DNA of 43,759 bases, taken from positions 1 through 43,759 of the forward strand of contig JBBSQZ010000001.1 of NCBI GenBank assembly GCA_038243565.1, read 5' to 3'. Within the stretch, counting starts at the first letter, position 1. Every line of letters begins with the position of its first letter. The notes beneath the pieces were generated by a model. The model ran no database searches. It worked only from the letters and a program-made list of their open reading frames with translations, and was not told where the DNA came from. A program made the position numbers and the translations under genes. This document shows, in pieces, positions 1 to 43,759 of the stretch. The DNA comes from Rhodothermales bacterium. Its GTDB lineage: Bacteria; Bacteroidota; Rhodothermia; Rhodothermales; Rubricoccaceae.

Positions 1-2
1 AC

Positions 3-992
3 CGCGAGGGCGTCGGCTGGCGCGCGGCGTGCACCAACCGCGGCTTCTGCCAGGCCGGCTGCAGCACGGGCGCCAAGGCGAGCATGGACGTCACCTACAT
101 CCCGTTCGCGCAGGCGCACGGCGCCGAGGTCCGCCCCGAGTGCTTCGTCACCGAGATCACGCGCGACTCGACCGGCCGCGCGACGGGCGTCGTCTACACG
201 CACAGGAGAGAGGAGACGCGCCTCGAGGCCGACACGGTGTTTCTCTGCGCCGGCTCGGTCGAGACGCCGCGCCTGATGCTGATGAACGGGATCGGCGGCG
301 ACCACGTCGGCCGGCACCTCATGGCGCACCCCGGCCTCCAGATCTGGGGACGGTTCGACGAGCCGACGCGCCCGTTCAAGGGCATTCCGGGCGGCCTCAT
401 CTCCGAGGACACGCATCGCCCGGCCGACGCCGACTTCGCCGGCGGCTACCTCTTGCAGTCCATCGGCGTGATGCCGGTCACGTACGCCCGGCAGGTCGGC
501 CGCGGGCGCGGGCTCTGGGGCGAGGCGCTCCGCGAGCACATGCGCGGCTACGGCTACGCCGCCGGCATCAACATCCTCGGCGACTGCCTCCCGAACGCCG
601 ACAACCGGATCACGCTCTCGGCCGAGCTCGACGCGCGCGGCCTCCCCAAGCCGCACGTCACGTTCGACGCCGGCGAGAACGAGCAGCGCATGACGGCCCA
701 CGCCGACCGCGTGATGCGTCAGATCTGGGACGCCGCCGGCGCCCGCGACGTCTGGGCCTTCGACCGTCACGCCCACGTCATCGGCACCGCCCGCATGGGC
801 ACGACCTCGGGCGACTCGGTGGTGGACAAGGACGGCCGCGTCTGGGACACGCCCGGCCTCCTCGTCTCGGACAACTCGACGTTCCCGTCGTCGCTGCCGG
901 TCAACCCGGCCCTCACCATCATCGCCAACGCCCTCCGCACGGCGGACGTCTTTCTGGGTGGGAGGGGCGGGCCGGTGCCGGCCTTCGGCTGA
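3..992 (+). CDS. GMC-family FAD oxidoreductase, C-terminal portion (5' end lies outside the window)
   Basis: Frame 3 is open from the window edge (REGVGWRAACTNRGFCQAGCSTGAKASMD...) to the TGA at 990-992. The Cys-rich GC..GAK segment and the C-terminal NPALTIIANALR region are typical of GMC oxidoreductases. Confidence 0.7.
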   Translation, partial: REGVGWRAACTNRGFCQAGCSTGAKASMDVTYIPFAQAHGAEVRPECFVTEITRDSTGRATGVVYTHRREETRLEADTVFLCAGSVETPRLMLMNGIGGDHVGRHLMAHPGLQIWGRFDEPTRPFKGIPGGLISEDTHRPADADFAGGYLLQSIGVMPVTYARQVGRGRGLWGEALREHMRGYGYAAGINILGDCLPNADNRITLSAELDARGLPKPHVTFDAGENEQRMTAHADRVMRQIWDAAGARDVWAFDRHAHVIGTARMGTTSGDSVVDKDGRVWDTPGLLVSDNSTFPSSLPVNPALTIIANALRTADVFLGGRGGPVPAFG

Positions 993-1090
993 AGGGTACA
1001 GGGGGAAGTGGAAATGCATGTCTACCTGCCGCTACGCTTTTACCTCGCTGTCTCTTCCACCTTTCAACCCTTTCCACCTTCAACCCTCCG
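993..1090. repeat. Heptad-periodic hairpin element (degenerate) filling the GMC-stop to GH1-start gap
   Basis: 5' arm gaagggtacagggggaagtggaaatgc. 3' arm cttccacctttcaaccctttccaccttcaaccctccg ends at the ATG at 1091. Confidence 0.55.
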
Positions 1091-2422
1091 ATGCCTTCCT
1101 TCCTCGACCTCGTCAAAGCCAAGAACGCCGACGGCTACGCGGGCGACCAGTACGGCGGCGGCGCCGGCCACGACGGCTCGGGCCTGCCGACGGGCGACGC
1201 CGGCAACTTCATGTTCGCGACGGGCATCGAGTGCTCCAACCCGACCATCAAGGGCGGGACCGTGCGCCGCGACCTGCTCGCCGAGTGCGGCCACTACGAC
1301 CGCTACAAGGAGGACCTCGGGCTGGTGAAAGAGATGGGCCTGAAGGTGCTGCGCTACGGCCTGCCGTACCCGGTCGTCGCGCGCCGCGAGGGCCGCTACG
1401 ACTGGGACTTCGCCGACGCCGCGATGGCCGAGATCAAGCGCCTCGGCATCACGCCGATCCTGGACCTGATGCACTTCGGCGTGCCGGACTGGATCGGCGA
1501 CTTCCAGAACCCGGACCTCCCGCTGCACTTCGCCAACTACGCCGCCGCCGTCGCCCGGCGCTACCCGTGGGTGCGCTTCTACACGCCCGTCAACGAGATC
1601 TACGTCACCGCTCGCGTCTCTGGGCTCGACGGCGTCTGGAACGAGCAGCTCAAGACGCACGAGGGATTCGTGACGGCCCTCAAGCACGCGACGGCCGCGT
1701 CCATCCTCGCCACGCAGCAGATCGCCAATCATCGGTCCGACTGCATCATCGTCCAGTCGGAGTCTGCCGAGTACCTCCACGAGGCCGTCGTCACGCCGTC
1801 CGACGAGACGCGCATCCACAACAAGATGCGCTTTCTCTCGCTGGACCTGCTCTACGCGAATCACCCCGACGCCGAGATGTACCAGTACCTCCTCGACAAC
1901 GGGATGACGCGCGCCGAGTACGACTGGTTCATGGCCGGCGAGCCGCCGGGCTACCAGGTCATGGGCAACGATTACTACGGCACGAACGAGCGCATCAAAC
2001 TGGCCGATGGCACCTTCTGCGAGGCGCAGGACGTGCTCGGGTGGTACCAGATCACGCACGAGTACGTCAAGCGGTATCGCAAGCCGGTGATGCACACGGA
2101 GACCAACCTTATGGACCCGGAGGAGGCCCCGGCGTGGCTCTGGAAGCAGTGGATGAACGTCCTCCGGATGCGCGAGGACGGCGTGCCCGTGCTCGGCTTT
2201 ACGTGGTACTCGCTCATCGACCAGGTGGACTGGGACATCGAGCTCGCCGAGGTCCGCGGCCATGTCAACCCGTGCGGCCTGTACGACATGGACCGCAAGA
2301 TCCGGCCCGTCGGCGAGCACTACAAGATGCTGCTCGAGCAGTTCGGCCAGATCACGATGGTCCCGCACGGCGAGCTGTTCGACATCACCGACCGCGAGGC
2401 GCGGCTGAAGGTGGAAGTCTGA
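1091..2422 (+). CDS. Glycoside hydrolase family 1-like protein
   Basis: The ATG at 1091 (MPSFLDLVKAK...) is in frame with track ORF 29..2422. It has TIM-barrel GH1-like motifs (YTPVNEIYV acid/base-like NE; HTETN nucleophile-like). The upstream part of the track ORF overlaps the GMC gene in another frame and looks non-coding. Confidence 0.6.
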   Translation: MPSFLDLVKAKNADGYAGDQYGGGAGHDGSGLPTGDAGNFMFATGIECSNPTIKGGTVRRDLLAECGHYDRYKEDLGLVKEMGLKVLRYGLPYPVVARREGRYDWDFADAAMAEIKRLGITPILDLMHFGVPDWIGDFQNPDLPLHFANYAAAVARRYPWVRFYTPVNEIYVTARVSGLDGVWNEQLKTHEGFVTALKHATAASILATQQIANHRSDCIIVQSESAEYLHEAVVTPSDETRIHNKMRFLSLDLLYANHPDAEMYQYLLDNGMTRAEYDWFMAGEPPGYQVMGNDYYGTNERIKLADGTFCEAQDVLGWYQITHEYVKRYRKPVMHTETNLMDPEEAPAWLWKQWMNVLRMREDGVPVLGFTWYSLIDQVDWDIELAEVRGHVNPCGLYDMDRKIRPVGEHYKMLLEQFGQITMVPHGELFDITDREARLKVEV

Positions 2423-2517
2423 ATGCAGTTTGGAGTTTGGAGAGGTCAGGCATCGCGCTCTGTCGATACGGAATGCCGCCATCTATCCCGCCTTCAAACT
2501 CCAAACTTCAAACTGCA
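2423..2517. repeat. Heptad-periodic hairpin element, GTTTGRA subfamily
   Basis: Arms are atgcagtttggagtttggagagg (2423-2445) and ccttcaaactccaaacttcaaactgca (2491-2517). They lie between convergent genes, and both stops sit in or adjacent to the arms. Confidence 0.85.
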
Positions 2518-2804
2518 CTTCCCACCTCCACGTGGCTGAGCGCGACCGGCGCGGCGGCGAAGAGCGGCGTCGTGCGCGCCCACGTCTCGCGGAAGAGGCC
2601 CGAGGCGCGGTAGGCGTCGAGCGCCTCGGGGCCGTCCCACAGGCTGACCGTCGTGAGGACGTTCGGGAAGCGCGGGTCCTGCCAGAGCTCGAGGCGCCGG
2701 CAGCCCGGCGCCGCGGCTATGCGGGCGCGCGTCTCGGCGAAGAGGGCGTGGAAGGCGTCGAGGCGGTCGGGCCGGAACGTCAGGCGGACGGTGCGGAGCA
2801 GCAT
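2508..2804 (-). CDS. ABM (antibiotic-biosynthesis-monooxygenase/Dabb-like) domain protein
   Basis: Internal Met (MLLRTVRLTFRPDRLDAFHALF...) of track ORF 2508..2849. About 98 aa, with the typical ABM size and beta-alpha-beta pattern. Its stop TGA lies inside a hairpin arm (GCAGTTTGA). Confidence 0.5.
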   Translation of the reverse strand: MLLRTVRLTFRPDRLDAFHALFAETRARIAAAPGCRRLELWQDPRFPNVLTTVSLWDGPEALDAYRASGLFRETWARTTPLFAAAPVALSHVEVGSAV

Positions 2805-2906
2805 CGGGAATCGAAATAGTGTGAACGGAGCACAGCCAATCCAGAGCATCGCCGACCCGTAGGGACACGGCGTGCCGTGTCCTCCTCCGCCCAGCGCGCC
2901 GCGCCG

Positions 2907-5408
2907 TCAGAGCGCCGCGACGGCGGCATCGGGGATCCAGCCGTCGCGGCCGTCCGTGCGGACGGCCCGCCACGTGCCGCGGCGCTCGCCCAGGCGCACG
3001 AGCATGCCCGGCGCCAGCGCCGCGCCCTCGGCCGCCTCCGGCGTCGGCTCCACGCGGACGCCCGCGGCCGTCAGCACGACGCCCTGGGGCCGCGACGCCT
3101 CGGCGAGCGTCGAGGCGGCGCCGGCGACGGCAAACAAGCCCAGCGCCCCGACGACGAGGGCGCCGCGGCGCCGCGCGTTCAGGAACAGCGCCAGCGCGAC
3201 GTAGACGAGCGCGAGGGCGAGCGCGACGAGGCCCGCCGGGCCCGCGACGCTGTGGGCGATGCGCCACGCGCGGGCGACCGCCGTCTCGGCCGGGGCGCCG
3301 GCGAGCGACCGGGCCAGCGCCGCATTCTGGCGGATCGGCACGCTCAGCGGCGCGAGGCGTGCGGCGCGCTCGGTGTGCAGCCGCGCCGCGCCGGCGTCGC
3401 CTCGGGCAAGCGCGAGCGTCCCCAGGTCGTGCTCGACGGCGGCCGAGACGCGCCCGGCCGCGCGCCCGGCATCGGCGGCACCAGCGAAGGCGGCCGCGGC
3501 GCCGGCCGAGTCGCCCTCGGCGGCGAGCTGCGAGCCGAGCGCCACGAGGCGGTTCGCCTCGGCGAGGCCCTGCGCGTGCGCGCCCGTCGCTGCGAGCAGG
3601 ACGAGCGCCGCGACGGCAGCCCGGCGAGCGATGCGCCGCGGCGCCGGCCGGTCGGCCGCGTCGATGGAGAAGAGCGTCGCGTCCGCTTCTGCAATCGCCT
3701 CGGCCGGCGTCGTGCGGGCCAGCGCCGGTGCGAACTGGCCGACGTCGAGCGCGGCGAGGACGGCGACGAGGCGGTCGGACTCGGGGACATGGCGATCCGC
3801 GAGCGCCTCGGCGAGTGCCGTGCGGTCGAGGCCCGTCGCGGCGATGCCGTAGCGGTCCGAGAGGAAGCCGTGGACGGCGCGCTCGGCCGCTGCGCAGGCG
3901 CCCGGCCCCGAGAGCGCGCGCGCCTCGGCGAGGCGCGCCTGCGCTGCCGCGTGGGCGGCGCGACGGCGGTTCTCGGGCGTGTCGGCCTCGGCGAGGCGGC
4001 GGCGGCGGCGGACGCCTGCGGCGAGAGCGAGTGCCAGCGCCGGAATGCCGAGTCCTGCGCCGAGGGCGGTCCACAGGATCCAGACGGGCATGCCCGGGCG
4101 CTGCCACGTCGCCTCGGCGATGAGGCCGGCTGCTGGACCCGCCGCAGCGGGGCGCGGCGTCCCGTCGGGCGCGGCGCCCGAGACGGCGACCTGCGCGGAG
4201 TCGGTCCGGAGCGTGCTGTACTGGCCCGCCTCAGGGTCGAAGTAGGACCAGACGGCCGGCGGCACGTCCAGCGGGCCGCCGCCCTGCGGGACGAGCGTGA
4301 ACGTGAACGTGCGCGTTCCTCGGACCGCGTTGCCGGTGCGGTCGATGTCCGAGTCGTCGCGCGGCGGGAAGACGTCGGCGCCGGGCGGCGTGCGGAGGGC
4401 GGGCGCGGCGAGCGTCGCGAGGTTGCCCGTGCCCGAGATCGTGACGGCGAGCTGCACCGGGTCCCCGGCCGAGGCGGTGCGCGCGACGGGCACCGCGGCC
4501 ATCGTGTACTGCCCGACGGCGCCGGAGAAGCCGGCCGGCGCGCCCGGCGGCAGCGGCGCCACGTCCAGCGTCACCGCCGGCGCCGTCACGTCGGCCTGGT
4601 CGAGGCCCTGGGAGAAGGGCGAGAAGAACGGCGCGAACGGGTCGTTGGGGTCGTTCGCGAACGGGCTGAGGCTCACGAAGTCGACCGAGAACGTCATCGG
4701 CGGCAGCGTGAGGCGGCCGTCGCGCGTCGGGAAGAGGGCGACGCGGCGCAGCGTCACCGCCTCGAACGCGCGCCCGCCGAGCGTGACGCCGTGCGGGACC
4801 GTGGAGGCGACGGCGAGCTCCTCGCGCCAGAAGCCGGGCGCGTCCCACGAGCCCGTCACGAGCGTCTGCCGCGGCTGCAGGCGGGGGTCGAAGTACAGCA
4901 CCACGTCGGCCACGACCTGCTGCCCGACGACGGCGCTCGCCTTCGACAGCTCGACGCGGGCGAAGAGGTCGCGGCGCTGACCCGGCGCGGGGCGCGGCGC
5001 GGGCGCCGTGCCCGGCGCGGCCTGCGGCGTCTGCGTCACCGTGATGCTCGCCGCGGCGACGGCCATCGTGCGGCCGCCGGTGGTGAAGCGGAGCGGCCCG
5101 ATGCGGGCGGGGCCGGGGCGGACGGCCGTGTAGGTCCACGTGAGCTCGCGCTCGGTCTGCCCGTTGACCTGCGCCATCACGTCGGACGTCGGCAGGCTCT
5201 GCGTCGGCCGCAGGCCGGCGGTCGTAGGCGGCGTCTGGACGGCGTCGCCCGTCCCGCCCTCGATCGTGAGCGTGTACGCCACCTGCCCGCCGACGCCGAC
5301 GAGCGTCGGCGAGACGCGGGCGGTCGCGCGGGGCTGGGCGTGGGCGGCGGCGCAGAGCACGAGGGCGAGCGTGGCCGCGGCGAGGCGGTTCAGTAGGGAG
5401 GGCGTCAC
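2907..5408 (-). CDS. BatD-like protein fused to a BatE-like TPR + SH3 module
   Basis: The N-terminus has a signal peptide and BatD-like repeats, followed by a TM segment (VWILWTALGAGLGIPALALALAAG). A second signal-like segment (AAVAALVLLAATGAHAQ) is followed by a TPR-like region, TM helices and a C-terminal SH3-like tail (RGTWRAVRTDGRDGWIP). The GTG start overlaps the upstream stop (GTGA). Confidence 0.7.
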   Translation of the reverse strand: MTPSLLNRLAAATLALVLCAAAHAQPRATARVSPTLVGVGGQVAYTLTIEGGTGDAVQTPPTTAGLRPTQSLPTSDVMAQVNGQTERELTWTYTAVRPGPARIGPLRFTTGGRTMAVAAASITVTQTPQAAPGTAPAPRPAPGQRRDLFARVELSKASAVVGQQVVADVVLYFDPRLQPRQTLVTGSWDAPGFWREELAVASTVPHGVTLGGRAFEAVTLRRVALFPTRDGRLTLPPMTFSVDFVSLSPFANDPNDPFAPFFSPFSQGLDQADVTAPAVTLDVAPLPPGAPAGFSGAVGQYTMAAVPVARTASAGDPVQLAVTISGTGNLATLAAPALRTPPGADVFPPRDDSDIDRTGNAVRGTRTFTFTLVPQGGGPLDVPPAVWSYFDPEAGQYSTLRTDSAQVAVSGAAPDGTPRPAAAGPAAGLIAEATWQRPGMPVWILWTALGAGLGIPALALALAAGVRRRRRLAEADTPENRRRAAHAAAQARLAEARALSGPGACAAAERAVHGFLSDRYGIAATGLDRTALAEALADRHVPESDRLVAVLAALDVGQFAPALARTTPAEAIAEADATLFSIDAADRPAPRRIARRAAVAALVLLAATGAHAQGLAEANRLVALGSQLAAEGDSAGAAAAFAGAADAGRAAGRVSAAVEHDLGTLALARGDAGAARLHTERAARLAPLSVPIRQNAALARSLAGAPAETAVARAWRIAHSVAGPAGLVALALALVYVALALFLNARRRGALVVGALGLFAVAGAASTLAEASRPQGVVLTAAGVRVEPTPEAAEGAALAPGMLVRLGERRGTWRAVRTDGRDGWIPDAAVAAL

Positions 5409-5965
5409 CAGTCCTGCTCGTTGGTTCGGGCGCGCGACGGCGCGCGGCGTATCTGGCGCAGCACCTGCCGCTCGTCGCCGCCGACGGCGTCGAGGATGCG
5501 CTCGGCCTGGTCCCGGGACATGTGCTCGTCGCCGGCCTGGGGCTGGTCCGACGGCGTGTTCTGCGGGTTCTGGCCGGTCGAGGGCGGCGCGTTGGGCGGG
5601 TTCTGCTGGCCGGCGTCGTCCGGCTTCTGCTCGTCCTGCTGCTGCTGATCCTGATCCTGCTGGTCTTGATTCTGCTGATCCTGGTCGCGCTGCTGATCCT
5701 GATCCTTCTGCTGATCCTGGTTGTCCTGCTGCTGCTTGATGAGGTCCCGCAGGGCGGCGGCCTTCTGGTCGCCCGGCGCGAGGCGCACGGCCTCCTCGGC
5801 CGCGGCGAGCGCGGGCGCATTCTGGCCGTCCACGTAGAGGCGCGCGGCCTCATGGTAGCGGTCCACGGCCGCCGGCGGCGTCGGCGCGGACGGACCGCGC
5901 GGGGCCGTTTGCTGGGCGATCGCCGGCGCGGCGACGGCGGCGGCGAGCAGGAGGAGGCGTTTCAT
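5405..5965 (-). CDS. BatC-like TPR protein with Q/D-rich low-complexity linker
   Basis: Signal peptide (MKRLLLLAAAVAAPAIAQ), one TPR-like unit, a QQQDNQDQQKDQDQQRDQDQQNQDQQDQDQQQQ tract, and a C-terminus ending MSRDQAERILDAV...EQDW, as in BatC-type proteins. Confidence 0.6.
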   Translation of the reverse strand: MKRLLLLAAAVAAPAIAQQTAPRGPSAPTPPAAVDRYHEAARLYVDGQNAPALAAAEEAVRLAPGDQKAAALRDLIKQQQDNQDQQKDQDQQRDQDQQNQDQQDQDQQQQDEQKPDDAGQQNPPNAPPSTGQNPQNTPSDQPQAGDEHMSRDQAERILDAVGGDERQVLRQIRRAPSRARTNEQDW

Positions 5966-5974
5966 GGCGGGAGT

Positions 5975-6751
5975 CTACAGACGGGTCGGGCCGGCGGGCG
6001 CGGGCCGCGGCGCAGGAGGGGCAACGGGCGCGGCCGGCGCGGTCGTCTCTGGCGCGGACGGTGCGGGCACGGCAGGCGGCGTCGGCATCTCGTCGATTTT
6101 GACGACGCCCTCGAGGCGCCCCGTGAAGTCGGCGAAGGCGGCGACGGTCGAGTCGCGGGCGAGGCCGTCGGTCATCACGTCGAGCGCCTCGCGGTAGCGC
6201 CGATCGGCGACGAGCGCGTCGGCGCGGGCCTTGATGCGCTTCGCCTCGTCGGACGGCTCGGGCGGCTCGGGCGGCGTCTGGCTGTCGAGGCGGCGCTGCG
6301 CGATCTCGTAGTTGCGGCGCGCGTCCGTGCGCGCCGGGTCCAGGACGAGGGCGCGGCGGAGGAGCGGGACGGCCGCGTCGTAGCGCTCGGCGAGGAGTGC
6401 GGCCGTGCCGGCGTCGTAGGCGATGCGCGCGCGCGCGGCGGGGTCCGGCTCGAGGCGGAGCGCCTGGGCGAAGGCGCTGTCGGCCTGCGCCGCGAGCGAG
6501 TCGGCGGCGGGCGGAGCGCCGGGCATCTGCGGCGCCGCTACGGTCGTGTCGCGAGTCAGCGCGAGGCCGAGGTTGTGCCACAGGCGCGCGGCTATCTCGT
6601 CCGAGACGCCCACACGCTCGACCCCGACGCGGAAAGCGGCCGCCGCGCCGGTCGTGTCACCGGCCTCGAGGAGGCGGTTGCCTGCGCGTCCGTCACGTAC
6701 GCCCGGCTGGAGCGCGGCGAAGCCGAGGAGCAGGAGAACGGCGAGGCGCAT
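5975..6751 (-). CDS. TPR-repeat protein of the Bat-type operon
   Basis: ATG at 6751. Signal-like N-terminus, TPR-like helices (YDAAVPLLRRALVLDPARTDARRNYEIA) and a Pro/Ala-rich tail. Sits between BatB and the BatC-like gene. Confidence 0.6.
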   Translation of the reverse strand: MRLAVLLLLGFAALQPGVRDGRAGNRLLEAGDTTGAAAAFRVGVERVGVSDEIAARLWHNLGLALTRDTTVAAPQMPGAPPAADSLAAQADSAFAQALRLEPDPAARARIAYDAGTAALLAERYDAAVPLLRRALVLDPARTDARRNYEIAQRRLDSQTPPEPPEPSDEAKRIKARADALVADRRYREALDVMTDGLARDSTVAAFADFTGRLEGVVKIDEMPTPPAVPAPSAPETTAPAAPVAPPAPRPAPAGPTRL

Positions 6752-6760
6752 GGGGAGGAA

Positions 6761-6885
6761 ATGCAGTTTGGAGTTTGGAGTTTGAAGGTTGGAGAGGTCC
6801 TGCTTGAGACGGAGTTTTCTTCAAACTGTTGGGCCACTGTGTTCCTACGTCCTCGCGCCTGTTCCCTCTCCAACCTTCAAACTGC
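6761..6885. repeat. Heptad-periodic hairpin element, GTTTGRA subfamily (intra-operon, batB stop to TPR start)
   Basis: Arms are atgcagtttggagtttggagtttgaaggttggagagg (6761-6797) and cctctccaaccttcaaactgc (6865-6885). Confidence 0.85.
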
Positions 6886-7917
6886 GGTCACAGTCTCCCC
6901 GAGGGCGAGCCGTTTTCTGGCCACCAGCCGCTCCGCAAGCAACAGGAGCACACCCAGTGCCAGCGGCCACTGGAACTGCTCCGCCGCGGCGTCGACGCGG
7001 TCCGAGGCGACGACGACGCGGTCGAGGCCGGCGAGTTCGTCATTGATCTGTCCCGCGGCCGAGCCACCGGTGCCGACGTGGACGAGCTTCGACCCGGCGA
7101 GGTCCTTCAGGGCGCCGGGTTCGTACGTCGAGATCACCGTGTTGCCCTGGCGGTCGCGCTTGAAACCGCCCTGGCGGCCACGCTGAACGTCCGGGATGGG
7201 TCCGCCGGCGTCCGTCCCGACGCCGAGCGCGAGCATCGTGACGCCGGTCTGGCGGAGCGCCGCGGCGGCCTGGTCCAGCCCGCTCTCGTGGTTCTCGCCA
7301 TCGCTCACGACGAGCAGCGCGCGCGGGCGCTTCGCCGCGGCGGGGTCGTTCTGCGCCGCGGCGTCGAAGGCCTCGGAGGCGACGCGGAGCGCGGCTGAGA
7401 AATCCGTCCCCTGGATCGCGATCTGCTCCGGGTCGACCGACTCGAGGAAAAGGCGGACGGCCGAGCGGTCAGTCGTGAGCGGGCACTGCAGGAAGGCCTC
7501 GCCGGCGAAGATCACGAGCCCCACGCGGTCGCCGCGGCGCGCCTGGACGATGCGCTCGATCTCGAGCGTCGCCCGGTCGAGGCGGCTCGGCGCGACGTCC
7601 TCGGTGCGCATCGACTCCGAGACGTCGAGGGCGATGACGAGGTCGAGGCTCTCGGACTTCGCCTCGCGCGTCGTCGCGCCGACGCGCGGCCCGGCGAGGG
7701 CGAGGGCGAGCCGGCCGAGCGCCGCCGCCGTGAGCGCGGCGCGGACGGTCCGCTGCCGGGCGAGCGGCGCGAGGCGCCGCAGCTGATCCGCCGCCCGCGG
7801 CCCGAGGAACAGGCGCAGCGCCTCGCGCCGCCGCCGCGCCGCGACGACGGCCAGCGCCGCGACCGCGGGCACGAGCACGAGCACGACGAGGAGCAGGGCG
7901 GGGGAGCGGAAGGTCAT
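6877..7917 (-). CDS. batB: VWA-domain membrane protein BatB
   Basis: N-terminal TM, a VWA MIDAS motif (DLVIALDVSESM), LLVVSDGENH, and a C-terminal TM. The stop TGA is embedded in a hairpin arm. Confidence 0.8.
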   Translation of the reverse strand: MTFRSPALLLVVLVLVPAVAALAVVAARRRREALRLFLGPRAADQLRRLAPLARQRTVRAALTAAALGRLALALAGPRVGATTREAKSESLDLVIALDVSESMRTEDVAPSRLDRATLEIERIVQARRGDRVGLVIFAGEAFLQCPLTTDRSAVRLFLESVDPEQIAIQGTDFSAALRVASEAFDAAAQNDPAAAKRPRALLVVSDGENHESGLDQAAAALRQTGVTMLALGVGTDAGGPIPDVQRGRQGGFKRDRQGNTVISTYEPGALKDLAGSKLVHVGTGGSAAGQINDELAGLDRVVVASDRVDAAAEQFQWPLALGVLLLLAERLVARKRLALGETVTAV

Positions 7918-7918
7918 C

Positions 7919-8012
7919 GGGGGATTGGGAAATGGCGACTGGGAAATGGAGGGCTGGAGAGAGGCGGCGTTGCGTTCAGCCAGTCCCCACTTCCCATTTC
8001 CCAGTCCCCATC
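7919..8012. repeat. Heptad-periodic hairpin element, GGGAAAT subfamily (intra-operon, batA stop to batB start)
   Basis: 5' arm gggggattgggaaatggcgactgggaaatggagggctggagagagg. 3' arm cagtccccacttcccatttcccagtccccatc. Confidence 0.8.
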
Positions 8013-8988
8013 ATGGCACGCGCCGGAGCCGGGTGCTGGCGAGGACGGACGCGGCGAGGAGGCACAGCAGCGCGGGCCAGAGCGCCCACATGTACAGCTC
8101 CTCGACGTCCAGAAGAACGGTTTCGTCGATGCGGGTCTTCTCGAGCTCGCCGATGGCCGCGTAGATCGAGCGCAGCGCCTCGACGTCGGTCGCGCGGAAG
8201 TAGCGGCCGCCGGTCGTCTCGGCGACGGCGCGCAGCGTGGCCTCGTCGATCTGGGCGGGCGGGCCGCCGAGGAAGCCGCCGAAGGGGCCGGAGCCCGGGA
8301 GCGTCCCGCTGTCCGTGCCGACGCCGATGGCGTAGATGCGGACGCCGAGCGCGCGCGCCGCCTCGGCGGCCGTCTGCGGGTCGATCTGGCCGCGGTTGCT
8401 CTGGCCGTCGGTGAGCAGGATGATGACCTTCGAGGCGGCGTCCGAGTCGCGCAGGCGCGCCGCCGACGTCGCGATGGCGGTGCCGATGGCGGTGCCGTCC
8501 TCGATCACGCCCATCCGGACCTCGCGGAGCATCGTCAGCAGGAACGGGTAGTCCAGCGTCAGCGGCGCCTGCGTGTACGCCTGCGCCGCGAAGACGACGA
8601 GGCCGACGCGGTCCGACGTGCGGCCGCGGACAAACTCGGCGGCGACGGCCTTGGCCGCCTCGAAGCGGTTCGGCGGGAAGTCCTCGGCCGTCATCGAGGT
8701 CGACGCGTCGAGCGCGAGCATGATGTCGATGCCTTCCGAGGAGCGGGCGACGGACGCGTCGCGGCGCTGCGGCCGCGCCAGCGCGATCACGGCGAGCGCG
8801 AGCGCGGCCATCCGCAGCGCGCCGGGCAGCCAGCCGAGGCGCGCCCAGCCCGCCGCCGGCAGGCCCGCCGCGTCGCCCGCCGCCGAGAAGCGGACGCCCG
8901 GCGCTGCCCCACGCCCGCGCCGCGCGTGCCACGCGAGCGCGGGCACGGCGAGGAGCAGCAGGAGCCAGAGCGGCGAGGCGAAGGTCAC
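8011..8988 (-). CDS. batA: VWA-domain membrane protein BatA
   Basis: GTG start in a GTGA overlap with the upstream gene. MTFASPLWLL..., MIDAS motif DIMLALDASTSM, IILLTDGQSN, and a C-terminal TM. Confidence 0.8.
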   Translation of the reverse strand: MTFASPLWLLLLLAVPALAWHARRGRGAAPGVRFSAAGDAAGLPAAGWARLGWLPGALRMAALALAVIALARPQRRDASVARSSEGIDIMLALDASTSMTAEDFPPNRFEAAKAVAAEFVRGRTSDRVGLVVFAAQAYTQAPLTLDYPFLLTMLREVRMGVIEDGTAIGTAIATSAARLRDSDAASKVIILLTDGQSNRGQIDPQTAAEAARALGVRIYAIGVGTDSGTLPGSGPFGGFLGGPPAQIDEATLRAVAETTGGRYFRATDVEALRSIYAAIGELEKTRIDETVLLDVEELYMWALWPALLCLLAASVLASTRLRRVP

Positions 8989-9983
8989 GATGCGGAGGGC
9001 GGAGGGCGGAGAGCGGAGGGCGGCGGTGCTGAAGCAGGCGGCGGCGCTGGTACGGATGCGGCGGCCGCGCGCTCCGCCTCCAGGAGATGCGCCTCGACGG
9101 CGCCGACGGCCGTCCGCGCCTCCGTAGCCGCCTCGTCGGCGCGGGCGGGCGACGGCGCGATGCCGGCGTAGGCGACGAGGTCGGCGAGGGCGAGCACGCG
9201 GCGCGTGGCGTCGCGTGCGTCAGACGGGACGCGGGCGTCGTGGGCGAGGGCGGCGTCGATCTCGTCGGTCGTGGACTCGAGCGCGGGCAGGCCGAGGCGC
9301 CGGGCGAGGTAGACGCGCAGCGCCTCGCGGGCGCCGAGCGCGCGCTCGGTCGGGGACTCGGGCAGCGCGTCGAGCGCGGCCGTTGCCTCGGGGAACGGCT
9401 CGGTGCGGGGAAGGGCAGGACGGGCGCGGCGTTTCCAGCGCAGGAACAGCCATGCGCCGACGCCGGCGAGGACGAGGGCAAGCGCGCCGAGCGCGAGCCA
9501 CACGGGCAGCAGGCCGGGGAAATCGTCCGGCGGGCCGAGCGGCGCCGGCGTCGTGTCGCCGCCACGAATCAGGCTGCGGACGGGCAGGACGACGACGCCC
9601 GACGCGGCCGAGACGGTGTCGCGCCCGACGGCGAGGCGGACGGGGATCGGCCCGACACGCGCCGTGTCGACGGCGAAGACGGCGACCTCGTAGACCGCGC
9701 TGTCCGTGCGGATGCTCCCGCGCACGACGGGCGGCAGGCGCGTCACGGAGAACGCCTCGGCGTCGCCGAACGAGACGAGCGGGGCGGTCTCGGCGCTGCC
9801 GGCCGGCACGTCCGGGAAGACGGCCGACTGCCCGGGCCCGTGGTCCACGGCGACGGCGACGCGGACGCGCTCGCCGGGCGAGACGCTGTCCGCGAGGACC
9901 GTCAGCCGCGCCGGCCGCTGCGCCGCGGCGGCGCTCGGCAGCGCAGCCATCGCGCAGATCAGGGACAGGAAGCGCGTCGTCAT
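8985..9983 (-). CDS. Secreted/membrane protein, DUF4381-like (position typical between DUF58 and BatA)
   Basis: Signal peptide (MTTRFLSLICAMAALPSAAAAQ), a central TM (LLPVWLALGALALVLAGVGAWLFLRW) and a helical C-terminal half. ATGA overlap with DUF58. The last ~12 codons are encoded by a heptad repeat tract. Confidence 0.55.
   Translation of the reverse strand: MTTRFLSLICAMAALPSAAAAQRPARLTVLADSVSPGERVRVAVAVDHGPGQSAVFPDVPAGSAETAPLVSFGDAEAFSVTRLPPVVRGSIRTDSAVYEVAVFAVDTARVGPIPVRLAVGRDTVSAASGVVVLPVRSLIRGGDTTPAPLGPPDDFPGLLPVWLALGALALVLAGVGAWLFLRWKRRARPALPRTEPFPEATAALDALPESPTERALGAREALRVYLARRLGLPALESTTDEIDAALAHDARVPSDARDATRRVLALADLVAYAGIAPSPARADEAATEARTAVGAVEAHLLEAERAAAASVPAPPPASAPPPSALRPPPSAS
8992..9026. 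repeat. Tandem heptad tract (GCGGAGG)x5; on the minus strand it is C-rich and abuts the batA start
   Basis: gcggagg gcggagg gcggaga gcggagg gcggcgg. It also encodes the C-terminal [13 protein letters not shown] of the upstream ORF. Confidence 0.8.
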
Positions 9984-10870
9984 CGCCGGCGGGACCGTTT
10001 CCGGAAGAACGCCGCGAGTGGCTCGACGTAGTCTGCATCCGTCCGCACGGTGAGGTGATCCACGCGGGATTCTTTGAGGACGGCCTCGGTGCGCGCCGCC
10101 CGGTCCGCCGCCCGCCTGGCGAATGCTGTTCGGACCGCCGCGCTCGACGTGTCCAGGACCGTCGCCGCGCCCGTCTCGGCGTCGACGACCTGGAGCAGAC
10201 CGACGGCCGGCAGCGCCTCCTCGCGCGGGTCCACGACGCGGACGGCCACGACGTCGTGGCGCGCCGAGGCGCGGCGGAGGGCGCGGGCGACGGCCTCGCC
10301 CTGCCCGGCGGGCACCATGAAGTCGCTCACGAGGATCACGATCGCGCGGCGGCGCACGACGCGCAGCACGTGGTCCAGCGCCCCGGCGATGTCGGTCCCG
10401 CGGCTGCGCGGCGCGTGGGCGAAGAGGTCGCGGAGCACGCGCAGCACGTGGCGCTTGCCCTTCTGCGGCGGCACGAACCGCTCGACCGTGTCCGTGAACA
10501 GGGCGAGCCCGACGCGGTCGCCGCTCTGGAGCGCCGAGAAGCCGAGCACGGCGCAGACCTCGGCGGCGAGGTCGCGCTTGGCGGTCTCGCCCGAGCCGAA
10601 GTCCTCGCTCCCCGAGACGTCCACGACGAGCATGAGCGTCTGCTCGCGCTCCTCCTCGAAGAGCTTCACGTACGGCTCGCCCGTCCGCGCGGAGACGTTC
10701 CAGTCGATCGTCCGCACGTCGTCGCCGACGAGGTACGGGCGGACCTCGGCGAACTCGATGCCGCGCCCGCGGAACGCCGAGTGGTACTCGCCGCCGAAGA
10801 CGCTCTCGACGAGGCCGCGCGTGCGGACCTCGACGCGCCGGATCTTGCGGAACAGCTCGCGGGGGATCAA
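9980..10870 (-). CDS. DUF58 family protein (MoxR-associated VWA-like)
   Basis: Core GGEYHSAFRGRGIEFAEVRPYLVGDDVRTIDWNVSAR...MLVVDVSGS is diagnostic of DUF58. The track ORF extends to 11170, but that 100-codon extension is Arg-rich and covers repeat elements. The proposed TTG start at 10870 gives a ~296-aa protein of typical length. The start is uncertain. Confidence 0.7.
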   Translation of the reverse strand: MIPRELFRKIRRVEVRTRGLVESVFGGEYHSAFRGRGIEFAEVRPYLVGDDVRTIDWNVSARTGEPYVKLFEEEREQTLMLVVDVSGSEDFGSGETAKRDLAAEVCAVLGFSALQSGDRVGLALFTDTVERFVPPQKGKRHVLRVLRDLFAHAPRSRGTDIAGALDHVLRVVRRRAIVILVSDFMVPAGQGEAVARALRRASARHDVVAVRVVDPREEALPAVGLLQVVDAETGAATVLDTSSAAVRTAFARRAADRAARTEAVLKESRVDHLTVRTDADYVEPLAAFFRKRSRRR

Positions 10871-10873
10871 CTC

Positions 10874-10896
10874 GGACGGCGGAAGGCGGAGGGTTG
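10874..10896. repeat. Heptad tract (GGAnGGn)x3; on the minus strand it is C-rich and abuts the proposed DUF58 TTG start
   Basis: ggacggc ggaaggc ggagggt. It is the inverted complement of the purQ leader tract ~400 nt away. Confidence 0.6.
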
Positions 10897-11125
10897 ATGT
10901 TACGCGCGCGGCGCGGGCGCCTCGGTCCGGCCCGGCGCCTCGGGCGGCGCGTCGCAGTAGCTTGGCGGGGAAAGGCCCCCTGTCTCGCCGCGCGTGGGTC
11001 GTGCTGAGACGAGGCGCCGGCGTCGCGCGGCTCGCCTGTCCCCCTTGAAGCGGGGGCAGCTTGGATCGTGCTCGCCTCGTCGGTCCTCGCCTCGGACCTC
11101 CGGTCCGCCTCGACACAGAACCAAC

Positions 11126-11272
11126 GTCATCCCGAGCTTGTCGAGGGATCTCTGCCGACTCAGATGCCACGGAACAGCGCGCTGTCGAGGCGCCTCGCGC
11201 GGCAGAGATCCTTCGACTCCGTGGGCTGCGCCGGCCTTCGGCGCGCGCAGGCGCTCACGCCACTCAGGATGC
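11126..11272. repeat. Nested inverted-repeat element (MITE/REP-like)
   Basis: Outer arms gtcatcccgag ... ctcaggatgcc. Inner arms tcgagggatctctgcc (11141-11156) and ggcagagatccttcga (11201-11216). Confidence 0.6.
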
Positions 11273-11298
11273 CGGTGTAGTGGGGTCCGCGGCAGATT

Positions 11299-11324
11299 CC
11301 GCCCTCCGCCCTCCGCCCTCCGCC
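11299..11324. repeat. Tandem heptad tract (CCGCCCT)x3.7 ending at the purQ ATG
   Basis: ccgccct ccgccct ccgccct ccgcc, followed by ATG. Confidence 0.85.
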
Positions 11325-12065
11325 ATGACTCCCCGCGTCGCCGTCCTCGTCTTCCCCGGGTCCAACTGCGACCACGACGCCTACCACGCGGCGAAGCACG
11401 TCTTCGGCGCGGACGCCCGCTTCGTGTGGCACAAAGAGGAGCGCCTCGGCGAGGCGGACCTCGTGATCGTCCCCGGCGGCTTCTCCTACGGCGACTACCT
11501 CCGCGCCGGCGCCATCGCCCGCTTCTCGCCCGTCATGAAAGACGTGGAGCGGTTCGCCACCGCGGGCGGGCTCGTCCTCGGCGTGTGCAACGGCTTCCAG
11601 GTGCTCTGCGAGGCGGGCCTGCTGCCCGGCGCGCTCGTCCGCAACGCGAGCCTCCGCTTCGTCTGCCGCGAGGCCCACATCCGCGTCGAGAACGCGGGCA
11701 CGCCGTTCACGCGCGGCATGGCCGAGGGCGACGTGCTGACCGTCCCGGTCGCCCACGGCGAGGGCAACTACGTCGACACCGAGGCCAACCTCGACCGCCT
11801 CGAGGCGACGGGCCGCGTCGTCTTCCGCTACGTCGACGCTGCGGGCGAGGCGACCCCCGAGGCGAGCCCGAACGGGTCCAGCCGCAACATCGCCGGCATC
11901 GTCAACGACCGCGGCAACGTGCTCGGCATGATGCCGCACCCGGAGCGCTGCGTCGAGGCGCTCGTGGGCACGGCGGGCGGCGGGGCGGACGGCGCGCGCC
12001 TCTTCGCGTCGGTCTTCGACGCCATCGCCGAGCGGACCGGCCGCGCCGCGGAGCCGGTCGCCTGA
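11325..12065 (+). CDS. purQ: Phosphoribosylformylglycinamidine synthase, glutaminase subunit PurQ
   Basis: [18 protein letters not shown]..., GVCNGFQVL (catalytic Cys) and MMPHPER (catalytic His/Glu). The ATG at 11325 is in frame with the track ORF. Confidence 0.9.
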
Positions 12066-12529
12066 TGGCCGTCGAGGTCCCGGTCCGGACGCAGCGCACG
12101 GCGCACCTTCGCCTCGCGCCCGACGCTGCGTTCGCCTTCCTCGTGGACGTGCCGGCGTGGGGCGCGCTCTTCCCCAACGTCGAGCGCATCGAGCCGCCCG
12201 GCGGCGAGCCGGACGCGTTCGTGTGGACGATGGCGCCCATCGGGCCGCCCGGCGTCGCGGTGCAGGTCGTCTACGCCTGCCGCTACGCGGCCGACGCCGC
12301 GGCGCAGACCGTCGCGTGGTCGCCCGTGGAGGGCGTCGGGACGGGGCGCTTCTCGGGGCGCGTCGACCTGGAGGCACGGGCGGACGGCGGCACGGACGCG
12401 CACCTGGACCTCGACGCCGTGCTCTCGATTCCGGCGCCGGCGTTCATCCGCCCGCTCGTCGTCGCCGCGGTGACGTTCGAGTTCGGGCGCATGATGGACA
12501 CGTTCGCCGGGCGCCTCGAGGCGCAGTAG
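12065..12529 (+). CDS. SRPBCC/CoxG-like small protein
   Basis: The ATG overlaps the purQ stop (TGATG). 154 aa ([40 protein letters not shown]...), with SRPBCC-like size and pattern. Confidence 0.45.
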   Translation: MAVEVPVRTQRTAHLRLAPDAAFAFLVDVPAWGALFPNVERIEPPGGEPDAFVWTMAPIGPPGVAVQVVYACRYAADAAAQTVAWSPVEGVGTGRFSGRVDLEARADGGTDAHLDLDAVLSIPAPAFIRPLVVAAVTFEFGRMMDTFAGRLEAQ

Positions 12530-12547
12530 CGCGTCGCGATGCCTCGC

Positions 12548-13066
12548 TCAGGCGACGAGCCGCTGGTCCGCCCTCGCGTCTACGGTCGCCTTCTGGCGGA
12601 CGAGGTCGAGGTACGACGGGACCGGGTAGCGGTCGCCGTAGATCGCCTTCATCTTCTCCCAGCGCAGCTTGCAGGCCATCGCAAAGGCCGTGTCCTCGCC
12701 GTAGCGCCGGATCGAGAACGACGTGCCCCGCGCGACGCCGGGCTCGGGGTTCCACGAGACCGCGTAGACCTCGTGCCGCACGCCGCGGCGGTCCATCTTG
12801 TGCGTCCGCGAGATGCCGACGACGCCCGACGTGTTGCTGCGGTTGGCGCGCACGAGGCGCCGCTTCGGGGAGACGGCAGGGAGCGCGGCGACCTCGCCCG
12901 CGAGCGCCTGGCGGTAGGTCTCGGCCGCCTCGAAGGCTGCGTCGCGCGTGCTGTGCTTGCGGTCCGAGAAGAGGCGCGAGAACGTCTTTCCGTGGCGGTA
13001 GACGCGGACCTGCCAGCCGTGCGTCGAGTCCGAGTCGATGCGAATGATTCCTTTCGACCGGGGCAT
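12548..13066 (-). CDS. AP2-domain DNA-binding protein (two AP2-like units)
   Basis: The internal Met at 13066 begins MPRSKGIIRIDSDSTHGWQVRVYRHGKTFSRLFSDRKHSTRDAAFEAAETYRQAL. A second unit reads SGVVGISRT...YAVSWNP...SFSIRRYGEDTAFAMACKLR. Both fit the bacterial AP2 three-strand + helix pattern. Confidence 0.55.
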   Translation of the reverse strand: MPRSKGIIRIDSDSTHGWQVRVYRHGKTFSRLFSDRKHSTRDAAFEAAETYRQALAGEVAALPAVSPKRRLVRANRSNTSGVVGISRTHKMDRRGVRHEVYAVSWNPEPGVARGTSFSIRRYGEDTAFAMACKLRWEKMKAIYGDRYPVPSYLDLVRQKATVDARADQRLVA

Positions 13067-13171
13067 GGGCTCAGGGAATTCCTTAGGTAAAGGGGAATGT
13101 AATCTCCTGTTTCCTAATGGCAAGCGGCTGGACCTCAATTTATCAGCGCTGAGCTCCTGGCTGCACGGGAG

Positions 13172-14401
13172 TTAAGCCGGGTCGATGGGGCACCCGGCCT
13201 GCACCTCGGCGCCCCAGCGGCCATGAACCCGCCCTTTCCAGCCGATTCGCGGCCTCAGCGCGAGCGCCGCCGGCAGCGTGACGAGGTAGCCGAAGAGGAA
13301 CGCCTCGAAGCCGGGCAGGTCGCGCGCGTGCAGCCGCCCGCCGACGCGGCGCAAAACAGCGCGAAGTAACGCCGCCTCGGCAAGCGTCTTGACGGCAATC
13401 GCACCGGCTGCGACGCCCGGCGCCACGAGCAGGCCCGCGAGCGGGAGCGCGTGCACGGCCCACAGCCCGACGTACGCCGTCACGACGGGCGCACCGCCCG
13501 TGAGCCCGCCGCGCGCCCACCGCCGGCGCTGCCGGTACGCCGCCGCGACGCCGTCGACGGGCAGTGTCCAGACGGTCGTCGGCGCGGAGACGGGGAAGCG
13601 GACGCGGAACGCCGACCGCTCGGCGACGGCGCGGACGAGCGTGAAGTCCTCGGTGACGGAGAACGGCAGCGCGGGGTAGCCGCCGACGGCGTCGTAGGCC
13701 GCGCGGCGGATGCCCATGTTGTTGCCCATGCCCGTCGCCGGCAGGCCCGCCTCGGCGAGCGCCGAGACGGCGCCGATGAGCAGCGTCCAGTCCAGCGCCT
13801 GCACGCGGTCGAACGGCCGCTCGGGGCGCGGGTCGATGCGCGCGAGGCCGCAGACGAGGCCGACGGTCGGGTCGGCGAAGGCGGCGGCCTTCGCGCGGGC
13901 CCACAGCGGCGGCGCGGCGCAGTCGGCGTCGGTCACGAGCACGACCTCGGCCGTCGTCGTCTCGATAGCCTCGTGGAGCGCGCGCGCCTTGCCGCAGAGC
14001 GCGTCTGCCGTGTCGTGGACGCGGACGAGGCGCAGGCGCGGCAGGAGCGCCTCGGGCACCTCGTGGGCGGCGCCGTCCCCTTCGGTGATGTCGCCGGCGA
14101 GGGCGAGCGCGCGCGGCATCCGCGACCGGACGATCGCCGCCGTCCGGTCCATCGATCCATCGTCGGCGACGACGATCTCGAGGCGGTCCGCGGGGTAGTC
14201 CTGCGCGAGGAGCGCGTCGAGGCAGCGCCCGATGGTCGTCTCCTCGTCGCGCGCGGCGACGACGATGGCGAGCGTCGGCAGGTCGTCCTCGGCGACGGGC
14301 GGCGGGAGGTGCGGCGCGCGCGCCGTCCGCCATGCGAGCCCGCCGACGAACGCAGCGTAGGTGCCGACGGCGGCGAGGAGCGCGGGGACGATCACGGTCA
14401 C
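13172..14401 (-). CDS. Processive family-2 glycosyltransferase (membrane-embedded), paralog 1
   Basis: GTG start in a GTGA overlap with the deacetylase stop. AIVVAARDEE, VVADDGSMD, VTDADC, TEDFTL and RQRRRW (D,D,D,QxxRW signature). N- and C-terminal TM helices. Confidence 0.8.
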   Translation of the reverse strand: MTVIVPALLAAVGTYAAFVGGLAWRTARAPHLPPPVAEDDLPTLAIVVAARDEETTIGRCLDALLAQDYPADRLEIVVADDGSMDRTAAIVRSRMPRALALAGDITEGDGAAHEVPEALLPRLRLVRVHDTADALCGKARALHEAIETTTAEVVLVTDADCAAPPLWARAKAAAFADPTVGLVCGLARIDPRPERPFDRVQALDWTLLIGAVSALAEAGLPATGMGNNMGIRRAAYDAVGGYPALPFSVTEDFTLVRAVAERSAFRVRFPVSAPTTVWTLPVDGVAAAYRQRRRWARGGLTGGAPVVTAYVGLWAVHALPLAGLLVAPGVAAGAIAVKTLAEAALLRAVLRRVGGRLHARDLPGFEAFLFGYLVTLPAALALRPRIGWKGRVHGRWGAEVQAGCPIDPA

Positions 14402-15069
14402 GGCGTGGCCGGTGGGGGAAGGGCGGGGAAGCGCCAGCCGGCGGCGGCGAGGCGCGGCAGCGCGAGGCGCAGCGCCTCGGCAGCCCGGGCGGCCGGCACG
14501 CCGTCGTGGATCACGGCGACGGCGCCGGGGCGCGCGGCGCGTACGAGGCGCTCGGCGAGGACGTCGGCGGGCACGGACGGAAGGTAGTCGCCCGGCATGA
14601 GGTCCCACAGGACGAGCCGCCGCCCGGCGCGTGCCCACCGCACGATGCCGGGCGTCACGCGGCCGTACGGCGGCCGCACGTCGCGAACAGCTGTGCCGAG
14701 CGCCTGCTCGAGGAGCACCTCGGCGCGCGCCAGCTCGGCGACGGCAGCGCCGGGCGGCATCGCCCAGGCGCTTCGGTGCGCGCCGCCGTGGTTGCCGGCG
14801 CGATGGCCGCCCGCCGTCCAACGCCGCGCGAGGCCGGGGAGCGCCGCGGCGCGGTCGGCCGAGAGGAAGGCGAGCGCGTGGGCGTCGCAGGTGGCGAGCG
14901 CCTCGAGGAGGAGCGGCGTCCCGCGGTCGTCCGGCCCGTCGTCGATCGTGACGTACAGCAGCGGGTGGCCCTGCGCGTCTCGGCGCGGGCCGCGGAGGAC
15001 GGCGCCGGGCACGAGCGGCCCGACGAGGCGCACGCCATGCGTATCGCGCCAGAACGCGACGTCATTCAC
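14398..15069 (-). CDS. Polysaccharide deacetylase (NodB homology domain)
   Basis: GTG start in a GTGA overlap with the upstream GT2 stop. YVTIDDGPDD (NodB motif 1 TFDDG-like), GNHGGAH, RPPYGR. About 223 aa. Confidence 0.75.
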   Translation of the reverse strand: MNDVAFWRDTHGVRLVGPLVPGAVLRGPRRDAQGHPLLYVTIDDGPDDRGTPLLLEALATCDAHALAFLSADRAAALPGLARRWTAGGHRAGNHGGAHRSAWAMPPGAAVAELARAEVLLEQALGTAVRDVRPPYGRVTPGIVRWARAGRRLVLWDLMPGDYLPSVPADVLAERLVRAARPGAVAVIHDGVPAARAAEALRLALPRLAAAGWRFPALPPPATP

Positions 15070-16271
15070 CGGTCCACGCGGCGCCCTTTCCACTCGAAGC
15101 CCGACGAGGCGCCGAGCAGGCCGAGCGCGGCGACGGCGAGCGAGTACGGCGCGTGCAGCACGAGGTGCGCGGGGTAGGCCCAGAGCAGACGCGTCTGCCC
15201 GAAGCGCCGCGCCGCCGGGACGAGCACGGCGAGGTCGCCGAAGGCTTTGAGCGCAAGGGCCGCAATCACATACGGCCAGAGGCTCGGGGCGAACGGGAGC
15301 GCCAGCACGGCGAGGACGAGCGCGATGAAGAACGCCCCGATGCCGAGCAGCATCCGCTGAAGCCGCGCCGGGTAGAGCGCGCCCTTCGAGGCCCACCGCC
15401 GGCGCTGGTGGACGAACGCGTGGAGCGTCCGCACGGGCTCCGTCAGCACCGTCGCGCCGGGCGCGGCGCAGAAGCGGACGTCGAGCGGCGTCTGGTAGGC
15501 CACCTTCTGCATCAGCAGCTCGTCGTCGCCGGACGTGACGTGGTCCACGCCGGAGAAGCCGCCGAGGGCGGCGAACGTCTCGCGGCGGTACGCGACCGAG
15601 GCGCCGTTGGCGAGGTTCGGCTGGCCGAGCCCGATGCCGCCGGCGCCGCACGCCATCAGGCCGAAGAAGTCCATCGCCTGGAGGCGGACGAAGAGGCTCG
15701 GGCGGTCGCCGAGGGCGTAGGCGACGGGGCCGGAGACGAACGCCGTCTCGGGGCCGTCGAACGCGCCGGCCATCGCGCGCGCCCAGCCCGGCGGGACGAT
15801 GCAGTCGGCGTCGGTCGTGAGCACGAGCTCGCCGCGGGCGAACGCGACGGCCTTCTCGATGGCCGCCTTCTTGTGCGCGCGCTCGCGGCGCCGGTTCTCG
15901 GGGATGCGGACGAGCCGCAGCGGCCCGTCGCCTTCGATCTCGTCCGGATCCGTCTCGTCCACGCCGGCTTCGACGAGGCGCCGCGCCATGCGGCTCCGCA
16001 CGACGTCGGCCGTCGCGTCCTGCGAGTCGTCGTCGACGACGATGAGCTCGAGGCGCCCGGCCGGATAGTCCTGCGCGAGAACGGAGTCCACGCACGCGCC
16101 GATGGTGTTTTCCTCGTTGCGGGCGGGCACGACGACGGTCACCGTCGGCCACTCGAAGCGCGGAGATCTGGCATCGGCCTCGCGGAACACGCGGCGCAGG
16201 CCGACGGCCCAGCCGCCGAGGCGCAGCGCGTACGCCGCGGCGAGCGCGACGAGGAGCAGCCCGGCCGTCAC
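15066..16271 (-). CDS. Processive family-2 glycosyltransferase (membrane-embedded), paralog 2
   Basis: GTG start in a GTGA overlap with the upstream gene stop. TVVVPARNEE, IVVDDDSQD, TTDADC, SGDDELL and HQRRRW. Clearly paralogous to 13172..14401. Confidence 0.8.
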   Translation of the reverse strand: MTAGLLLVALAAAYALRLGGWAVGLRRVFREADARSPRFEWPTVTVVVPARNEENTIGACVDSVLAQDYPAGRLELIVVDDDSQDATADVVRSRMARRLVEAGVDETDPDEIEGDGPLRLVRIPENRRRERAHKKAAIEKAVAFARGELVLTTDADCIVPPGWARAMAGAFDGPETAFVSGPVAYALGDRPSLFVRLQAMDFFGLMACGAGGIGLGQPNLANGASVAYRRETFAALGGFSGVDHVTSGDDELLMQKVAYQTPLDVRFCAAPGATVLTEPVRTLHAFVHQRRRWASKGALYPARLQRMLLGIGAFFIALVLAVLALPFAPSLWPYVIAALALKAFGDLAVLVPAARRFGQTRLLWAYPAHLVLHAPYSLAVAALGLLGASSGFEWKGRRVDR

Positions 16272-17254
16272 GCGGCGCGGCCGGACAGGCGGGCGTCGGG
16301 CAGCACCGCGGCGCGCGGCACGCGGAGGCGCGACAGCAGCGGCACGCCGGCCGCGGCGGGCAGCAGCAGGTTGATCACGAACACGGCGAGCGACGCGTTG
16401 AGGGCCGCCGCCGCCGAGACGCCCGCACCGGCCAGCACCACGACGGCCACACCCTCGCGCACGCCGAGGTCGCCCAGCGTGAGCTGCGGCACAGCACTCT
16501 TCAAGAGGAACACCACCGCGACGCCGGCCGCGACGGCGCCCCACGCTGCGGCCGGCGCGAACGCGTGGACGAGGAGGACGAACTGCGCCGAGAAGATGCC
16601 GTAACGCAGGAACGACAGCGCCACGAGGACGGCCGCCTCGCCGCGCGGCACGCGCTCGAACGACGCCAGCGCCTCGCGGACGACGCGGACGGGCACGATC
16701 TGCCCCAGCACGCGTGCCGTCCGAGACGGGGACGCGAACGCCGCCGCGAGCACGCCCGACGCGGCCACGGCCCACACGCCGACGCCGGCCCACACACCGC
16801 TCGGCGCGATGCCCGCGGCCGGATTCACGAACAGCGCCGCGGCTCCGCCGGCGAGGCAAGCCAGCAGTGTCGCCATCCGCTCGGCGAACGTCAGCGCGGC
16901 GGACGTGCCGGCGGTGACGCCGCGTAAAAAGGCCGCGCGCCCGACGAAGTCGCCGACGCGGCCGGGCGTGAGCAGCCCCAGCGGGTACGCCCCGACGACA
17001 GCGGCCACGGCGTCGCGCATCCGCACCTCCGGCTGAACGCGCCGCACGAGGCGCCCCCACCGCACCGCCTCGAGGCCGACGTTGAGCGGCAGCAGCGCCA
17101 GCGCGGCGCCGATCCAGCGGACGTCGGCCGCGGCCCACGCCGCGCCCACGGCGGACGGGTCCACGAGGCGCACGAGGCCCCACACGGCGACGGCGGCCAG
17201 CGCGGCCTTGCCGGCGAAGAGCCAGCGCGGGGAGACGGGGCGGGGGACGGGCAC
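16268..17254 (-). CDS. Flippase-like (LPG-synthase-TM / UPF0104) integral membrane protein
   Basis: 328 aa and polytopic. WLFAGKAALAAVAVWGLVRLVD...RWGRL...GLLTPGRVGDFVGRA is typical of the MprF flippase-like domain family. First gene of the operon. The GTG start is uncertain. Confidence 0.6.
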   Translation of the reverse strand: MPVPRPVSPRWLFAGKAALAAVAVWGLVRLVDPSAVGAAWAAADVRWIGAALALLPLNVGLEAVRWGRLVRRVQPEVRMRDAVAAVVGAYPLGLLTPGRVGDFVGRAAFLRGVTAGTSAALTFAERMATLLACLAGGAAALFVNPAAGIAPSGVWAGVGVWAVAASGVLAAAFASPSRTARVLGQIVPVRVVREALASFERVPRGEAAVLVALSFLRYGIFSAQFVLLVHAFAPAAAWGAVAAGVAVVFLLKSAVPQLTLGDLGVREGVAVVVLAGAGVSAAAALNASLAVFVINLLLPAAAGVPLLSRLRVPRAAVLPDARLSGRAA

Positions 17255-17488
17255 GCGCGCAAGCTAGGCGGCCGAGCGGCCGGCGTCTAGGAAGCGGCCG
17301 AAAAGACGGCGCCGCGGGATGCCGCGGCGCGATGATTCGAACGATGCGGAGCGCCTGACCTGTCCGTCTGCCGGGGCGCTCGGCGCGGAGCACGGTGAAC
17401 CGGGTGTGGTGCTCGGGCCGAGACGCGCCACCGGCGCTACGGCGGCGGCGGTGGACCGATCTTGTCCGCCTTGCCTTCCGTCCTTGCC

Positions 17489-18379
17489 ATGTCTCTGCCG
17501 CTCGTCGTCCCGTTCACCAAGATGTCCGGCGCCGGCAACGACTTCGTCGTGCTCGACAACCGCTTCCTGCGCTTCTCCGACGCCGAGCTCGCGGCGCTCG
17601 CGGCGCAGGCCTGCCCGCGGCGCGTCGGCGTCGGGGCCGACGGCCTGCTCGCGCTCGACGACGCGGATGGCGACGCCGACTTCCGGATGCGCTACCGCAA
17701 CGCCGACGGCTCGCTCGCGACGATGTGCGGCAACGGCGCGCGGTGCCTCGCCCGCTTCGCCGCCCGCGCGGGCCTCGGCCTGGAATCCGCCGACGGCACC
17801 GTTCGGCTCACCTTTGACACCGACGGCGGCCGCTACTCGGCGCGCGTCCTGGGCGGCCGCGGCGCCTCGGGAGCGGTCTTGCTGAACGTCCCGCCGCCGC
17901 GCGACCTCGCCGCGGTCACCGGCTTCGAGGACATGATCGAGACGGACGGCGAGCCCAGCCCGCTCGTCCGCATCTGGACCGGGACGGAGCACCTCGTCGC
18001 CTTCGTCGAGAACGTGGCCGCCGTCGATCTCGAAGCGGTCGGGCCGCGGTTGCGCCGCGACGTGCTATTCGCGCCGGCCGGGACGAACGTCAACGTCGTC
18101 GAAATCGCCGAGGCGGGGGAGGACGCGGCGCCGCGCATCGTCGTGCGGACGTTCGAGAAGGGCGTCGAGGGCGAGACGCTCGCCTGCGGGACGGGCGCGC
18201 TCGCCGCGGCACTCGCCGCGTTCCACACCGGCCGCGTCCACGAACCCGCGATGGACGTCGCGATGCCCGGCGGCACGCTCCGCGTCCACTTCACGCCGGG
18301 AACCGACGGCGTCTCGGACCTCGTGCTCGAGGGGCCGGCCGAGACGGTGTTCGAGGGGACGCTGGAGTGGAGAGGGTAG
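17489..18379 (+). CDS. dapF: Diaminopimelate epimerase
   Basis: FTKMSGAGNDFVVLD, MCGNGARC and ACGTGA are the two catalytic-Cys motifs. The ATG at 17489 is in frame with the track ORF. Confidence 0.9.
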   Translation: MSLPLVVPFTKMSGAGNDFVVLDNRFLRFSDAELAALAAQACPRRVGVGADGLLALDDADGDADFRMRYRNADGSLATMCGNGARCLARFAARAGLGLESADGTVRLTFDTDGGRYSARVLGGRGASGAVLLNVPPPRDLAAVTGFEDMIETDGEPSPLVRIWTGTEHLVAFVENVAAVDLEAVGPRLRRDVLFAPAGTNVNVVEIAEAGEDAAPRIVVRTFEKGVEGETLACGTGALAAALAAFHTGRVHEPAMDVAMPGGTLRVHFTPGTDGVSDLVLEGPAETVFEGTLEWRG

Positions 18380-18403
18380 CGCGCTGGTTTAGGCTGACGC
18401 CGC

Positions 18404-18503
18404 GAGAGTTTGGAGTTTGAAGTTTGGGGAACGTGGAGTGGAGTGAAAGCAAGCCGTCCCGATGGTCGCACGGTCTACCACCTCTTCAAACTTCAAACTG
18501 CAT
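18404..18503. repeat. Heptad-periodic hairpin element, GTTTGRA subfamily (between convergent dapF and ubiE)
   Basis: Arms are gagagtttggagtttgaagtttgggg and cctcttcaaacttcaaactgcat. The ubiE stop is followed on its own strand by aatgcagtttgaag. Confidence 0.85.
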
Positions 18504-18504
18504 T

Positions 18505-19236
<732 letters not shown>

Positions 19237-19395
19237 AGCGGGAGCGTATTCCAGTCGTGTGAGGGCGGAAACCTACCGTTCCGATGACCCTGCGGTGCCC
19301 GCCGAGGCGCGAACGCGAACGGAACGCACGTTGCTTTCAATGTTTTCTGAAACCTCCCGATGCCCGCCCGGTACCTTCCCGGCCTGTAGCTTCCC

Positions 19396-20850
19396 ATGCC
19401 CCGCCGGCCGACGCTCGTGTTCACTGCCCCGACCCTCCTCTCGGCCGACCGCCTGCGCGCCGCGCTCGGCGACGCGTTCGCGTCGTGGGACGGCCGCGCG
19501 GTGCTGCGCGTCGAGGTCCCGGCCGACCCCGCCGACGCGCTCGCGTGGCTGGCGGCGCAGACTGAGGCGCCGCGTGTGGCGTGGGGTGGCCGCGACGACG
19601 CCGAGCAGCGCGCCGGAGTCGGATCGGCGCGGACGGTCGAGGCGGCATCGCTGGACGACGTCTCGGCCATCGAGGACGCGGTGTCCCACCTCCCGGCCGG
19701 TGCGCGTTTTTATGGGACGGTCCGGTTCGACGCCGCGCAGGCGCCTGCGCCCGAGTGGGCGGCCTTCGGGCGCGTCCGCTTCGTGCTGCCCCGCGCCGAG
19801 CTCGTCGTCCGCGAGCGCCGCGCGGTGGTGGCCGTTCACATCGCGCCGGGTGAGCGCCTCGCCGCCGTGCTGGCCGAGGTCGCGCGCCTCGTGCCGCACA
19901 CCGACGCGGCGCCGGCTGCGCTGCCGTTCGTCGAGACGCGCGCCAACCTGCCCGGCAACGCCGGCTGGACGCGGGCCGTCCGCGACGCCCTCGCCGCGTT
20001 CGCTGCGGGGCGCCTCGAGAAGGTCGTCCTCGCGCGCCGCGCAGACCTGACGTTCGACGAGCCGGTCGACGCCGTCGCTTTGCTGCGGCACCTCGCGCCC
20101 GCCGCGCCGCGCTGCTTCCACATCCTCGTCGACCCCGGCGCTGGCTCCGCCTTCGTCGCCGCGACGCCCGAGCGCCTCTTCCGCCTCGAGACGGACGCCG
20201 GCGGCGTGCGGCGCCTCGCGACCGAGGCCGTCGCCGGGACGCGCCCGCGCGCGGCCGACGACGACGCCGACGACGCGCTCCTCGGCGAGCTGATGGGCTC
20301 CGACAAAGACCGCCGCGAGCACGCGTTCGTCCGCGACGCGATCGCCGAGCGCCTCGCCCCGCTCACGACGTCTGTCGCCGTCGACGCGCACGCGGGCGCG
20401 ATGACGCTCGCCCGCGGCCGCCACATCCGCACCGGCATCGCCGCGACGCTCGCCGATCATGCGACGCCGCTCGACGTGCTCCGTGCGCTCCACCCGACGC
20501 CGGCCGTCGGCGGGACGCCGCGCGAGGCGGCGCGCCTCGCCATCGCTACCGCCGAGCCGTTCGCCCGCGGCCTCTACGCCGGCGCCGTCGGCTGGATCGG
20601 GCGCGACGCGGCCGGCCGCGAGGCGGCCGAGTTCGCCGTCGGGATCCGCTCCGCGCTCGTCCGCGGCGCCAGCGTGTCGCTGTACTCCGGCGCCGGCATC
20701 GTCGCCGGGAGCGAGCCCGAGGCCGAGTGGGCTGAGATCGAGGGCAAGCTCGCCGACTTCGCGCGCGTGCTCGGCACGGCGCCTCGCGGCGGATCGCCGC
20801 GCGCGGCATCCGGCGACGGCGCCGCCTCGGCGCCGCCCGTGCCCGCCTGA
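19396..20850 (+). CDS. menF: Isochorismate synthase
   Basis: Chorismate-binding motifs: FVAATPERLF, AVAGTRPR, KDRREHAFV, LHPTPAVGGTPR, RGLYAGAVGW, GAGIVAGSEPEAEW. Confidence 0.9.
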   Translation: MPRRPTLVFTAPTLLSADRLRAALGDAFASWDGRAVLRVEVPADPADALAWLAAQTEAPRVAWGGRDDAEQRAGVGSARTVEAASLDDVSAIEDAVSHLPAGARFYGTVRFDAAQAPAPEWAAFGRVRFVLPRAELVVRERRAVVAVHIAPGERLAAVLAEVARLVPHTDAAPAALPFVETRANLPGNAGWTRAVRDALAAFAAGRLEKVVLARRADLTFDEPVDAVALLRHLAPAAPRCFHILVDPGAGSAFVAATPERLFRLETDAGGVRRLATEAVAGTRPRAADDDADDALLGELMGSDKDRREHAFVRDAIAERLAPLTTSVAVDAHAGAMTLARGRHIRTGIAATLADHATPLDVLRALHPTPAVGGTPREAARLAIATAEPFARGLYAGAVGWIGRDAAGREAAEFAVGIRSALVRGASVSLYSGAGIVAGSEPEAEWAEIEGKLADFARVLGTAPRGGSPRAASGDGAASAPPVPA

Positions 20851-20853
20851 GCC

Positions 20854-22668
20854 GTGCCGTGTGCTTCGCAGACCTTGCGGTTCGACACCCGCGCCATTCC
20901 GAACGTCAACGCGCTGTGGGCGGCGCTGCTCGTCGAGGAGCTCATCCGGCAGGGCGTCGGGCTGTTCGTCGTCGCGCCGGGCTCGCGGAGCACGCCCCTT
21001 GCGGTCGCCGTGGCGCGGGCCGTTGCTGCTGGAAAGACGACGTGGCTCGTGCATCCGGACGAGCGCGCCGCGGCGTTCGTCGCGCTGGGGTGGGGGAGGG
21101 CGACCGGAAGCCCGGCCGCCGTCATCACGACGTCCGGGACGGCCGTCGCCAACCTGCTGCCCGCCGCCGTCGAGGCGGACGCCGCGGGCGTGCCGCTGCT
21201 GCTGCTCACGGCGGACCGGCCGCCGGAGCTGCGCGAGACGGGAGCGAACCAGACGGTCCGCCAGCCCGGCCTCTTCCAGACCGTCGCGCGGTGGGCCTTC
21301 GACGCGCCCGTGCCGAGCGCCGACCTCGACCCGGCTGTCATTCTGACGACGGCCGCGCACGCCTATTCGCGATCGATCGCGCCGGCCGGGCCGGTCCACC
21401 TCAACCTGCCCTTCCGCGAGCCGCTCGGCGACGAGCCCGACGGGACGGACGCCGCGGCGCTCACGGTGCACCTGGGGCGGTGGACCGAAAGCGATGAGCC
21501 GTACACGCGGACGGACGCCCCGTCGATGCCCGACCCGGACGCGACTAAGCGCCTCGCGACTCGACTCGCTGGTGTTGAGCGTGGCTTAGTCGTTTTGGGT
21601 GCGACGGACTTTCCGGCCGATAGCGTCGGCGCCGAGGACCTTGCCAAGCGCCTTGGCTGGCCGCTCCTGCCTGATGTGGCATCGCAAGGGCGCACCGATG
21701 GCGCCGCGGGTGCATCCGGCCCCGTCGCAGCGCACTACGACCTCGCGCTCGCGTCGTCTGCCTTCGCCGGGACGCACCGCCCCGACGCCGTGATTGTGCT
21801 AGGAGGCCGGCCGCTCTCGAAGCGGTTACTCGCATTGATCGACGATGCTCGGCCCAATCCTTACATCGTCGTTCGGTCGGGACCGGAGCGGTTCGACCCT
21901 GGACACGTCGTGTCCGACCGTGTTGTCTCGACGCCGATGTGGGCCGCACGGGCGCTTGCCGAGGCGCTGCCCCCGGCACCAGTAGCATCGGCATGGCTCG
22001 GCGCATGGCAGCGCGCCTCGGTAGCAGCCGAGTCGGCCGCCACCGCTGAGATTGGTCGCGATCTCTCCGAGCCGTTCGTCGCTCGTACCGTGGCGCGCCT
22101 CGCGTCTAACCTCATCCTCGCCGCCTCGATGCCGATTCGCGACGTGGACGCGTTCGCAGTGGCCGACGTCGGCGCCGCGTTCGTGACGGCCAACCGCGGC
22201 GCCTCGGGCATCGACGGGACCGTGGCGACGGCGCACGGCGTCGCGCGCGGCCTCGGCGAGCCCGTCGTGCTGCTCATCGGCGACCTCGCGCTGGTCCACG
22301 ACCAGACGAGCCTGATGCTGCTGCGGAGCGGCCCGCCGGTCGTCGTCGTCGTCGTGAACAACGACGGCGGGGGCATCTTCCACTTCCTTCCCGTCGCCCG
22401 AGGCGCGCACCCGCTCGACGCCGCGACGTTCGAGGCGGTGATGGCCGCGCCGCACGGCCTCACGTTCGAGCATCCGGCGGCGCAGATGGGCCTGCCGTAC
22501 CACGCCCCGACGACATCGGACGCCTTCGAGGCGGCCCTCACCGAGGCGCTCGCCTCGGGCGCCTCGGCCGTCATCGAGGTGCGCACGGACCGGGCCGAGA
22601 ACGCGGCGCTCCACGCTCGAATCACGGCGGCGGCAGCGGCGGCCGTCGACGCGGCGCTCGGGGTGTGA
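20854..22668 (+). CDS. menD: SEPHCHC synthase (2-succinyl-5-enolpyruvyl-6-hydroxy-3-cyclohexene-1-carboxylate synthase)
   Basis: NVNALWAALLVEELIRQGVGLFVVAPGSRSTPL, TSGTAVANL, and the ThDP motif region GDLALVHD...NNDGGGIF. GTG start 4 nt after the menF stop. Confidence 0.9.
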   Translation: MPCASQTLRFDTRAIPNVNALWAALLVEELIRQGVGLFVVAPGSRSTPLAVAVARAVAAGKTTWLVHPDERAAAFVALGWGRATGSPAAVITTSGTAVANLLPAAVEADAAGVPLLLLTADRPPELRETGANQTVRQPGLFQTVARWAFDAPVPSADLDPAVILTTAAHAYSRSIAPAGPVHLNLPFREPLGDEPDGTDAAALTVHLGRWTESDEPYTRTDAPSMPDPDATKRLATRLAGVERGLVVLGATDFPADSVGAEDLAKRLGWPLLPDVASQGRTDGAAGASGPVAAHYDLALASSAFAGTHRPDAVIVLGGRPLSKRLLALIDDARPNPYIVVRSGPERFDPGHVVSDRVVSTPMWAARALAEALPPAPVASAWLGAWQRASVAAESAATAEIGRDLSEPFVARTVARLASNLILAASMPIRDVDAFAVADVGAAFVTANRGASGIDGTVATAHGVARGLGEPVVLLIGDLALVHDQTSLMLLRSGPPVVVVVVNNDGGGIFHFLPVARGAHPLDAATFEAVMAAPHGLTFEHPAAQMGLPYHAPTTSDAFEAALTEALASGASAVIEVRTDRAENAALHARITAAAAAAVDAALGV

Positions 22669-22730
22669 CGCGGTCGGTTTAGCTACGCCGCGGCAGGCCG
22701 ATACCCGCCCGAACCGCCTTTCGTGCCTCC

Positions 22731-23216
22731 ATGGGCCAGCAGCAGCTTCTCCTCCTCGTCGTCGTCATCGTCATCGTCGGCCTCGCGGTCGTCGTCGGCA
22801 TCCAGCAGTTTGGCGAGGGCCGTCAGAAGGCCGACATCGACCGCCTGACGGTCGAGGCGGTCCGCATGGCGACCGGCGCGAGCGCGTGGCGATCGACGCC
22901 CGTGGCCATGGGCGGCGGCAAGGGCGACGCCTCGTTTGCCCGTTTCAGCCTCGCCAACCTCGGCTTCAGCAATGCGAGCGTGGTGGGCAACGGCGAGATC
23001 TCCGCCGACGCGACGACCATCCGCTCGGTCTGGAATCGGGATAGCCCGGTGACCTACATCTCGGTCGCCAACGCGGCCTACGACGCCGAGGCGCAGATCT
23101 ACCTCTACGGGCCGGGCCCGAACTGCCTCGCCGCCCGGACCCGCCGGACGGTCGGCGGGGCAGAGGTCTTCGCGCCCGCCGAGGCGCCGCCGCAGCCGCC
23201 GGGCTGCACGTGGTAG
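22731..23216 (+). CDS. Hypothetical membrane-anchored protein with pilin-like architecture
   Basis: The N-terminus MGQQQLLLLVVVIVIVGLAVVVGIQQF is a single hydrophobic helix, followed by a ~130-aa soluble domain with two Cys near the C-terminus (GPNC...PPGC). No recognisable men function. Coding status rests on ORF length and position only. Confidence 0.45.
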   Translation: MGQQQLLLLVVVIVIVGLAVVVGIQQFGEGRQKADIDRLTVEAVRMATGASAWRSTPVAMGGGKGDASFARFSLANLGFSNASVVGNGEISADATTIRSVWNRDSPVTYISVANAAYDAEAQIYLYGPGPNCLAARTRRTVGGAEVFAPAEAPPQPPGCTW

Positions 23217-23258
23217 GAGGAGAGAACTGGGAAATGGCGACCGGGAAACGGGGGCTGG
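23217..23258. repeat. Half element (5' arm only), GGGAAAT subfamily
   Basis: ggaggagagaactgggaaatggcgaccgggaaacgggggctgg closely resembles the 5' arm at 7919-7963. No clear complementary arm precedes the menH ATG. Confidence 0.55.
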
Positions 23259-23283
23259 CCGGAGCGCCTCGGTAGCTTCCGGG

Positions 23284-24066
23284 ATGCCGCCGCCCGCGCT
23301 CCTGCTCCACGGATTCCTCGGCCGAGGCGCCGACTGGGACCCCGCCGCCGACCGCCTCGCAGCAGAGCGGGCGGTCCTCGCGCCGGACTGGCTCGACGAG
23401 GCACGGCAAACGGACCACGCGGCGCCAGCCGACGACCGGGACGCCGAGCCCTTCGACGCTGCCGCGCCGCGTCCGGGCGGACTCGCATGGGCTGCGGACC
23501 GCCTCGCCGGGCGCCTCGACGCTGCCGGCATCGAGCGCGCCGATGTCGCCGGCTACTCGATGGGCGGGCGCCTCGCGCTGCTGTTCGCCCTCCGGCATCC
23601 CGAGCGCGTGCAGCGCCTCGTGCTCGTGAGCGCCTCGCCGGGCCTGAAGACGCCCGCGGAACGGGCCGCGCGGCGCGTCCACGACGCTGTCCTCGCCCAC
23701 GACCTCACCGCCGACTTTCCAACCTTCCTCGCGAGGTGGACGCGCCAGCCCGTCTTCGCCTCGCTCACGCAGGCGCAGCGCGCGGCGATCGAAGCGGACC
23801 GCCTCGCGCACGTCGACCCGCGGCGGGCGGCGCGGGCGCTCGTCGCGATGGGAACGGGGGCGACGCCGAGCCTGTGGGAGCCGCTGCGCAGCCTCCGCGT
23901 AGAGACGCACGCCGTCGCCGGCGCGCTCGACCCGAAGTACGCCGCTCTCGCGCGCGCGATGGCCGCCGCGGGCGTCCGCGCCACGATCCTTCCTGACGCC
24001 GGGCACGCGCTCCTCACCGAGGCGCCCGGCGCCCTCGCCGACCTTCTCTCTCACCTGTTCGCCTGA
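23284..24066 (+). CDS. menH: SHCHC synthase (alpha/beta hydrolase)
   Basis: LLLHGFLG, nucleophile elbow GYSMGGR, and a C-terminal DAGHAL. Lies immediately upstream of menB. Carries an acidic insertion after the first strand. Confidence 0.8.
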   Translation: MPPPALLLHGFLGRGADWDPAADRLAAERAVLAPDWLDEARQTDHAAPADDRDAEPFDAAAPRPGGLAWAADRLAGRLDAAGIERADVAGYSMGGRLALLFALRHPERVQRLVLVSASPGLKTPAERAARRVHDAVLAHDLTADFPTFLARWTRQPVFASLTQAQRAAIEADRLAHVDPRRAARALVAMGTGATPSLWEPLRSLRVETHAVAGALDPKYAALARAMAAAGVRATILPDAGHALLTEAPGALADLLSHLFA

Positions 24067-24954
24067 ATGGCTCACCACAACACCGACCGCCCGACCGTCT
24101 CCGGCCCCTTCGACTGGGACGCCGTGGGCAGCTTCACCGACATCATCTACGAGAAGGGCCGGCCGGGCACCAACACGGCCGGCATCGCGCGCGTGACGAT
24201 CAACCGCCCCGAGGTCCGCAACGCCTTCCGCCCGACGACCGTCACCGAGATGATCGCGGCCATCGACGACGCCCGCGACGACGCCACGATCGGCGTGTTC
24301 GTGATCACCGGCGCCGGCGACCAGGCGTTCTGCTCCGGCGGCGACCAGCGCATCCGCGGCGAGCACGGCTACAAGGAGGTCACGGACGGGCAGGAGACCG
24401 GCACGCAGCGCCTCAACGTGCTCGACTTCCAGACGCGCATCCGGCGCATGCCGAAGCCCGTCATCGCGTCCGTCAACGGCTGGGCTGCCGGCGGCGGGCA
24501 CGTGCTCCACGTCGTCTGCGACCTGACGATTGCGTCGGACAATGCGCACTTCATGCAGACCGGCCCTAAGGTCGGCTCCTTCGACGGCGGCTACGGCACG
24601 TCCCACCTCGCGCGCATCGTCGGCCAGAAGAAGGCGCGCGAGATCTGGTTCCTCTGCCGGCCCTACTCCGCGCAGGAGGCGCTGGACATGGGCCTCGTCA
24701 ACACCGTCGTGCCGCTGGCCGAGCTCGAGCGCGAGACGGTCCAGTGGTGCCGCGAGATCCTCGCCAACTCGAACATCGCCATCCGCATGATCAAGGCGGC
24801 CGCGAACGCGGACGAGGACGGCGGCGCGGGCCTCCAGGAGCTCGCCGGCCACGCGACGATGCTGTTCTACATGACCGAGGAGGGCCAGGAGGGCCGCAAC
24901 GCCTACCTCGAGCGCCGCCCGCCGAACTTCGACGCCGACGGGTACCGGCCGTGA
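24067..24954 (+). CDS. menB: 1,4-dihydroxy-2-naphthoyl-CoA synthase
   Basis: Crotonase fold: [36 protein letters not shown]. Confidence 0.95.
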
Positions 24955-24958
24955 GTGC

Positions 24959-25057
24959 GGGGGAAATGGGGAACGGGGAATGGGGAATGGGAACTGCACG
25001 TCCGCAGGCCGAGGCTCATCCCTCGCCGGTCCCCAGTTCCCAGTCCCCAGCCCCCAG
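24959..25057. repeat. Heptad-periodic hairpin element, GGGGAAT subfamily (menB stop to menA)
   Basis: 5' arm gggggaaatggggaacggggaatggggaatgggaactg. 3' arm cggtccccagttcccagtccccagcccccag. Confidence 0.8.
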
Positions 25058-25943
25058 CCGCCCGGCGGCCGTCCTCGTCTGGCTCTCCGCGGCGCGGCCC
25101 AAGACGCTGCCTGCCGCCGCGGCGCCGGTCGTGCTCGGGACGGCCTTCGCGTGGGCAGACGGCGCGCACCATGCCGCGGCCGCGGCGTGCGCGCTCGCCG
25201 CGGCGCTGCTGATCCAGGTCGGGACCAACTTCGCCAACGACGCCGAGGACTTCGCCCGCGGGGCGGACACCGCGGCGCGCGTCGGGCCGAAGCGGGCCGT
25301 CAACGAGGGCTGGGTGACGGCGGCCGGGATGCGCCGCGCCGCGGCGCTCGCCTTCGGCGCGGCGTTCGCGTCGGGCCTGGTCCTCGTCTGGCGCGGCGGC
25401 CTGCCCGTCCTCGCCCTCGGGCTGGCGGCGATCGCGTCGGGGGTCGCGTACACGAGGGGCCGCTACGCGCTGGCGTACACCGGCCTCGCGGACCTGTTCG
25501 TGCTCGTGTTCTTCGGCCCCGTCGCCGTCGGCGGGACGTACTTCGTGCAGGCGCTCGCGCTGCCGCCCTCCGTGCTCGTCGCCGGGCTCGGGCCGGGCGC
25601 GCTCGCGACGGCCATCCTCGTCGCCAACAACGTCCGCGACGTGGAGCAGGACCGCGCAGCGGGCAAGCGGACGCTCGTCGTGCGCCTCGGCCGCCCGTTC
25701 GGCGTCGGGCTGTACGGGCTGTGCTTCATCGTGGCATTCGGCGCCACGGTCTATGCCATCGTCACGTCGGGTGGACATGTGGGCGCGTGGGCGGCGGCGG
25801 TGGTCGCGCTCGTCGGCGGGCTCGTGCTGCGGCCCGCGCTGAGGCGATCGCACGGCGTAGCGGCGGCGCCGATCCTCGGCAAGACGGCGGCCGTGCTGAT
25901 GCTCTACGCGCTCACCTTCGCCCTCGGCTGGGTACTGACGTGA
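24987..25943 (+). CDS. menA: 1,4-dihydroxy-2-naphthoate polyprenyltransferase
   Basis: WLSAARPKTLPAAAAPVVLG, UbiA-type NDAEDFARGAD, and polytopic. The only in-frame ATGs upstream of the conserved core are 24966 and 24987, and both lie inside the hairpin element. The start is uncertain. Confidence 0.8.
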   Translation: MGTARPQAEAHPSPVPSSQSPAPSRPAAVLVWLSAARPKTLPAAAAPVVLGTAFAWADGAHHAAAAACALAAALLIQVGTNFANDAEDFARGADTAARVGPKRAVNEGWVTAAGMRRAAALAFGAAFASGLVLVWRGGLPVLALGLAAIASGVAYTRGRYALAYTGLADLFVLVFFGPVAVGGTYFVQALALPPSVLVAGLGPGALATAILVANNVRDVEQDRAAGKRTLVVRLGRPFGVGLYGLCFIVAFGATVYAIVTSGGHVGAWAAAVVALVGGLVLRPALRRSHGVAAAPILGKTAAVLMLYALTFALGWVLT

Positions 25944-25987
25944 TGGGGGGAATGCCCGGGCATCGTGCTGAGGCGCGGCGTCGTGCT

Positions 25988-26015
25988 GAGACGCCCCGGC
26001 GGGGCGTCTCTACGG
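25988..26015. repeat. REP-like palindrome with CTAC tail
   Basis: gagacgcccc-ggc-ggggcgtctc followed by tacgg. The same unit recurs at 43478-43510 and inverted at 43329-43353. Confidence 0.75.
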
Positions 26016-26022
26016 GTGGGAC

Positions 26023-27018
26023 GTGATGGACGGCATGACGATCTCGCTGCACCCGTACACGCTGCCGCTCGTCGAGCCGGTCGTCTGGGGTGGCGTGGCA
26101 CAGACGGAGCGCCGCGGCGTGCTCGTCCGAGCCGAGACCGAGGCGGGCGCCGTCGGCTGGGGCGACGCGGCGCCGCTGCCGGGTTTCAGCCAGGAGACGC
26201 TCGCCGAGACGACGGCCGCGCTCGAACGCGCTGCCCGAGGCGACCCGGCGAACCTGCCGTCATCGGCGCAGTGCGGGCTGGACCTGGCGCTGGCCGACGC
26301 CGCGGCGCAGGACGCCGGCCGCCGCCTCGCCTTCTCGGCCGATCCCGAGGTCACGGTTCCGCTCGCCGGGCTCGTCCTGAACGGCCCCGGCGCCGAGGCA
26401 CGCGCCGAACGCCTCGCTGAAGCCGGCTACCGGACGCTCAAGCTCAAAGTCGGACGTGGTGCTGTGGAGGCTGACGCTGCGCTCGTCAGGGCCGTCTGCG
26501 ATGCCGTCGGGCCAACCGTCGCGCTGCGCCTCGACGCCAACCGCGCGTGGTCCGACGACCGGGCCCGCCGCTTCGCCGAGGCGCTCGGCGACGTGGCGCT
26601 GGACTTCGTCGAGGAGCCGCTCTCGGATCCCGCCGGCCTGCCCGAACTGTGGCTGGACACCGGCCTGCCGCTCGCGCTGGACGAGACGCTCCAGCAGCCC
26701 GGCGGCATCGACCTGATCCGCGGCTGGGCCGCGGCCGTAGTCGTCAAGCCGACGCTCGTCGGCGGTTTTTCGGCGGCGCTCGGCATCTCGCGGCGCGCCT
26801 TGGAGGTCGGCGTCCGGACCGTCGTCAGCGCGGCGTTCGAGAGCGGCGTCGGGCTGCGCGGGCTCGTCGCGCTCGCCGCGGCGACGGGCGGGCACGCGGC
26901 CGGCCTCGACACGTACCGCTGGCTCGCGCGCGACGTCCTCGACCCGCGCCTCCCGCTCGGTCGGCCGACGGTCGACGTGCCGGGCCTGCTCTCCCGCCCG
27001 CTCGACCCACTGCCATGA
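26023..27018 (+). CDS. menC: o-Succinylbenzoate synthase (enolase superfamily)
   Basis: LKLKVG, RLDANRAW, VEEP, ALDE and VVKP metal/base motifs. The start could be 26023 (GTG), 26026 or 26035 (ATG). Confidence 0.85.
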   Translation: MMDGMTISLHPYTLPLVEPVVWGGVAQTERRGVLVRAETEAGAVGWGDAAPLPGFSQETLAETTAALERAARGDPANLPSSAQCGLDLALADAAAQDAGRRLAFSADPEVTVPLAGLVLNGPGAEARAERLAEAGYRTLKLKVGRGAVEADAALVRAVCDAVGPTVALRLDANRAWSDDRARRFAEALGDVALDFVEEPLSDPAGLPELWLDTGLPLALDETLQQPGGIDLIRGWAAAVVVKPTLVGGFSAALGISRRALEVGVRTVVSAAFESGVGLRGLVALAAATGGHAAGLDTYRWLARDVLDPRLPLGRPTVDVPGLLSRPLDPLP

Positions 27019-28379
27019 TCCCGGACCCGATCCGCGCGCAGGCCGACGCGCATCCCGACGCCGCGGCCGTCGTCACCGACGCAGGCACGTGGACGTGGGA
27101 GGACCTCGACGCCCGCGTCGCGGCCTGCGCCGCCCGCCTCGAGGAGTCGGGCGAGGCGCGTGTCGCCGTCGTCTCGCGGCCGAGCGCCGAGTTCGTCGTG
27201 CTGCTGTTTGGGGCACTCCGCGCGGGCGCTTTGCTCGTGCCACTCGCGCCGCGCTGGCCGGCCGCCGCGGTCGAGGAGACGGCGCAGCGCCTCGGCCTTC
27301 GCCTTGTGCTGGGCGAGGCTGACCTTGGCGAGATCGCACGTCCGGGCAGGGCAGCGAAGAGGCCCGTGCCTCCGATCGAGGCGTCGCAGCCGTGGACCGT
27401 CGTCCACACGTCCGGCACGTCGGGCGAGCCGAAGGCCGTGCTGCACACGGCGGGCAACCACGCGGCGAGCGCGCGCGGCGTGAGCGCGCGCCTCGGCCTG
27501 CGGGCCGGCGACACGTGGCTCCTCGACCTCCCGATGCACCACGTTGGCGGACTGGGCATGGCCGTGCGGTGCGCTCTCGCTGGCGCCGCGATGGCGATCC
27601 CCGCGCCCGGGACGGGCACGGCCGAGGCGCTCCGCCGCTTCCGCCCGACGCACGCGTCGCTCGTCTCGACACAGCTCTTCCGCCTGCTCCGCGACGACCC
27701 CGCCGCCGGCGCAGGGCTCCGCGCGATCCTGCTCGGCGGCAGCGCCATCGCCCCCGGTCTCCTCGACGCCGCCGTCGACGCCGGCCTGCCCGTGTGCATC
27801 GGCTACGGGATGACCGAGGCGACCTCGACCGTCACGATGACTGCGCCTGGCGCAGACCGCGCGGCGCTCGACACCTCCGGTACCGTCCTGCCCGAGCGCG
27901 AACTCCGCATCGCGGCGGACGGCGAGATCGAGATCCGCGGCGCGACGCTCGCTGCTGGCACGCTCACGGACGCGGGGCTCGTGCCGCTGCCGCTCACGCC
28001 CGACGGCTGGTTCCGCACCGGCGACCGCGGGGCGCTCGACGCCACGGGGCGCCTCGTCGTGGCCGGGCGCGTGGGCAACGGGTTCGTCTCGGGCGGAGAG
28101 AACGTGCAGCCCGAGGCCGTCGAGGCCGCGCTGGCGCGACGTCCCGGCGTCGCCGAGGCCGTCGTGGTGCCCGTGCCGAGCGCCGAGTGGGGCGCGCGCC
28201 CCGTCGCCTTCGTCCGCCCGAGCGGCGCCGCGCTGCCGGACGGCCTGCGCGAGGCGCTCCGCGAGACGCTCCCGCCGCACGCCGTCCCCGTCGCGTTCAT
28301 CCCGTGGGACGGGCCCGACGGCATGAAGCCGGACCGGCGAGGGCTGGCAGAGGTAGCCCAAAGGCGGTTTAAGGTTTAA
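27015..28379 (+). CDS. menE: o-Succinylbenzoate-CoA ligase
   Basis: The ATG overlaps the menC stop (ATGA). AMP-binding motifs HTSGTSGEPKAV, GYGMTE, TGDRG. The stop TAA lies inside the AT-rich hairpin arm. Confidence 0.9.
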   Translation: MIPDPIRAQADAHPDAAAVVTDAGTWTWEDLDARVAACAARLEESGEARVAVVSRPSAEFVVLLFGALRAGALLVPLAPRWPAAAVEETAQRLGLRLVLGEADLGEIARPGRAAKRPVPPIEASQPWTVVHTSGTSGEPKAVLHTAGNHAASARGVSARLGLRAGDTWLLDLPMHHVGGLGMAVRCALAGAAMAIPAPGTGTAEALRRFRPTHASLVSTQLFRLLRDDPAAGAGLRAILLGGSAIAPGLLDAAVDAGLPVCIGYGMTEATSTVTMTAPGADRAALDTSGTVLPERELRIAADGEIEIRGATLAAGTLTDAGLVPLPLTPDGWFRTGDRGALDATGRLVVAGRVGNGFVSGGENVQPEAVEAALARRPGVAEAVVVPVPSAEWGARPVAFVRPSGAALPDGLREALRETLPPHAVPVAFIPWDGPDGMKPDRRGLAEVAQRRFKV

Positions 28380-28427
28380 CGTTTAAGGAATGGCTACACC
28401 ACCCTTAAACATTAAACCTTAAACCGC
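28364..28427. repeat. AT-rich heptad-periodic hairpin (near-perfect 25-bp stem) between convergent menE and ppiD
   Basis: Arms are gcggtttaaggtttaacgtttaagg and ccttaaacattaaaccttaaaccgc, with a 14-nt loop. The menE TAA is inside the 5' arm. Confidence 0.9.
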
Positions 28428-28432
28428 ATTTC

Positions 28433-30517
28433 TCATCCCAGCGCCTGGGAGCGGAGGTCCTGCACGTCCGCGGCGTCGCGGAGCGACTTGATCCAGGCCT
28501 GCGCGACCTGCTGGCGGCGGCGCTGGAGCAGCTCCTCGCGGATCTGCGTCTTCAGCGCCGGCGTGAGCTCGGCCGGGAGGCCGCCGCGGCGGGCCGTCGT
28601 CTGGACGACGAAGGCGGCCTGCTGGCCCTCGACGACGCCCGAGCGCTGGCCCGGCATCAGCCCGAAGGCCGCGCCGACGAGGCGCGGCTCGTCGCCGAAG
28701 CCCGCGACCGTCGGTGTCGCCATCGAGAGGTCCGAGAGGTCCACGGCCCGCTGGCCGACGGCCTGCGCGATCGCGTCGAGGCTCGCCGTCGGCGTCACCG
28801 CCTTCGCAAAGCGCTCCGTCACGACGGCCTTCTTCTTCTCGAGCGCGACGTCCGTCTCGATCTGGTCGCGGACGTCGTCGAACGGCGCCGTGCCGGCGTC
28901 GGTGATGCCCGTCACGTGGACGACGGCGAAGCCGGTGCTCGCGTCGAACGGCGTCGAGACGTCGCCGACGGAGGCCGTCCGCAGGAAGCGCATCAGCTCG
29001 CGGCCGACGTCGAGGCTGGGCACGTACGGCTGGTCCTCCTGGATCTCGAGCGGCGTCACCGTGAGGTTCTTCTCGCGGGCGGCCGCCTCGAAGTCCTGGT
29101 TCTCCTCCTGGATGTTGACGACCACGAAGTCCTCGGCCGCCTCGCGCACGGCGTCGACGTTGGCCTGGACCGGGCGCGAGACCTGGACGAGCTCGGCCTC
29201 CTGCGTGCTCTTGCCCTCGACGAGGATGAGGTGCACGCCGAACGACGTCTTGACCGGCCCGACGACCTGCCCGACGGGCGCGGCGAAGGCCGCGGCGTCG
29301 AACTCCGAGACCATCCGGCCGCGGCCGAACCACCCGAGGTCGCCGCCCTGCGCCTTGTTGGACTCGTCCGTGGACACGAGGCGGGCGGCGTCGGCGAACG
29401 AGATCTGGCCGGCCTGGATGCGCGCCTTCAGGCGCTCGGCCTCGGCCTCCTGGCCCGGCGCGAGCAGGATGTGGCGCGCGTGGACGAGCGGGCTCGCCGC
29501 GTTGCGGACGCCCGTGATGCGGGCGAGCACGGCCTGGTCGCCGGCGATGACCGGCCCGACGACGCGGCCCACGCGGAGGTCCGAGTAGACGGCCGCGGCG
29601 AGCGCGGGGTTGAGGTCGCCGGCCGAGACGAAGGCCGCCGCCGCCGGCGCGCCGGCGGCGTTCTGGGTGGCGAAGGCGGCGGGGTCTGCGGCCGAGGCGA
29701 AGCCGCCGGCGAGGCCGCGGAGCGTGCCGATGGCCCGCGCCGAGTCCGCCCGGGTCGGGGCCTTGTCGAACGAGACGACCTGGACGGCCCACGTCTTGGG
29801 CCGCTCGTAGTCGGCGCGGTGGGCGTCGTAGTAGGAGCGCAGGTCCGAGTCCGCGACCTGGATCTGCGTGTCCGGCACGTCGGCGTAGCGCAGGGCGACG
29901 GCGCGGGCGGCGGCCGTCTGCGTGCGGCGCACGAACTCGGCGTCGACCTCGGCGTCGCTCACGCGGACGGCGGCCGAGACGAGCGCCTGGAGCTTCGTCC
30001 GGCGGCGGTTGCTGCGGACCTGCTCCTCGATGGCCGAGAGCTCCTGGACGATCTGCGGGTCGGTGCTCGCAACGGCCGCAGCGAGCTGCTGGCGGTTCAC
30101 GCCGCCGACGCCGTCCGAGAAGACCTGCGCGATGAGCGGGTCCGGCTGGTCGCCGTTGATGAGCTGGAACACCTCGTCGTCCGTGACGCCGATGCCGAGG
30201 TCGTCCATCTGGCGCTCGACGATGGAGTTCGTGATGAACTCGTCGTAGGCGTTGGCCTCGATCTGCTGCTGGAGCGCGTTCGTGACCTCGACGCCCTGCG
30301 CCTGGTACTGCTGCACCTGCTGCTGGACGCGGTTGTTGAAGAGCTGCGTCTCGATGGGCCTGCCGTCGACGACGGCGACGTTGGGCCCGCCGCCGCGGCC
30401 CCCGGTGATGGCGTCGAAGAAGCCGGAGTCCTGGAGCACCCACAGCCCGCCGAAGGCCGCGACGAGGATCCAGAGGACTGCTCCGGTCCGCTCCCGCATC
30501 TTGTTCATTACGCCCAT
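28433..30517 (-). CDS. ppiD: Periplasmic chaperone/peptidyl-prolyl isomerase PpiD-like
   Basis: The N-terminus MGVMNKMRERTGAVLWILVAAFGGLWVL is a membrane anchor, followed by a SurA-N-like region and a parvulin domain (ARHILL...GGDLGWFGRGRMVSEFD...FGVHLI). Met35 of the track ORF is chosen as the start. Confidence 0.8.
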   Translation of the reverse strand: MGVMNKMRERTGAVLWILVAAFGGLWVLQDSGFFDAITGGRGGGPNVAVVDGRPIETQLFNNRVQQQVQQYQAQGVEVTNALQQQIEANAYDEFITNSIVERQMDDLGIGVTDDEVFQLINGDQPDPLIAQVFSDGVGGVNRQQLAAAVASTDPQIVQELSAIEEQVRSNRRRTKLQALVSAAVRVSDAEVDAEFVRRTQTAAARAVALRYADVPDTQIQVADSDLRSYYDAHRADYERPKTWAVQVVSFDKAPTRADSARAIGTLRGLAGGFASAADPAAFATQNAAGAPAAAAFVSAGDLNPALAAAVYSDLRVGRVVGPVIAGDQAVLARITGVRNAASPLVHARHILLAPGQEAEAERLKARIQAGQISFADAARLVSTDESNKAQGGDLGWFGRGRMVSEFDAAAFAAPVGQVVGPVKTSFGVHLILVEGKSTQEAELVQVSRPVQANVDAVREAAEDFVVVNIQEENQDFEAAAREKNLTVTPLEIQEDQPYVPSLDVGRELMRFLRTASVGDVSTPFDASTGFAVVHVTGITDAGTAPFDDVRDQIETDVALEKKKAVVTERFAKAVTPTASLDAIAQAVGQRAVDLSDLSMATPTVAGFGDEPRLVGAAFGLMPGQRSGVVEGQQAAFVVQTTARRGGLPAELTPALKTQIREELLQRRRQQVAQAWIKSLRDAADVQDLRSQALG

Positions 30518-30853
30518 TGCACGTCCGCCGGAGCGGTGGAAAGTCTTGAAACGCGACGGGGCCGGCACCCGGAGGTCCCGGCCCGCAGAGTCGGCCAAGC
30601 TAACCCCGACGGGGGGCACCCCCCGGGGGAAAAATCCGCGCAGACCCGCGGCGCGCGCCGAGGCGCGCTCGGGCTATCGGTACGTCCGGTCGAGGATGGC
30701 CGAGGCGGGCTGCGGCGCGGTCCGGGCGAGCCAGACGACCGAGGCGAGGCAGGCGACGCCGACGGCGGCGAGGAGCGAAGGCGACATGGGGACGCAGGGC
30801 GTGTGGGTTCCCCGGCATCGGCCATCACCCCTCCGCACAGGCCGTTCGGCCAT

Positions 30854-31417
30854 TCAGCCGCCCATTTCGTCGCGTTCGTCTCGGTAAAACGGGTTCGATT
30901 CGGGCACGTCGAGCCCCAGGTACATCCTGGACATGCGGACGTAGTGGGCGGCGTTGGCCCGGTTCCGCTCCACCTCGGCGTCCGTCAGCGCCCGCACGAC
31001 GCGCGCCGGGCTGCCGATGACGAGCGACCGCGGCGGCACGACGGTGTTCATCGTCACGAGCGCGCCCGCCCCGACGATCGACCCGGCCCCGATCACGGCG
31101 CCGTCCAGCACGACGGCGCCCATCCCGATGAGGACGTCGTCCTCGACCGTGCAGCCGTGGACGACGGCGTTGTGCCCGACGGTCACGCCCGCCCCGAGGC
31201 GGCACGGGTGCGTCCCGCGCGAGACGTGGACGGTCGCGCTGTCCTGCACGTTCGACCCCGGCCCGATCTCGATCCAGTGCACGTCGCCGCGCAGCGAGGC
31301 GCCGTACCACACGCTCGCGCCGTCGCCGAGCGAGACGTCGCCGACGACGGCGGCCGTGGGGGCGATGAAGACGTCCGCGCCGAGGCGCGGCGCGCGGCCG
31401 AGGAAGGGGAGGGTCAT
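30854..31417 (-). CDS. Gamma-class carbonic anhydrase family / hexapeptide-repeat protein
   Basis: MTLPFLGRAPRLGADVFIAPTAAVVGDVSLGDGASVWYGASLRGD...HGC... is a left-handed beta-helix hexapeptide pattern. It is the C-terminal part of a 1210-aa chimeric shadow ORF in the track. Confidence 0.85.
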   Translation of the reverse strand: MTLPFLGRAPRLGADVFIAPTAAVVGDVSLGDGASVWYGASLRGDVHWIEIGPGSNVQDSATVHVSRGTHPCRLGAGVTVGHNAVVHGCTVEDDVLIGMGAVVLDGAVIGAGSIVGAGALVTMNTVVPPRSLVIGSPARVVRALTDAEVERNRANAAHYVRMSRMYLGLDVPESNPFYRDERDEMGG

Positions 31418-31455
31418 GGTGGATGGTGGATGGTGGATGGTGGATGGTGGATGGT
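31418..31455. repeat. Perfect tandem heptad tract (GGTGGAT)x5; on the minus strand CCATCCA x5 abuts the gamma-CA ATG
   Basis: Five exact copies span 31418-31452, and the start codon is at 31415-31417 on the minus strand. Confidence 0.9.
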
Positions 31456-31618
31456 TTGACGAGGCGCTGCGGTTTGTTCCGGCGTCCTGCCTGGCGGGGC
31501 GGGTAGCGGCTCCTCCGGGGATTCGGCTGGGTCTGGGGAATCGGACGAGCGCGGCGTCTCGGCGGGCGGCACATCGCGGCGCCCGTATCTTGCACCACTT
31601 CTCCGCCTTCTGCCGCCC

Positions 31619-32197
31619 ATGTCCGTCGCCCTGACCGCCGCTCGCCCCGCTGCCCTGGACCGCCTCCGCGCGGCCGACCTGCCGCTCGCGGCGCAGATCG
31701 CCTCCATCGCCGGCGCGGCGCTCCTCGTGGCGCTGCTCGCGCAGGCGGAGGTCCGGCTCTACCTCTGGGAGGTCCCGCTGACGCTCCAGACGCTCGCCGT
31801 CTACGGGACGGGCCTCGTGCTCGGCCGCCGCAACGGCGTCCTCGCGATGGGCCTCTACCTGCTGATGGGCCTCGCGCTGCCCGTCTTCGCCGGCGGCGAG
31901 ACCGGCCTGGCGCACCTCTTCGGCGCGACGGGCGGCTACCTCCTCGCGTTCCCGCTCGTCGCCTTCGTCGGCGGGGCGCTGACAGAGCGCACGCGGACGT
32001 TTCCGCGCGCGATGCTCGCGCTCCTCGCCGGCTCGGTGGTCCTGTTCACGCTCGGCGTCGTCGTGCTGCACTCCGTGAGCGGGACGCTCTCGTGGACGGC
32101 CGCCGCCGAGATGGGCTGGCTCCGGTTCGTCCCGTGGGACATGGCCAAGATCGGGACCGTCGCCGCGGCGTACGCCGCCGCCCGCCGCGCGGCCTGA
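31619..32197 (+). CDS. bioY: Biotin transporter BioY (ECF S-component)
   Basis: PLTLQTLAVYGTGLVLGRRNG...GLALPVFAGG...GATGGYLLAFPL is the BioY signature. 192 aa and polytopic. Confidence 0.85.
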   Translation: MSVALTAARPAALDRLRAADLPLAAQIASIAGAALLVALLAQAEVRLYLWEVPLTLQTLAVYGTGLVLGRRNGVLAMGLYLLMGLALPVFAGGETGLAHLFGATGGYLLAFPLVAFVGGALTERTRTFPRAMLALLAGSVVLFTLGVVVLHSVSGTLSWTAAAEMGWLRFVPWDMAKIGTVAAAYAAARRAA

Positions 32198-32223
32198 CCC
32201 GCCGTCTTCTGCCCGTCTTCTGC

Positions 32224-32260
32224 GAAACGTCCGCCTCCCGGGGTGGGCGTTTCGCGTTTC
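32224..32260 (+). terminator. Putative intrinsic terminator after bioY
   Basis: A 12-bp stem (gaaacgtccgcc / ggtgggcgtttc, with two G-U pairs) and a 6-nt loop, followed by gcgtttc. Confidence 0.4.
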
Positions 32261-32335
32261 GGGCCGCCTCGTTACCCGCCCGGCACGATCGGCGGCCTTC
32301 TGATCGTCCTCCCCGTCCACACGTCCCCCGCTCCG

Positions 32336-33025
32336 ATGCGCCTCCCCCTTCTCCTGCTCACGCTCCTCGCGCTGCCCGCCTGCGATTCGTACAACAACGG
32401 CTACGACGACGGCTACGGCGATGGCCAGGGCAACGCCCCGACCAGCACCGCGACGTTCGCCGACTTCTCGCTCGACGCGACGCGGTACGACGTGAGCGAT
32501 GACAACCGCACGGCGACGTTCCGGTCGCGCAACATCTCGTCGATCGACACGCGCAACGCCGTTGAGCGGGCGCTCGCGACGGCTGGCGACGGCGCGCTCG
32601 TGATGCTCTACATCAAGAACTACCTCGTCAGCGACCAATCCTCTCCGACTCAAACTGCCCCGACGTACTCGGCGCTCCCGATCTCGCGTGGCTTTGACGA
32701 GCAGCTCGTGACCACGACGAACCCGGACGGGACCCCCGGCTCGCCGGTCTACGTCGTCGGGCTGACGGCGTCCTACGAGTTCTCGTTCGACAATGGGGAC
32801 CTCTACTTCGACGTGGTCTCTTCCAAGCCGTCGACCGACTTTGGAAGCAACCCGGAGTCCCTGTTCAACATCATCATTCCGCAGGAGACACTTGCAGACG
32901 GCAGCGGCCGCCTCGACCGCCTCGAGTTCCGCCTCGTCACCGTCCCCGCCCGCGCCGGCCAGCGCCCCGCCGTCGACATGACGGACTACGCGGCCGTCGC
33001 CCGCGCCTACAACCTGCCGGACTGA
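32336..33025 (+). CDS. Hypothetical lipoprotein
   Basis: MRLPLLLLTLLALPAC has a lipobox (LPAC). 229 aa. Visibly less GC-biased codon usage than its neighbours. Followed by a canonical terminator. Confidence 0.6.
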   Translation: MRLPLLLLTLLALPACDSYNNGYDDGYGDGQGNAPTSTATFADFSLDATRYDVSDDNRTATFRSRNISSIDTRNAVERALATAGDGALVMLYIKNYLVSDQSSPTQTAPTYSALPISRGFDEQLVTTTNPDGTPGSPVYVVGLTASYEFSFDNGDLYFDVVSSKPSTDFGSNPESLFNIIIPQETLADGSGRLDRLEFRLVTVPARAGQRPAVDMTDYAAVARAYNLPD

Positions 33026-33046
33026 CGCCGCCTCGCGCCGCGCGTT

Positions 33047-33081
33047 CGCCCCGCCTCGGACCTCCGGGGCGGGGCGTTTTT
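33047..33081 (+). terminator. Intrinsic terminator after the lipoprotein gene
   Basis: A perfect 9-bp GC stem (cgccccgcc / ggcggggcg) and a 12-nt loop, followed by ttttt. Confidence 0.7.
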
Positions 33082-33142
33082 GCGCACGGACGGAACGCCG
33101 CGCGGCGTTCCGGGTGAGCCTGCCACACGACGCCACGCCGCG

Positions 33143-34237
33143 ATGACTTTCCAGTATTCCGAGTGGGACGACGCCCGCCACGGGCAGGAGCGCACCACCT
33201 TCGACACGCTCTTCGACCTCTTCCAGCAGCTCCTCATGCACACCGGCGGCGACGCCGACGAGGCGCTCCGCTGGCTCACCGCCGTCGACACGCAGTACGG
33301 CCTCTCGGACGAGGGCATGGGCCTCGGCGACTTCATCGAGGAGCTCAAGAACCGCGGCTACGTCGAGCGCGACGAGCAGACCGGCGCCGTCCAGATCACC
33401 GGCAAGACGACGCGCGGCCTGCGCGAGCGCTCGCTCGAGGAGATCTTCGGCCAGCTCGCCAAGGCCGGCCGCGGCGCCCACAAGACGCCCTTCGCCGGCA
33501 CCGGCGACGAGCGCCAGCCCGAGACGCGCGCCTACTCCTTCGGCGATTCGGTCGCGGACCTCGACGTCACCGCGACGCTCTCCAACGCCTTCCGCCGCGG
33601 CGGCGACTTCTCGCTCGAGCAGGACGACTTCGAGGTCTTCGAGACGGACCACCACACGTCCGTCGCGACCGTCCTGATGATCGACCTCTCGCACTCGATG
33701 GTCCTCTACGGCGAGGACCGCATCACGCCCGCGCGCAGGACAGCGCTCGCCCTCGCCGAGCTCATCACGACGAAGTACCCCAGGGACACGCTGGACATCG
33801 TGGCCTTCGGCGACGACGCGTGGGAGGTCGAGATGAAGGACCTGCCGTTCCTCCAGGTCGGCCCGTACCACACCAACACGCGCGCCGGGCTCGAGCGCGC
33901 CCGCACGATCCTCAAGCGCCGAAAGAACCGCAACAAGCAGATCTTCATGATCACCGACGGCAAGCCGTCCGCCCACTTCGTCGACGGGCGGCTGTACAAG
34001 AACCCGTACGGGCTGGACCGGCAGATCGTGAACAAGGTCCTGGACCAGGGCGCGATGGCGCGCCGCGAGGGCATCACGATCACGACGTTCATGATCGCCC
34101 GCGACCCGGCGCTCCAGGACTTCGTGCGCCAGCTCACCGAGACGAACAAGGGCCGCGCCTACTACTCGCGCCTCGACGACCTGGGCGGCTTCCTGTTCGA
34201 GGACTACGTCCGCAACCGCCGCAAGACGGTGCGGTAG
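33143..34237 (+). CDS. VWA-domain protein (cytoplasmic, orphan)
   Basis: MIDAS-like MIDLSHSM, FMITDGKPS, ITITTFMIA. The ATG at 33143 is in frame with the track ORF. Confidence 0.65.
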   Translation: MTFQYSEWDDARHGQERTTFDTLFDLFQQLLMHTGGDADEALRWLTAVDTQYGLSDEGMGLGDFIEELKNRGYVERDEQTGAVQITGKTTRGLRERSLEEIFGQLAKAGRGAHKTPFAGTGDERQPETRAYSFGDSVADLDVTATLSNAFRRGGDFSLEQDDFEVFETDHHTSVATVLMIDLSHSMVLYGEDRITPARRTALALAELITTKYPRDTLDIVAFGDDAWEVEMKDLPFLQVGPYHTNTRAGLERARTILKRRKNRNKQIFMITDGKPSAHFVDGRLYKNPYGLDRQIVNKVLDQGAMARREGITITTFMIARDPALQDFVRQLTETNKGRAYYSRLDDLGGFLFEDYVRNRRKTVR

Positions 34238-34254
34238 GGAATATGGGCAACGAC

Positions 34255-34297
34255 GAACGGCCATCGGGGAATGCACTCCCGATGGCCGTTCTCGTTT
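34255..34297 (+). terminator. Putative intrinsic terminator after the VWA gene
   Basis: A perfect 14-bp stem (gaacggccatcggg / cccgatggccgttc) and a 9-nt loop, followed by tcgttt. Confidence 0.55.
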
Positions 34298-34406
34298 GCC
34301 CCCGCCGTTTCCCGATGCCCGTTGGTCTTTCCCGGCCGAGCGCACGCAGCGCCTCGGTCCGCCGCTGGCCGCGTCGTACGTTCGCGGCACCCTGACGCAC
34401 GCCGAC

Positions 34407-35144
34407 ATGCCCGCCACCGCCCGCCCGACGTCTCGCCCGTCCCGCGCGACGCCGCCCCGCACCGAGGCGCGTCCTGCGCCGAGCACGGAGCCGACGACCG
34501 CGACGCCAGCCGAGGCGCTCGAGGAGACGCCGTACGCGCGCTACCTCCGGACGCTCCCCGATGGCCTCAAAGCCGACCTCATCCGCGGCGAAGCCGTCAT
34601 CGACATGTCCGCCAGCGTCGCTCACGAGCTCATCTTCGGCTTCCTCTACACGCTGCTCAAGCTCTACGTCGAGGAGCGCGGGCTCGGCGTCGTGCTCGGG
34701 TCGCGGACGCTGATGCGCGTCGATGACGAGAACGGATACGAGCCCGACCTGCTCTTTGTCCGGGCCGAGCGCCTCGGCATCATCGGCGACGTGGATGTGA
34801 GCGAGCGCGTGGACCTCGCCGTCGAGATCGTCTCGCGGACGTCGGGCCGGCGCGACCGAGAGACCAAGTTCGAGGGCTACGAGCGCCTCGGCGTGCCCGA
34901 GTACTGGCTCATCGACCCGCTGCGCGGCGAGGCGACGTTCTACGCGCTCGGCGACGACGGCACCTACCGCGCGACCCCGCTCGATGCCGGCGTCTTCGCG
35001 AGCCGCGAGCTTCCCGGCTTCCGCCTCGACCCGCAGGTTCTCTTCGGCGAGACGCTCCCGCCCGTGCTGCCGCTGCTCACCGCCCTGCTCGCCGAGCCGA
35101 TGCCCGAGGCGCCGAACGCCGCAGAAGACCCCGACGCCGCGTGA
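34407..35144 (+). CDS. Uma2-family (DUF820) putative endonuclease
   Basis: YEPDLLFV...DLAVEIVS...D...K...Y...GVPEYWLIDP is the PD-(D/E)xK-like Uma2 signature. It has a Pro/Thr-rich N-terminal tail. Confidence 0.75.
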   Translation: MPATARPTSRPSRATPPRTEARPAPSTEPTTATPAEALEETPYARYLRTLPDGLKADLIRGEAVIDMSASVAHELIFGFLYTLLKLYVEERGLGVVLGSRTLMRVDDENGYEPDLLFVRAERLGIIGDVDVSERVDLAVEIVSRTSGRRDRETKFEGYERLGVPEYWLIDPLRGEATFYALGDDGTYRATPLDAGVFASRELPGFRLDPQVLFGETLPPVLPLLTALLAEPMPEAPNAAEDPDAA

Positions 35145-36040
35145 GCGTCCGTCCCAAAAAGCGCCTCGGGCAGCACTTCCTGGCCGACCCGGCCATCGTG
35201 CAGGCCATCGCGGAATCCGTCCACGTCCCGCCGGGTGGGCGCCTCGTCGAGATCGGGCCTGGCGAGGGCGTCCTGACGGCCGAGCTGCTGCGCCGCTTCC
35301 CGGACCTCGTCGCCATTGAGGTCGACCCCGAGGCCGTCGCGCACCTCCGCGCCCGTTTTCCTGGATTGGACCTCCGCGAGGCGGACGTGCTGGATGTGGA
35401 CTGGGGGGCGGTGAAGGAGGACGGGTCGGAAAAGGAAGGAGGAAAAAGGGGAGCGGGAAACGCATGCCTGTCTTCCCCTTCCCCACTTCAACCCTCCCAC
35501 CCCTCAACCCCGCTCACCGTCGTCGGCAACCTGCCGTACTACATCACGTCGCCGATCCTGTTTGCGCTGCTCGATGCCCGCGCGCACGTCGGGCAGGCCG
35601 TGGTGATGGTGCAGAAGGAGGTCGCGGATCGCTTGGTGGCGCCGCACGGCTCGAAGACGTACGGGACGCTCTCGGTCTACTTCCAGCTGTTCGCCCGCGC
35701 GCGGAAGCTCTTCGACGTGCCGCGGCACGCGTTCCGCCCGCCGCCGAACGTCGAGAGCGCCGTGATCGACGTCGACTTCTCGGTGGAGGCGCCGGACGTG
35801 CCGTTCGAGGCGCTCCAGCGGGTCGTGAAGGCGGCCTTCGGGCAGCGCCGCAAGATGTTCCGCAACAGCGTCGCGCCGCTCTTCGCCTCGGCAGGCCGCA
35901 CGATGCCCGAGCGCTTCGAGACGCTCCGCCCCGAGGCCGTCCCGCCCGAGGAATTCGTCGCCCTCGCGCAGGCGCTCGAGGGGGCCGACGGGCAAATGCA
36001 GGAGACAGAAGGCAGAGGACAGAGGACGGACGACAAATAG
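35141..36040 (+). CDS. rsmA: 16S rRNA (adenine1518/1519-N6)-dimethyltransferase RsmA/KsgA, carrying an internal ~33-codon insertion
   Basis: KKRLGQHFL, VEIGPGEGVLT, VVGNLPYYITSPI. The GTG start overlaps the Uma2 stop (GTGA). The insertion at 35414..35512 has hairpin-element composition. Confidence 0.9.
   Translation: MSVRPKKRLGQHFLADPAIVQAIAESVHVPPGGRLVEIGPGEGVLTAELLRRFPDLVAIEVDPEAVAHLRARFPGLDLREADVLDVDWGAVKEDGSEKEGGKRGAGNACLSSPSPLQPSHPSTPLTVVGNLPYYITSPILFALLDARAHVGQAVVMVQKEVADRLVAPHGSKTYGTLSVYFQLFARARKLFDVPRHAFRPPPNVESAVIDVDFSVEAPDVPFEALQRVVKAAFGQRRKMFRNSVAPLFASAGRTMPERFETLRPEAVPPEEFVALAQALEGADGQMQETEGRGQRTDDK
35405..35515. repeat. Hairpin-element-like sequence embedded in frame in rsmA
   Basis: A purine-rich half (ggtgaaggaggacgggtcggaaaaggaaggaggaaaaaggggagcgggaaacgcatgc) is followed by a pyrimidine-rich half (ctgtcttccccttccccacttcaaccctcccacccctcaaccccgctcacc). 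cttcaaccctcc is shared with the element at 1054-1090. Confidence 0.6.
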
Positions 36041-36070
36041 ATTCCGTCCTCCGTCCTCCGTCCTCCGTCC
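36011..36070. repeat. Heptad-periodic hairpin element (rsmA end to mgtE ATG)
   Basis: The 5' arm ggcagaggacagaggacggacgac lies inside the rsmA C-terminus. The loop aaatagatt contains the stop. The 3' arm (CCGTCCT)x3.9 ends at the ATG at 36071. Confidence 0.8.
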
Positions 36071-37447
36071 ATGCCCGACCTCGCCTCGCTCGACACGATC
36101 CCCGACGACGACCTCCTCGACGCGCTCGTGGACGACGTCGCGGCGCTCGTCGCCGACGGGCGCCGCGGCATGGTGCTGAACCTCGTCGCGGACCTCCGGC
36201 CGGCCGACTTCGCGGACCTGCTCGCGCGCCTGCCCGAGGACGCCGCGCAGCAGGTCGTGCGGTGGATCCCCGGCGAGGGCACGTCCGAGGCCATCGCCGA
36301 GCTCGACTCGTCGGACCGCTCCGACCTTCTCGAGGGCCTCACCACGTCCGAGCTCGTCGTCCTCCTCGACCACCTCGACACCGACGACGCGGCCGACGTG
36401 CTCGCCGACGTCGACGGCGCCCGCGCCGGGGCGGTCCTGACGCAGCTCGAGGACGCCGACGACGTCGAGGCGCTGCTGCGCTACGGCGAGGACACGGCCG
36501 GCGGCCTGATGGGCACCGAGCTCGTCGCGGTGCCGGCCACCGCGACGATCGCCGAGGCGACCGAGGCCGTCCGCGCCCACGCCGACGCCGTCGACCACCT
36601 CTACGCCGTCTACGTCCTCGACGCCGAGGGCCGTCTCGCCGGATCGGTCCCGCTCACCGACCTGCTGCTGTCGCAGGCCGACACGCGCATCGCGGACGTG
36701 ATGGACGACGCCGTGCTGACGGTCGGCGTGAACGTGGACCAGGAGGAGGTCGCGCGCATCATGGAGCGGTACGACCTCGTGGCGCTGCCCGTCGTCTCGG
36801 CCGCCGGCCGCCTGCTCGGCCGCATCACCATCGACGACGTCGTGGACGTCATCCGCGAGGAGGCCGAGGAGGACCTCCAGCGCGCCGTCGGCATCACAGG
36901 CGACGAGGAGCTCTCGACGTCCGTCTTCAGGGTCAGCCGCGGGCGCCTGCCGTGGCTCGCCGTCGGCATGGCCGGCGCGTTCGTGTCGGGCCTCGTCATC
37001 CAGGGCTTCGAGGGCGCGCTCGAGCGCGCGATCGTCCTCGCGACGTTCATCCCGCTCGTCACGGCGACGGGCGGCAACGCGGCCATCCAGAGCGCCGCGA
37101 TCGCCGTCCAGGGCCTCACGTCGGGCGACCTGCGCCTGCGCGACGGCCTGAAGCGGCTCGGCAAGGAGATGCTCGTCGCGCTCGTGAACGGCGTCGTGCT
37201 CGGCATCGCCATCGGCGCTGTCGTGGTCGCGATGGGGCAGGGCGACCCGACGCGCCTCGCGCTCACGGTCGGCCTGACGCTGCTGTCGGTCATCGTCATC
37301 GCGACGACCAACGGCGCGCTCGTGCCGTTCCTGCTGCAACGCGCCGGCATCGACCCGGCGTCGGCGATGGGGCCGTTCGTGACGACGCTGAACGACATCG
37401 TCGGGTTGAGCGTCTACTTTGCGATTGCGACGCTCGTCTATCTGTGA
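36071..37447 (+). CDS. mgtE: Magnesium transporter MgtE
   Basis: MgtE N-domain, a CBS pair (MDDAVLTVGVNVDQEEV...VVSAAGRLLGRITIDDVVDVI), and a TM domain with GGNAAIQS. Confidence 0.95.
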   Translation: MPDLASLDTIPDDDLLDALVDDVAALVADGRRGMVLNLVADLRPADFADLLARLPEDAAQQVVRWIPGEGTSEAIAELDSSDRSDLLEGLTTSELVVLLDHLDTDDAADVLADVDGARAGAVLTQLEDADDVEALLRYGEDTAGGLMGTELVAVPATATIAEATEAVRAHADAVDHLYAVYVLDAEGRLAGSVPLTDLLLSQADTRIADVMDDAVLTVGVNVDQEEVARIMERYDLVALPVVSAAGRLLGRITIDDVVDVIREEAEEDLQRAVGITGDEELSTSVFRVSRGRLPWLAVGMAGAFVSGLVIQGFEGALERAIVLATFIPLVTATGGNAAIQSAAIAVQGLTSGDLRLRDGLKRLGKEMLVALVNGVVLGIAIGAVVVAMGQGDPTRLALTVGLTLLSVIVIATTNGALVPFLLQRAGIDPASAMGPFVTTLNDIVGLSVYFAIATLVYL

Positions 37448-37479
37448 GGACGAGGCGCGTCACCGTCTGGCACGTGCTC

Positions 37480-38457
37480 ATGTCCCGGTCGAGTCTCCTG
37501 TCGTGTCTGATCGTCGCGCTCGTGGCGTCAGGCAGCGGGTGCGACACCGCCACGCCGGAGGCGCCGGCGGGCGCGCTCGTCGTCTCGGTCCTGCAGACGG
37601 GGAAGCCGAACGCAGAGCTGGTCGCCGTCTCGCTCGACGGTCAGGAGCGGCCGTTCCTGCACCTCGGCTACGCGAAAAGCGCGTTCTTTCCGGCCTGCGC
37701 GCCCGGCGGGCGCCGCGTGGCGTTCCAGCGGGAGGACGACGCGGACGGGTTCGCGCCCCCGCGCCTCGCCGTCGTCGACGACGGCCGCGTCCGACCACTC
37801 GCTGGCCCTGCCGACGACCCGATCCGCGGCGTCCTCGGCACGTGGGCGCCGGACGGGCGGCGCATCGTCATCGCCCGGCGGTCTCCTGAGCCGCCGGGCG
37901 CCTTCCCCGACGACCTCGCCGTCGTCGACGTCGAGACCGGAACCGTCGAGGCGCTCACCTCGGGCCCGGCCGCAGACCTGACGCCGCTGTGGAGCCCGGA
38001 CGGCCGCCGGATCGCGTTCGTCTCGGACCGGGGCGGCGAGAGGCAGCGCGAGGTCTTCGTCATCGCTCCCGACGGCAGCGGCCTGCGGCAGGTCACGGCG
38101 CTCGGGCGCGAGGTCTATCTCGCCGGCTGGGGCCCCGGCCCGGCCGACGTGACGATCCGCGTCCTACGCACCGACGGCAGCGTCGTGATCGACACCTGGA
38201 TCGTGGACGTCGAGACCGGGACGCTGCGCGCGCTGCCCGCGCCGGCGCTCCCCGACGGCACGGGCCGATTCAGGTTCGAGACGTGGGTGACCGGCGGCAC
38301 GGCATACGTCTACCAGACCAGCCGAGGGAGCGGCGTAAACGGTGCGGCGGCCGTTCTGAGCCTGTTCGACGTCGAGACAGGACGGTCGACGCGGCTCATC
38401 GAGCGGACAGGCGATCAGTCGTTCTTCGGGACGGCATGGTGCCCCGCGGCGCCGTAG
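37480..38457 (+). CDS. PD40 (TolB-like) beta-propeller lipoprotein
   Basis: Lipobox VASGSGC. Repeated WAPDGRRIV / WSPDGRRIAFVSDRGG...VFVIAPDGSGLRQVT motifs. Confidence 0.7.
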   Translation: MSRSSLLSCLIVALVASGSGCDTATPEAPAGALVVSVLQTGKPNAELVAVSLDGQERPFLHLGYAKSAFFPACAPGGRRVAFQREDDADGFAPPRLAVVDDGRVRPLAGPADDPIRGVLGTWAPDGRRIVIARRSPEPPGAFPDDLAVVDVETGTVEALTSGPAADLTPLWSPDGRRIAFVSDRGGERQREVFVIAPDGSGLRQVTALGREVYLAGWGPGPADVTIRVLRTDGSVVIDTWIVDVETGTLRALPAPALPDGTGRFRFETWVTGGTAYVYQTSRGSGVNGAAAVLSLFDVETGRSTRLIERTGDQSFFGTAWCPAAP

Positions 38458-38517
38458 TGTCGTGTCGCGGCACCGCGCGCGCCGGCCACCCTGCCCGACG
38501 CGCCGCTGCCTACTCGT

Positions 38518-38703
38518 GTGACGCGCACTCATGTGACGCGCACAGTCGTCTCGGCGGACTACGCGCGCTACCAGCAGTCGGTCGAGGTGCAGCGGGCGAG
38601 CGCGGGCAACCCCTTCGTGCAGCCGAGCCGCGTGTTCACGAACGTCGCGGGCGGCCTCGGGGCGTTCGTCGGGTCCGCCGGCGCGTCCGTCGTGGTGCGC
38701 TGA
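38518..38703 (+). pseudogene. C-terminal remnant of a DUF4249-family lipoprotein gene
   Basis: The 61-aa ORF ends DYARYQQSV...GNPFVQPSRVFTNVAGGLGAFVG, matching the conserved C-terminal block (..NPF.eP..vysNi.gGlGiF..) of ~300-aa DUF4249 proteins as I recall it. No N-terminal part is present. Confidence 0.35.
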
Positions 38704-38739
38704 CGCGCCTACCTTGGCGGGCCACGTCCCGCCCGGTCC

Positions 38740-39174
38740 ATGGGTCGCCTCGCGCTTTTGTCGCTCCTCGTGCTCGTCGCCGGCTGCGACGTCCGCGACT
38801 CGCTGATGTCGGTCCTGCTCGTGCGCCCTGTCTATCAGGGCGACGCGACGGCCGCGAGCCCGCCTACGGCGCCGGTTCTGCTGCTCCGAAGCGTGCAGGA
38901 CGAGGCGGCCGCGCGCACCGCGTTCGGCCTCGGCGGCCCGTTCTCCGGCATCGACTACCGCACCGACGTCGGCGTGCTCGCCGCGCGCGAGGTGTCGACG
39001 GCCGAGGGGCAGACGACCATCGACCGCGTCGAGCTGCGCGGGCAGCGGACCGTCGCCGTCCGCGCCTCCATCGTCGGCCGCGGCGGGGCGCCGGCGCGGC
39101 GCCTCAGCGTCTCGGTCGTCGCCGTGGACCGCTTCGCGGACGCCTTCACCGAGACGCAGACGGACTTCCGGTAG
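38740..39174 (+). CDS. Hypothetical lipoprotein
   Basis: MGRLALLSLLVLVAGC has a lipobox. 144 aa, with no recognisable domain. Confidence 0.5.
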   Translation: MGRLALLSLLVLVAGCDVRDSLMSVLLVRPVYQGDATAASPPTAPVLLLRSVQDEAAARTAFGLGGPFSGIDYRTDVGVLAAREVSTAEGQTTIDRVELRGQRTVAVRASIVGRGGAPARRLSVSVVAVDRFADAFTETQTDFR

Positions 39175-39241
39175 CGTGGGCTTTCGCGGCGGATCCTGGC
39201 CTGGCCGGACGAATCCAACGGCAGTTCCGCCCTCCGCGCCG

Positions 39242-39871
39242 ATGCTCCGCCGCGCGCCCTTCACGCTCGCCCTCGCCGCGGCGCTGCTCGCCGTGGCAGC
39301 CCTCGCAAGCGGCCCCGGCTGGGCGCCCCGGCCCGACATCATCGCCCGGTGGGGCTTCGCGCTGCACGACCTCTGGACGCTCCGCGCGTGGTCGCTCGTG
39401 ACCGCCGTCTTCTTCACGCAGCACCCGGCGCGCATCGCTGCGACGGTCGCCTTCACCGCCGCCTCGGTGGGCGTGTACGAGTGGCAGGCCGGCACGCGCC
39501 GCGCGCTCGCACTGTTCTGGACCGCCGACGTCGCGGCGACGCTGCTGCTCGCGCTCGGCGTCGTGTTGCCCCTTCTGCTCGCCGGGACGGCCGTCGGGGC
39601 GCGCCTTGCGGCGGCCGACGACGTGGGGATGTCCGGTGGCGGCTTTGCCTGTCTCGGCGCGTGGACGGCCCGCCTGCCACAACGCTGGCGGTGGGCCGCC
39701 TTCGGCGCCGTCGCCCTGTTCATCGGCGTGAACCTGTTCCAGCCGGGCACGCTCGAGGCGGACCTGCTGCACGCCATCGCGTTCCCGCTCGGCGTCGCGC
39801 TGGACCGCGCCGCGACGCGCCGCGCCGTGGGTCGGAACGACGCGCTTGTCCCGGCTTCAGTCCCGCTCTGA
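39242..39871 (+). CDS. Rhomboid-family-like polytopic membrane protein
   Basis: About 6 TM helices. WSLVTAVFF..H...E.QAG, GMSGGGFACLGA (GxSG-like) and a later LLHAIAFPLG (His in a TM helix) are arranged as in rhomboid proteases. The ATG at 39242 is in frame with the track ORF. Confidence 0.4.
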   Translation: MLRRAPFTLALAAALLAVAALASGPGWAPRPDIIARWGFALHDLWTLRAWSLVTAVFFTQHPARIAATVAFTAASVGVYEWQAGTRRALALFWTADVAATLLLALGVVLPLLLAGTAVGARLAAADDVGMSGGGFACLGAWTARLPQRWRWAAFGAVALFIGVNLFQPGTLEADLLHAIAFPLGVALDRAATRRAVGRNDALVPASVPL

Positions 39872-40037
39872 GACCATCGCCCGGACGACAGGCGTTGAAA
39901 CGGGTGCACAGCCGTGTCAATCCGGCGCGGTGACGCCGCGGCGCGCCCGGGCGCCTGCCGCTTGCGGGACGTGCCGGCGTCGCGCGAGTTTAGAGCGCGT
40001 GGCGCCCGACGATACCGAGACCGACCTCCGAGCTCCC

Positions 40038-42755
40038 ATGCCAGACCGCCCGCCGCTCCCGCCCTCGCCCGCCCCGCGCCCTCCGGACGCTGAGGCGCCG
40101 GCGCACCCGGCTACGCCGCCTGCGTGGACCGGCCTCGACTCGGCCTCGGGCATGCCCCCGGCGCCGGTCCACGAGGCCGTCTACGAGGACCTCGACGCCT
40201 TTGCCGCGGGCGGCGCTGCGTGGCCGCCCGCCGCGGCGCCGCCCGCGCGGCCGGCGCAGGTCGAGCCGCCCGCCTTCGTGCCGATGAGCGAGGCTGCCTA
40301 CCAGGTCGGCGACCCGTTCGCGCCCGGCTCCGGCGACGGCGCACCGACCTACAGCCCGGACGCCGGCTTCCGCATCGACTTCGACGCCCCCGAGCCAGAC
40401 CAGACGGCGGCCCTTGCGGTCGTTGAGCCCGCGCCGATGCCGGCCCCGCCGCCGCCACCCGTCGTGCAGCCGCCAGTGCCGCCCGCGGCGCCGCGCGCCG
40501 AGGCGCGCCGTGCCGCGCGGGACAAGATGCAGTTGCTGCGCCGCCACAAGTGGCTCATCCTCGCCACGACGCTGCTCGGCCTCGGCGCGGCCGCGCTCTA
40601 CAACGCCCTCGCGCCCGTGCAGTACGAGGCGTACAGCGTGCTGCTCGTCCAGCCGCCGCCGGCGACGGGGACGGAGGCCAACGTCAACAGCGGCTTCACG
40701 CAGGCGACGGGCACGGACCAGAGCCGCGTCCTGAACCAGGCGCTGATCCTCCAGCAGGCGCCCGAGATCGCGCAGAAGACGGCCACGACGCTGCTCGGCC
40801 GCACTGACGCGCGCGGCCTCTCGACCGTCCGCGACGCCGCGAAGACGGTCGACGGCCCGCTGACGGCCGACGAGTACGCGCTCTTCCTCCAGAACGAGGT
40901 CGTGACGGTCAAGCCCGCCGCCGAGAACGTCGACGCCATCCGCGTCCAGGCGACGGCCGGCACGCCGGCCGAGGCGGCCCTCATCGCGACGCTCTTCACG
41001 GAGCAGTACCAGACGATGACGCGGGACTCGAACCTCGGGCGCGTGCAGCAGACGCGCGACGCGCTCGAGGAGCAGGTCCTGCGGCGCCAGGGCGAGCTCG
41101 ACTCGGTCGAGACGCGCCTCAAGGACTACATGACGCGCGAGAACGCCGCCGGCCTCGACGCCCAGACGCAGGCGACGGTGAGCAACATCGGCACGCTCCA
41201 GTCGCAGCTGGACCTCGCGCGCGTGCAGGTCCGGACGCAGGAGGCGCAGCTCGCGCAGCTCCAGCAGGACCTCGCCTCGGCCGGCCCGCGCCTCCAGGCC
41301 TCGTCGGCCGCGCCGAGCGTGGTCGAGACGACGGCCCTCGACCAGAGTATCTCGGACCTCGAGCGGCTGATGGAGCAGATCTTCCAGCGCAACCCGCAGT
41401 ACCGCGGCAACCCGCGCGCGCACCCGGACCTCGCGACGATGCAGACGCGCCTCGAGGGCCTCCGCGCCGAGCGCCAGCGCGTCCGCGGCGCCGCGGCGCA
41501 GTCGGCCCTCAACTCGGGCGGGCTGGACCTCAACAGCCAGGGCACCAACGGCGGCCAGTACCTCGCCGACATCCAGCGCCAGATCTCGTCCACGCGGGCG
41601 GGCCTCGAAGGCGCGCGCGCCCAGGTGTCGGCCCTCGCGAGCCGCCTCGGCGAGGCCACGGGCCAGCTCCGCAGCATCCCCGCCGAGCAGATCACCGTCG
41701 CCGCGCTCCAGCGCCAGCGCGACGCCGCGGCGCAGACGCTGCTCGGCCTCCGCGCCCAGCTCGACGCGACCGAGCTCGCCGGCACGACGGACCTCGGCCT
41801 GACGCAGACCATCCGCGGCGTCCAACTCCCGGCCAAGCCCGCCGCGCCGAAGAAGCCGCTCAACCTCGCGCTCGGGACGCTGCTCGGCCTGCTCGTCGGC
41901 CTCGTGCTCGCCGCCGTCCGCTACCGCACCGACGCCCGCGCCCACACGCCGGACGACCTCGCGGACCAGGGCTTCGCCGTCGTCGGGACCGTGCCGGACC
42001 TCTCGGCCGCGCTCAAGGGCGGCCGCCAGGACGTCGACGGGAATGTCGTGCACCCGGCCATCGTCACGCTCACGCAGCCGTTCTCGCCCTCCGCCGAGGC
42101 CTTCCGGCACCTCCACGCCAACCTCACGACGGGCTCGGGCGTGCCGCCGCAGGTCGTGCTCGTCGGCGGGCCGGAGATGGGCTCGGGCAAGTCCATCATC
42201 GCCACGAACCTCGCCGTGGCCGCCGCCCAGGCCGGCCGCCGCGTGCTCCTCGTCGACGCGGACCTCCGCAAGCCGTCCGTCGCGGGCCTGCTCGGGCTCG
42301 GCGACCAGCCCGCGCTCGGCGAGGGGCCTGAGGGCTCGAACCTCGTCTACTGGTCCACGGCCGTGCCGAGCCTCTTCGCGATGACGCCGCGCGAGACGGC
42401 CGAGCGCCCGGACCAGATGTGGGCGCCGCACCAGATCGGCGGCCTGCTCGCCAACCTGCGCTCCGCCTTCGACCTCATTCTCATCGACGCCGCGCCGGCG
42501 CTCGTCTCGGCGGACATGGCGCTGCTCGCGCCGCACTCCGACGCCGCGCTGCTCGTCGCCGAGGCGGGCACGACGGACCTCGACGCGCTCGCGCAGGTCG
42601 CGGCGGAGCTCTCGGGCGTCGGCCTGCGGCGCATCGGCGCCGTGCTGAACCGCTTCAACCCCCGCCGCGCCGTCGGCTACACCCGCACCGCCGCCGTGCG
42701 CCACACCGTCCGCCGCGACGGCGGCGCGCAGGAGCGGCGCCCCCATCTCTCGTGA
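40038..42755 (+). CDS. Polysaccharide co-polymerase / BY-kinase-like protein (Wzc/GumC-like)
   Basis: Wzz-type TM1 (KWLILATTLLGLGAAALY), a long coiled-coil periplasmic region, TM2 (LALGTLLGLLVGLVLAAV), and a P-loop domain (GPEMGSGKSIIATNLA, LLVDADLRKP, LILIDAAP). A Pro/Ala-rich ~165-aa N-terminal extension is present if the start is 40038. Confidence 0.8.
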   Translation: MPDRPPLPPSPAPRPPDAEAPAHPATPPAWTGLDSASGMPPAPVHEAVYEDLDAFAAGGAAWPPAAAPPARPAQVEPPAFVPMSEAAYQVGDPFAPGSGDGAPTYSPDAGFRIDFDAPEPDQTAALAVVEPAPMPAPPPPPVVQPPVPPAAPRAEARRAARDKMQLLRRHKWLILATTLLGLGAAALYNALAPVQYEAYSVLLVQPPPATGTEANVNSGFTQATGTDQSRVLNQALILQQAPEIAQKTATTLLGRTDARGLSTVRDAAKTVDGPLTADEYALFLQNEVVTVKPAAENVDAIRVQATAGTPAEAALIATLFTEQYQTMTRDSNLGRVQQTRDALEEQVLRRQGELDSVETRLKDYMTRENAAGLDAQTQATVSNIGTLQSQLDLARVQVRTQEAQLAQLQQDLASAGPRLQASSAAPSVVETTALDQSISDLERLMEQIFQRNPQYRGNPRAHPDLATMQTRLEGLRAERQRVRGAAAQSALNSGGLDLNSQGTNGGQYLADIQRQISSTRAGLEGARAQVSALASRLGEATGQLRSIPAEQITVAALQRQRDAAAQTLLGLRAQLDATELAGTTDLGLTQTIRGVQLPAKPAAPKKPLNLALGTLLGLLVGLVLAAVRYRTDARAHTPDDLADQGFAVVGTVPDLSAALKGGRQDVDGNVVHPAIVTLTQPFSPSAEAFRHLHANLTTGSGVPPQVVLVGGPEMGSGKSIIATNLAVAAAQAGRRVLLVDADLRKPSVAGLLGLGDQPALGEGPEGSNLVYWSTAVPSLFAMTPRETAERPDQMWAPHQIGGLLANLRSAFDLILIDAAPALVSADMALLAPHSDAALLVAEAGTTDLDALAQVAAELSGVGLRRIGAVLNRFNPRRAVGYTRTAAVRHTVRRDGGAQERRPHLS

Positions 42756-43291
42756 TGACCCGCCTCCTCGCCCTTCCAGCGCTCGCGCTCGCGGCGCTCG
42801 TCCTGCTCCCGCTCGCCGCGCACGCCCAGATCTCGCCGCCGGCCGCGGACGCGCCCGTCGTGACGCGCCTCGGGCAGTCCGAGCAGATGCGCTCCAACTC
42901 GACCGGCTACTACTACAACCACCTCCCCGGCGAGGCCACGATCCAGGTCCAGGTCGAGGGCGCGGTGCTCTACCCCGGCCTCTACGAGGTCGGCGTGGAC
43001 ACGGACCTGCGGCGCGTGCTCGCGCTCGCCGGCGGCCCGCGCCTCGACGTGCGCGACCGGGACTCGGACCGCCGCGTCGACATCCGCCTGCTGCGCCCGT
43101 CCGAGGGCGCGATCTACGTCTCGACGCTCGCCTCGGCGTCCGTCCGCCCGGACCAGATCCCGGCGCTGCGCCACGACGACACGATCCTCGTGGACGTGAT
43201 CTCGAAGCGGCGGTTCGGGTGGCAGGACGCCGCGACGCTCATCGGCGCGCTCGGCACGTTCGGGTTTTTGATCCAGGCCGTCACGCGGTAA
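42755..43291 (+). CDS. Short polysaccharide-export (Wza-like, SLBB) protein
   Basis: The ATG overlaps the Wzc-like stop. Signal peptide, SLBB-like VQVEGAVLYPGLYEVGVDTDLRRVLALAGGP, and a hydrophobic C-terminal helix. Only 178 aa. Confidence 0.55.
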   Translation: MTRLLALPALALAALVLLPLAAHAQISPPAADAPVVTRLGQSEQMRSNSTGYYYNHLPGEATIQVQVEGAVLYPGLYEVGVDTDLRRVLALAGGPRLDVRDRDSDRRVDIRLLRPSEGAIYVSTLASASVRPDQIPALRHDDTILVDVISKRRFGWQDAATLIGALGTFGFLIQAVTR

Positions 43292-43328
43292 CGACCACGC
43301 ATCGCCAGGTCGCGTTCAGGCCACCGCA

Positions 43329-43510
43329 CCCGTAGAGACGCCCCGCCGGGGCGCCCCGGTCGCGGGCACGGCGTCGGAATCGGGCACGATATCGGAATCG
43401 GGCGCGACGTCGCGCGCATTTTCGGCACGTGACGACGTCTCGGCATCGTGGGCGTTCGGCGCACGGTGATGCGTGGCGGAGACGCCCCGGCGGGGCGTCT
43501 CTACGGTGGG
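43329..43510. repeat. REPIN-like doublet of inverted REP-like palindromes
   Basis: The left unit is cccgtagagacgccccgccggggcg and the right unit is ggagacgccccggcggggcgtctctacggtggg, with tails pointing outward. The spacer contains an 18-nt-period direct repeat, tcggaatcgggcRcga x2 (43374-43407). Confidence 0.7.
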
Positions 43511-43618
43511 CACCGAATGCGCGGGCAGACCTGCGCGATTCCGGCCGATGGGTTCAGGCGCCTCCGCGCCGGACGATATTCCGCACGGCGACACGCTAGC
43601 CCCGTCGCCGCCGTCTTG

Positions 43619-43759
43619 ATGCGCGTCCCGCGCCTTTCCGCCCTCCGCACCAGCCCGTGGCTCGGCCGCGGCGCGTGGACGATCCTGGACCAGGCCAGCT
43701 TCGCCGGCGCCAACTTCGTCGTCAACGTGCTGCTCGCGCGGTGGCTCGCGCCGGCCGGC
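43619..43759 (+). CDS. Wzx-type oligosaccharide flippase, N-terminal fragment (runs off the window)
   Basis: MRVPRLSALRTSPWLGRGAWTILDQASFAGANFVVNVLLARWLAPAG fits the N-terminal pattern of polysaccharide flippases. The start coordinate is accurate to about +/-1 nt. Confidence 0.5.
   Translation, partial: MRVPRLSALRTSPWLGRGAWTILDQASFAGANFVVNVLLARWLAPAG

Follow-up and report, generated by a model that had tools for sequence, protein, structure and literature searches.

Extragenic hairpins with heptanucleotide-repeat arms at gene junctions of a Rhodothermales bacterium

Introduction

Simple sequence repeats with a heptameric unit form a class whose over-representation in bacteria is documented, and include the heptanucleotide repeats of cyanobacteria (PMC4692102, PMC4679880). 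They are biased towards intergenic DNA and vary in length between relatives, and slippage has been put forward as their origin (PMC4692102, PMC4679880); the survey of heptameric repeats by Mrazek (2007), as cited in both papers, is the source of the published explanation that polymerase slippage is favoured at 7 nt (via PMC4692102). In Xanthomonas, 70–75 pairs of GGGAATC arrays are inverted ('convergent') with the potential to form stem-loops, and repeats of the Xanthomonas and Nostoc type form G-quadruplexes (G4) in vitro (PMC4692102). For the TAACTGA repeats, MacGregor proposed a role related to translation (PMC4679880).

Here we describe heptad arrays in a 44-kb stretch of DNA from the high-GC genome of a Rhodothermales bacterium (Rubricoccaceae), the whole stretch of which is referred to as the window. 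The initial annotation had placed them in no described class. This does not hold, given the cyanobacterial repeats and the inverted Xanthomonas pairs (PMC4692102, PMC4679880), and heptamer-repeat hairpins are new only for this bacterial group. As part of the explanation favoured below, the window elements are reasonably likely to be of the same kind as the cyanobacterial tandem repeats and the GGGAATC pairs, the latter of which share both the intergenic bias of the window's arrays and their orientation with respect to the flanking ORFs.

Results

Runs of exact lag matches, at least 9 in length, were counted in 3.9 kb of curated non-coding DNA from the window, with dinucleotide shuffles as the control. 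Seven runs were found at lag 7, whereas 300 shuffles averaged 0.07 and never gave more than 1; the same DNA held no exact run at lags 4–6, 8–10 or 12, and the 39.9 kb of coding sequence held one at lag 7. These counts show the heptad arrays to be strictly 7-periodic and non-coding. Their strand asymmetry is strong, one strand being almost without C and the other almost without G. As originally described, the heptad changes from locus to locus and the two arms of one locus agree; at least six unrelated units occur within the 44 kb.

The elements are listed in Table 1, where fold z-scores compare the RNA fold with 100 dinucleotide shuffles and are given as + strand / − strand.

Table 1. Loci in the window, with their repeat units, scores and gene settings
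Element	Coordinates	Strand	Feature	Score	Setting
E1	993–1090	.	weak degenerate G-arm/C-arm spacer	fold z −0.5	GMC-oxidoreductase stop (992) to GH1 start (1091)
E2	2423–2520	.	heptad hairpin; arms AGTTTGG (2424–2446) and CAAACTY (2493–2517); outer motif AATGCAG	fold z −6.2 / −4.6	convergent GH1 / ABM genes
E3	6761–6883	.	heptad hairpin AGTTTGG/AGGTTGG; core of 19 nt, fully complementary	fold z −0.9 / −3.5	batB stop (6877) to batC-like start (6751), − strand
E4	7918–8010	.	93-nt heptad hairpin GGGAAAT/GGGGACT	fold z −5.5 / −4.3	batA stop to batB start; ATGA duplicated on its flanks
E5	8992–9023	−	single array, sense CCGCCCT ×4.6	TRF score 57, fold z 0	directly before batA GTG (8988); overlaps 3′ end of ORF 8985–9983
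E6	10874–10895	−	weak 3-unit array without partner arm; sense = C-rich leader CCCTCCGCCTTCCGCCGTCC		before DUF58 TTG start (10870), within divergent spacer
E7	11298–11324	+	single perfect array TCCGCCC ×3.9	TRF 100% match	ends directly before purQ ATG (11325)
E8	18404–18500	.	heptad hairpin AGTTTGR; outer motif AATGCAG, − strand	fold z −2.5 / −1.6	convergent dapF / ubiE/menG
E9	23217–23260	+	single G-rich array, GGGAAAT-type; no hairpin	fold z −0.3	immediately 3′ of stop of ORF 22731–23216
E10	24955–25059	.	heptad hairpin GGGGAAT/CCCCAGT; canonical G4 motifs in both arms	fold z −2.2 / −1.9	menB stop (24954) to conserved part of menA
E11	28360–28431	.	heptad hairpin GGTTTAA/CCTTAAA; arms 29 nt, 93% complementary; outer motif AATGCGG, − strand	fold z −10.1 / −8.3	between convergent menE / ppiD
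E12	31416–31455	−	single perfect array, sense CCATCCA ×5.7; sense strand unstructured (MFE 0)	TRF score 80, 100% match	directly before hexapeptide-transferase ATG (31417)
E13	36004–36070	.	heptad hairpin; G arm GGACAGA (36004–36034), C arm TCCGTCC ×4	fold z −5.2 / −7.3	ksgA 3′ end to mgtE ATG (36071); G arm inside 3′ end of ksgA ORF, ksgA stop in loop

The original observation is real but overstated, and is partly confirmed. At least nine hairpin loci had been claimed; judged by folds against shuffles, seven are true hairpins with complementary heptad arms, at 2423, 6761, 7919, 18404, 24959, 28364 and 36011. They lie exclusively between co-directional or convergent genes, and the gene map of the window places none between divergent genes. 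The stems start 0–3 nt past a stop codon and most end 1–10 nt ahead of a start. The claim that the elements extend from stop to start stands for most of them and fails at 36011, where the ksgA ORF continues through the G arm into the loop. The sense strand is not consistently the better folder, E4 and E13 folding better on the antisense strand, and the folds thus give no indication that RNA-level selection acts on one particular strand. The E13 loop also contains TAGATTCC, which resembles a −7 box.

Five further loci (8992, 10874, 11299, 23217 and 31418) are single arrays, not hairpins; each adjoins a start or stop codon, with z close to 0 where folded. The arrays at 10874 and 11299 are separated by 400 nt and occupy opposite sides of a divergent spacer. 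Preceding E7 is CAGATTCC, which resembles a −7 promoter box. E1 was rejected as a heptad hairpin: TRF gives its 3′ arm a period of 9/16, not 7, and its fold is no better than the shuffles.

The orientation of the arrays follows a simple rule. The G-rich 5′ end adjoins a gene in all 19 arrays of the window, the G-rich strand running 5′ to 3′ away from the adjacent gene end, and paired arrays are therefore always G-arm-first, as seen in 7/7 hairpins here and 7/7 at other Rhodothermales loci (14/14). In other high-GC metagenomic taxa, however, AGTTTGG arrays are C-first in 9/9 cases. The G-first rule is thus lineage-specific, and slippage alone is insufficient to explain it.

Presence and absence at orthologous spacers, which the initial annotation had proposed to compare, was checked against relatives. 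The heptad element is absent from the closest of these (89–92% protein identity) at all six testable sites, namely E3, E4 and E5 (L169/L170), E11 and E12 (L173) and E13 (L001). The E3 site is empty in L169, L167 and L171, with a GTGA overlap, and at the E4 site in L169/L170, whose BatB is 89% identical, the two genes simply overlap by ATGA; the window thus reads ATGA[93 nt]ATGA where L169 reads ATGA, an insertion signature. At the E5 site L169 has only one CCGCGCCCTCTCC ahead of the GTG, and we therefore regard E5 as an in situ expansion. The E12 site in L173 is a C/T-rich leader without repeats, and the E13 site in L001 lacks a hairpin, a lone TCCGCCC preceding the ATG.

More distant relatives have hairpins at the same junctions that are built from other heptads, bearing out the claim that structure and period are kept rather than sequence. 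At the E11 junction L175 has the same element, with a different arm length, L174 has a GGTTGAG hairpin, and in L173, the closest relative, the hairpin is an ordinary one of 16 bp without heptads. The menB–menA junction has GGGGAAT in the window and a GGGATAC/CATCCCG hairpin in L174, and downstream of mgtE the relatives have hairpins of GGTACGG, CGTGATG, GTGGRRC and GCCAGTG. Lengths change in 7-nt steps: the G arm of E3 exceeds its C arm by two heptads (14 nt), E2 and E3 differ by 14 nt, and L103 and L117 have 3 and 5 repeat units, respectively. Variant units appear in mirrored order in the two arms. In L006 and L011 the orthologous spacers have decayed (fold z +1.2), so that neutrality fits as well as function.

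Discussion

We moderately favour a reading in which these elements are extragenic palindromes with arms of heptanucleotide repeats, generated by slippage and arm-to-arm copying, that behave as REP-like transcribed stem-loops. Comparison with relatives suggests that replication slippage lengthens and shortens the arrays in 7-nt steps, and that the single C-rich arrays before starts would be in situ expansions of a native C/T-rich, G-poor leader; single-copy counterparts occur in relatives for E5, E12 and the C arm of E13. From the same comparison, the hairpin elements appear to reach gene junctions as ready-made copies; at one site or more, duplication of the 4-nt stop/start overlap has left both genes intact. 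Template switching in a quasi-palindrome, with one whole arm copied in inverted form from the other, may keep the arms alike; selection for pairing may do so instead or in addition. An origin by slippage and fold-back copying, as proposed initially, agrees with copy numbers that differ in steps of 7 nt and with the mirrored variant units. Because the hairpins lie only at co-directional or convergent pairs, they would be transcribed as 3′-UTR or intercistronic stem-loops of 19–30 bp, putatively generic structures with a buffering effect on the 3′ end of the preceding message, or a pausing effect on RNA polymerase; this is the step of which we are least sure. The hairpins are probably not sequence-specific signals and probably act like REP elements, and many are probably near-neutral and short-lived.

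Alternatively, these could be non-autonomous MITE/REPIN-like elements that depend for their movement on a nuclease, of RAYT/IS200 type or another, whose gene lies at a different place in the genome, the heptads being no more than the internal composition of each sub-family. The clean insertion at batA/batB is consistent with this, as are near-identical arm segments far apart: one E4 arm and E9 (23228–23260) are homologous and agree at ~31/34 nt, irregular unit included, and AATGC-(AGTTTGR)n-AGAGGT is common to E2, E3 and E8. Moreover, the outer motif AATGCRG occurs six times in the window, with five of these occurrences at the outer end of an arm, and is also present in L174, L175 and L014, and L001 has no heptad array in 21 kb sampled, against 13 loci in the 44-kb window. 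We nevertheless consider mobility unlikely. At least six unrelated heptads in 44 kb are at odds with the single consensus that characterises a REP or MITE family, the single arrays clearly derive from local leader sequence, the duplication is found at one site only, where selection would require one anyway, and no transposase is present among the genes of the window.

The hairpins might instead be functional bidirectional terminators or attenuators of a GC-rich lineage that lack a T-run, G-first order being selected for termination efficiency. This accords with the three of seven hairpins between convergent genes, their absence between divergent ones and the ordinary hairpin of the closest relative at the ppiD/menE junction. 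Read in the sense of an upstream gene, the C arm is directly followed by CYGCAUU(U), the complement of AATGCRG, at four of five window sites (E2, E3, E8 and E11); this sequence may be a rudimentary U-tract. However, a T-run is missing from every heptad hairpin, as first reported, and the canonical stem and T-run terminators of the window (33047–33076, 30651–30636 and 17330–17309) coincide with none of them; four hairpins lie inside the bat and men operons, whose genes overlap in relatives and where full termination would be harmful. A terminator function is accordingly improbable.

A role in translation seems distinctly doubtful. The C-rich, G-free arrays would be unstructured leaders or sites for S1/Csp-type proteins, in a lineage assumed to be Shine–Dalgarno-independent, and an operon hairpin would keep a stop and the next start together, so that coupling survives insertion. 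Arrays do adjoin eight starts (1091, 6751, 7917, 8988, 10870, 11325, 31417 and 36071), and the non-repeat native leaders of the window are likewise short, C/T-rich and G-poor. Ahead of purQ, the window, Rubrivirga marina and Rubricoccus marinus, representing three genera, all have a C-rich heptad array, each built from its own unit, and the role proposed by MacGregor is similar (PMC4679880). The close spacing of stems to stops and starts, which also suits this account, is nevertheless automatic if the entire spacer is an inserted element. The E3 stem stops 27 nt short of the start codon, and the orientation rule ignores the direction of the neighbouring gene, G arrays following stops at convergent ends too.

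Very unlikely, in our judgement, is a dedicated mechanism with a 7-nt register, in which heptads are read or written by a specialised polymerase or primase, or by a modular factor that binds nucleic acids, and the arrays are created and maintained in this way. Period 7 alone is enriched, the 7-nt unit recurs in cyanobacteria, Xanthomonas, Beggiatoaceae and many metagenomic taxa (GC 0.27 to 0.71), and the strand-symmetric G-first rule suggests a process at the DNA level. Nevertheless, the heptads are highly diverse, with only GG and strand asymmetry in common, the analysis yielded no candidate gene, the orientation rule flips in other taxa, and polymerase slippage as published (Mrazek 2007, via PMC4692102) requires no extra factor. 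The modular binding factor suggested initially is disfavoured by this diversity and by the several arrays that are plain expansions of local leader sequence.

Finally, an identity as G-quadruplex or i-motif elements, which has been suggested for the GGGAATC and GGGGAYT repeats of Xanthomonas and Nostoc, is hardly credible here: although GGGAATC-type repeats form G4 in vitro (PMC4692102), the G arm is paired within hairpins, most heptads (AGTTTGG, GGTTTAA, ATGGTGG and GGACAGA) have GG only, and as a general explanation G4 is already largely refuted by the count of canonical (G3+N1-7)x4 motifs, which occur in 3/19 arms (both E10 arms and one E4 arm).

Gene content of the window

Genes in the window, whose G+C content is 74%, were mapped from a GC3-based gene call combined with Pfam. 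A GMC oxidoreductase fragment, GH1 and an ABM gene are followed by a bat operon on the minus strand (BatD, two unknowns, BatB, BatA, an unknown and DUF58), by purQ, a glycosyltransferase cluster and dapF, by a menaquinone operon (menF, D, H, B, A, C and E), and by ppiD, bioY, ksgA, mgtE and a Wzz-type kinase gene. No transposase, including RAYT (IS200/IS605-like), was found among the genes of these 44 kb. All relatives of the window's MgtE (36071–37447), which were reached via protein patterns, belong to Rubricoccaceae/Rhodothermales MAGs, the closest being MFD02581.bin.2.159 (L001) with 92% identity.

The ARAGORN call of a tRNA-Pro(GGG) at 816–902 falls within the GMC oxidoreductase ORF (3–992, GC3 0.97) and is probably a false positive. 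The 454-nt GC-rich divergent spacer between DUF58 and purQ (10871–11324), where two relatives (L167 and L171) carry yceI, may be the remnant of a lost gene. A segment of about 900 nt (34238–35145) is not present in L001, L002, L003, L029 and L030; it contains an ordinary 24-bp hairpin without a T-run (34245–34301) and a gene for a Uma2-family putative endonuclease (34407–35144), inserted between a VWA gene and ksgA.

Heptanucleotide periodicity

The curated non-coding DNA (3.9 kb) contains seven exact lag-7 runs, each of at least nine matches, compared with an average of 0.07 and never more than 1 in 300 dinucleotide-preserving shuffles, and the same DNA gives no runs at lags 4–6, 8–10 and 12. 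Within the window, the 7-nt period proposed in the initial annotation is therefore real and in clear excess over the control. A single lag-7 run occurs in the 39.9 kb of coding DNA, at 8992, in the last part of an ORF that continues into the leader of batA; lags 6, 9 and 12 dominate in coding DNA, as expected. The program TRF identified 13 genuine period-7 arrays. The repeats thus have the properties of heptanucleotide simple sequence repeats (SSRs), with tandem 7-nt units beyond chance and beyond other unit lengths, a non-coding bias and copy-number variation in unit steps, and we conclude that the system is real and statistically solid.

Heptad loci of the window. TRF, position of period-7 arrays; AATGCRG, position of this motif at the outer end of a G arm (minus strand where indicated)
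Locus	Position	Form	Flanking genes	TRF	AATGCRG
E2	2423–2520	hairpin	convergent	2427/2495	2422
E3	6761–6883	hairpin	co-directional	6765	6760
E4	7918–8010	hairpin	co-directional	7986	
E5	8992–9023	single array		8992	
E6	10874–10895	single array	divergent		
E7	11298–11324	single array	divergent	11298	
E8	18404–18500	hairpin	convergent	18406/18484	18498 (−)
E9	23217–23260	single array			
E10	24955–25059	hairpin	co-directional	24961/25029	
E11	28360–28431	hairpin	convergent	28366/28403	28424 (−)
E12	31416–31455	single array		31416	
E13	36004–36070	hairpin	co-directional	36004/36043	35995

Hairpins, single arrays and a strand rule

Seven loci form hairpins with arms of 19–30 nt, an arm complementarity of 80–100% and fold z-scores of −2 to −10 on at least one strand. 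The initial annotation had given at least nine loci this architecture; those at 8992, 10874, 11299, 23217 and 31418 are single arrays, and 10874 and 11299 are not the two arms of one hairpin, being 400 nt apart in a divergent spacer with each in its own gene's leader. The segment 993–1090, at the start of the annotated range, folds no better than its shuffles, lacks the 7-nt period and is not supported as a member. The observation that different loci use different heptads is upheld, with at least six unrelated heptads in 44 kb.

The arrays are strongly asymmetric. The G-rich strand generally contains 0–2 C, a number that rises to 6 at most in the arms richest in GC (E5 and E13a). The complementary strand is correspondingly G-poor, so that a single arm cannot self-fold. 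In every array the 5′ end of the G-rich strand lies at a gene boundary regardless of gene direction, the sense strand being G-rich after a stop codon and C-rich before a start codon. Pairs are consequently always G-first (G-rich arm 5′ of the C-rich arm) on both strands, as seen in 7 of 7 hairpins in the window and 7 of 7 at other Rhodothermales loci. Hairpins occur between co-directional or convergent genes and in no other setting, and the divergent spacers of the window hold single arrays only. The stem base lies 0–3 nt past the stop codon and mostly 1–10 nt ahead of the next start.

Of the six AATGCRG motifs in the window, five coincide exactly with a G arm's outer end, next to three different heptad types; it also adjoins arrays in three relatives (L174, L175 and L014). 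Its complement, CYGCAUU(U), directly follows the C arm, and the form CYGCAUUU might be a rudimentary U-tract. AATGCRG does not fit the Bacteroidetes −7 promoter box (TAnnTTTG). Ordinary leaders in this genome resemble the single arrays in that a box is separated from the start codon by a G-poor, C/T-rich stretch of 5–30 nt. The box (GATCTTG, TATCTTG or TAGCTTC), found 5–30 nt upstream of starts at 17455–17488, 19375–19395, 23265–23283 and 31585–31618 and conserved upstream of mgtE in L001–L031, resembles the Bacteroidetes −7 promoter element and is probably this lineage's version of it, giving very short or no leaders.

Turnover of the elements among relatives

Orthologous regions were retrieved through BatB and PpiD homologues. 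In the closest relatives (89–92% protein identity), the heptad element is missing at all six testable sites. Thirteen loci are present in 44 kb of this genome and none in 21 kb of L001, the 92% relative; L014, L009 and L174 are array-rich as well, and L169 and L173, like L001, are array-poor.

Orthologous sites in the closest relatives (L169 and L173, of the MUNK22-1 population, and L001)
Site	Relative	Window
batA/batB	L169: ...CCATGACCTTCCGC, ATGA overlap	...CCATGA[93-nt hairpin E4]ATGACCTTCCGC
batB/batC	L169: GTGA overlap	element of 125 nt (E3)
before batA	L169: single CCGCGCCCTCTCC-GTG	five heptads (E5)
before mgtE	L001: GATCTTCCGCCC-ATG	GATTCCGTCC(TCCGTCC)x3-ATG, with complementary G arm upstream (E13)
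before hexapeptide-transferase gene	L173: non-repetitive C/T-rich leader	(CCATCCA)x5.7 (E12)
after ppiD	L173: ordinary 16-bp hairpin	GGTTTAA hairpin (E11)

In more distant relatives, at about 72–75% identity, these junctions are occupied by heptad hairpins. The AATGCGGTTTAAGG element recurs after ppiD in L175, in another copy number, and L174 has a GGTTGAG hairpin there. Between menB and menA, the GGGATAC/CATCCCG hairpin of L174 stands against GGGGAAT/CCCCAGT in the window, both starting with TGAG(T)GCGGGGG. After mgtE, significant hairpins built of GGTACGG, CGTGATG, GTGGRRC and GCCAGTG are found in L014, L007, L005 and L023; L027 and L002 are empty, and the copies in L006 and L011 look decayed.

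The window adds the Rubricoccaceae to the known hosts of intergenic heptamer repeats. This family includes the cultured Rubrivirga marina and Rubricoccus marinus, whose purQ leaders, like that of the window, consist of C-rich heptad arrays, the three units being different. The comparative material is clean, comprising heptad-free sites in relatives at about 90% protein identity, an insertion exactly at a 4-nt stop/start overlap within an operon, and junctions that hold hairpins of different heptads in more distant relatives. It makes testable whether the hairpin is under selection, how the likeness of the arms is kept up and whether a gene is co-distributed with array-rich genomes.

Occurrence in other bacteria

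A metagenome scan with TGCAGTTTGRAGTTTGRAG matched at least 120 contigs (L047–L166). Among the matches listed, arrays of AGTTTGG, AGTTTGA and AGTTTGC are widespread, most have further flanking AGTTTGN units, and the contig GC ranges from 0.27 to 0.71, so that many unrelated bacteria share this heptad. The AGTTTGG arrays of other metagenomic taxa with high GC are C-arm-first (9 of 9 among the matches listed), with AGTTTGGAG in sense orientation in front of ATG. These arrays contradict a universal G-first rule, and the orientation rule is lineage-specific. Several high-GC soil-type contigs have such arrays immediately before ATG, with GGAG every 7 nt, resembling repeated Shine–Dalgarno sites.

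Relation to described repeat classes

The initial annotation knew of no class with heptad-periodic arms. Such a class is, however, already described, since heptanucleotide SSRs are reported in PMC4692102, inverted pairs included, and in PMC4679880. As cited in PMC4692102, a 2007 survey (Mrazek) found heptameric SSRs to be over-represented in bacteria with an intergenic excess, and tandem heptanucleotides in a cyanobacterium had been reported before that survey. The GGGAATC repeats of Xanthomonas and GGGGA(C/T)T repeats of Nostoc are intergenic (Rehm et al. 2015, PMC4692102). Each Xanthomonas genome has 70–75 convergent inverted pairs capable of forming stem–loops; between Xcc and Xac the repeat length varies and the type, single or inverted, is retained, and no function was assignable (PMC4692102). 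A Nostoc preprint ascribes regulatory effects to heptamer repeats located near recF and recO.

The repeats studied here share with those of Rehm et al. the tandem 7-nt units, the strong intergenic bias, the 'convergent' pairs with stem–loop potential and the scarcity between divergent genes; length and sequence vary among close relatives while the single or inverted type is kept. The close pairs have the same geometry, G-first in 14 of 14 Rhodothermales hairpins and with the G strand nearest to the ORF on the 5′ side, and GGGGAAT, GGGAAAT and GGGGACT units occur here too (E4, E9 and E10). They differ in that the Rehm genomes have one dominant heptad and the window at least six unrelated ones, in that hairpins are the majority form and lie exactly between stop and start, former 4-nt gene overlaps included, in that G-quadruplex (G4) potential is exceptional (3 of 19 arms), and in their host lineage, Rhodothermales. 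We conclude that the system belongs to the heptanucleotide SSRs, a kind that is already known although little understood, and that this holds for the inverted pairs as well. For Rhodothermales it is new. In the library searched, there was no paper on heptamer repeats in Rhodothermales, Salinibacter or Rubrivirga.

The short tandemly repeated repetitive (STRR) sequences of Calothrix and Nostoc, of which the Calothrix heptanucleotides are cited in PMC4692102, are likewise intergenic tandem heptamers with several units per genome. They differ from the present repeats in being reported chiefly as direct arrays, from filamentous cyanobacteria of low GC. The CCCCAGT-type units among STRRs match the E10 C arm. 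TAACTGA arrays lie just upstream of starts in Beggiatoaceae, cyanobacteria and five Bacteroidetes, have indels in 7-nt steps and are missing in closest relatives (MacGregor 2015, PMC4679880). Our arrays resemble them in all three respects, and single arrays E5–E7 and E12 share their position before start codons. TAACTGA is, however, a single heptad in sense orientation; here many heptads are used, the C-rich strand is always in sense and more than half of the arrays are paired in hairpins.

REP and BIME elements, which occur in enterobacteria and pseudomonads, are imperfect palindromes; REPs are characterised by a single conserved consensus with 5′ GT(A/G)G, a RAYT transposase partner and arms that are not tandem repeats. 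The heptad elements are like them in being confined to transcribed co-directional or convergent spacers, in varying in presence among relatives and in their likely role as generic RNA stem–loops. The single palindromic consensus that all REP/REPIN copies share is missing here, the heptads being unrelated. A separate REP-like palindrome, CCGTAGAGACGCCCCGSCGGGGCGTCTCTACGG, with 5′ GTAG as in REP, occurs in three copies (25985–26015, 43330–43357 and 43472–43506); it is distinct from the heptad hairpins and not heptad-periodic, and L016 has a similar sequence upstream of mgtE. A search of the whole window against Rfam 15 at the gathering score gave no matches. The arrays are not CRISPRs, their units being 7 nt long and contiguous with one loop per element, rather than 24–48-nt repeats with unique spacers.

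Possible functions

As the hairpins are confined to transcribed spacers, they are expected as RNA stem–loops in 3′ untranslated regions or between cistrons. The most economical reading is a REP-like role, in which generic stem–loops would protect the upstream mRNA or pause the polymerase. The decayed copies and the absence of elements from close relatives suggest that many are near-neutral. The stem base juxtaposes a stop codon and the next start codon, and stem pairing could thereby, as an attractive idea, keep translation coupled when an element has inserted into an ATGA overlap. For RNA-level selection on the sense strand, G–U versus A–C mismatches and plus- versus minus-strand fold energies showed no consistent asymmetry. 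Formation of G-quadruplexes is not a general property, the canonical motif (at least four G3 tracts) occurring in 3 of 19 arms only. The heptad hairpins are not intrinsic terminators: in agreement with the initial annotation, a terminator scan of the window found no T-run at any of them, at most ATT(T) following the C arm, and T-run terminators elsewhere; furthermore, four hairpins are inside operons whose relatives have overlapping genes and are therefore not classed as terminators.

Origin of the arrays and hairpins

Three processes are visible: slippage in 7-nt steps, inverted copying of whole arms and dispersal of ready-made elements. Slippage would change the length of arrays by whole units. 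The arms of E3 differ by exactly two units (14 nt), as do E2 and E3; arm lengths differ between the window and L175 after ppiD; and two metagenomic sequences of the same locus (L103 and L117) have three and five units. E7, E12 and the C arm of E13 are perfect arrays and look recent.

Template switching in quasi-palindromes is established in E. coli. The arms of E11, with a variant unit at the same stem position in both, and those of E3, the shorter being the longer minus two units, fit such a process and may have arisen by inverted copying of a whole arm. The E13 arms have been homogenised separately (ACAGAGG versus ACGGAGG), from which it follows that within-arm slippage is faster than between-arm exchange.

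Ready-made elements may also have dispersed to new junctions. E4 and E9 agree at about 31 of 34 nt and have an irregular GGCGAC unit in common, and AATGC-(AGTTTGR)n-AGAGGT is common to E2, E3 and E8; sequence kinship is limited to these sub-families, E2/E3/E8 and E4/E9/E10. In comparison with MITEs, the heptad arms act as the inverted repeats; a target-site duplication (ATGA) is seen at E4 only, with no clear one at E3 or the sites downstream of mgtE.

We consider it improbable that a dedicated process, strand-symmetric and acting at the DNA level, creates and homogenises the hairpins and is common to the array-rich lineages Rhodothermales, Xanthomonas and cyanobacteria. Such a process could involve, for example, a repair or priming polymerase that adds or copies G-rich heptads 5′ to 3′ into a break, or a nuclease aimed at stop/start overlaps. 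If true, it would jointly account for the fixed 7-nt unit, the G-rich strands always pointing into the spacer irrespective of gene direction, and the 13 loci in this window versus none in the L001 sequence.

Consequences for annotation

The arrays allow ORF read-through, which shifts called starts and stops and makes those beside arrays unreliable, as at the 3′ end of ksgA, the 5′ end of menA and the tail of ORF 8985–9983. ORFs run through heptad arms at 24966–25130 and 35995–36040: with the in-frame ATG that the G arm of E10 contains at 24966, MenA would gain 30 residues at its N-terminus, and ksgA is about 15 codons longer than in L001, through the E13 G arm.

Follow-up and report, generated by a model that had tools for sequence, protein, structure and literature searches.

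Palindromic heptanucleotide elements at gene ends in a Rubricoccaceae genome: a shared head, altered protein C-termini and a probable origin

Genes and Elements of the Locus

The window analysed here is a stretch of 43,759 nt from a member of the Rubricoccaceae (Rhodothermales; assembly GCA_038243565.1, contig JBBSQZ010000001.1) and represents one entire contig of a metagenome assembly. Pfam domains bear out the identities of the genes under discussion, namely GH1 (Glyco_hydro_1), ubiE (Ubie_methyltran), ABM (ABM), batB (VWA) and ppiD (SurA_N/Rotamase), the VWA protein being of the BatB type, with a BatA domain in the neighbouring gene. On their respective coding strands, four of these genes end exactly as the original prediction had reported, i.e., gtc TGA (2420-2422) ATGCAGTTTGGAG for GH1 and, on the minus strand, gcc TGA (18507-18505) AATGCAGTTTGAAG for ubiE, agt GCA GTT TGA (2510-2508) AGTTTGGAG for ABM and acc GCA GTT TGA (6879-6877) AGGTTGGAG for batB. 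The reading given for the AT-rich element at 28427, where ppiD ends on the minus strand with TGA (28435-28433) GAAATGCGGTTTAAGG, is likewise correct. The motifs involved lie far above chance in the window: GCAGTTTGRAG, allowing up to one mismatch, has 14 matches against 0.36 expected, ATGCRGTTTRRR has four against 0.01, and AAATGCRG has four against 0.40, all four at the heads of hairpins belonging to three heptamer types.

Period-7 arrays are reported by TRF at every arm of these hairpins. The window holds 13 heptamer arrays, compared with 1.5 in shuffled sequences and about none in the syntenic stretches of relatives L108, L112 and L115. Seven hairpins occur together with unpaired arrays (Table 1), the G-rich arm being 5' in all seven, and each of the three reliable convergent junctions of the window contains one of these elements. 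A separate family of GC-rich palindromes with a GTAG head, clearly different from the heptamer elements, is also present at 25988-26013 and 43330-43506.

Table 1. Hairpins and heptamer arrays of the window, with their parts and the stop and start codons beside them.
Feature	Position	Strand	Context	Parts	Adjacent stops and starts
E1, GTTTGRA-type hairpin	2423..2518	.	between convergent GH1 and ABM	head ATGCA 2423-2427; left arm 2428-2442; loop 2443-2491; right arm 2492-2513; then TGCAC	GH1 stop 2420-2422 (+) adjoins head; ABM stop 2508-2510 (-) in first heptamer of right arm
E2, GTTTGRA type	6759..6885	.	inside bat operon, sense strand -	head AAATGCA 6759-6765; left arm 6766-6794; loop; right arm 6868-6882; then TGC	batB stop 6877-6879 (-) is TGA of first heptamer; TPR gene start 6749-6751 (-), preceded by CTGCATTTCCTCCCC
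E3, GTTTGRA type	18406..18505	.	between convergent dapF and ubiE	left arm 18408-18429 (GAGA end, headless); loop; right arm 18484-18498; head AAATGCAG (- strand reading) 18498-18505	ubiE stop 18505-18507 (-) overlaps first base of head; dapF stop 18377-18379 (+), 28 nt from arm
E4, GGTTTAA (GTTTAAG) type	28360..28432	.	between convergent menE and ppiD	arms of 29 nt, 93% complementary; head GAAATGCGG	left arm holds menE stop TAA 28377-28379 (+) and last 3 menE codons; ppiD stop 28433-28435 (-) directly adjoins head
GGGGACT/GGGAAAT-type hairpin	7918..8010	-	fills space between batA stop and batB start exactly	flanked by direct ATGA duplication, 8011-8014 and 7914-7917	
GGGGAAT/CCCCAGT-type hairpin	24955..25059	+	directly after menB stop	begins with GTGCGG	menB stop 24952-24954; sole remaining in-frame menA starts (ATG 24966, 24987) in G arm, from frame analysis of the compared sequences
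GGACRGA/TCCGTCC-type hairpin	35994..36070	+	ksgA/mgtE	head AAATGCAG 35994-36001; C arm (TCCGTCC)x4	ksgA frame crosses head and G arm to TAG in loop, 36038-36040; C arm adjoins mgtE start, 36071
Single C-rich array (TCCGCCC)x4	11297..11324	+	upstream of purQ-like gene (GATase_5)		adjoins purQ-like ATG 11325
C-rich heptamer array, CCTCCGC type	8991..9018	-	within C-terminal tail of gene upstream of batA		2 nt upstream of batA GTG start (8988)
Perfect (CCACCAT)x5.7 array	31416..31456	-	at hexapeptide-repeat transferase gene		last unit overlaps ATG, 31417-31415

Architecture of the Elements

The head singled out by the original prediction is the conserved outer end of the stem in a family of dispersed palindromic intergenic elements, whose layout comprises (G)GAAATGCR, two to four tandem heptamers, AGAGG and a loop, followed by the mirror image. 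Depending on the element, the stems consist of GTTTGRA, GTTTAAG, GGACRGA or still other heptamers and have about 43% G+C, in a host belonging to the Rhodothermia with 74% G+C. The loops measure 14-73 nt and their sequence is mostly private to each copy. The number of units is often unequal between the two arms of one element (2 and 3, 4 and 2, 3 and 2). On both strands the G-rich arm always lies 5' and is the first to be reached by an incoming gene, and in operons the next start codon marks the end of the C-rich arm. Arms and head together form terminal inverted repeats of the kind that characterizes MITEs.

In a logo built from 21 arms of five assemblies, the head reads GGAAATGCA at positions -9 to -1, with counts of 11, 10, 13, 13, 11, 12, 15, 18 and 19 of 21 arms, and can be written as GGAAATGCA. 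It is common to three heptamer types of the window (GTTTGRA, GGTTTAA and GGACRGA), and GCAG is present in five of the six GTTTGRA arms, the left arm of E3 having GAGA. Since T is rare at the positions that a TGA would occupy, the stop codon lies outside the conserved head. The proposal of a conserved TGA-head on GTTTGRA arms thus stands as far as the head is concerned, but the TGA is not part of the consensus and the left arm of E3 is headless.

Ten strands of the seven elements were folded, with predicted RNA hairpins of -39 to -59 kcal/mol, e.g., -42.9 kcal/mol for E1 (z -4.7), -43.7 kcal/mol for E4 (z -7.35) and -39.3 kcal/mol for the ksgA/mgtE element (z -6.0). In six of these strands, representing five of the elements, at most one of 200 shuffled versions folded equally well. 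The tails of the elements read at best CUGCAUUU(U), with a maximum of UUU or UUUU. Between the arms of the ksgA/mgtE element, the mismatches form A·C pairs in the sense RNA and would form G·U pairs in the antisense RNA, a pattern that does not suggest selection for the sense hairpin.

Identities Considered and Rejected

No match to Rfam 15 was found at the gathering score over the whole window, and the elements were not detected by a scan for canonical terminators and promoters, whose terminator consensus gave 10 sites in positions 1-20000, none of them at E1-E3 or at 7918-8010. The long loops (14-73 nt), the A+T-rich stems and tails of UUU or UUUU at most distinguish the elements from canonical intrinsic terminators. 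A mini-ORF starting at the ATG of the head (MQFEV* at ubiE, MRFKV* at ppiD) was discarded because the frame continues for dozens of codons in E1, L030 and L074. Integron attC sites have a core site GTTRRRY and an inverse core RYYYAAC at the two ends of an imperfect palindrome placed after the cassette ORF. The fourth base of GTTTGRA is T and not the purine (R) of the core site, and the elements are flanked by syntenic housekeeping genes (bat, men, dapF, ubiE) and not by cassettes. A G-quadruplex needs four or more G3 runs and the GTTTGRA and GTTTAAG units contain none; by this rule only the GGGGAAT and GGGGACT elements (24955-25059 and 7918-8010) would qualify. The REP/REPIN signature does not fit the elements either, the head GGAAATGCA not being of the GTAG type and the stems being heptameric with about 43% G+C. 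An assembly artefact can be dismissed, since this architecture recurs in independent assemblies.

Effects on Protein C-Termini

According to the original prediction, insertion or extension of the element repeatedly rewrote gene 3' ends and, in ABM and batB, the element itself provided the final Ala-Val-stop. The comparison with orthologs that it had proposed gives a divided answer. Both GH1, which ends with ...ARLKVEV* as do the orthologs P0368 and P0408, and ubiE, which ends with ...SLYRGRA* at a length equal to that of at least 50 orthologs and is followed by the element right after the native stop, have retained their ancestral C-terminus and stop. The ABM ortholog of L117 (94% identical) reads GCG GCC TGA (GSAA*) where the window reads GCA GTT TGA (GSAV*), so that a single residue differs and the position of the stop is unchanged; L117 also possesses an element at the orthologous E1 site, strongly diverged and made of other heptamers with another loop. 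The claim holds, however, for batB, where the former start region GTGACC is now read within the gene and the stop is the TGA of the arm's first heptamer. It holds as well for menE, a case absent from the original prediction, whose last three codons and stop are contained in the E4 arm. Finally, and also as an additional case, KsgA appears to have been lengthened by about 14 residues, translated from the head and the arm, as deduced from where its PDB homologs end in a comparison containing no element-free ortholog.

Empty Sites in Relatives and Placement at Stop Codons

Five elements are missing from syntenic relatives with 75-91% protein identity, at the junctions batA|batB, batB|TPR gene, ubiE|dapF, menB|menA and menE|ppiD. 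At batA|batB, the ATGA stop/start overlap has become a 93-nt hairpin between two copies of ATGA in the window, and relatives show a single ATGA overlap (L106), TGATG (L108) or a 33-nt spacer (L110). The batB|TPR gene junction, which is the site of E2, consists of a GTGA/TGATG/ATGA overlap free of any element in L106/L107, L108/L109 and L110/L111; the E2 insert begins 2 nt after the ancestral batB stop, and its edges, GTGACC|GCAG...CCCCATG|CGCCTC, resemble those of an insertion accompanied by replacement. L115 displays the same dapF/ubiE arrangement with a GC-rich, element-free spacer of 51 nt and a spacer of only 14 nt at menE|ppiD, and in L112 an unrelated spacer of 26 nt occupies menB|menA and menA starts at an ATG of its own. 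Flanks were replaced, not duplicated, at menB|menA and menE|ppiD. The array upstream of the purQ-like gene is absent from the L108 ortholog and has a different G-arm/C-arm pair as its counterpart in L110. At junctions consisting of a bare ATGA in a relative with 89% protein identity, whole structures of 93-125 nt are either there or missing, without intermediates. Judging from these sequence comparisons, the occupied sites probably correspond to recent, lineage-specific insertions or replacements.

The elements had also been suspected to target stop-proximal sequence. In this respect, the distance from stop to arm is indeed clustered, between -16 and +10 for most of the 21 arms within a full range of -31 to +10, but sequence-specific targeting is not shown, since TGA, TAG and TAA are all used, the offsets vary and the search for target-site duplications yielded a single candidate, ATGA at batA/batB, with none at E2. 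Tolerance or selection in very short spacers fits the placement of stops and arms better. An actively mobile element whose machinery would recognize a stop-proximal sequence such as TGA or ATGA, routinely supply stops and systematically re-tail genes is considered unlikely. This reading draws on the direct ATGA-ATGA duplication around the batA|batB insert and on the position of the breaks, similarity to element-free relatives stopping 0-1 nt past the batA, ubiE and menB stops, the E2 insert starting 2 nt past the ancestral batB stop, and the head adjoining the ppiD stop. It also draws on stops fused to the head in several genomes (TGA-ATGCA, TGA-AATGCA, TAG-ATGCA, TAG-AAAATGCA and TGA-GAAATGCG), and on a conserved head next to a variable stem, which recalls the GTAG head of REP elements recognized by the RAYT transposase. 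However, besides the use of all three stop codons, the range of offsets and the unduplicated E2 site, the T before the head is not conserved, certain heads, those of the E2 left arm, L086- and L097+, are directed at a gene start or at no gene, and the C-termini of GH1 and ubiE are untouched. Where genes overlap, moreover, selection alone would force a flush position.

Dispersal and Turnover

The same architecture is found in other Rubricoccaceae/Rhodothermales assemblies, at loci lacking synteny with the window; the recurring features are the GGA-GAA-GGA order of units, AGAGG as inner end and the head. Among the matches listed, the GTTTGRA type is found at no fewer than nine such loci, most of them with the head. 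No synteny with the window was detected by tblastx for the other element-bearing loci, which therefore provide no further orthologous occupied sites. A scan of a genome collection for GCAGTTTGRAGTTTGRAG returned at least 105 loci, most of those listed being unrelated xAGTTTG arrays from many phyla, and a metagenome scan for ATGCAGTTTGRAGTTTGRAG returned 12 loci, all of low GC and none of the Rubricoccaceae type.

Searches of the loops against all loci with blastn-short gave only self matches. Pairwise local alignment was needed to reveal that the E1 loop is identical at 38 of 46 positions to the loop of an element at L075, a non-orthologous locus with different flanking genes (score 52, with 2000 shuffles reaching 22 at most). 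E1 and L075 form the only similar pair; the other 35 of the 36 pairs have unrelated loops, an uncommon situation for an element spreading by copy-and-paste.

These data also bear on an explanation devoid of mobility, in which heptamers, the repeat length most liable to polymerase slippage, would arise in place by this process and then form palindromes, shared heptamers and head resulting from convergent selection (e.g., favouring A/U tracts in bidirectional terminators or recognition by a binding protein). Unique loops, the unequal unit numbers of paired arms, the other heptamers and loop at the orthologous E1 site of L117, and the existence of xAGTTTG arrays in many phyla all agree with such a process, as does the statement, summarised in PMC4679880, that heptamers are the commonest class of long simple-sequence repeats and are attributed to slippage (Mrazek 2007). 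It accounts poorly, however, for the loop shared by E1 and L075 across different gene contexts and genomes, for the recurrence of the GGA-GAA-GGA order, AGAGG and head at non-syntenic loci, and for whole structures that are present or absent without intermediates, and we judge it improbable. Mobility is nevertheless not cleanly separable from in-place turnover, which must be fast given the strong divergence of the arm at the E1 site of L117.

Proposed Origin and Function

The explanation that we favour, and hold to be reasonably probable, is that the elements represent the Rubricoccaceae version of heptanucleotide repeats, recently inserted or replaced and kept where both neighbouring reading frames stay usable. 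Elements would have entered host spacers of only 0-50 nt, and the surviving copies would be those leaving both frames usable, hence lying flush against stops and starts. Depending on the gene, two outcomes may be expected: where the protein tail is unconstrained, the arm would cover the last 1-4 codons and its TGA or TAA would become the stop (e.g., GTT-TGA-A or GGT-TTA-A), whereas a conserved tail would impose the native stop, with the element starting at the next base. The arms would change afterwards via slippage of heptamers.

As to function, the elements may act as an RNA hairpin at transcript ends or as a spacer preserving translational coupling. A ribosome that finishes translation at the neighbouring stop would need to open the RNA stems, which measure 15-25 bp and are A+T-rich for this genome. 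Between convergent genes the elements probably serve as 3'-end hairpins of a terminator-like or stabilizing nature, the head representing an A-tract and its complement a UUU(U) tail. In operons, the element would replace the ATGA overlap and translational coupling may be kept, because melting of the G arm would free the C arm at the start codon. The operon location of four elements speaks against a terminator role, since ending transcription there would do harm.

A bolder version, which seems quite unlikely, makes the elements mobile gene-junction cassettes: a nuclease or transposase would recognize the AAATGCRG head and insert them precisely at stop/start junctions with ATGA duplication, each providing a stop of its own in the G arm and, through the C arm and an ATG, a context for the start. 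If true, genes could be uncoupled, split or re-tailed and yet remain expressed, and a mechanistic handle would become available on the long-unexplained heptamer (STRR-type) repeats of many phyla. It is very unlikely that the arrays are primarily sites for a sequence-specific RNA- or DNA-binding protein governing a post-transcriptional regulon, with the hairpin as a secondary feature: unpaired C-rich arrays do adjoin the starts of purQ, batA and the hexapeptide transferase gene, in line with PMC4679880, where S1, Csp-like and CsrA-like proteins are proposed as candidates for the TAACTGA repeats, and the head is conserved across heptamer types, but at least four unrelated heptamers coexist in 44 kb and do not agree with a single binding specificity, the neighbouring genes are functionally unrelated, and no candidate protein was identified.

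Comparison with Known Systems

Heptanucleotide repeats have been reported in cyanobacteria since about 1990 and, to our knowledge, those located beside stops and starts in cyanobacteria, xanthomonads and sulfur bacteria have no accepted origin or function. The present locus adds a high-GC Rhodothermia lineage in which such repeats are arranged as framed palindromes sharing one head, matched empty sites in close relatives, with elements that entered bare ATGA or GTGA overlaps, and direct cases in which elements have contributed stop codons, protein tails and possibly starts. Should the pattern prove genome-wide, it would change the annotation of gene ends in such genomes, and element-bearing and element-free sister lineages would offer a tractable system for deciding between terminators, coupling devices and tolerated parasites.

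Bacterial MITEs (Correia/NEMIS, RUP, ERIC) can supply stop or start codons and alter protein termini. The elements resemble them in their terminal inverted repeats, their intergenic, 3'-biased location, their presence or absence among relatives and one ATGA duplication, but, apart from the E1/L075 pair, their copies have no conserved internal sequence, and their arms are internally repetitive with a variable number of units. We know of no parent insertion sequence for them.

REP elements of proteobacteria play a role in mRNA stabilization. Like REP, BIME and REPIN sequences, the elements are short palindromes at gene 3' ends, between convergent genes and in operons, with a conserved head beside the stem; unlike them, they have no GTAG head, their stems are tandem heptamers, A+T-rich for the genome, and their loops are long. 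As summarised in PMC12306157, many REPs are situated less than about 15 nt from a stop codon, a position in which they stall ribosomes and depress the expression of the gene before it.

The TAACTGA direct repeats of Beggiatoaceae, cyanobacteria and some Bacteroidetes (MacGregor 2015, PMC4679880) similarly form arrays a few nt from starts, replace the Shine-Dalgarno region and have a patchy phylogenetic distribution. Nearly all of them are direct repeats upstream of starts, with one indirect case among 170 sets, whereas the window contains mainly inverted pairs at stops.

A close parallel is provided by the heptameric G-rich repeats GGGAATC of Xanthomonas and GGGGA(C/T)T of Nostoc, the latter of the STRR type (Rehm et al. 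2015, PMC4692102). These are tandem 7-nt units, mostly in 2-4 or more copies, of non-coding DNA, with the G-rich strand within 50 bp past the stop on the coding strand, sometimes over the stop, and the C-rich strand just before starts; they are rare between divergent genes, can form stem-loops as inverted pairs, and vary strongly in length and sequence among close relatives. The window elements share the tandem 7-nt units, the variability between relatives and the position rule, with the G-rich strand after stops and the C-rich strand before starts, and G-tract units, GGGGAAT and GGGGACT, are present in the window as well. Unlike the Xanthomonas and Nostoc heptamers, the GTTTGRA and GTTTAAG arms lack G-tracts, so that the idea of a G-quadruplex is inapplicable to them, the arrays are framed by a non-repeat head (GGAAATGCR) and an inner end (AGAGG), most of them are paired within one hairpin, and empty-site comparisons show insertion at stop/start overlaps in a Rhodothermia host of 74% G+C.

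Host contig and gene content

The window, with a G+C content of 74%, represents the entire 43,759-bp contig, and its best named protein matches come from Rubricoccaceae and Rubrivirga. Pfam identifies its genes as GH1, ABM, a VWA/BatB-type gene next to BatA, UbiE, a PpiD-like protein and DapF, together with the neighbouring MenB, MenE, KsgA, MgtE and a GATase_5 (PurQ-like) protein. Two regions are poorer in G+C, the first 2 kb (1-2400, with GH1 and a fragment of a GMC oxidoreductase gene; 69% versus about 74-76% elsewhere) and the 32-36 kb region (69-70%). BatB (about 346 aa; 6877-7917) and the downstream TPR protein (about 258 aa; 5975-6751) are encoded separately in the window, as in its closest relatives, and are fused (544-596 aa) in Rubrivirga and many other relatives (P0025, P0031, P0034, P0037-P0067). 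In two compared contigs (L108, 6269-6934; L110, 6290-6970), the DUF58 and purQ genes flank a YceI-family gene that has no window counterpart, and the about 460 nt at its position (~10870-11330) give no BLAST match to either contig. KsgA (35141-36040) matches its solved homologs in two stretches, residues 6-94 and 123-278, on both sides of an internal low-complexity insertion of about 28 residues (~95-122; ..SEKEGGKRGAGNACLSSPSPLQPSHPS..).

Architecture of the elements and nature of the head

The elements consist of a head, two to four tandem heptamers, AGAGG and a loop of 14-73 nt, followed by the mirror image of all these parts. Seven such hairpins and three unpaired C-rich arrays adjoining start codons occur in the window.

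Hairpins, unpaired arrays and other palindromes of the window
Feature	Position	Junction or context	Type
E1		GH1/ABM	GTTTGRA
E2		batB/TPR gene	GTTTGRA
E3		dapF/ubiE	GTTTGRA
E4		menE/ppiD	GGTTTAA
Hairpin	7918-8010	batA/batB	
Hairpin	24955-25059	menB/menA	
Hairpin	35994-36070	ksgA/mgtE	GGACRGA
Unpaired array	8991-9018	start codon	C-rich
Unpaired array	11297-11324	start codon	C-rich
Unpaired array	31416-31456	start codon	C-rich
Palindrome	25988-26013	menA/menC	GTAG head
Palindrome	43330-43364	contig end	GTAG head
Palindrome	43472-43506	contig end	GTAG head
Palindrome	34245-34301	two co-directional genes	non-heptamer

All seven hairpins have the G-rich arm (G arm) on the 5' side whichever strand is read; genes lead into this arm and, within operons, the next ATG directly follows the C arm. 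Four hairpins lie inside operons, and the other three occupy all the reliable convergent junctions of the window. Predicted folding energies range from -39 to -59 kcal/mol for the seven hairpins, and 0-1 of 200 shuffles folded equally well for six of the ten folded strands (five of the seven elements), E2 and the menB/menA element being weakly distinguished from shuffles. A search of the window against Rfam gave no match for the elements, nor were they picked up by a scan for canonical terminators.

Among the other palindromes, the GC-rich GTAG-head copies (CCGTAGAGACGCCCCGCCGGGGCGTCTC), two of which are inverted and 107 nt apart, look like classical REP/REPIN elements, separate from the heptamer hairpins. 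A 58-nt intergenic spacer is filled by the non-heptamer palindrome, whose 24-nt arms are 83% complementary and separated by a 9-nt loop.

The ends of GH1, ubiE, ABM, batB and ppiD are identical to those quoted in the original prediction, according to which a TGA-initiated head, proper to the GTTTGRA subfamily, supplies or abuts the stop codons of four genes. GCAGTTTGRAG (at most one mismatch) occurs 14 times in the window versus 0.36 expected, ATGCRGTTTRRR four times versus 0.01, and AAATGCRG four times versus 0.40, the latter sites being hairpin heads in all four cases. Since these heads span three heptamer types, GTTTGRA (E2, E3), GGTTTAA (E4) and GGACRGA (ksgA/mgtE), the head is a family-wide feature instead of a subfamily property. 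A logo of 21 GTTTGRA arms, six from the window and 15 from Rubricoccaceae/Rhodothermales assemblies, reads G G A A A T G C A ahead of the first heptamer and A G G behind the last; no conserved T precedes the head, which places the stop codon outside the consensus. The head corresponds to the conserved end of the stem; its opposite strand has CTGCATTT(T), a stem base followed by a short U-tail.

Empty sites and gene ends

Syntenic contigs of relatives cover positions 3,077-28,336, and essentially no heptamer arrays occur in these stretches. At batA/batB, the sequence is ...CC ATGA CCTTCCGC... in L106 (89% protein identity) and ...CC ATGA [93-nt hairpin] ATGA CCTTCCGC... in the window; the hairpin has been cleanly inserted, with duplication of 4 bp, stop and start both being preserved. 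Other relatives possess TGATG (L108) or a 33-nt repeat-free spacer (L110). The batB/TPR junction of relatives is a GTGA, TGATG or ATGA overlap (ATGACC CGC CTC in L110). The 123-nt E2 (GCAG...CCCCATG) parts the former start region GTGACC from CGCCTC in the window, so that batB has a new tail (...ACT GTG ACC GCA GTT TGA) and the TPR gene starts with the ATG at the end of E2. BatB tails vary across all compared orthologs. Similarly, menE ends in ...AQRRFKV* with its last three codons and TAA inside the E4 arm, versus ...AERRAAGE* in L115, where the menE/ppiD spacer is only 14 nt long. The menB/menA element begins at the base following the menB TGA and stands in place of the 26-nt spacer and menA start of L112. 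The homologous N-terminus of MenA begins near 25060 (region 24966-25070); because the only in-frame ATG/GTG/TTG codons upstream, ATG 24966 and 24987, both belong to the G arm, MenA may start inside the element, with an element-encoded N-terminal extension.

The UbiE tail (...SLYRGRA*) and length are conserved in at least 50 orthologs, and E3 begins at the base after the ubiE TGA, 28 nt of spacer being retained on the dapF side. L115 has the convergent dapF with a 51-nt GC-rich spacer to ubiE (10733-10783; 81% identity), unlike L112 (UbiE 91% identical), where synteny ends exactly at the ubiE stop (window 18505) with an ABC-transporter gene 1 nt further on (10732-10734). The GH1 tail (...ARLKVEV*) is also conserved in orthologs. 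ABM ends in GCA GTT TGA versus GCG GCC TGA in its closest ortholog (L117, 94%), with an unchanged stop position. The ABM/GH1 spacer of L117 harbours a diverged element resembling the GTTTAAG type; the palindrome nested in it (510-595; ATGTCATCCCGG...CCGGGATGACAT) is apparently a further small inverted-repeat element that entered the loop. In L118 the spacer consists of 64 repeat-free nucleotides. The ksgA frame passes through the head and G arm of its element to give a 299-residue product, probably extended at the C-terminus by the element if its end point is taken from solved structures (residue ~278-282) instead of element-free orthologs.

Ortholog comparison thus bears out the predicted rewriting of gene 3' ends for batB and menE, which are overwritten, and for one residue of ABM, but not for GH1 and ubiE, which are untouched. 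Unconstrained tails would be overwritten or, as suggested by ksgA, extended, and conserved C-termini spared.

Position relative to stop codons

A confident ORF stop occurs 5-16 nt ahead of the first heptamer in 10 of the 21 arms, at +3 (the TGA of GTT-TGA-A) in two to four, at +10 in a few and at -31 in one, and five arms have none; TGA, TAG and TAA are all represented. The clustering is real, but neither a fixed offset nor a fixed target sequence accompanies it. The flush position follows from the short spacers entered (0-50 nt), from both neighbouring ORFs having to stay intact, and from the stop codons available in the G arm, the C arm being stop-free. As a whole, the initial observation is confirmed and its interpretation partly supported.

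Dispersal

GTTTGRA elements of other Rubricoccaceae/Rhodothermales MAGs share the head, the unit order GGA-GAA-GGA and the AGAGG inner end, at loci non-syntenic with the window. The E1 loop is identical at 38 of 46 positions to that of L075, located downstream of a thioredoxin-like lipoprotein gene and not of GH1 (alignment score 52, the best of 2000 shuffles reaching 22); the remaining 35 loop pairs compared are unrelated. The elements probably constitute a dispersed family of palindromes with heptamer arms that has expanded recently.

A few elements of different heptamer types are present in relatives devoid of those of the window. In L110 (6205-6310, reverse strand), a GGGATGG-type G arm immediately follows the stop of the YceI gene and a C arm adjoins the purQ ATG, and L118 (4703-4730) shows (ATCCCGA)n adjoining a start codon. 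Arrays of xAGTTTG heptamers (GGAGTTT, GCAGTTT, GAAGTTT) occur among L001-L105 (e.g., L006, L041, L053, L062, L065, L083), in Verrucomicrobiota, Planctomycetota, Bacteroidota, Acidobacteriota, Chloroflexota, Nitrospirota and Nostoc, and some pair with an inverted partner into hairpins (AGGAGTT/AACTCCT in Nostoc L065).

Possible functions and comparison with known heptamer repeats

Depending on their location, the elements would serve as hairpins at RNA 3' ends or as terminator-like structures between convergent genes, or as spacers keeping translational coupling within operons. In E. coli, ribosomes are stalled by hairpins at most 15 nt from the stop (PMC12306157), which makes it plausible that the elements, too, affect the terminating ribosome in a REP-like manner. 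The GGGAATC and GGGGAYT heptamers of Rehm et al. obey an identical position rule, overlap with stops included (PMC4692102), and TAACTGA arrays adjoining start codons were reported by MacGregor, who summarised the view that heptamers are commonest among long simple-sequence repeats owing to slippage (PMC4679880). The window elements differ from both by their framed palindromic architecture, their common head, their non-G4 heptamers and the evidence from empty sites that they were inserted.

Follow-up and report, generated by a model that had tools for sequence, protein, structure and literature searches.

The start codon of a gamma-carbonic-anhydrase (gamma-CA) gene in a Rubricoccaceae genome lies directly behind five perfect copies of a C-rich heptamer. 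Is such a tract a signal that marks the start of translation? The window is the whole stretch of DNA that was analysed (43,759 nucleotides). The original prediction listed ten starts in this window as preceded by C-rich heptad tracts and proposed an unconventional initiation or leader-occlusion device. Intergenic heptamer repeats have been noted for decades in cyanobacteria, xanthomonads, Beggiatoa and some Bacteroidetes. The tracts are not a dedicated translation-start signal, and their class is already described in other bacteria. They are an additional member of the intergenic heptameric-repeat class (GGGAATC, Xanthomonas/Nostoc; TAACTGA, Beggiatoa).

Tandem arrays were called with TRF. The periodicity of each site was scored as lag-7 identity. 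The repeat census covers 436 kb of Rhodothermales DNA. Gene calls in the relatives are from our own codon-bias heuristic. The features that define heptameric simple sequence repeats (SSRs) are those of Mrazek 2007, Rehm 2015 and MacGregor 2015. The start-proximal tracts, leaders and the focal gene are given below.

31416..31455, minus strand: focal tract, A(CCATCCA)5CC-ATG; TRF 5.7 copies, 100% match; lag-7 identity 1.00.
30854..31417, minus strand: gamma-CA family gene, 187 aa; residues 1-166 align with positions 1-165 of the NCBIfam profile NF050158.
11298..11324, plus strand: purQ leader tract, (TCCGCCC)3.9, flush with ATG 11325; lag-7 identity 1.00.
36043..36070, plus strand: mgtE leader tract, (TCCGTCC)4.0, flush with ATG 36071; lag-7 identity 1.00; 3' arm of a hairpin.
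8992..9023, minus strand: batA tract, (CCTCCGC)4.6; lag-7 identity 0.89; 3 nt before GTG 8988.
10874..10896, minus strand: DUF58 tract, three degenerate heptads (CCCTCCG CCTTCCG CCGTCC); 3 nt before TTG 10870.
6765..6797, minus strand: tract of the TPR/batC-like gene, (CCAAACT)4.3; lag-7 identity 0.73; 13 nt before ATG 6751.
1054..1090, plus strand: GH1 leader, C-rich with almost no G; period 16, not 7.
17458..17488, plus strand: dapF leader, a promoter-like GATCTTG box, then 24 nt of C/T-rich sequence to ATG.

Heptads flush with the start, as first described, are found at gamma-CA, purQ and mgtE, where they are perfect; the A and T of the gamma-CA start codon (31417-31415) even stay in the repeat register. 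At batA, DUF58 and TPR, heptads are present but imperfect and end 2-13 nt short of the start codons. The DUF58 tract (gene identity by Pfam DUF58) has a lag-7 identity of 0.75 (p = 0.0008). The batA tract lies within the final 13 codons of the upstream ORF 8985-9983 and encodes its P/A/S-rich tail. The TPR tract is followed by GCAUUUCCUCCCC, and part of it serves as the 3' arm of the batB-TPR hairpin. Lag-7 identity is thus 0.73-1.00 at 6 of the 10 listed sites. The other four leaders are C-rich and G-poor and are not heptadic: GH1, the lipoprotein gene (period 11) and dapF (lag-7 identity 0.24, no heptad periodicity) were rejected as heptad sites, and the batB leader is degenerate, with a 14-nt super-unit (lag-7 identity 0.47).

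The start codons of gamma-CA, purQ (residue 4, profile position 2), batB (3, 2) and batA (49, 51) are backed by profile coordinates, and the protein database gene call for gamma-CA gives an identical 187-aa product. In mgtE orthologs, the conserved PDL... N-terminus opens at the same ATG/GTG start position.

Period 7 stands apart in the census. Non-coding tandem arrays of period 7 number 36 in the 436 kb; every other period has 0-8. Their density in non-coding DNA is 13 times that in coding DNA (Fisher p = 2e-19; 436 kb), and the period-7 excess is confined to non-coding DNA. Array density per kb is 0.3-0.4 in the window, about 0.12 in Rhodothermales and 0.015-0.03 in non-Rhodothermales control loci, where the excess is absent. 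The arrays of the window consist of head-to-tail 7-nt units (at least about 2.5 copies; TRF). Their placement near start codons is non-random relative to random intergenic placement (combined p = 2e-4). At least six mutually unrelated unit families are found in the 44-kb window. Some units recur across loci (AGTTTGG, three times; GGGAAAT/GGGGAAT, three to four times; TCCGCCC, three times), a recurrence that might point to a mobile element or to a reader that recognises particular sequences. An Rfam scan of the whole window gave zero family matches. The single tRNA called by ARAGORN falls within a coding region and was discarded. The genes bordering the arrays are housekeeping genes: purQ, mgtE, gamma-CA, and the men and bat operons. 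Phase-variable contingency loci carry their SSR within an ORF or a promoter spacer, where a change of unit shifts frame or spacing, and are biased towards surface or virulence genes. The arrays do not fit this type: they are placed between ORFs or in terminal codons, beside housekeeping genes.

The lineage (Rhodothermales, within Bacteroidota; GC 74%) is independent of Shine-Dalgarno (SD) sequences, as had been supposed. Over 290 starts, the leaders are C-rich and G-poor from -26 to -1 (C 0.43-0.58; G 0.16-0.26). GGAG, GAGG and AGGA words number about 20-35 per 5-nt bin at a distance upstream of starts, and 1-6 per bin over the final 15 nt of the leader. This G content and this depletion are not those of a Shine-Dalgarno sequence. 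ATG and GTG triplets occur in leaders at 0.67 of the composition-based expectation. The 3' end of a KATCYTS box, which resembles a promoter element, lies 20-24 nt from starts and implies that leaders are short; no such box was assignable to the gamma-CA gene. A scan for sigma-70-type promoters gave zero sites; these are not expected in Bacteroidota. CCUCC strings, proposed as an anti-SD-like signal, are dismissed as such, since their count (58 observed, 52.6 expected) matches leader composition. Bacteroidia also initiate independently of SD and use leaders rich in A, or adenines upstream of the start (Baez et al. 2019, PMC6847099; Jha et al. 2021, PMC7797042); Rhodothermales are not covered in these two papers. 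The leaders described here share with those of Bacteroidia the absence of SD before starts and weak folding, and differ in being C-rich and G-poor at 74% GC (PMC6847099, PMC7797042).

In such leaders, the arrays could be periodic sites for a single-stranded-RNA-binding OB-fold protein (cold-shock or S1) whose footprint spans about 7 nt, and would act as a translation enhancer that replaces SD. Proteins bound side by side on a C-rich leader would recruit SD-blind ribosomes or clear the way for them. The strict 7-nt period with variable units, the position directly 5' of starts, the lack of SD in the lineage and the presence of the same units at several loci are consistent with this reading. Each CspB monomer reportedly binds one heptamer, and for the TAACTGA repeats binding by S1 and Csp proteins was proposed (PMC4679880); both points favour it. 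The units are nevertheless too varied for one specific reader, and of the start codons with an upstream gap (about 26), only about 6 carry a heptad tract. With the evidence from orthologs and stop codons given below, an OB-fold reader is judged quite unlikely.

The tracts are gained, lost and altered rapidly among relatives. The gamma-CA leader carries (CCATCCA)5 in the window versus (CCCATCC)9.7 in L049, whose ortholog is 92% identical. In four other relatives (L047, L048, L130, L131; orthologs at least 90% identical), a single CCCCATCC seed or nothing is found, and no array. A metagenome scan with gamma-CA gave only 4-5 close relatives, 0 with an array; exact-protein look-ups with gamma-CA and mgtE gave no other strains on record. 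The mgtE leader has a single TCCGCCC before ATG in L001 versus four TCCGTCC in the window. In relatives, the spacer between mgtE and the next gene measures 2 nt or about 10 nt, or consists of a hairpin of 60-100 nt with heptad arms of unrelated units (L005, L007, L014, L023). Copy number and unit thus vary at one locus, both in the gamma-CA leader and at the mgtE junctions. A tract that is missing in 4 of 6 close gamma-CA orthologs and in mgtE orthologs is not a required initiation device, contrary to what was first suggested. That most close orthologs of the same genes lack tracts also argues against the OB-fold reader.

This turnover is what would be expected if the arrays were purely neutral slippage debris, with a polarity due only to the purging of harmful orientations (G-rich, structured or start-codon-bearing leaders). 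Fast gain, loss and change of unit, close orthologs devoid of arrays and an uneven density (0.3-0.4 per kb in the window; 1 intergenic array in the 20 kb examined of Rubricoccus marinus; 0 in 20 kb of Rubrivirga marina) all fit this reading. It is weakened by what is found at stop codons and in hairpins, and is judged unlikely.

The G-rich complement adjoins stop codons at least as often as the C-rich form adjoins starts. In the window, the lag-7 signal is 0.40 3' of stops versus 0.36 5' of starts. Arrays beside starts: 9 C-rich, 1 G-rich. Arrays beside stops: 15 G-rich, 3 C-rich. A single rule (G-rich in sense after a stop, in antisense before a start) is obeyed by 24 of 28 boundary-adjacent arrays (binomial p = 2e-4). 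G-first polarity is also present at convergent gene junctions. The tracts are therefore not specific to start codons, as they had been taken to be. The equal abundance of the complement after stops and between convergent genes also counts against an OB-fold reader, and G-first polarity at convergent junctions, which are free of leader constraint, counts against neutral debris. Order-wide enrichment in G 3' of stop codons was not seen, so the G-rich polarity belongs to the arrays only. A replication- or transcription-linked mutational strand bias was rejected as the cause, since the skew has opposite signs at the start and at the stop of one gene.

Polarity of this kind could also reflect G-quadruplex (G4) or i-motif elements that modulate transcription or 3'-end formation. 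Four G-runs would fold on the G-rich strand, which is the template 5' of starts and the RNA after stops. Such a role was proposed for the GGGAATC and GGGGAYT repeats (PMC4692102), and the ORF-proximal polarity matches that in Xanthomonas and Nostoc (PMC4692102). The units include canonical G4 motifs (GGGGAAT, GGGCGGA, GGGATGG, GGGATTG). Arrays of 4 copies are the most frequent (17 of 50); the detection threshold of TRF biases this mode. Four or more runs of at least three G, the mark of the G4-forming subset (Rehm 2015), are present in only 7 of 50 arrays, and four or more G2 runs in 24 of 50. GAGTTTG, GCGTGAT, GATACGT and GGTTTAA are unable to form a stable G4, and the focal unit (GGTGGAT) has GG runs only. 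Paired arrays would instead form very stable Watson-Crick hairpins and show compensatory evolution. A G4 or i-motif role for the arrays is judged improbable.

Facing G-rich and C-rich arrays are predicted to fold into hairpins of 20-30 bp. The hairpins, or their 5' arms, are the following.

36001..36035, plus strand: 5' arm of the rsmA-mgtE hairpin, G/A-rich GACAGAG-type heptads within the extended 3' end of rsmA/ksgA.
6865..6883, minus strand: 5' arm of the batB-TPR hairpin, includes the batB stop codon; predicted fold -47.5 kcal/mol, z = -3.1.
7919..8012, minus strand: batA-batB intercistronic hairpin; predicted fold -46.2 kcal/mol, z = -3.5.
2427..2514, unstranded: hairpin at a convergent junction, (AGTTTGG)n ... 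(CAAACTC)n; z = -3.95.
18406..18499, unstranded: convergent hairpin between dapF and its neighbour, (GAGTTTG)3 ... (CTTCAAA)2.3.
24961..25057, plus strand: menB-menA hairpin, (GGGGAAT)4.4 located 3' of the menB stop and pairing with (GTCCCCA)4.1.
28366..28425, unstranded: convergent hairpin between menE and the SurA-like gene, (GGTTTAA)3.3 ... (CCTTAAA)3.3; z = -9.8.

Some stop codons are part of these structures. The TAG of rsmA/ksgA (36038-36040) lies in the loop of the mgtE hairpin (predicted fold -42.6 kcal/mol, z = -6.4), and the C-terminal extension of this protein is missing from L001. The menE stop is a TAA supplied by the repeat unit. At the menB-menA junction, menA may begin within the G-rich arm. 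The G-rich arm of the batA-batB hairpin (7984-8012; AAATGGG-type units) begins at the batA stop codon; between its C-rich arm (7931-7959) and the batB ATG (7917) lie 14 nt.

It had been suggested that, where a 5' arm exists, it pairs with the C-rich tract. Fold predictions agree at mgtE, batA-batB and batB-TPR. Leader occlusion as a general mechanism is rejected: the gamma-CA, purQ, batA, DUF58 and GH1 tracts are predicted to be unpaired, solitary tracts have fold z-scores of -1.1 to +1.4, and at batB and TPR the 3' arms of the hairpins end 14-33 nt before the start codons. The focal tract is solitary and contains zero G; the purQ tract is solitary in a divergent intergenic region, and its fold is not significant.

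Rho-independent terminators, including U-tract-poor forms in high-GC bacteria, and REP/BIME elements are stable stem-loops found after stops, between convergent genes and inside operons. The heptad hairpins resemble them in their location after stops (four convergent junctions; two others within the bat operon), and one occupies the position of a canonical terminator in relatives. They differ in their 20-30 bp stems of tandem heptads, their weak U tail and the lack of a dispersed identical consensus. A scan for canonical terminators (stem-loop followed by at least 5 U in 8) picked 33047-33076 and 0 heptad hairpins. The tails of the heptad hairpins are GCAUUU or CUUUU. The lack of a proper U-tract and the two hairpins inside the bat operon argue against efficient termination.

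The junction of the SurA-like gene and menE was compared among relatives. The window has (GGTTTAA)3 versus (AGTTTGG)3 in the orthologous hairpin of L049; of the 28 pairs that align, 8 show a double compensatory change and 0 are broken. L047 and L048 have a canonical intrinsic terminator (GC-stem and UUUUU) at this junction. Pairing is thus preserved by 8 of 8 double changes, and the hairpin stands in place of a canonical terminator; neither is expected of neutral debris.

Alternatively, the hairpins could be REP- or MITE-like mobile copies inserted at gene ends, and a start tract would then be the end of an element. Hairpins with AGTTTGG arms and an (A)AATGC flank are found at three loci of the window and in L049. 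GGRAATG occurs 13 times versus 3 expected, almost always in intergenic DNA. A composite of a REP palindrome and (ACCCAGN)n is common to non-orthologous loci of L009 and R. marinus, and insertions relative to relatives are found at rsmA-mgtE and at menB-menA, where L047 has no hairpin. On the other hand, the loops of the AGTTTGG hairpins are unrelated, the unit differs completely between genomes at one orthologous junction, and solitary arrays appear to grow from a local seed. REP- and MITE-type elements are marked by many near-identical copies, loop and flanks included, and by target-site duplications with terminal inverted repeats or an associated RAYT gene. In the 44-kb window, neither target-site duplications nor terminal inverted repeats were detected, and the annotated part of its genes includes no transposase or RAYT gene nearby. 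Mobile copies are judged very improbable.

The reading that we favour, at somewhat better than even confidence, is that the tracts are heptanucleotide SSRs remodelled in place, most likely by slippage, and that they form tolerated leader expansions and terminator-like hairpins. Replication slippage would create and reshape heptads within the non-coding DNA of Rubricoccaceae. Strongly G/C-skewed arrays would persist in one orientation only: on the sense strand, C-rich and G-poor just 5' of a start, G-rich just 3' of a stop. Solitary C-rich arrays would be an enlarged form of the ordinary leader of the lineage. Such a leader (short, SD-less, C-rich and G-poor) does not self-fold and has almost no spurious start codons, so its expansion would be tolerated, and copy-number change could tune its length. 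The hairpins occupy the sites of the canonical intrinsic terminators or short intercistronic spacers of relatives, and are most likely terminator-like or 3'-end-protecting. At co-directional junctions such as rsmA-mgtE, a hairpin could also make the leader of the second gene dependent on translation of the first. Slippage leaves unexplained the preference for 7 nt over 5, 8 or 10, and the presence of G-rich rather than C-rich arrays after convergent stops, where no leader constraint applies.

STRR heptanucleotides of heterocystous cyanobacteria form several tandem families in the intergenic DNA of one genome. To our knowledge, neither flush placement at start codons nor a role as hairpin arms is documented for them. 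They belong to another phylum with another base composition. The STRR case of Calothrix is cited in PMC4692102.

Among the closest counterparts are the repeats of Xanthomonas (GGGAATC) and Nostoc (GGGGA(C/T)T) (Rehm et al. 2015, PMC4692102). Shared features: tandem 7-nt units in strong excess in non-coding DNA; G-rich coding strand within 50 bp after stops, sometimes overlapping the stop; G-rich non-coding strand within 50 bp 5' of starts; commonest array of about 4 units; array length and sequence that differ widely from one close relative to the next; inverted pairs with the potential for stem-loops; functionally unrelated neighbour genes. Units GGGGAAT, GGGATTG and GGGAAAT of the window are near-identical to those of Xanthomonas and Nostoc. 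Unlike these bacteria, where one unit dominates, the window has its six or more families per 44 kb, mostly not G4-competent, in a high-GC, SD-less host. Solitary arrays in divergent regions (gamma-CA, purQ) belong to a class under-represented in PMC4692102. Positional exchange with a terminator and compensatory evolution of arms go beyond that study. The TAACTGA direct repeats of Beggiatoaceae, cyanobacteria and some Bacteroidetes (MacGregor 2015, PMC4679880) likewise comprise two to many heptamers a few nt before starts of unrelated genes without SD. Intergenic regions of close relatives are shorter and repeat-free there, and other heptamers co-occur in Bacteroidetes. TAACTGA is one AT-rich unit for which horizontal spread was suggested, whereas the units described here are many, C-rich and G-poor, and apparently of local origin; pairing of complementary arrays into hairpins is prominent here.

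A more speculative proposal, held at low probability, is that the 7-nt period itself is the signal. In this SD-less, high-GC lineage, an OB-fold protein of the cold-shock or S1 type, with a 7-nt footprint on single-stranded nucleic acid, would read G-free heptads as ribosome landing pads before starts, and G-rich complements or hairpins as 3'-end signals. If true, sequence-diverse heptads would be a periodic cis-code standing in for the Shine-Dalgarno sequence and the U-tract of terminators.

The arrays matter for annotation: they enter ORF ends as repeat-derived stops, low-complexity protein tails and ambiguous starts, where gene callers will err systematically. C-rich, G-poor, SD-less leaders in a branch of Bacteroidota with 74% GC bear on start-codon choice without SD. 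The lineage is a favourable test case for the function of the heptamer class and for the preference for 7 nt, since many units in one genome make periodicity and G/C skew separable from sequence. Copy number at orthologous loci is 0, 5 or about 10, one junction bears either a heptad hairpin or a canonical terminator depending on the close relative, and relatives are available in culture (Rubricoccus, Rubrivirga).

The window (G+C 73.7%) was mapped from codon statistics into 42 genes, and all its intergenic regions were inspected. An ARAGORN tRNA-Pro(GGG) call at 816-902, inside the coding gene 3-992, is in all likelihood a spurious hit in GC-rich coding sequence. C-rich heptad arrays (tandem 7-nt units) had been proposed to end at the starts of ten genes, as a possible device for initiation independent of Shine-Dalgarno (SD) sequences. 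At gamma-carbonic anhydrase (gamma-CA), purQ and mgtE the heptads are perfect and flush with the ATG, as TRF and the sequence agree. The other seven sites were graded by lag-7 identity (a measure of 7-nt periodicity) and shuffles. batA, DUF58 and the TPR gene are periodic; GH1 and batB follow other periods; the dapF leader (lag-7 0.24) and the lipoprotein-gene leader (0.3) were ruled out as heptad arrays. C-rich and G-poor composition is common to all ten tracts.

Tracts, predicted hairpins and promoter-like boxes of the window. z, z-score of the predicted fold.
31416-31455, minus strand: gamma-CA tract, A(CCATCCA)5CC then ATG; TRF period 7, 5.7 copies, 100% match
Flush with ATG 11325: purQ tract, (TCCGCCC)3.9, perfect
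Flush with ATG 36071: mgtE tract, (TCCGTCC)4.0, perfect
3 nt before GTG 8988: batA tract, lag-7 0.89, within the final 13 codons of the upstream ORF
DUF58 tract: lag-7 0.75
13 nt before ATG: TPR gene tract, lag-7 0.73
GH1 tract: lag-7 0.57, real period 16
batB tract: lag-7 0.47, 14-nt super-unit
rsmA/ksgA-mgtE junction: hairpin, -42.6 kcal/mol, z = -6.4, rsmA stop in the loop
batA-batB junction: hairpin, z = -3.5
batB-TPR junction: hairpin, z = -3.1
2418-2512: convergent-junction hairpin, z = -3.95
18395-18504: convergent-junction hairpin, z = -2.8
28360-28435: convergent-junction hairpin, z = -9.8
17458-17464 and 31586-31592: KATCYTS boxes (about 30 sites in relatives)

The repeat register of the gamma-CA tract runs on through the first two bases (A, T) of its ATG. 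Starts are supported by NCBIfam profile coordinates (gamma-CA, 1-166 vs 1-165; purQ, 4 vs 2; batB, 3 vs 2; batA, 49 vs 51; dapF, 9 vs 3). The protein database gives the same 187-aa product for gamma-CA, with homologs mostly of 182-192 aa, and in mgtE orthologs the conserved N-terminal sequence (PDL...) sets in at the matching ATG/GTG start. Since the closest mgtE matches are Rubricoccaceae/Rhodothermales genomes (best, a Rubricoccaceae MAG with 92% amino-acid identity), the lineage is a high-GC branch of Bacteroidota.

The window and 28 Rhodothermales loci were pooled (436 kb; genes called by one procedure, heuristic in the relatives); gamma-CA loci of close relatives and the isolates Rubricoccus marinus and Rubrivirga marina were added later. 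The sequences are nearly all metagenome assemblies, and the source genome is represented by 44 kb of its DNA; long-read chromosomes, and the R. marinus isolate with (TACCCAG)4.9, have perfect arrays too. In the pooled set, period-7 arrays of at least 2.5 copies number 36 in non-coding DNA (58 kb) and 18 in coding DNA (378 kb), a 13-fold difference in density (Fisher p = 2e-19). Every other period gives at most 8 non-coding arrays, and periods 3, 6, 9 and 12 are mainly coding. Period-7 arrays per kb are about 0.12 in Rhodothermales and 0.3-0.4 in the window, against 0.03 in SAR116-type control loci (235 kb) and 0.015 in distant gamma-CA loci (648 kb); in these controls period 7 is not in excess over 8, 10 or 11. 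Start-adjacent placement is non-random: compared with random positions in the same intergenic region, flush placement has a combined p = 2e-4 over six sites.

Stop-side arrays are a part of the pattern that had been overlooked. Lag-7 signal in the window is 0.403 in the 35 nt after stops and 0.357 in the 35 nt before starts (other lags, about 0.30). The arrays are strongly G/C-skewed (e.g. G to C 22 to 0, 19 to 4, 18 to 1). The sense strand is C-rich in 9/10 start-adjacent arrays and G-rich in 15/19 stop-adjacent ones; among the latter, 3 are C-rich, being second hairpin arms within short spacers, and 1 is neutral. This polarity is obeyed by 24/28 skewed arrays (p = 2e-4). Examples in relatives are tga-(GGTACGG)4...(GTACCCC)4-tccccccc-ATG (L014), (GGCAGGT)8.6 immediately 3′ of a stop codon (L005), (CCATCCC)7.3 leading straight into ATG (L011) and (CTTCTGC)5.4 with ATG 5 nt downstream (L010). 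Replication- or transcription-linked mutational bias was ruled out as the cause, because the skew reverses between the two ends of one gene. Formation of G-quadruplexes or i-motifs by such skewed strands is very unlikely, four G3 runs being found in just 7/50 arrays.

The absence of SD motifs holds generally. At 290 predicted starts with an upstream gap of at least 40 nt, positions -26 to -1 have C frequencies of 0.43-0.58 and G frequencies of 0.16-0.26, no purine peak is found, and GGAG/GAGG/AGGA words, at 20-35 per 5-nt bin in the distal upstream region, number 5, 6 and 1 in the three bins nearest the start. The original prediction also noted anti-SD-like CCUCC strings in the leaders; CCTCC near -10 seems enriched by raw count, but 58 are observed for 52.6 expected from leader composition. 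ATG and GTG triplets in leaders are at about 0.67 of expectation. Bacteroidia ribosomes ignore SD sequences and use A-rich leaders (PMC6847099, PMC7797042; Rhodothermales lie outside the coverage of these studies).

A promoter-like box, KATCYTS (TATCTTG, GATCTTG, TATCCTG), ends on the sense strand 20-24 nt before starts (12 matches in this bin over 287 upstream regions; antisense control flat), so leaders in the Rhodothermales lineage are probably short. A second class, 6-8 nt before ATG, suggests leaderless mRNAs. We take the box to resemble the Bacteroidetes -7 element TAnnTTTG. No such box could be assigned to gamma-CA, so transcription of its tract is no more than possible. Upstream of the gamma-CA leader in the window (31456-31500, minus strand), L047, L048, L049 and L131 stands another box, GGAACAAAC(C/T)G and then GCGCCTCGGTC (opposite strand, CGGTTTGTTCC). 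It is kept in 5/6 close sequences, window included, and could serve as a promoter or operator.

Facing G-rich and C-rich arrays form long stems in predicted folds. It had been claimed that a 5′ arm, where present, pairs with the C-rich leader. The folds at rsmA-mgtE, batA-batB and batB-TPR show such pairing; the solitary tracts of gamma-CA, purQ, batA, DUF58 and GH1 are predicted to be unpaired. In the predicted rsmA-mgtE fold the 3′ arm ends about 4 nt from the AUG, itself within a short outer stem, and the 5′ arm falls entirely within the upstream ORF. On reaching the rsmA stop codon, a ribosome would release the mgtE leader, plausibly a translational-coupling arrangement.

The repeat often provides the stop codon (GGTTTAA at 28377-28379, AGTTTGA at 6877-6879; also L004 and L017). 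The batA tract lies within the upstream ORF 8985-9983, which ends in a P/A/S-rich tail from (CCTCCGC)n (8985-9026). Heptad arrays extend into ORF 3′ ends at 35990-36040 and 8985-9026, and thus make low-complexity protein tails and provide stop codons. A (G)AAATGC flank is recurrent (GGRAATG, 13 times vs 3 expected); read on the opposite strand, it follows the stem as a short tail, GCAUUU.

Close relatives differ at the same junctions. After a conserved GGAACAAACCG box, the gamma-CA leader carries (CCATCCA)5 in the window and (CCCATCC)9.7, likewise flush with ATG, in L049 (92% identity); the two units differ by one base, homogenised across all copies. L047 and L048 (90%) have a C-rich leader of 55 nt with a single CCCCATCC seed; the repeat is missing from L131 and L130, and distant orthologs and R. 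marinus have plain C-rich leaders. The mgtE leader is ...GATCTTCCGCCC-ATG in L001 and GAT-TCCGTCC(TCCGTCC)3-ATG in the window, plus about 45 inserted nt, which make up the 5′ arm and add some 17 codons to RsmA/KsgA compared with L001. Between mgtE and the next gene, L027 has a spacer of 2 nt and L002 one of about 10 nt; elsewhere a 60-100 nt hairpin fills the junction, its heptad arms built from unrelated units (L005 GTGGGAC, L007 TCACGCA, L014 GGTACGG, L023 CCAGTGG). The menB-menA junction has 26-55 nt in L047 vs 125 nt with a GGGGAAT/GTCCCCA hairpin in the window.

The convergent SurA-like-menE junction reads AATGC-(GGTTTAA)3...(TTAAACC)3 in the window and AATGC-(AGTTTGG)3...(TCAAACT)3 in L049. 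Alignment from the shared flank gives 28 pairs: 17 unchanged, 3 with a one-sided change to G-U, 8 with changes on both sides and 0 broken. L047 and L048 have a classical terminator here (14-bp GC stem plus CUUUUUGUU); a hairpin can apparently replace a terminator at one junction. The gamma-CA, mgtE, menE and menB comparisons point to rapid gain, loss, resizing and re-templating of arrays with arm pairing still kept. That arrays are purely neutral debris is unlikely.

The menA N-terminus WLSAARPKTLPAAAAP, conserved with L047, is located upstream of the called GTG 25131 (24961-25131). The frame is open back across the entire heptad hairpin, its sole canonical in-frame starts, ATG 24966 and 24987, lying within the G-rich (GGGGAAT) arm; either the hairpin would be read as an extended N-terminus or translation would begin at a non-canonical codon. 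Region 33026-33142 holds a canonical intrinsic terminator (33047-33076 plus TTTTT), then the leader of the gene at 33143, which contains the hairpin GGAACGCCGCGCGGCGTTCC and GGGTGAGC; this leader is conserved in L001, L002, L003 and L029 and may have a regulatory role. Between gene 33143 and rsmA lies a gene of the Uma2 family (34296-35144; putative restriction endonuclease), with a hairpin bearing GGAAT/GGGGAATGC motifs ahead of it (34238-34295). The gene is missing at this position in L001, L002, L003, L029 and L030, hence a lineage-specific insertion.

A REP-like perfect palindrome, GAGACGCCCCGGCGGGGCGTCTC(TACGG), is intergenic at 25990-26008, 43337-43355 and 43481-43499 (6 strand-matches in the window vs 0.2 expected) and lies about 60 nt upstream of the L130 gamma-CA ortholog. 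It is a dispersed family separate from the heptad arrays. Two copies flank a period-18 array, CGGGCACGACGTCGGAAT x2.8 (43363-43412), within the 324-nt intergenic 43292-43615. A composite element (palindrome CTCTGGCGCCAGAGGC, GAGCG(C)GGGA(A)ACAGCTTT, array (ACCCAGN)n) occurs at non-orthologous loci of L009 (6170-6260) and R. marinus (L132, 4230-4340), so some heptad arrays move together with a REP-like element or are seeded by it; REP/MITE-like mobility of the arrays as such is highly improbable.

On balance, we slightly favour locally produced heptanucleotide microsatellites filtered by selection, with complementary pairs serving as terminator-like hairpins. Seed amplification and homogenised unit changes suggest that arrays would arise in place. 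Before start codons solely G-poor sequence would be tolerated; this region already being C-rich, low in G, free of structure and almost without start codons, expansion would be harmless and could tune leader length. Complementary pairs would act like terminators or 3′-end structures, given their post-stop position, positional exchange with a canonical terminator and kept pairing. This microsatellite reading leaves three features unaccounted for: period 7, the G-rich arm coming first even between convergent genes, and the recurrence of a few units (AGTTTGG, GGGAAAT/GGGGAAT, TCCGCCC). Reading of the arrays by an OB-fold protein with a 7-nt footprint (Csp or S1), already suggested for TAACTGA repeats, is quite unlikely.

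The arrays resemble heptameric repeats described between genes in Xanthomonas and Nostoc, whose function was left open (PMC4692102), in period, non-coding bias, stop-codon overlap, a modal size of about four units, polarity next to ORFs 'irrespective of the ORF's orientation', variation among close relatives and occasional inverted pairs. They resemble TAACTGA repeats (hosts: Beggiatoaceae, cyanobacteria, five Bacteroidetes; PMC4679880) in lying a few nucleotides from start codons, in relatives without repeats and in other heptamers alongside. The window arrays thus belong to the known intergenic heptameric repeats and are not a separate kind. To these the window case contributes a host lineage new to the class, the presence of many unit families within a single genome, a tie to a C-rich, SD-less leader, terminator substitution and compensatory arm evolution.

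Follow-up and report, generated by a model that had tools for sequence, protein, structure and literature searches.

The rsmA (ksgA) gene in the 43,759-nucleotide stretch of DNA analysed here (the window), which comes from an uncultured soil Rhodothermales bacterium whose genome is labelled G000 below, is read in frame through a low-complexity insert that most probably represents a tolerated, decaying, element-derived passenger, that is, a translated and partly decayed copy of a heptad hairpin at a hypervariable hotspot. As judged from alignments, this insert is one state of a hotspot that is common to a clade of three genera (Rubricoccus, Rubrivirga and the genus of this bacterium), and not a private event. 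The features of the window that are relevant to this reading are the following.

985–1095, no strand: intergenic hairpin of the same family as the insert; its 3′ arm (1054–1089) has the 12-mer CTTCAACCCTCC and terminates 2 nt before an ATG.
35141–36040, forward strand: rsmA/ksgA coding sequence (the host gene), with a GTG start, 299 aa and a TAG stop, from the ORF list, Pfam RrnaAD, KsgA structures and AF2/Foldseek.
35414–35461, forward strand: purine-rich 5′ half, in which purines make up 86% of the bases and T occurs only twice; about 5 of its codons are ancestral, and no similarity to other elements is detectable.
35429–35506, forward strand: the insert proper (residues ~97–122, EKEGGKRGAGNACLSSPSPLQPSHPS), as delimited by alignment with congeners whose site is empty; unaligned in the comparison with PDB KsgA.
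35462–35467, forward strand: central GCATGC, which resembles the ATGC/GCAT motifs that flank the loop in hairpins of the family (GGGGAAATGC...GCATTTCCCC).
35473–35511, forward strand: pyrimidine-rich 3′ arm TTCCCCTTCCCCACTTCAACCCTCCCACCCCTCAACCCC of the TTCCCC-(TTCCACC/CTTCAAC)n hairpin family, from blastn against the whole genome.
35987–36037, forward strand: C-terminal extension of RsmA (approximately GADGQMQETEGRGQRTDDK), most of it encoded by the 5′ arm of the hairpin that follows.
36004–36069, no strand: heptad hairpin between rsmA and mgtE, with arms at 36004–36030 and 36043–36069 (27 nt, 81% complementary) and a fold of −39.3 kcal/mol.

The host gene and its product

The gene is predicted to be an intact KsgA-type methyltransferase gene, encoding the 16S rRNA (adenine1518/1519-N6) dimethyltransferase. 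Its product matches Pfam RrnaAD (PF00398) over residues 6–254 (E 2e-47, 161.7 bits against a cut-off of 24) and solved KsgA structures at E values of 1e-38 to 1e-31, and it contains both the SAM-binding motif I (E-x-G-x-G-x-G, here VEIGPGEG) and the catalytic motif IV (N-L-P-Y, here VVGNLPYY). Additionally, every invariant column of an alignment of 72 sequences is kept in it (72/72). The AF2 model (pLDDT 89.1, pTM 0.84) presents the two-domain KsgA fold, and its top 50 Foldseek matches are all KsgA, Dim1 or TFB1M, with target-normalised TM-scores of up to 0.87. One rsmA was found in the genome, which is 78% complete. A search of sequence runs for RNA-seq found the rsmA sequence in DNA metagenome runs only.

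Extent and anatomy of the insert

Across the insert region, the open reading frame 35141–36040 reads ...DVLDVDWGAVKEDGSEKEGGKRGAGNACLSSPSPLQPSHPSTPLTVVGNLPYY... The initial annotation had described an in-frame insertion between the DVLDVDW and VVGNLPYY motifs, and both the sequence and the reading frame are as it described. The distance from the W to VVGNLPYY is 38 residues here and 10–17 in insert-free congeners and in the rest of the family. About 26 of the residues between the two motifs are extra, being missing from solved KsgA proteins and from many congeners; the solved chains align to residues 6–94 and 123–278 of the protein and leave about 28 residues unmatched. The limits first given for the insertion (35414–35512) were slightly too wide, as they included about five ancestral codons; insert-free congeners have ALRxExGPDAxPLT in common at the site, and the inserted segment proper lies at 35429–35506, flanked by residues G95 and T123. 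In the AF2 model these residues are coil with no secondary structure (pLDDT 56–79, against 93–98 in the flanking core), and they are predicted to form a disordered surface loop at the end of strand β4 opposite the catalytic NLPY motif. The insert maps to residues ~103–105 of E. coli KsgA, and the rRNA contacts named for that protein are residues 114–248 (PMC8216452).

The insert had also been credited with the architecture of an element, and this is only partly the case. The purine half, the central GCATGC, the pyrimidine half and a 3′ arm of the hairpin family of this genome are present: purine content is 86% in the first half and 22% in the second, and GGGAAACGCATGC occurs once at the centre, the loop-border form of the family being ATGC...GCAT. 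However, the halves pair no better than expected from their composition, the copy is decayed and only one arm can still be identified. The inverted-repeat score is 16, compared with 14.5 ± 2.7 in composition-kept shuffles (p ~0.29, not significant), and the RNA fold of 35400–35525 (−53.7 kcal/mol) is in no excess over shuffles (−49.1 ± 3.9, z = −1.17). The lag-7 autocorrelation of the two halves, a measure of 7-base periodicity, is 0.45 and 0.48 (shuffle p 0.24 and 0.14), and no tandem tract is called in the insert even at a soft threshold. The purine-rich half has no match in the whole genome at E<1e-3 and, when placed without gaps against the 5′ arm of the family, reaches ~53% identity, which is the chance level for purine-only sequence. 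Because there is no significant excess of pairing, periodicity or fold energy, the identity of the insert as an element rests on one 38-nt arm together with the comparative data presented below. A maintained mRNA hairpin at the insert was considered and dropped, as the fold energy shows no excess over shuffles.

In the surrounding region (35000–36200), a scan for promoters and terminators found no promoter-like or terminator-like site, and Rfam, searched at permissive E-values, returned no family. The hairpins gave sub-threshold matches to eukaryotic and viral miRNA precursors, with one sub-threshold sRNA nearby; these were rejected as generic stem matches.

A genome-wide family of heptad hairpins

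The TTCCCC-(TTCCACC/CTTCAAC)n family comprises ~46 hairpins genome-wide, with ~92 arm instances. When the 3′ arm of the insert (35473–35511) was compared with the whole genome by blastn, the best match had 87% identity over 38 nt (E 9e-6), and 13 matches were obtained at E<1e-3, whereas 40 shuffles yielded none. The arm is 84–87% identical to many family members over 37–39 nt and has their layout, in which a TTCCCC cap next to the loop precedes alternating TTCCACC and CTTCAAC units. The matched arms belong to hairpins that are intergenic or immediately precede an ATG codon and whose loops, of 8–45 nt, are unique. The 5′ arm of the family is purine-rich (GGGTTGAAGGGTGGAA...GGGGAA) and complementary to the 3′ arm; of this arm, the rsmA insert keeps the purine richness only. 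There are 20 copies of GGGGAAATGC and 21 of its complement, compared with ~2.5 expected. A sequence in common with the element at 1054–1090 had been reported, and it was recovered as the 12-mer CTTCAACCCTCC, which is found exactly at 1078–1089 and 35486–35497 and has 3 matches with at most one mismatch where 0.07 are expected. At the level of sequence, these matches establish the membership of the insert in the hairpin family through one arm.

Period-7 tandem tracts number 141 in this genome, compared with 3–26 for periods 5, 6 and 8–11, and 74 canonical heptad types coexist in it. Other in-frame heptad inserts of the same genome are found in alaS (inside the tRNA-synt_2c domain), in an ABC exporter and in an IcmF-like gene.

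The same site in relatives

Among 71 Rubricoccaceae RsmA clusters, 33 have 10–17 aa at this site and 38 have 20–77 aa; in the three-genus clade the site spans 10–77 residues, and at least eight unrelated heptad arrays occupy this one loop. The cultured species Rubrivirga marina and R. litoralis have inserts of 38 and 77 aa, respectively. The insert is missing from several congeners and from all outgroups. The reading of the initial annotation stands as regards an in-frame, element-like copy, but the insert is not private to this genome. A conserved homologous peptide in close orthologs would have spoken against that reading, and it was not seen, as these have either nothing or different heptad arrays. 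In the trees, filled and empty species are interleaved; for instance, the empty P0004 is sister to the filled P0002 within the clade of G000 (support 95/82). Even sister species whose cores are nearly identical (e.g., G013/G052 and P0002/G000) have insert peptides that bear no relation to each other. Conversely, identical insert types are found in different clades (P0006/G005 and P0016/P0002). Together, alignments and trees demonstrate the hotspot and its turnover.

The 3′-arm family is common to G000, P0002, P0003 and P0005 at this site, the 5′ part is common to G000 and G004, and the centre to G004 and G005. Of 27 orthologous inserts, 26 have a higher purine content in the first half than in the second, and most inserts are not significant inverted repeats. 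The congener G005 has a near-perfect heptad hairpin at the site, (GGGATGN)4...(NCATCCC)3, with an inverted-repeat score of 35 against 14.7 ± 2.5, and in P0002 the 5′ arm, (GGCCAGT)4, does not pair with its own 3′ arm. Near-perfect heptad arrays are found in the rsmA coding sequence of G005, P0002, G065 and G051, and in G058 and G046 a frame shift within the insert disrupts rsmA. The latter two are assemblies of 1–4 contigs that were probably built from long reads, a type of data in which G runs often contain single-base errors.

Origin of the insert and alternative explanations

A decaying passenger of this kind would have arisen from small palindromic repeats that consist of a purine-rich arm, a unique loop and a pyrimidine-rich arm and normally lie flush with gene ends. 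The rsmA copy would have lodged, with the frame kept, in the loop preceding β4 of the Rossmann fold, away from NLPY, and would be carried as a disordered surface loop because extra residues would be harmless at the end opposite that motif. The pyrimidine-rich arm may have survived by being stop-free in nearly every frame and coding for an innocuous stretch of Pro, Ser, Leu and Thr; on average, 2.8 of the three frames are open in pyrimidine arms and 1.46 in purine arms. The purine-rich arm of the family has a TGA in about half of its frames, and the one that entered rsmA may have been stop-free in the frame used or may have been rewritten, which would explain both its lost family resemblance and its lost pairing. 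At the hotspot codon, hairpin arrays of many unrelated heptad types come and go and are rebuilt one arm at a time. They may arrive by copying from a template or by gene conversion, with other hairpins as the source, or by local growth. The translation and neutrality of the insert, the purging of stop codons and the route by which the DNA arrived are inferred. A surface loop that was either tolerated or exapted had been suggested at the outset. Tolerance agrees with the intact motifs and the predicted disordered loop, but exaptation is without support, and the variability of the site argues for a passenger; the insert does not look like a working part of RsmA.

No target-site duplication could be defined by comparing empty and filled sites, whose flanks have diverged, nor could terminal inverted repeats be defined and, consequently, insertion as a mobile element is a putative mechanism. 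Given the unique loops and the unrelated heptads found at the same site in relatives, local growth or overwriting fits as well as transposition. It is possible, if on balance unlikely, that no pre-formed element was ever inserted and that the segment was grown locally, through slippage expansion in place at a small GC-rich junction of purines and pyrimidines, its likeness to other hairpins being due to a genome-wide bias of slippage or mutation, or to later gene conversion. Even when empty, the site consists of a stretch of purines and then one of pyrimidines, and it contains short GC palindromes (e.g., GAGCGGGGCGACCCGCTG and GAGAAAGGCGGGCCGCTC), and growth in place would also accommodate the unpaired 5′ arm of P0002 and the many inserts that are not significant inverted repeats. 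By contrast, the 3′ arm in G000 has the higher-order layout of ~46 hairpins, TTCCCC cap and alternating heptads included, at 84–87% identity; independent local growth does not predict such a common layout and, thus, some template copying is needed. Additionally, the two arms of G005 are of one heptad type. A more speculative proposal, which we regard as improbable, is that the β4 loop of Rubricoccaceae RsmA is the target of active hairpin-directed rewriting, in which complementary heptad arrays are installed, replaced and excised at pre-existing small palindromes. This could explain why arms fall into families yet loops are unique. If it were true, rsmA in species with perfect arrays could be a slippage-controlled switch that turns 16S dimethylation on and off and thereby affects the sensitivity to kasugamycin and the quality control of ribosomes.

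The insert could also be a functional cassette that is retained for what it does, either a contingency locus that toggles rsmA by heptad slippage, seven not being a multiple of three, or a structure in the mRNA or DNA that modulates the expression of rsmA or of the downstream mgtE. The occupation of the site in many lineages of the three-genus clade, the near-perfect coding arrays of four species and the two frame-shifted genes would suit such a role. However, the copy in G000 has neither a tandem tract at the soft threshold nor a significant stem, about half of the species of the family have no insert, pairing decays in most species, the region has no promoter-like or terminator-like site and no Rfam family, and the frame shifts come from assemblies that are probably of long reads, in which G-run errors are common; we consider this explanation very improbable. 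A chimeric join of repeat-containing reads during metagenome assembly or binning is scarcely credible. The genome is a MAG of 332 contigs and its heptad repeats do attract reads from many loci, as in the depth spike of 1400–2900 at 36018–36085, but a Logan contig of run X1 (1365 nt, depth 39), which was assembled independently, covers 35100–35548 without gaps and with 4 substitutions, inserts that are homologous and have a 3′ arm of the same family are present in three other assemblies from other samples, and the reading frame is preserved. The decaying passenger thus remains our preferred reading.

Comparison with known repeat systems

To our knowledge, Rickettsia and Wolbachia are the only textbook cases of palindromic repeats that lie in frame in housekeeping genes. 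The Rickettsia palindromic elements (RPEs; Ogata et al. 2000, 2002), as summarised in PMC10969869, are small palindromes dispersed over a genome that lie in frame in unrelated housekeeping genes and are translated as extra peptides compatible with the fold of the host protein. The elements studied here resemble these and the Wolbachia palindromic elements in being small palindromes that lie between genes, with several in frame (rsmA, alaS, the ABC exporter and the IcmF-like gene). Unlike RPEs, which are ~150 bp long, they measure 70–110 bp and have arms of 7-base tandem units, a unique loop and no conserved peptide; whereas each RPE family encodes a conserved peptide that can be aligned between species, here unrelated arrays occupy the same codon in sister species. 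By analogy, then, the outcome appears to be the same, with a different build and a much faster turnover, and no sequence relationship is expected. If so, what is known from Rickettsia and Wolbachia would now extend to a free-living, GC-rich lineage at the level of the order Rhodothermales, with a structurally different element.

The elements are also like REP/REPIN and MITE repeats, as they are short, abundant, hairpin-forming and mostly intergenic, but no conserved terminal inverted repeats and no target-site duplication were identified for them, and their loops differ between copies. In some relatives, tandem repeats inside an ORF whose unit is not a multiple of three recall contingency loci; the copy in G000, however, is not a tandem array, and rsmA is a housekeeping gene and not a surface or restriction gene. 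Heptanucleotide repeats, GGGAATC in Xanthomonas and GGGGA(C/T)T (STRR-type) in Nostoc, are dispersed over the genome as arrays of typically ~4 units, which are preferentially located no more than 50 bp from a start or stop codon and in some cases overlap the latter (PMC4692102). The likeness lies in G-rich 7-base units near the stop codon, as seen at the rsmA stop both here and in relatives, and the difference in that here they form inverted pairs that make hairpins, with 74 types in one genome, and lie in frame in genes. A literature search on heptad hairpins in Rubricoccus and Rubrivirga returned nothing relevant.

The dynamics of the site are unusual, as close relatives have at least eight unrelated arrays, or no array, at one codon position of a near-universal rRNA methyltransferase. 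The site may serve as a natural experiment on the amount of arbitrary sequence that a conserved enzyme can accommodate in a loop, and the locus would be a clean place to study the making, copying and erasing of heptad hairpins. For annotators, low-complexity inserts of Gly/Glu followed by Pro/Ser in these genomes should be taken as probable repeat DNA and not as functional domains.

The hairpin at the 3′ end of rsmA

The C-terminus of RsmA had been attributed to the 5′ arm of the next element (36004–36069), and the comparison with relatives, which end 14–17 residues earlier, bears this out: the protein of G000 ends in ...ALEGADGQMQETEGRGQRTDDK and those of close relatives in ...ALEGA, ...ALEGDAG or ...ALGGQ. 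The stop codon of rsmA (TAG, 36038–36040) sits in the loop of this hairpin, whose 3′ arm contains (TCCGTCC)4, the heptad tract being called at 36043–36070. Heptad arrays are also located at the rsmA stop codon in relatives and, in a sample of only ~3.5 kb per genome from 30 relatives, heptad tracts near rsmA are present in outgroups too.

The insert in rsmA

Alignment of G000 RsmA (G000 being the genome under study) to solved structures finds KsgA counterparts for residues 6-94 and 123-278 and leaves the ~28 residues in between unpaired; in Coxiella KsgA both aligned blocks are contiguous. The features of the gene are as follows.

35141-36040, + strand: rsmA/KsgA ORF, 299 aa (Pfam RrnaAD, E 2e-47; KsgA/RsmA structures, E 1e-38 to 1e-31)
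35414-35461, + strand: purine-rich stretch, read from the DNA
35462-35467, + strand: GCATGC, read from the DNA
After GCATGC to ~35511, + strand: pyrimidine-rich stretch, read from the DNA

The layout described by the initial annotation, in which a purine-rich half, GCATGC and a pyrimidine-rich half follow one another, is borne out by the DNA itself, and the 12-mer CTTCAACCCTCC, said to be shared with an upstream element, does have an exact second copy at 1078-1089. The insert cannot be attributed to an artefact of MAG assembly, as a separately assembled Logan contig from X1, the soil metagenome run that best matches G000, covers 35100-35548 without gaps at a depth of 39. Other X1 contigs, with depths of 4.7-6.8, flank the insert on both sides and omit the 166-215 nt between (35292-35522); these probably represent co-occurring relatives with another insert or none. 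A single rsmA was found in G000 (78% complete), and a second match (E 9e-4) proved to be merely a different SAM-methyltransferase motif.

The gene upstream of rsmA (34296-35144) overlaps its GTG start and corresponds to a Uma2-family gene (PF05685) annotated at this position on the contig of the metagenomic relative P0002. On the contigs of the relatives P0003 and P0004 this gene is missing and rsmA follows a MerR or VWA gene instead, so the upstream neighbourhood is variable too.

Kinship with the heptad hairpins of the genome

Taken on its own, the sequence of the G000 insert is weak evidence for its being an element. Its RNA fold is no better than that of shuffles (z = -1.17), lag-7 autocorrelation is not significant in either half (p 0.24 and 0.14), and the best inverted-repeat score, 16, lies inside a null of 14.5 +/- 2.7 obtained by shuffling within each half, so that the purine/pyrimidine asymmetry is retained.

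Decisive evidence comes from comparison with other parts of the genome. G000 is strongly enriched in period-7 tandem tracts, with 141 of them versus 3-26 for periods 5, 6 and 8-11. At E<1e-3 the insert's 3′ arm (35473-35511) matches 13 other G000 sites, the best at 87% over 38 nt (E 9e-6); 40 shuffles gave none. Overall, the initial observation of a hairpin-element-like sequence in frame within rsmA holds, and its interpretation is supported with corrections. The matched sites are hairpin arms, consisting of GGTTGAAGGGTGGAAGGGTGGAAGGGGAA, a unique loop of 8-45 nt and then TTCCCCTTCCACCCTTCAACCCT..CACCCTTCAACCC; the family comprises ~92 arm instances, and its hairpins lie outside recognisable coding sequence, many of them stopping a few bases 5′ of an ATG. 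Insert and family have in common a loop-proximal TTCCCC cap and alternating TTCCACC-like and CTTCAAC-like units, and the central GCATGC resembles the family loop borders ATGC...GCAT.

The 5′ half of the insert has no match in the whole genome. A possible reason lies in the stop codons of the purine-rich arm. The pyrimidine-rich arm of the family has a mean of 2.8 stop-free frames out of three. For its reverse complement, the sequence of an ideal 5′ arm, the mean is only 1.46, because GGGTTGA units contain TGA; the G000 3′ arm, if perfectly complemented, would give a stop in two of three frames. Consequently, an in-frame copy would survive only if the purine arm were stop-free in the frame used or had been rewritten. 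We infer that the T-poor 5′ half of the insert, with T only twice in 48-52 nt, fits such one-sided decay, and the G000 copy appears to be old and half-decayed.

A variable site in relatives

Judging from orthologous sequences, the insert is not private to G000 and is one state of a hypervariable hotspot common to three genera. The distance from the W of DVLDVDW to VVGNLPYY is 14-15 residues in congeners G001, G003 and G006, which have no insert, while G005 (34 aa) and G004 (26 aa) carry one at the same place. That of G005 is a heptad hairpin, (GGGATGN)4 ... (NCATCCC)3, with an inverted-repeat score of 35 vs 14.7 +/- 2.5 and heptads unlike those of G000; the 5′ part of the insert is common to G000 and G004, and the centre to G004 and G005. 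Metagenomic relatives nearer G000 (P0002, P0003 and P0005) have the same 3′-arm family as G000, and in P0002 the 5′ arm is (GGCCAGT)4, unpaired with its own 3′ arm. The site is empty in P0004, which groups inside the G000 clade as sister to P0002 (support 95/82), and the genus-wide tree intermixes species with and without an insert. Empty sites in the genus show a conserved ALRxExGPDAxPLT.

More widely, the site measures 12-77 residues in the clade of this genus, Rubricoccus and Rubrivirga (support 100/100) and, apart from three minor exceptions, 10-15 in other genera and outgroups. Of 71 RsmA clusters across the family, 33 fall at 10-17 aa and 38 at 20-77 aa. Array types at the site include GGGGCAG, CCCCAGT, CCCCCAA, GGTCCCC, ATCCCCA, CTCAACC, GGAGTTT and GGCCAGT, among others, and the sisters G013 and G052 have near-identical cores and unrelated 31-aa inserts. 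The first half is purine-richer than the second in 26 of 27 orthologous inserts, and an inverted repeat reaches z >= 2.7 in only 6 of the 27, being strong only in G005. Hairpin polarity has thus been kept and pairing mostly lost, which speaks for recurrent gain, remodelling and loss, not for a stem under selection. How hairpin DNA reaches the site is the most interesting question that the rsmA locus could help to answer; candidate routes are local growth and copying with other hairpins as template.

Some insert types recur in separate clades of the genus core tree (GMG...ASHIPHxP in P0006 and G005; MASGQWxVGSG in P0016 and P0002), implying either interspecies recombination or that one array type was acquired in parallel. 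In G046 (Rubricoccus genus) and G058 (Rubrivirga genus), rsmA is out of frame inside the insert (loci L050 and L045), the inter-motif DNA measuring 238 and 86 nt, respectively, neither divisible by 3; in G046 the hairpin, (GGGACTA)n...(CCCAGTC)n, is large. These frame breaks could be long-read indel errors or a true off-state. Additionally, RsmA has minor further indel sites, namely SLPRPG at about residue 215 of the G005 protein (L002), in the loop that follows the DF motif, and GPERPGVG after LLDARA in P0016.

The insert in the protein

An AlphaFold model of G000 RsmA, built from a 72-sequence alignment, has a pLDDT of 89.1 (core blocks, 93-98), and its Foldseek matches are KsgA, Dim1 and TFB1M structures only. 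Residues 95-124, which link helix 88-94 to strand 125-130, are modelled as coil (pLDDT 56-79); the catalytic NLPY lies at one end of the strand and the insert joins at the opposite end. By structure alignment, the insert falls at E. coli KsgA residues ~103-105, the rRNA contacts of that protein in the 3.1 Å 30S complex being 114-117, 124, 141, 147, 155, 159, 221, 222 and 248 (PMC8216452). All family-invariant residues of the alignment are kept in G000 RsmA. This placement, the retained invariant residues and the natural range of 10-77 aa support a tolerated surface loop in the modelled protein. The insert had been proposed to be tolerated, or exapted; the former part stands, and there is no sign of exaptation.

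Other in-frame inserts and known systems

In-frame heptad inserts appear to be a general habit of the G000 genome. A scan for heptad tracts within long ORFs of coding-type GC3 (three genes checked with Pfam, the others by eye) gave the following on other G000 contigs.

C201:659-690: alaS insert, tRNA-synt_2c domain, NAR to VDTGMG (...IQYNARKGNGEWGMGDGEKANAGQEPTT...VDTGMG)
C5:8491-8514: MsbA-like ABC exporter insert, directly before the Walker A strand (...FAYGGEGHEAEAMGHEGKDNGSESSHASSPIPHASHEPDWVLRDVSF...)
C161:5816-5843 and 7455-7531: two inserts in an IcmF-like MeaB-mutase fusion
C56:6482-6504; C97:6925-6950; C41:16398-16422: other in-frame heptad inserts in conserved genes

Pfam places the alaS insert within the catalytic domain. 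Further genes with such inserts encode a GlcD/F-like oxidoreductase, a PD40 protein and a GT2 glycosyltransferase.

Rickettsia palindromic elements are palindromic repeats found in frame in housekeeping genes, translated and compatible with the fold (PMC10969869). The outcome in rsmA would be the same, with translation and fold fit predicted here. Unlike them, however, the G000 element has heptad-repeat arms, unique loops and no conserved peptide, and turnover at the one site in rsmA is very rapid. As with the Xanthomonas GGGAATC and Nostoc GGGGAYT repeats, heptad arrays abut start and stop codons; those repeats were described as direct arrays, rare in coding regions (PMC4692102).

The hairpin after rsmA

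36004-36069, no strand assigned: hairpin after rsmA, its 5′ arm coding the RsmA C-terminal residues and its loop holding the rsmA stop codon

The C-terminus had been ascribed to the 5′ arm of the next element, and it indeed is encoded there, extending 14-17 residues past the ends of relatives. Each close relative has a different heptad family at this position (35999-36070 in G000; spacers between rsmA and the downstream mgtE, loci L051-L054), and the stop codon comes from the first heptads: GGCATGA in P0002, GGGATAG in P0003 and CCAGTAG in P0004. In P0004 the array after rsmA is of the (CCAGTGG) type, which its sister P0002 has as in-gene 5′ arm; there are sequence hints of exchange between the in-gene and post-rsmA hairpins, ~600 bp apart. 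Over the (TCCGTCC)n arm (36018-36085), the summed contig depth in run X1 rises from ~40 to 1400-2900, indicating that this array is common to very many loci or organisms in the soil sample.
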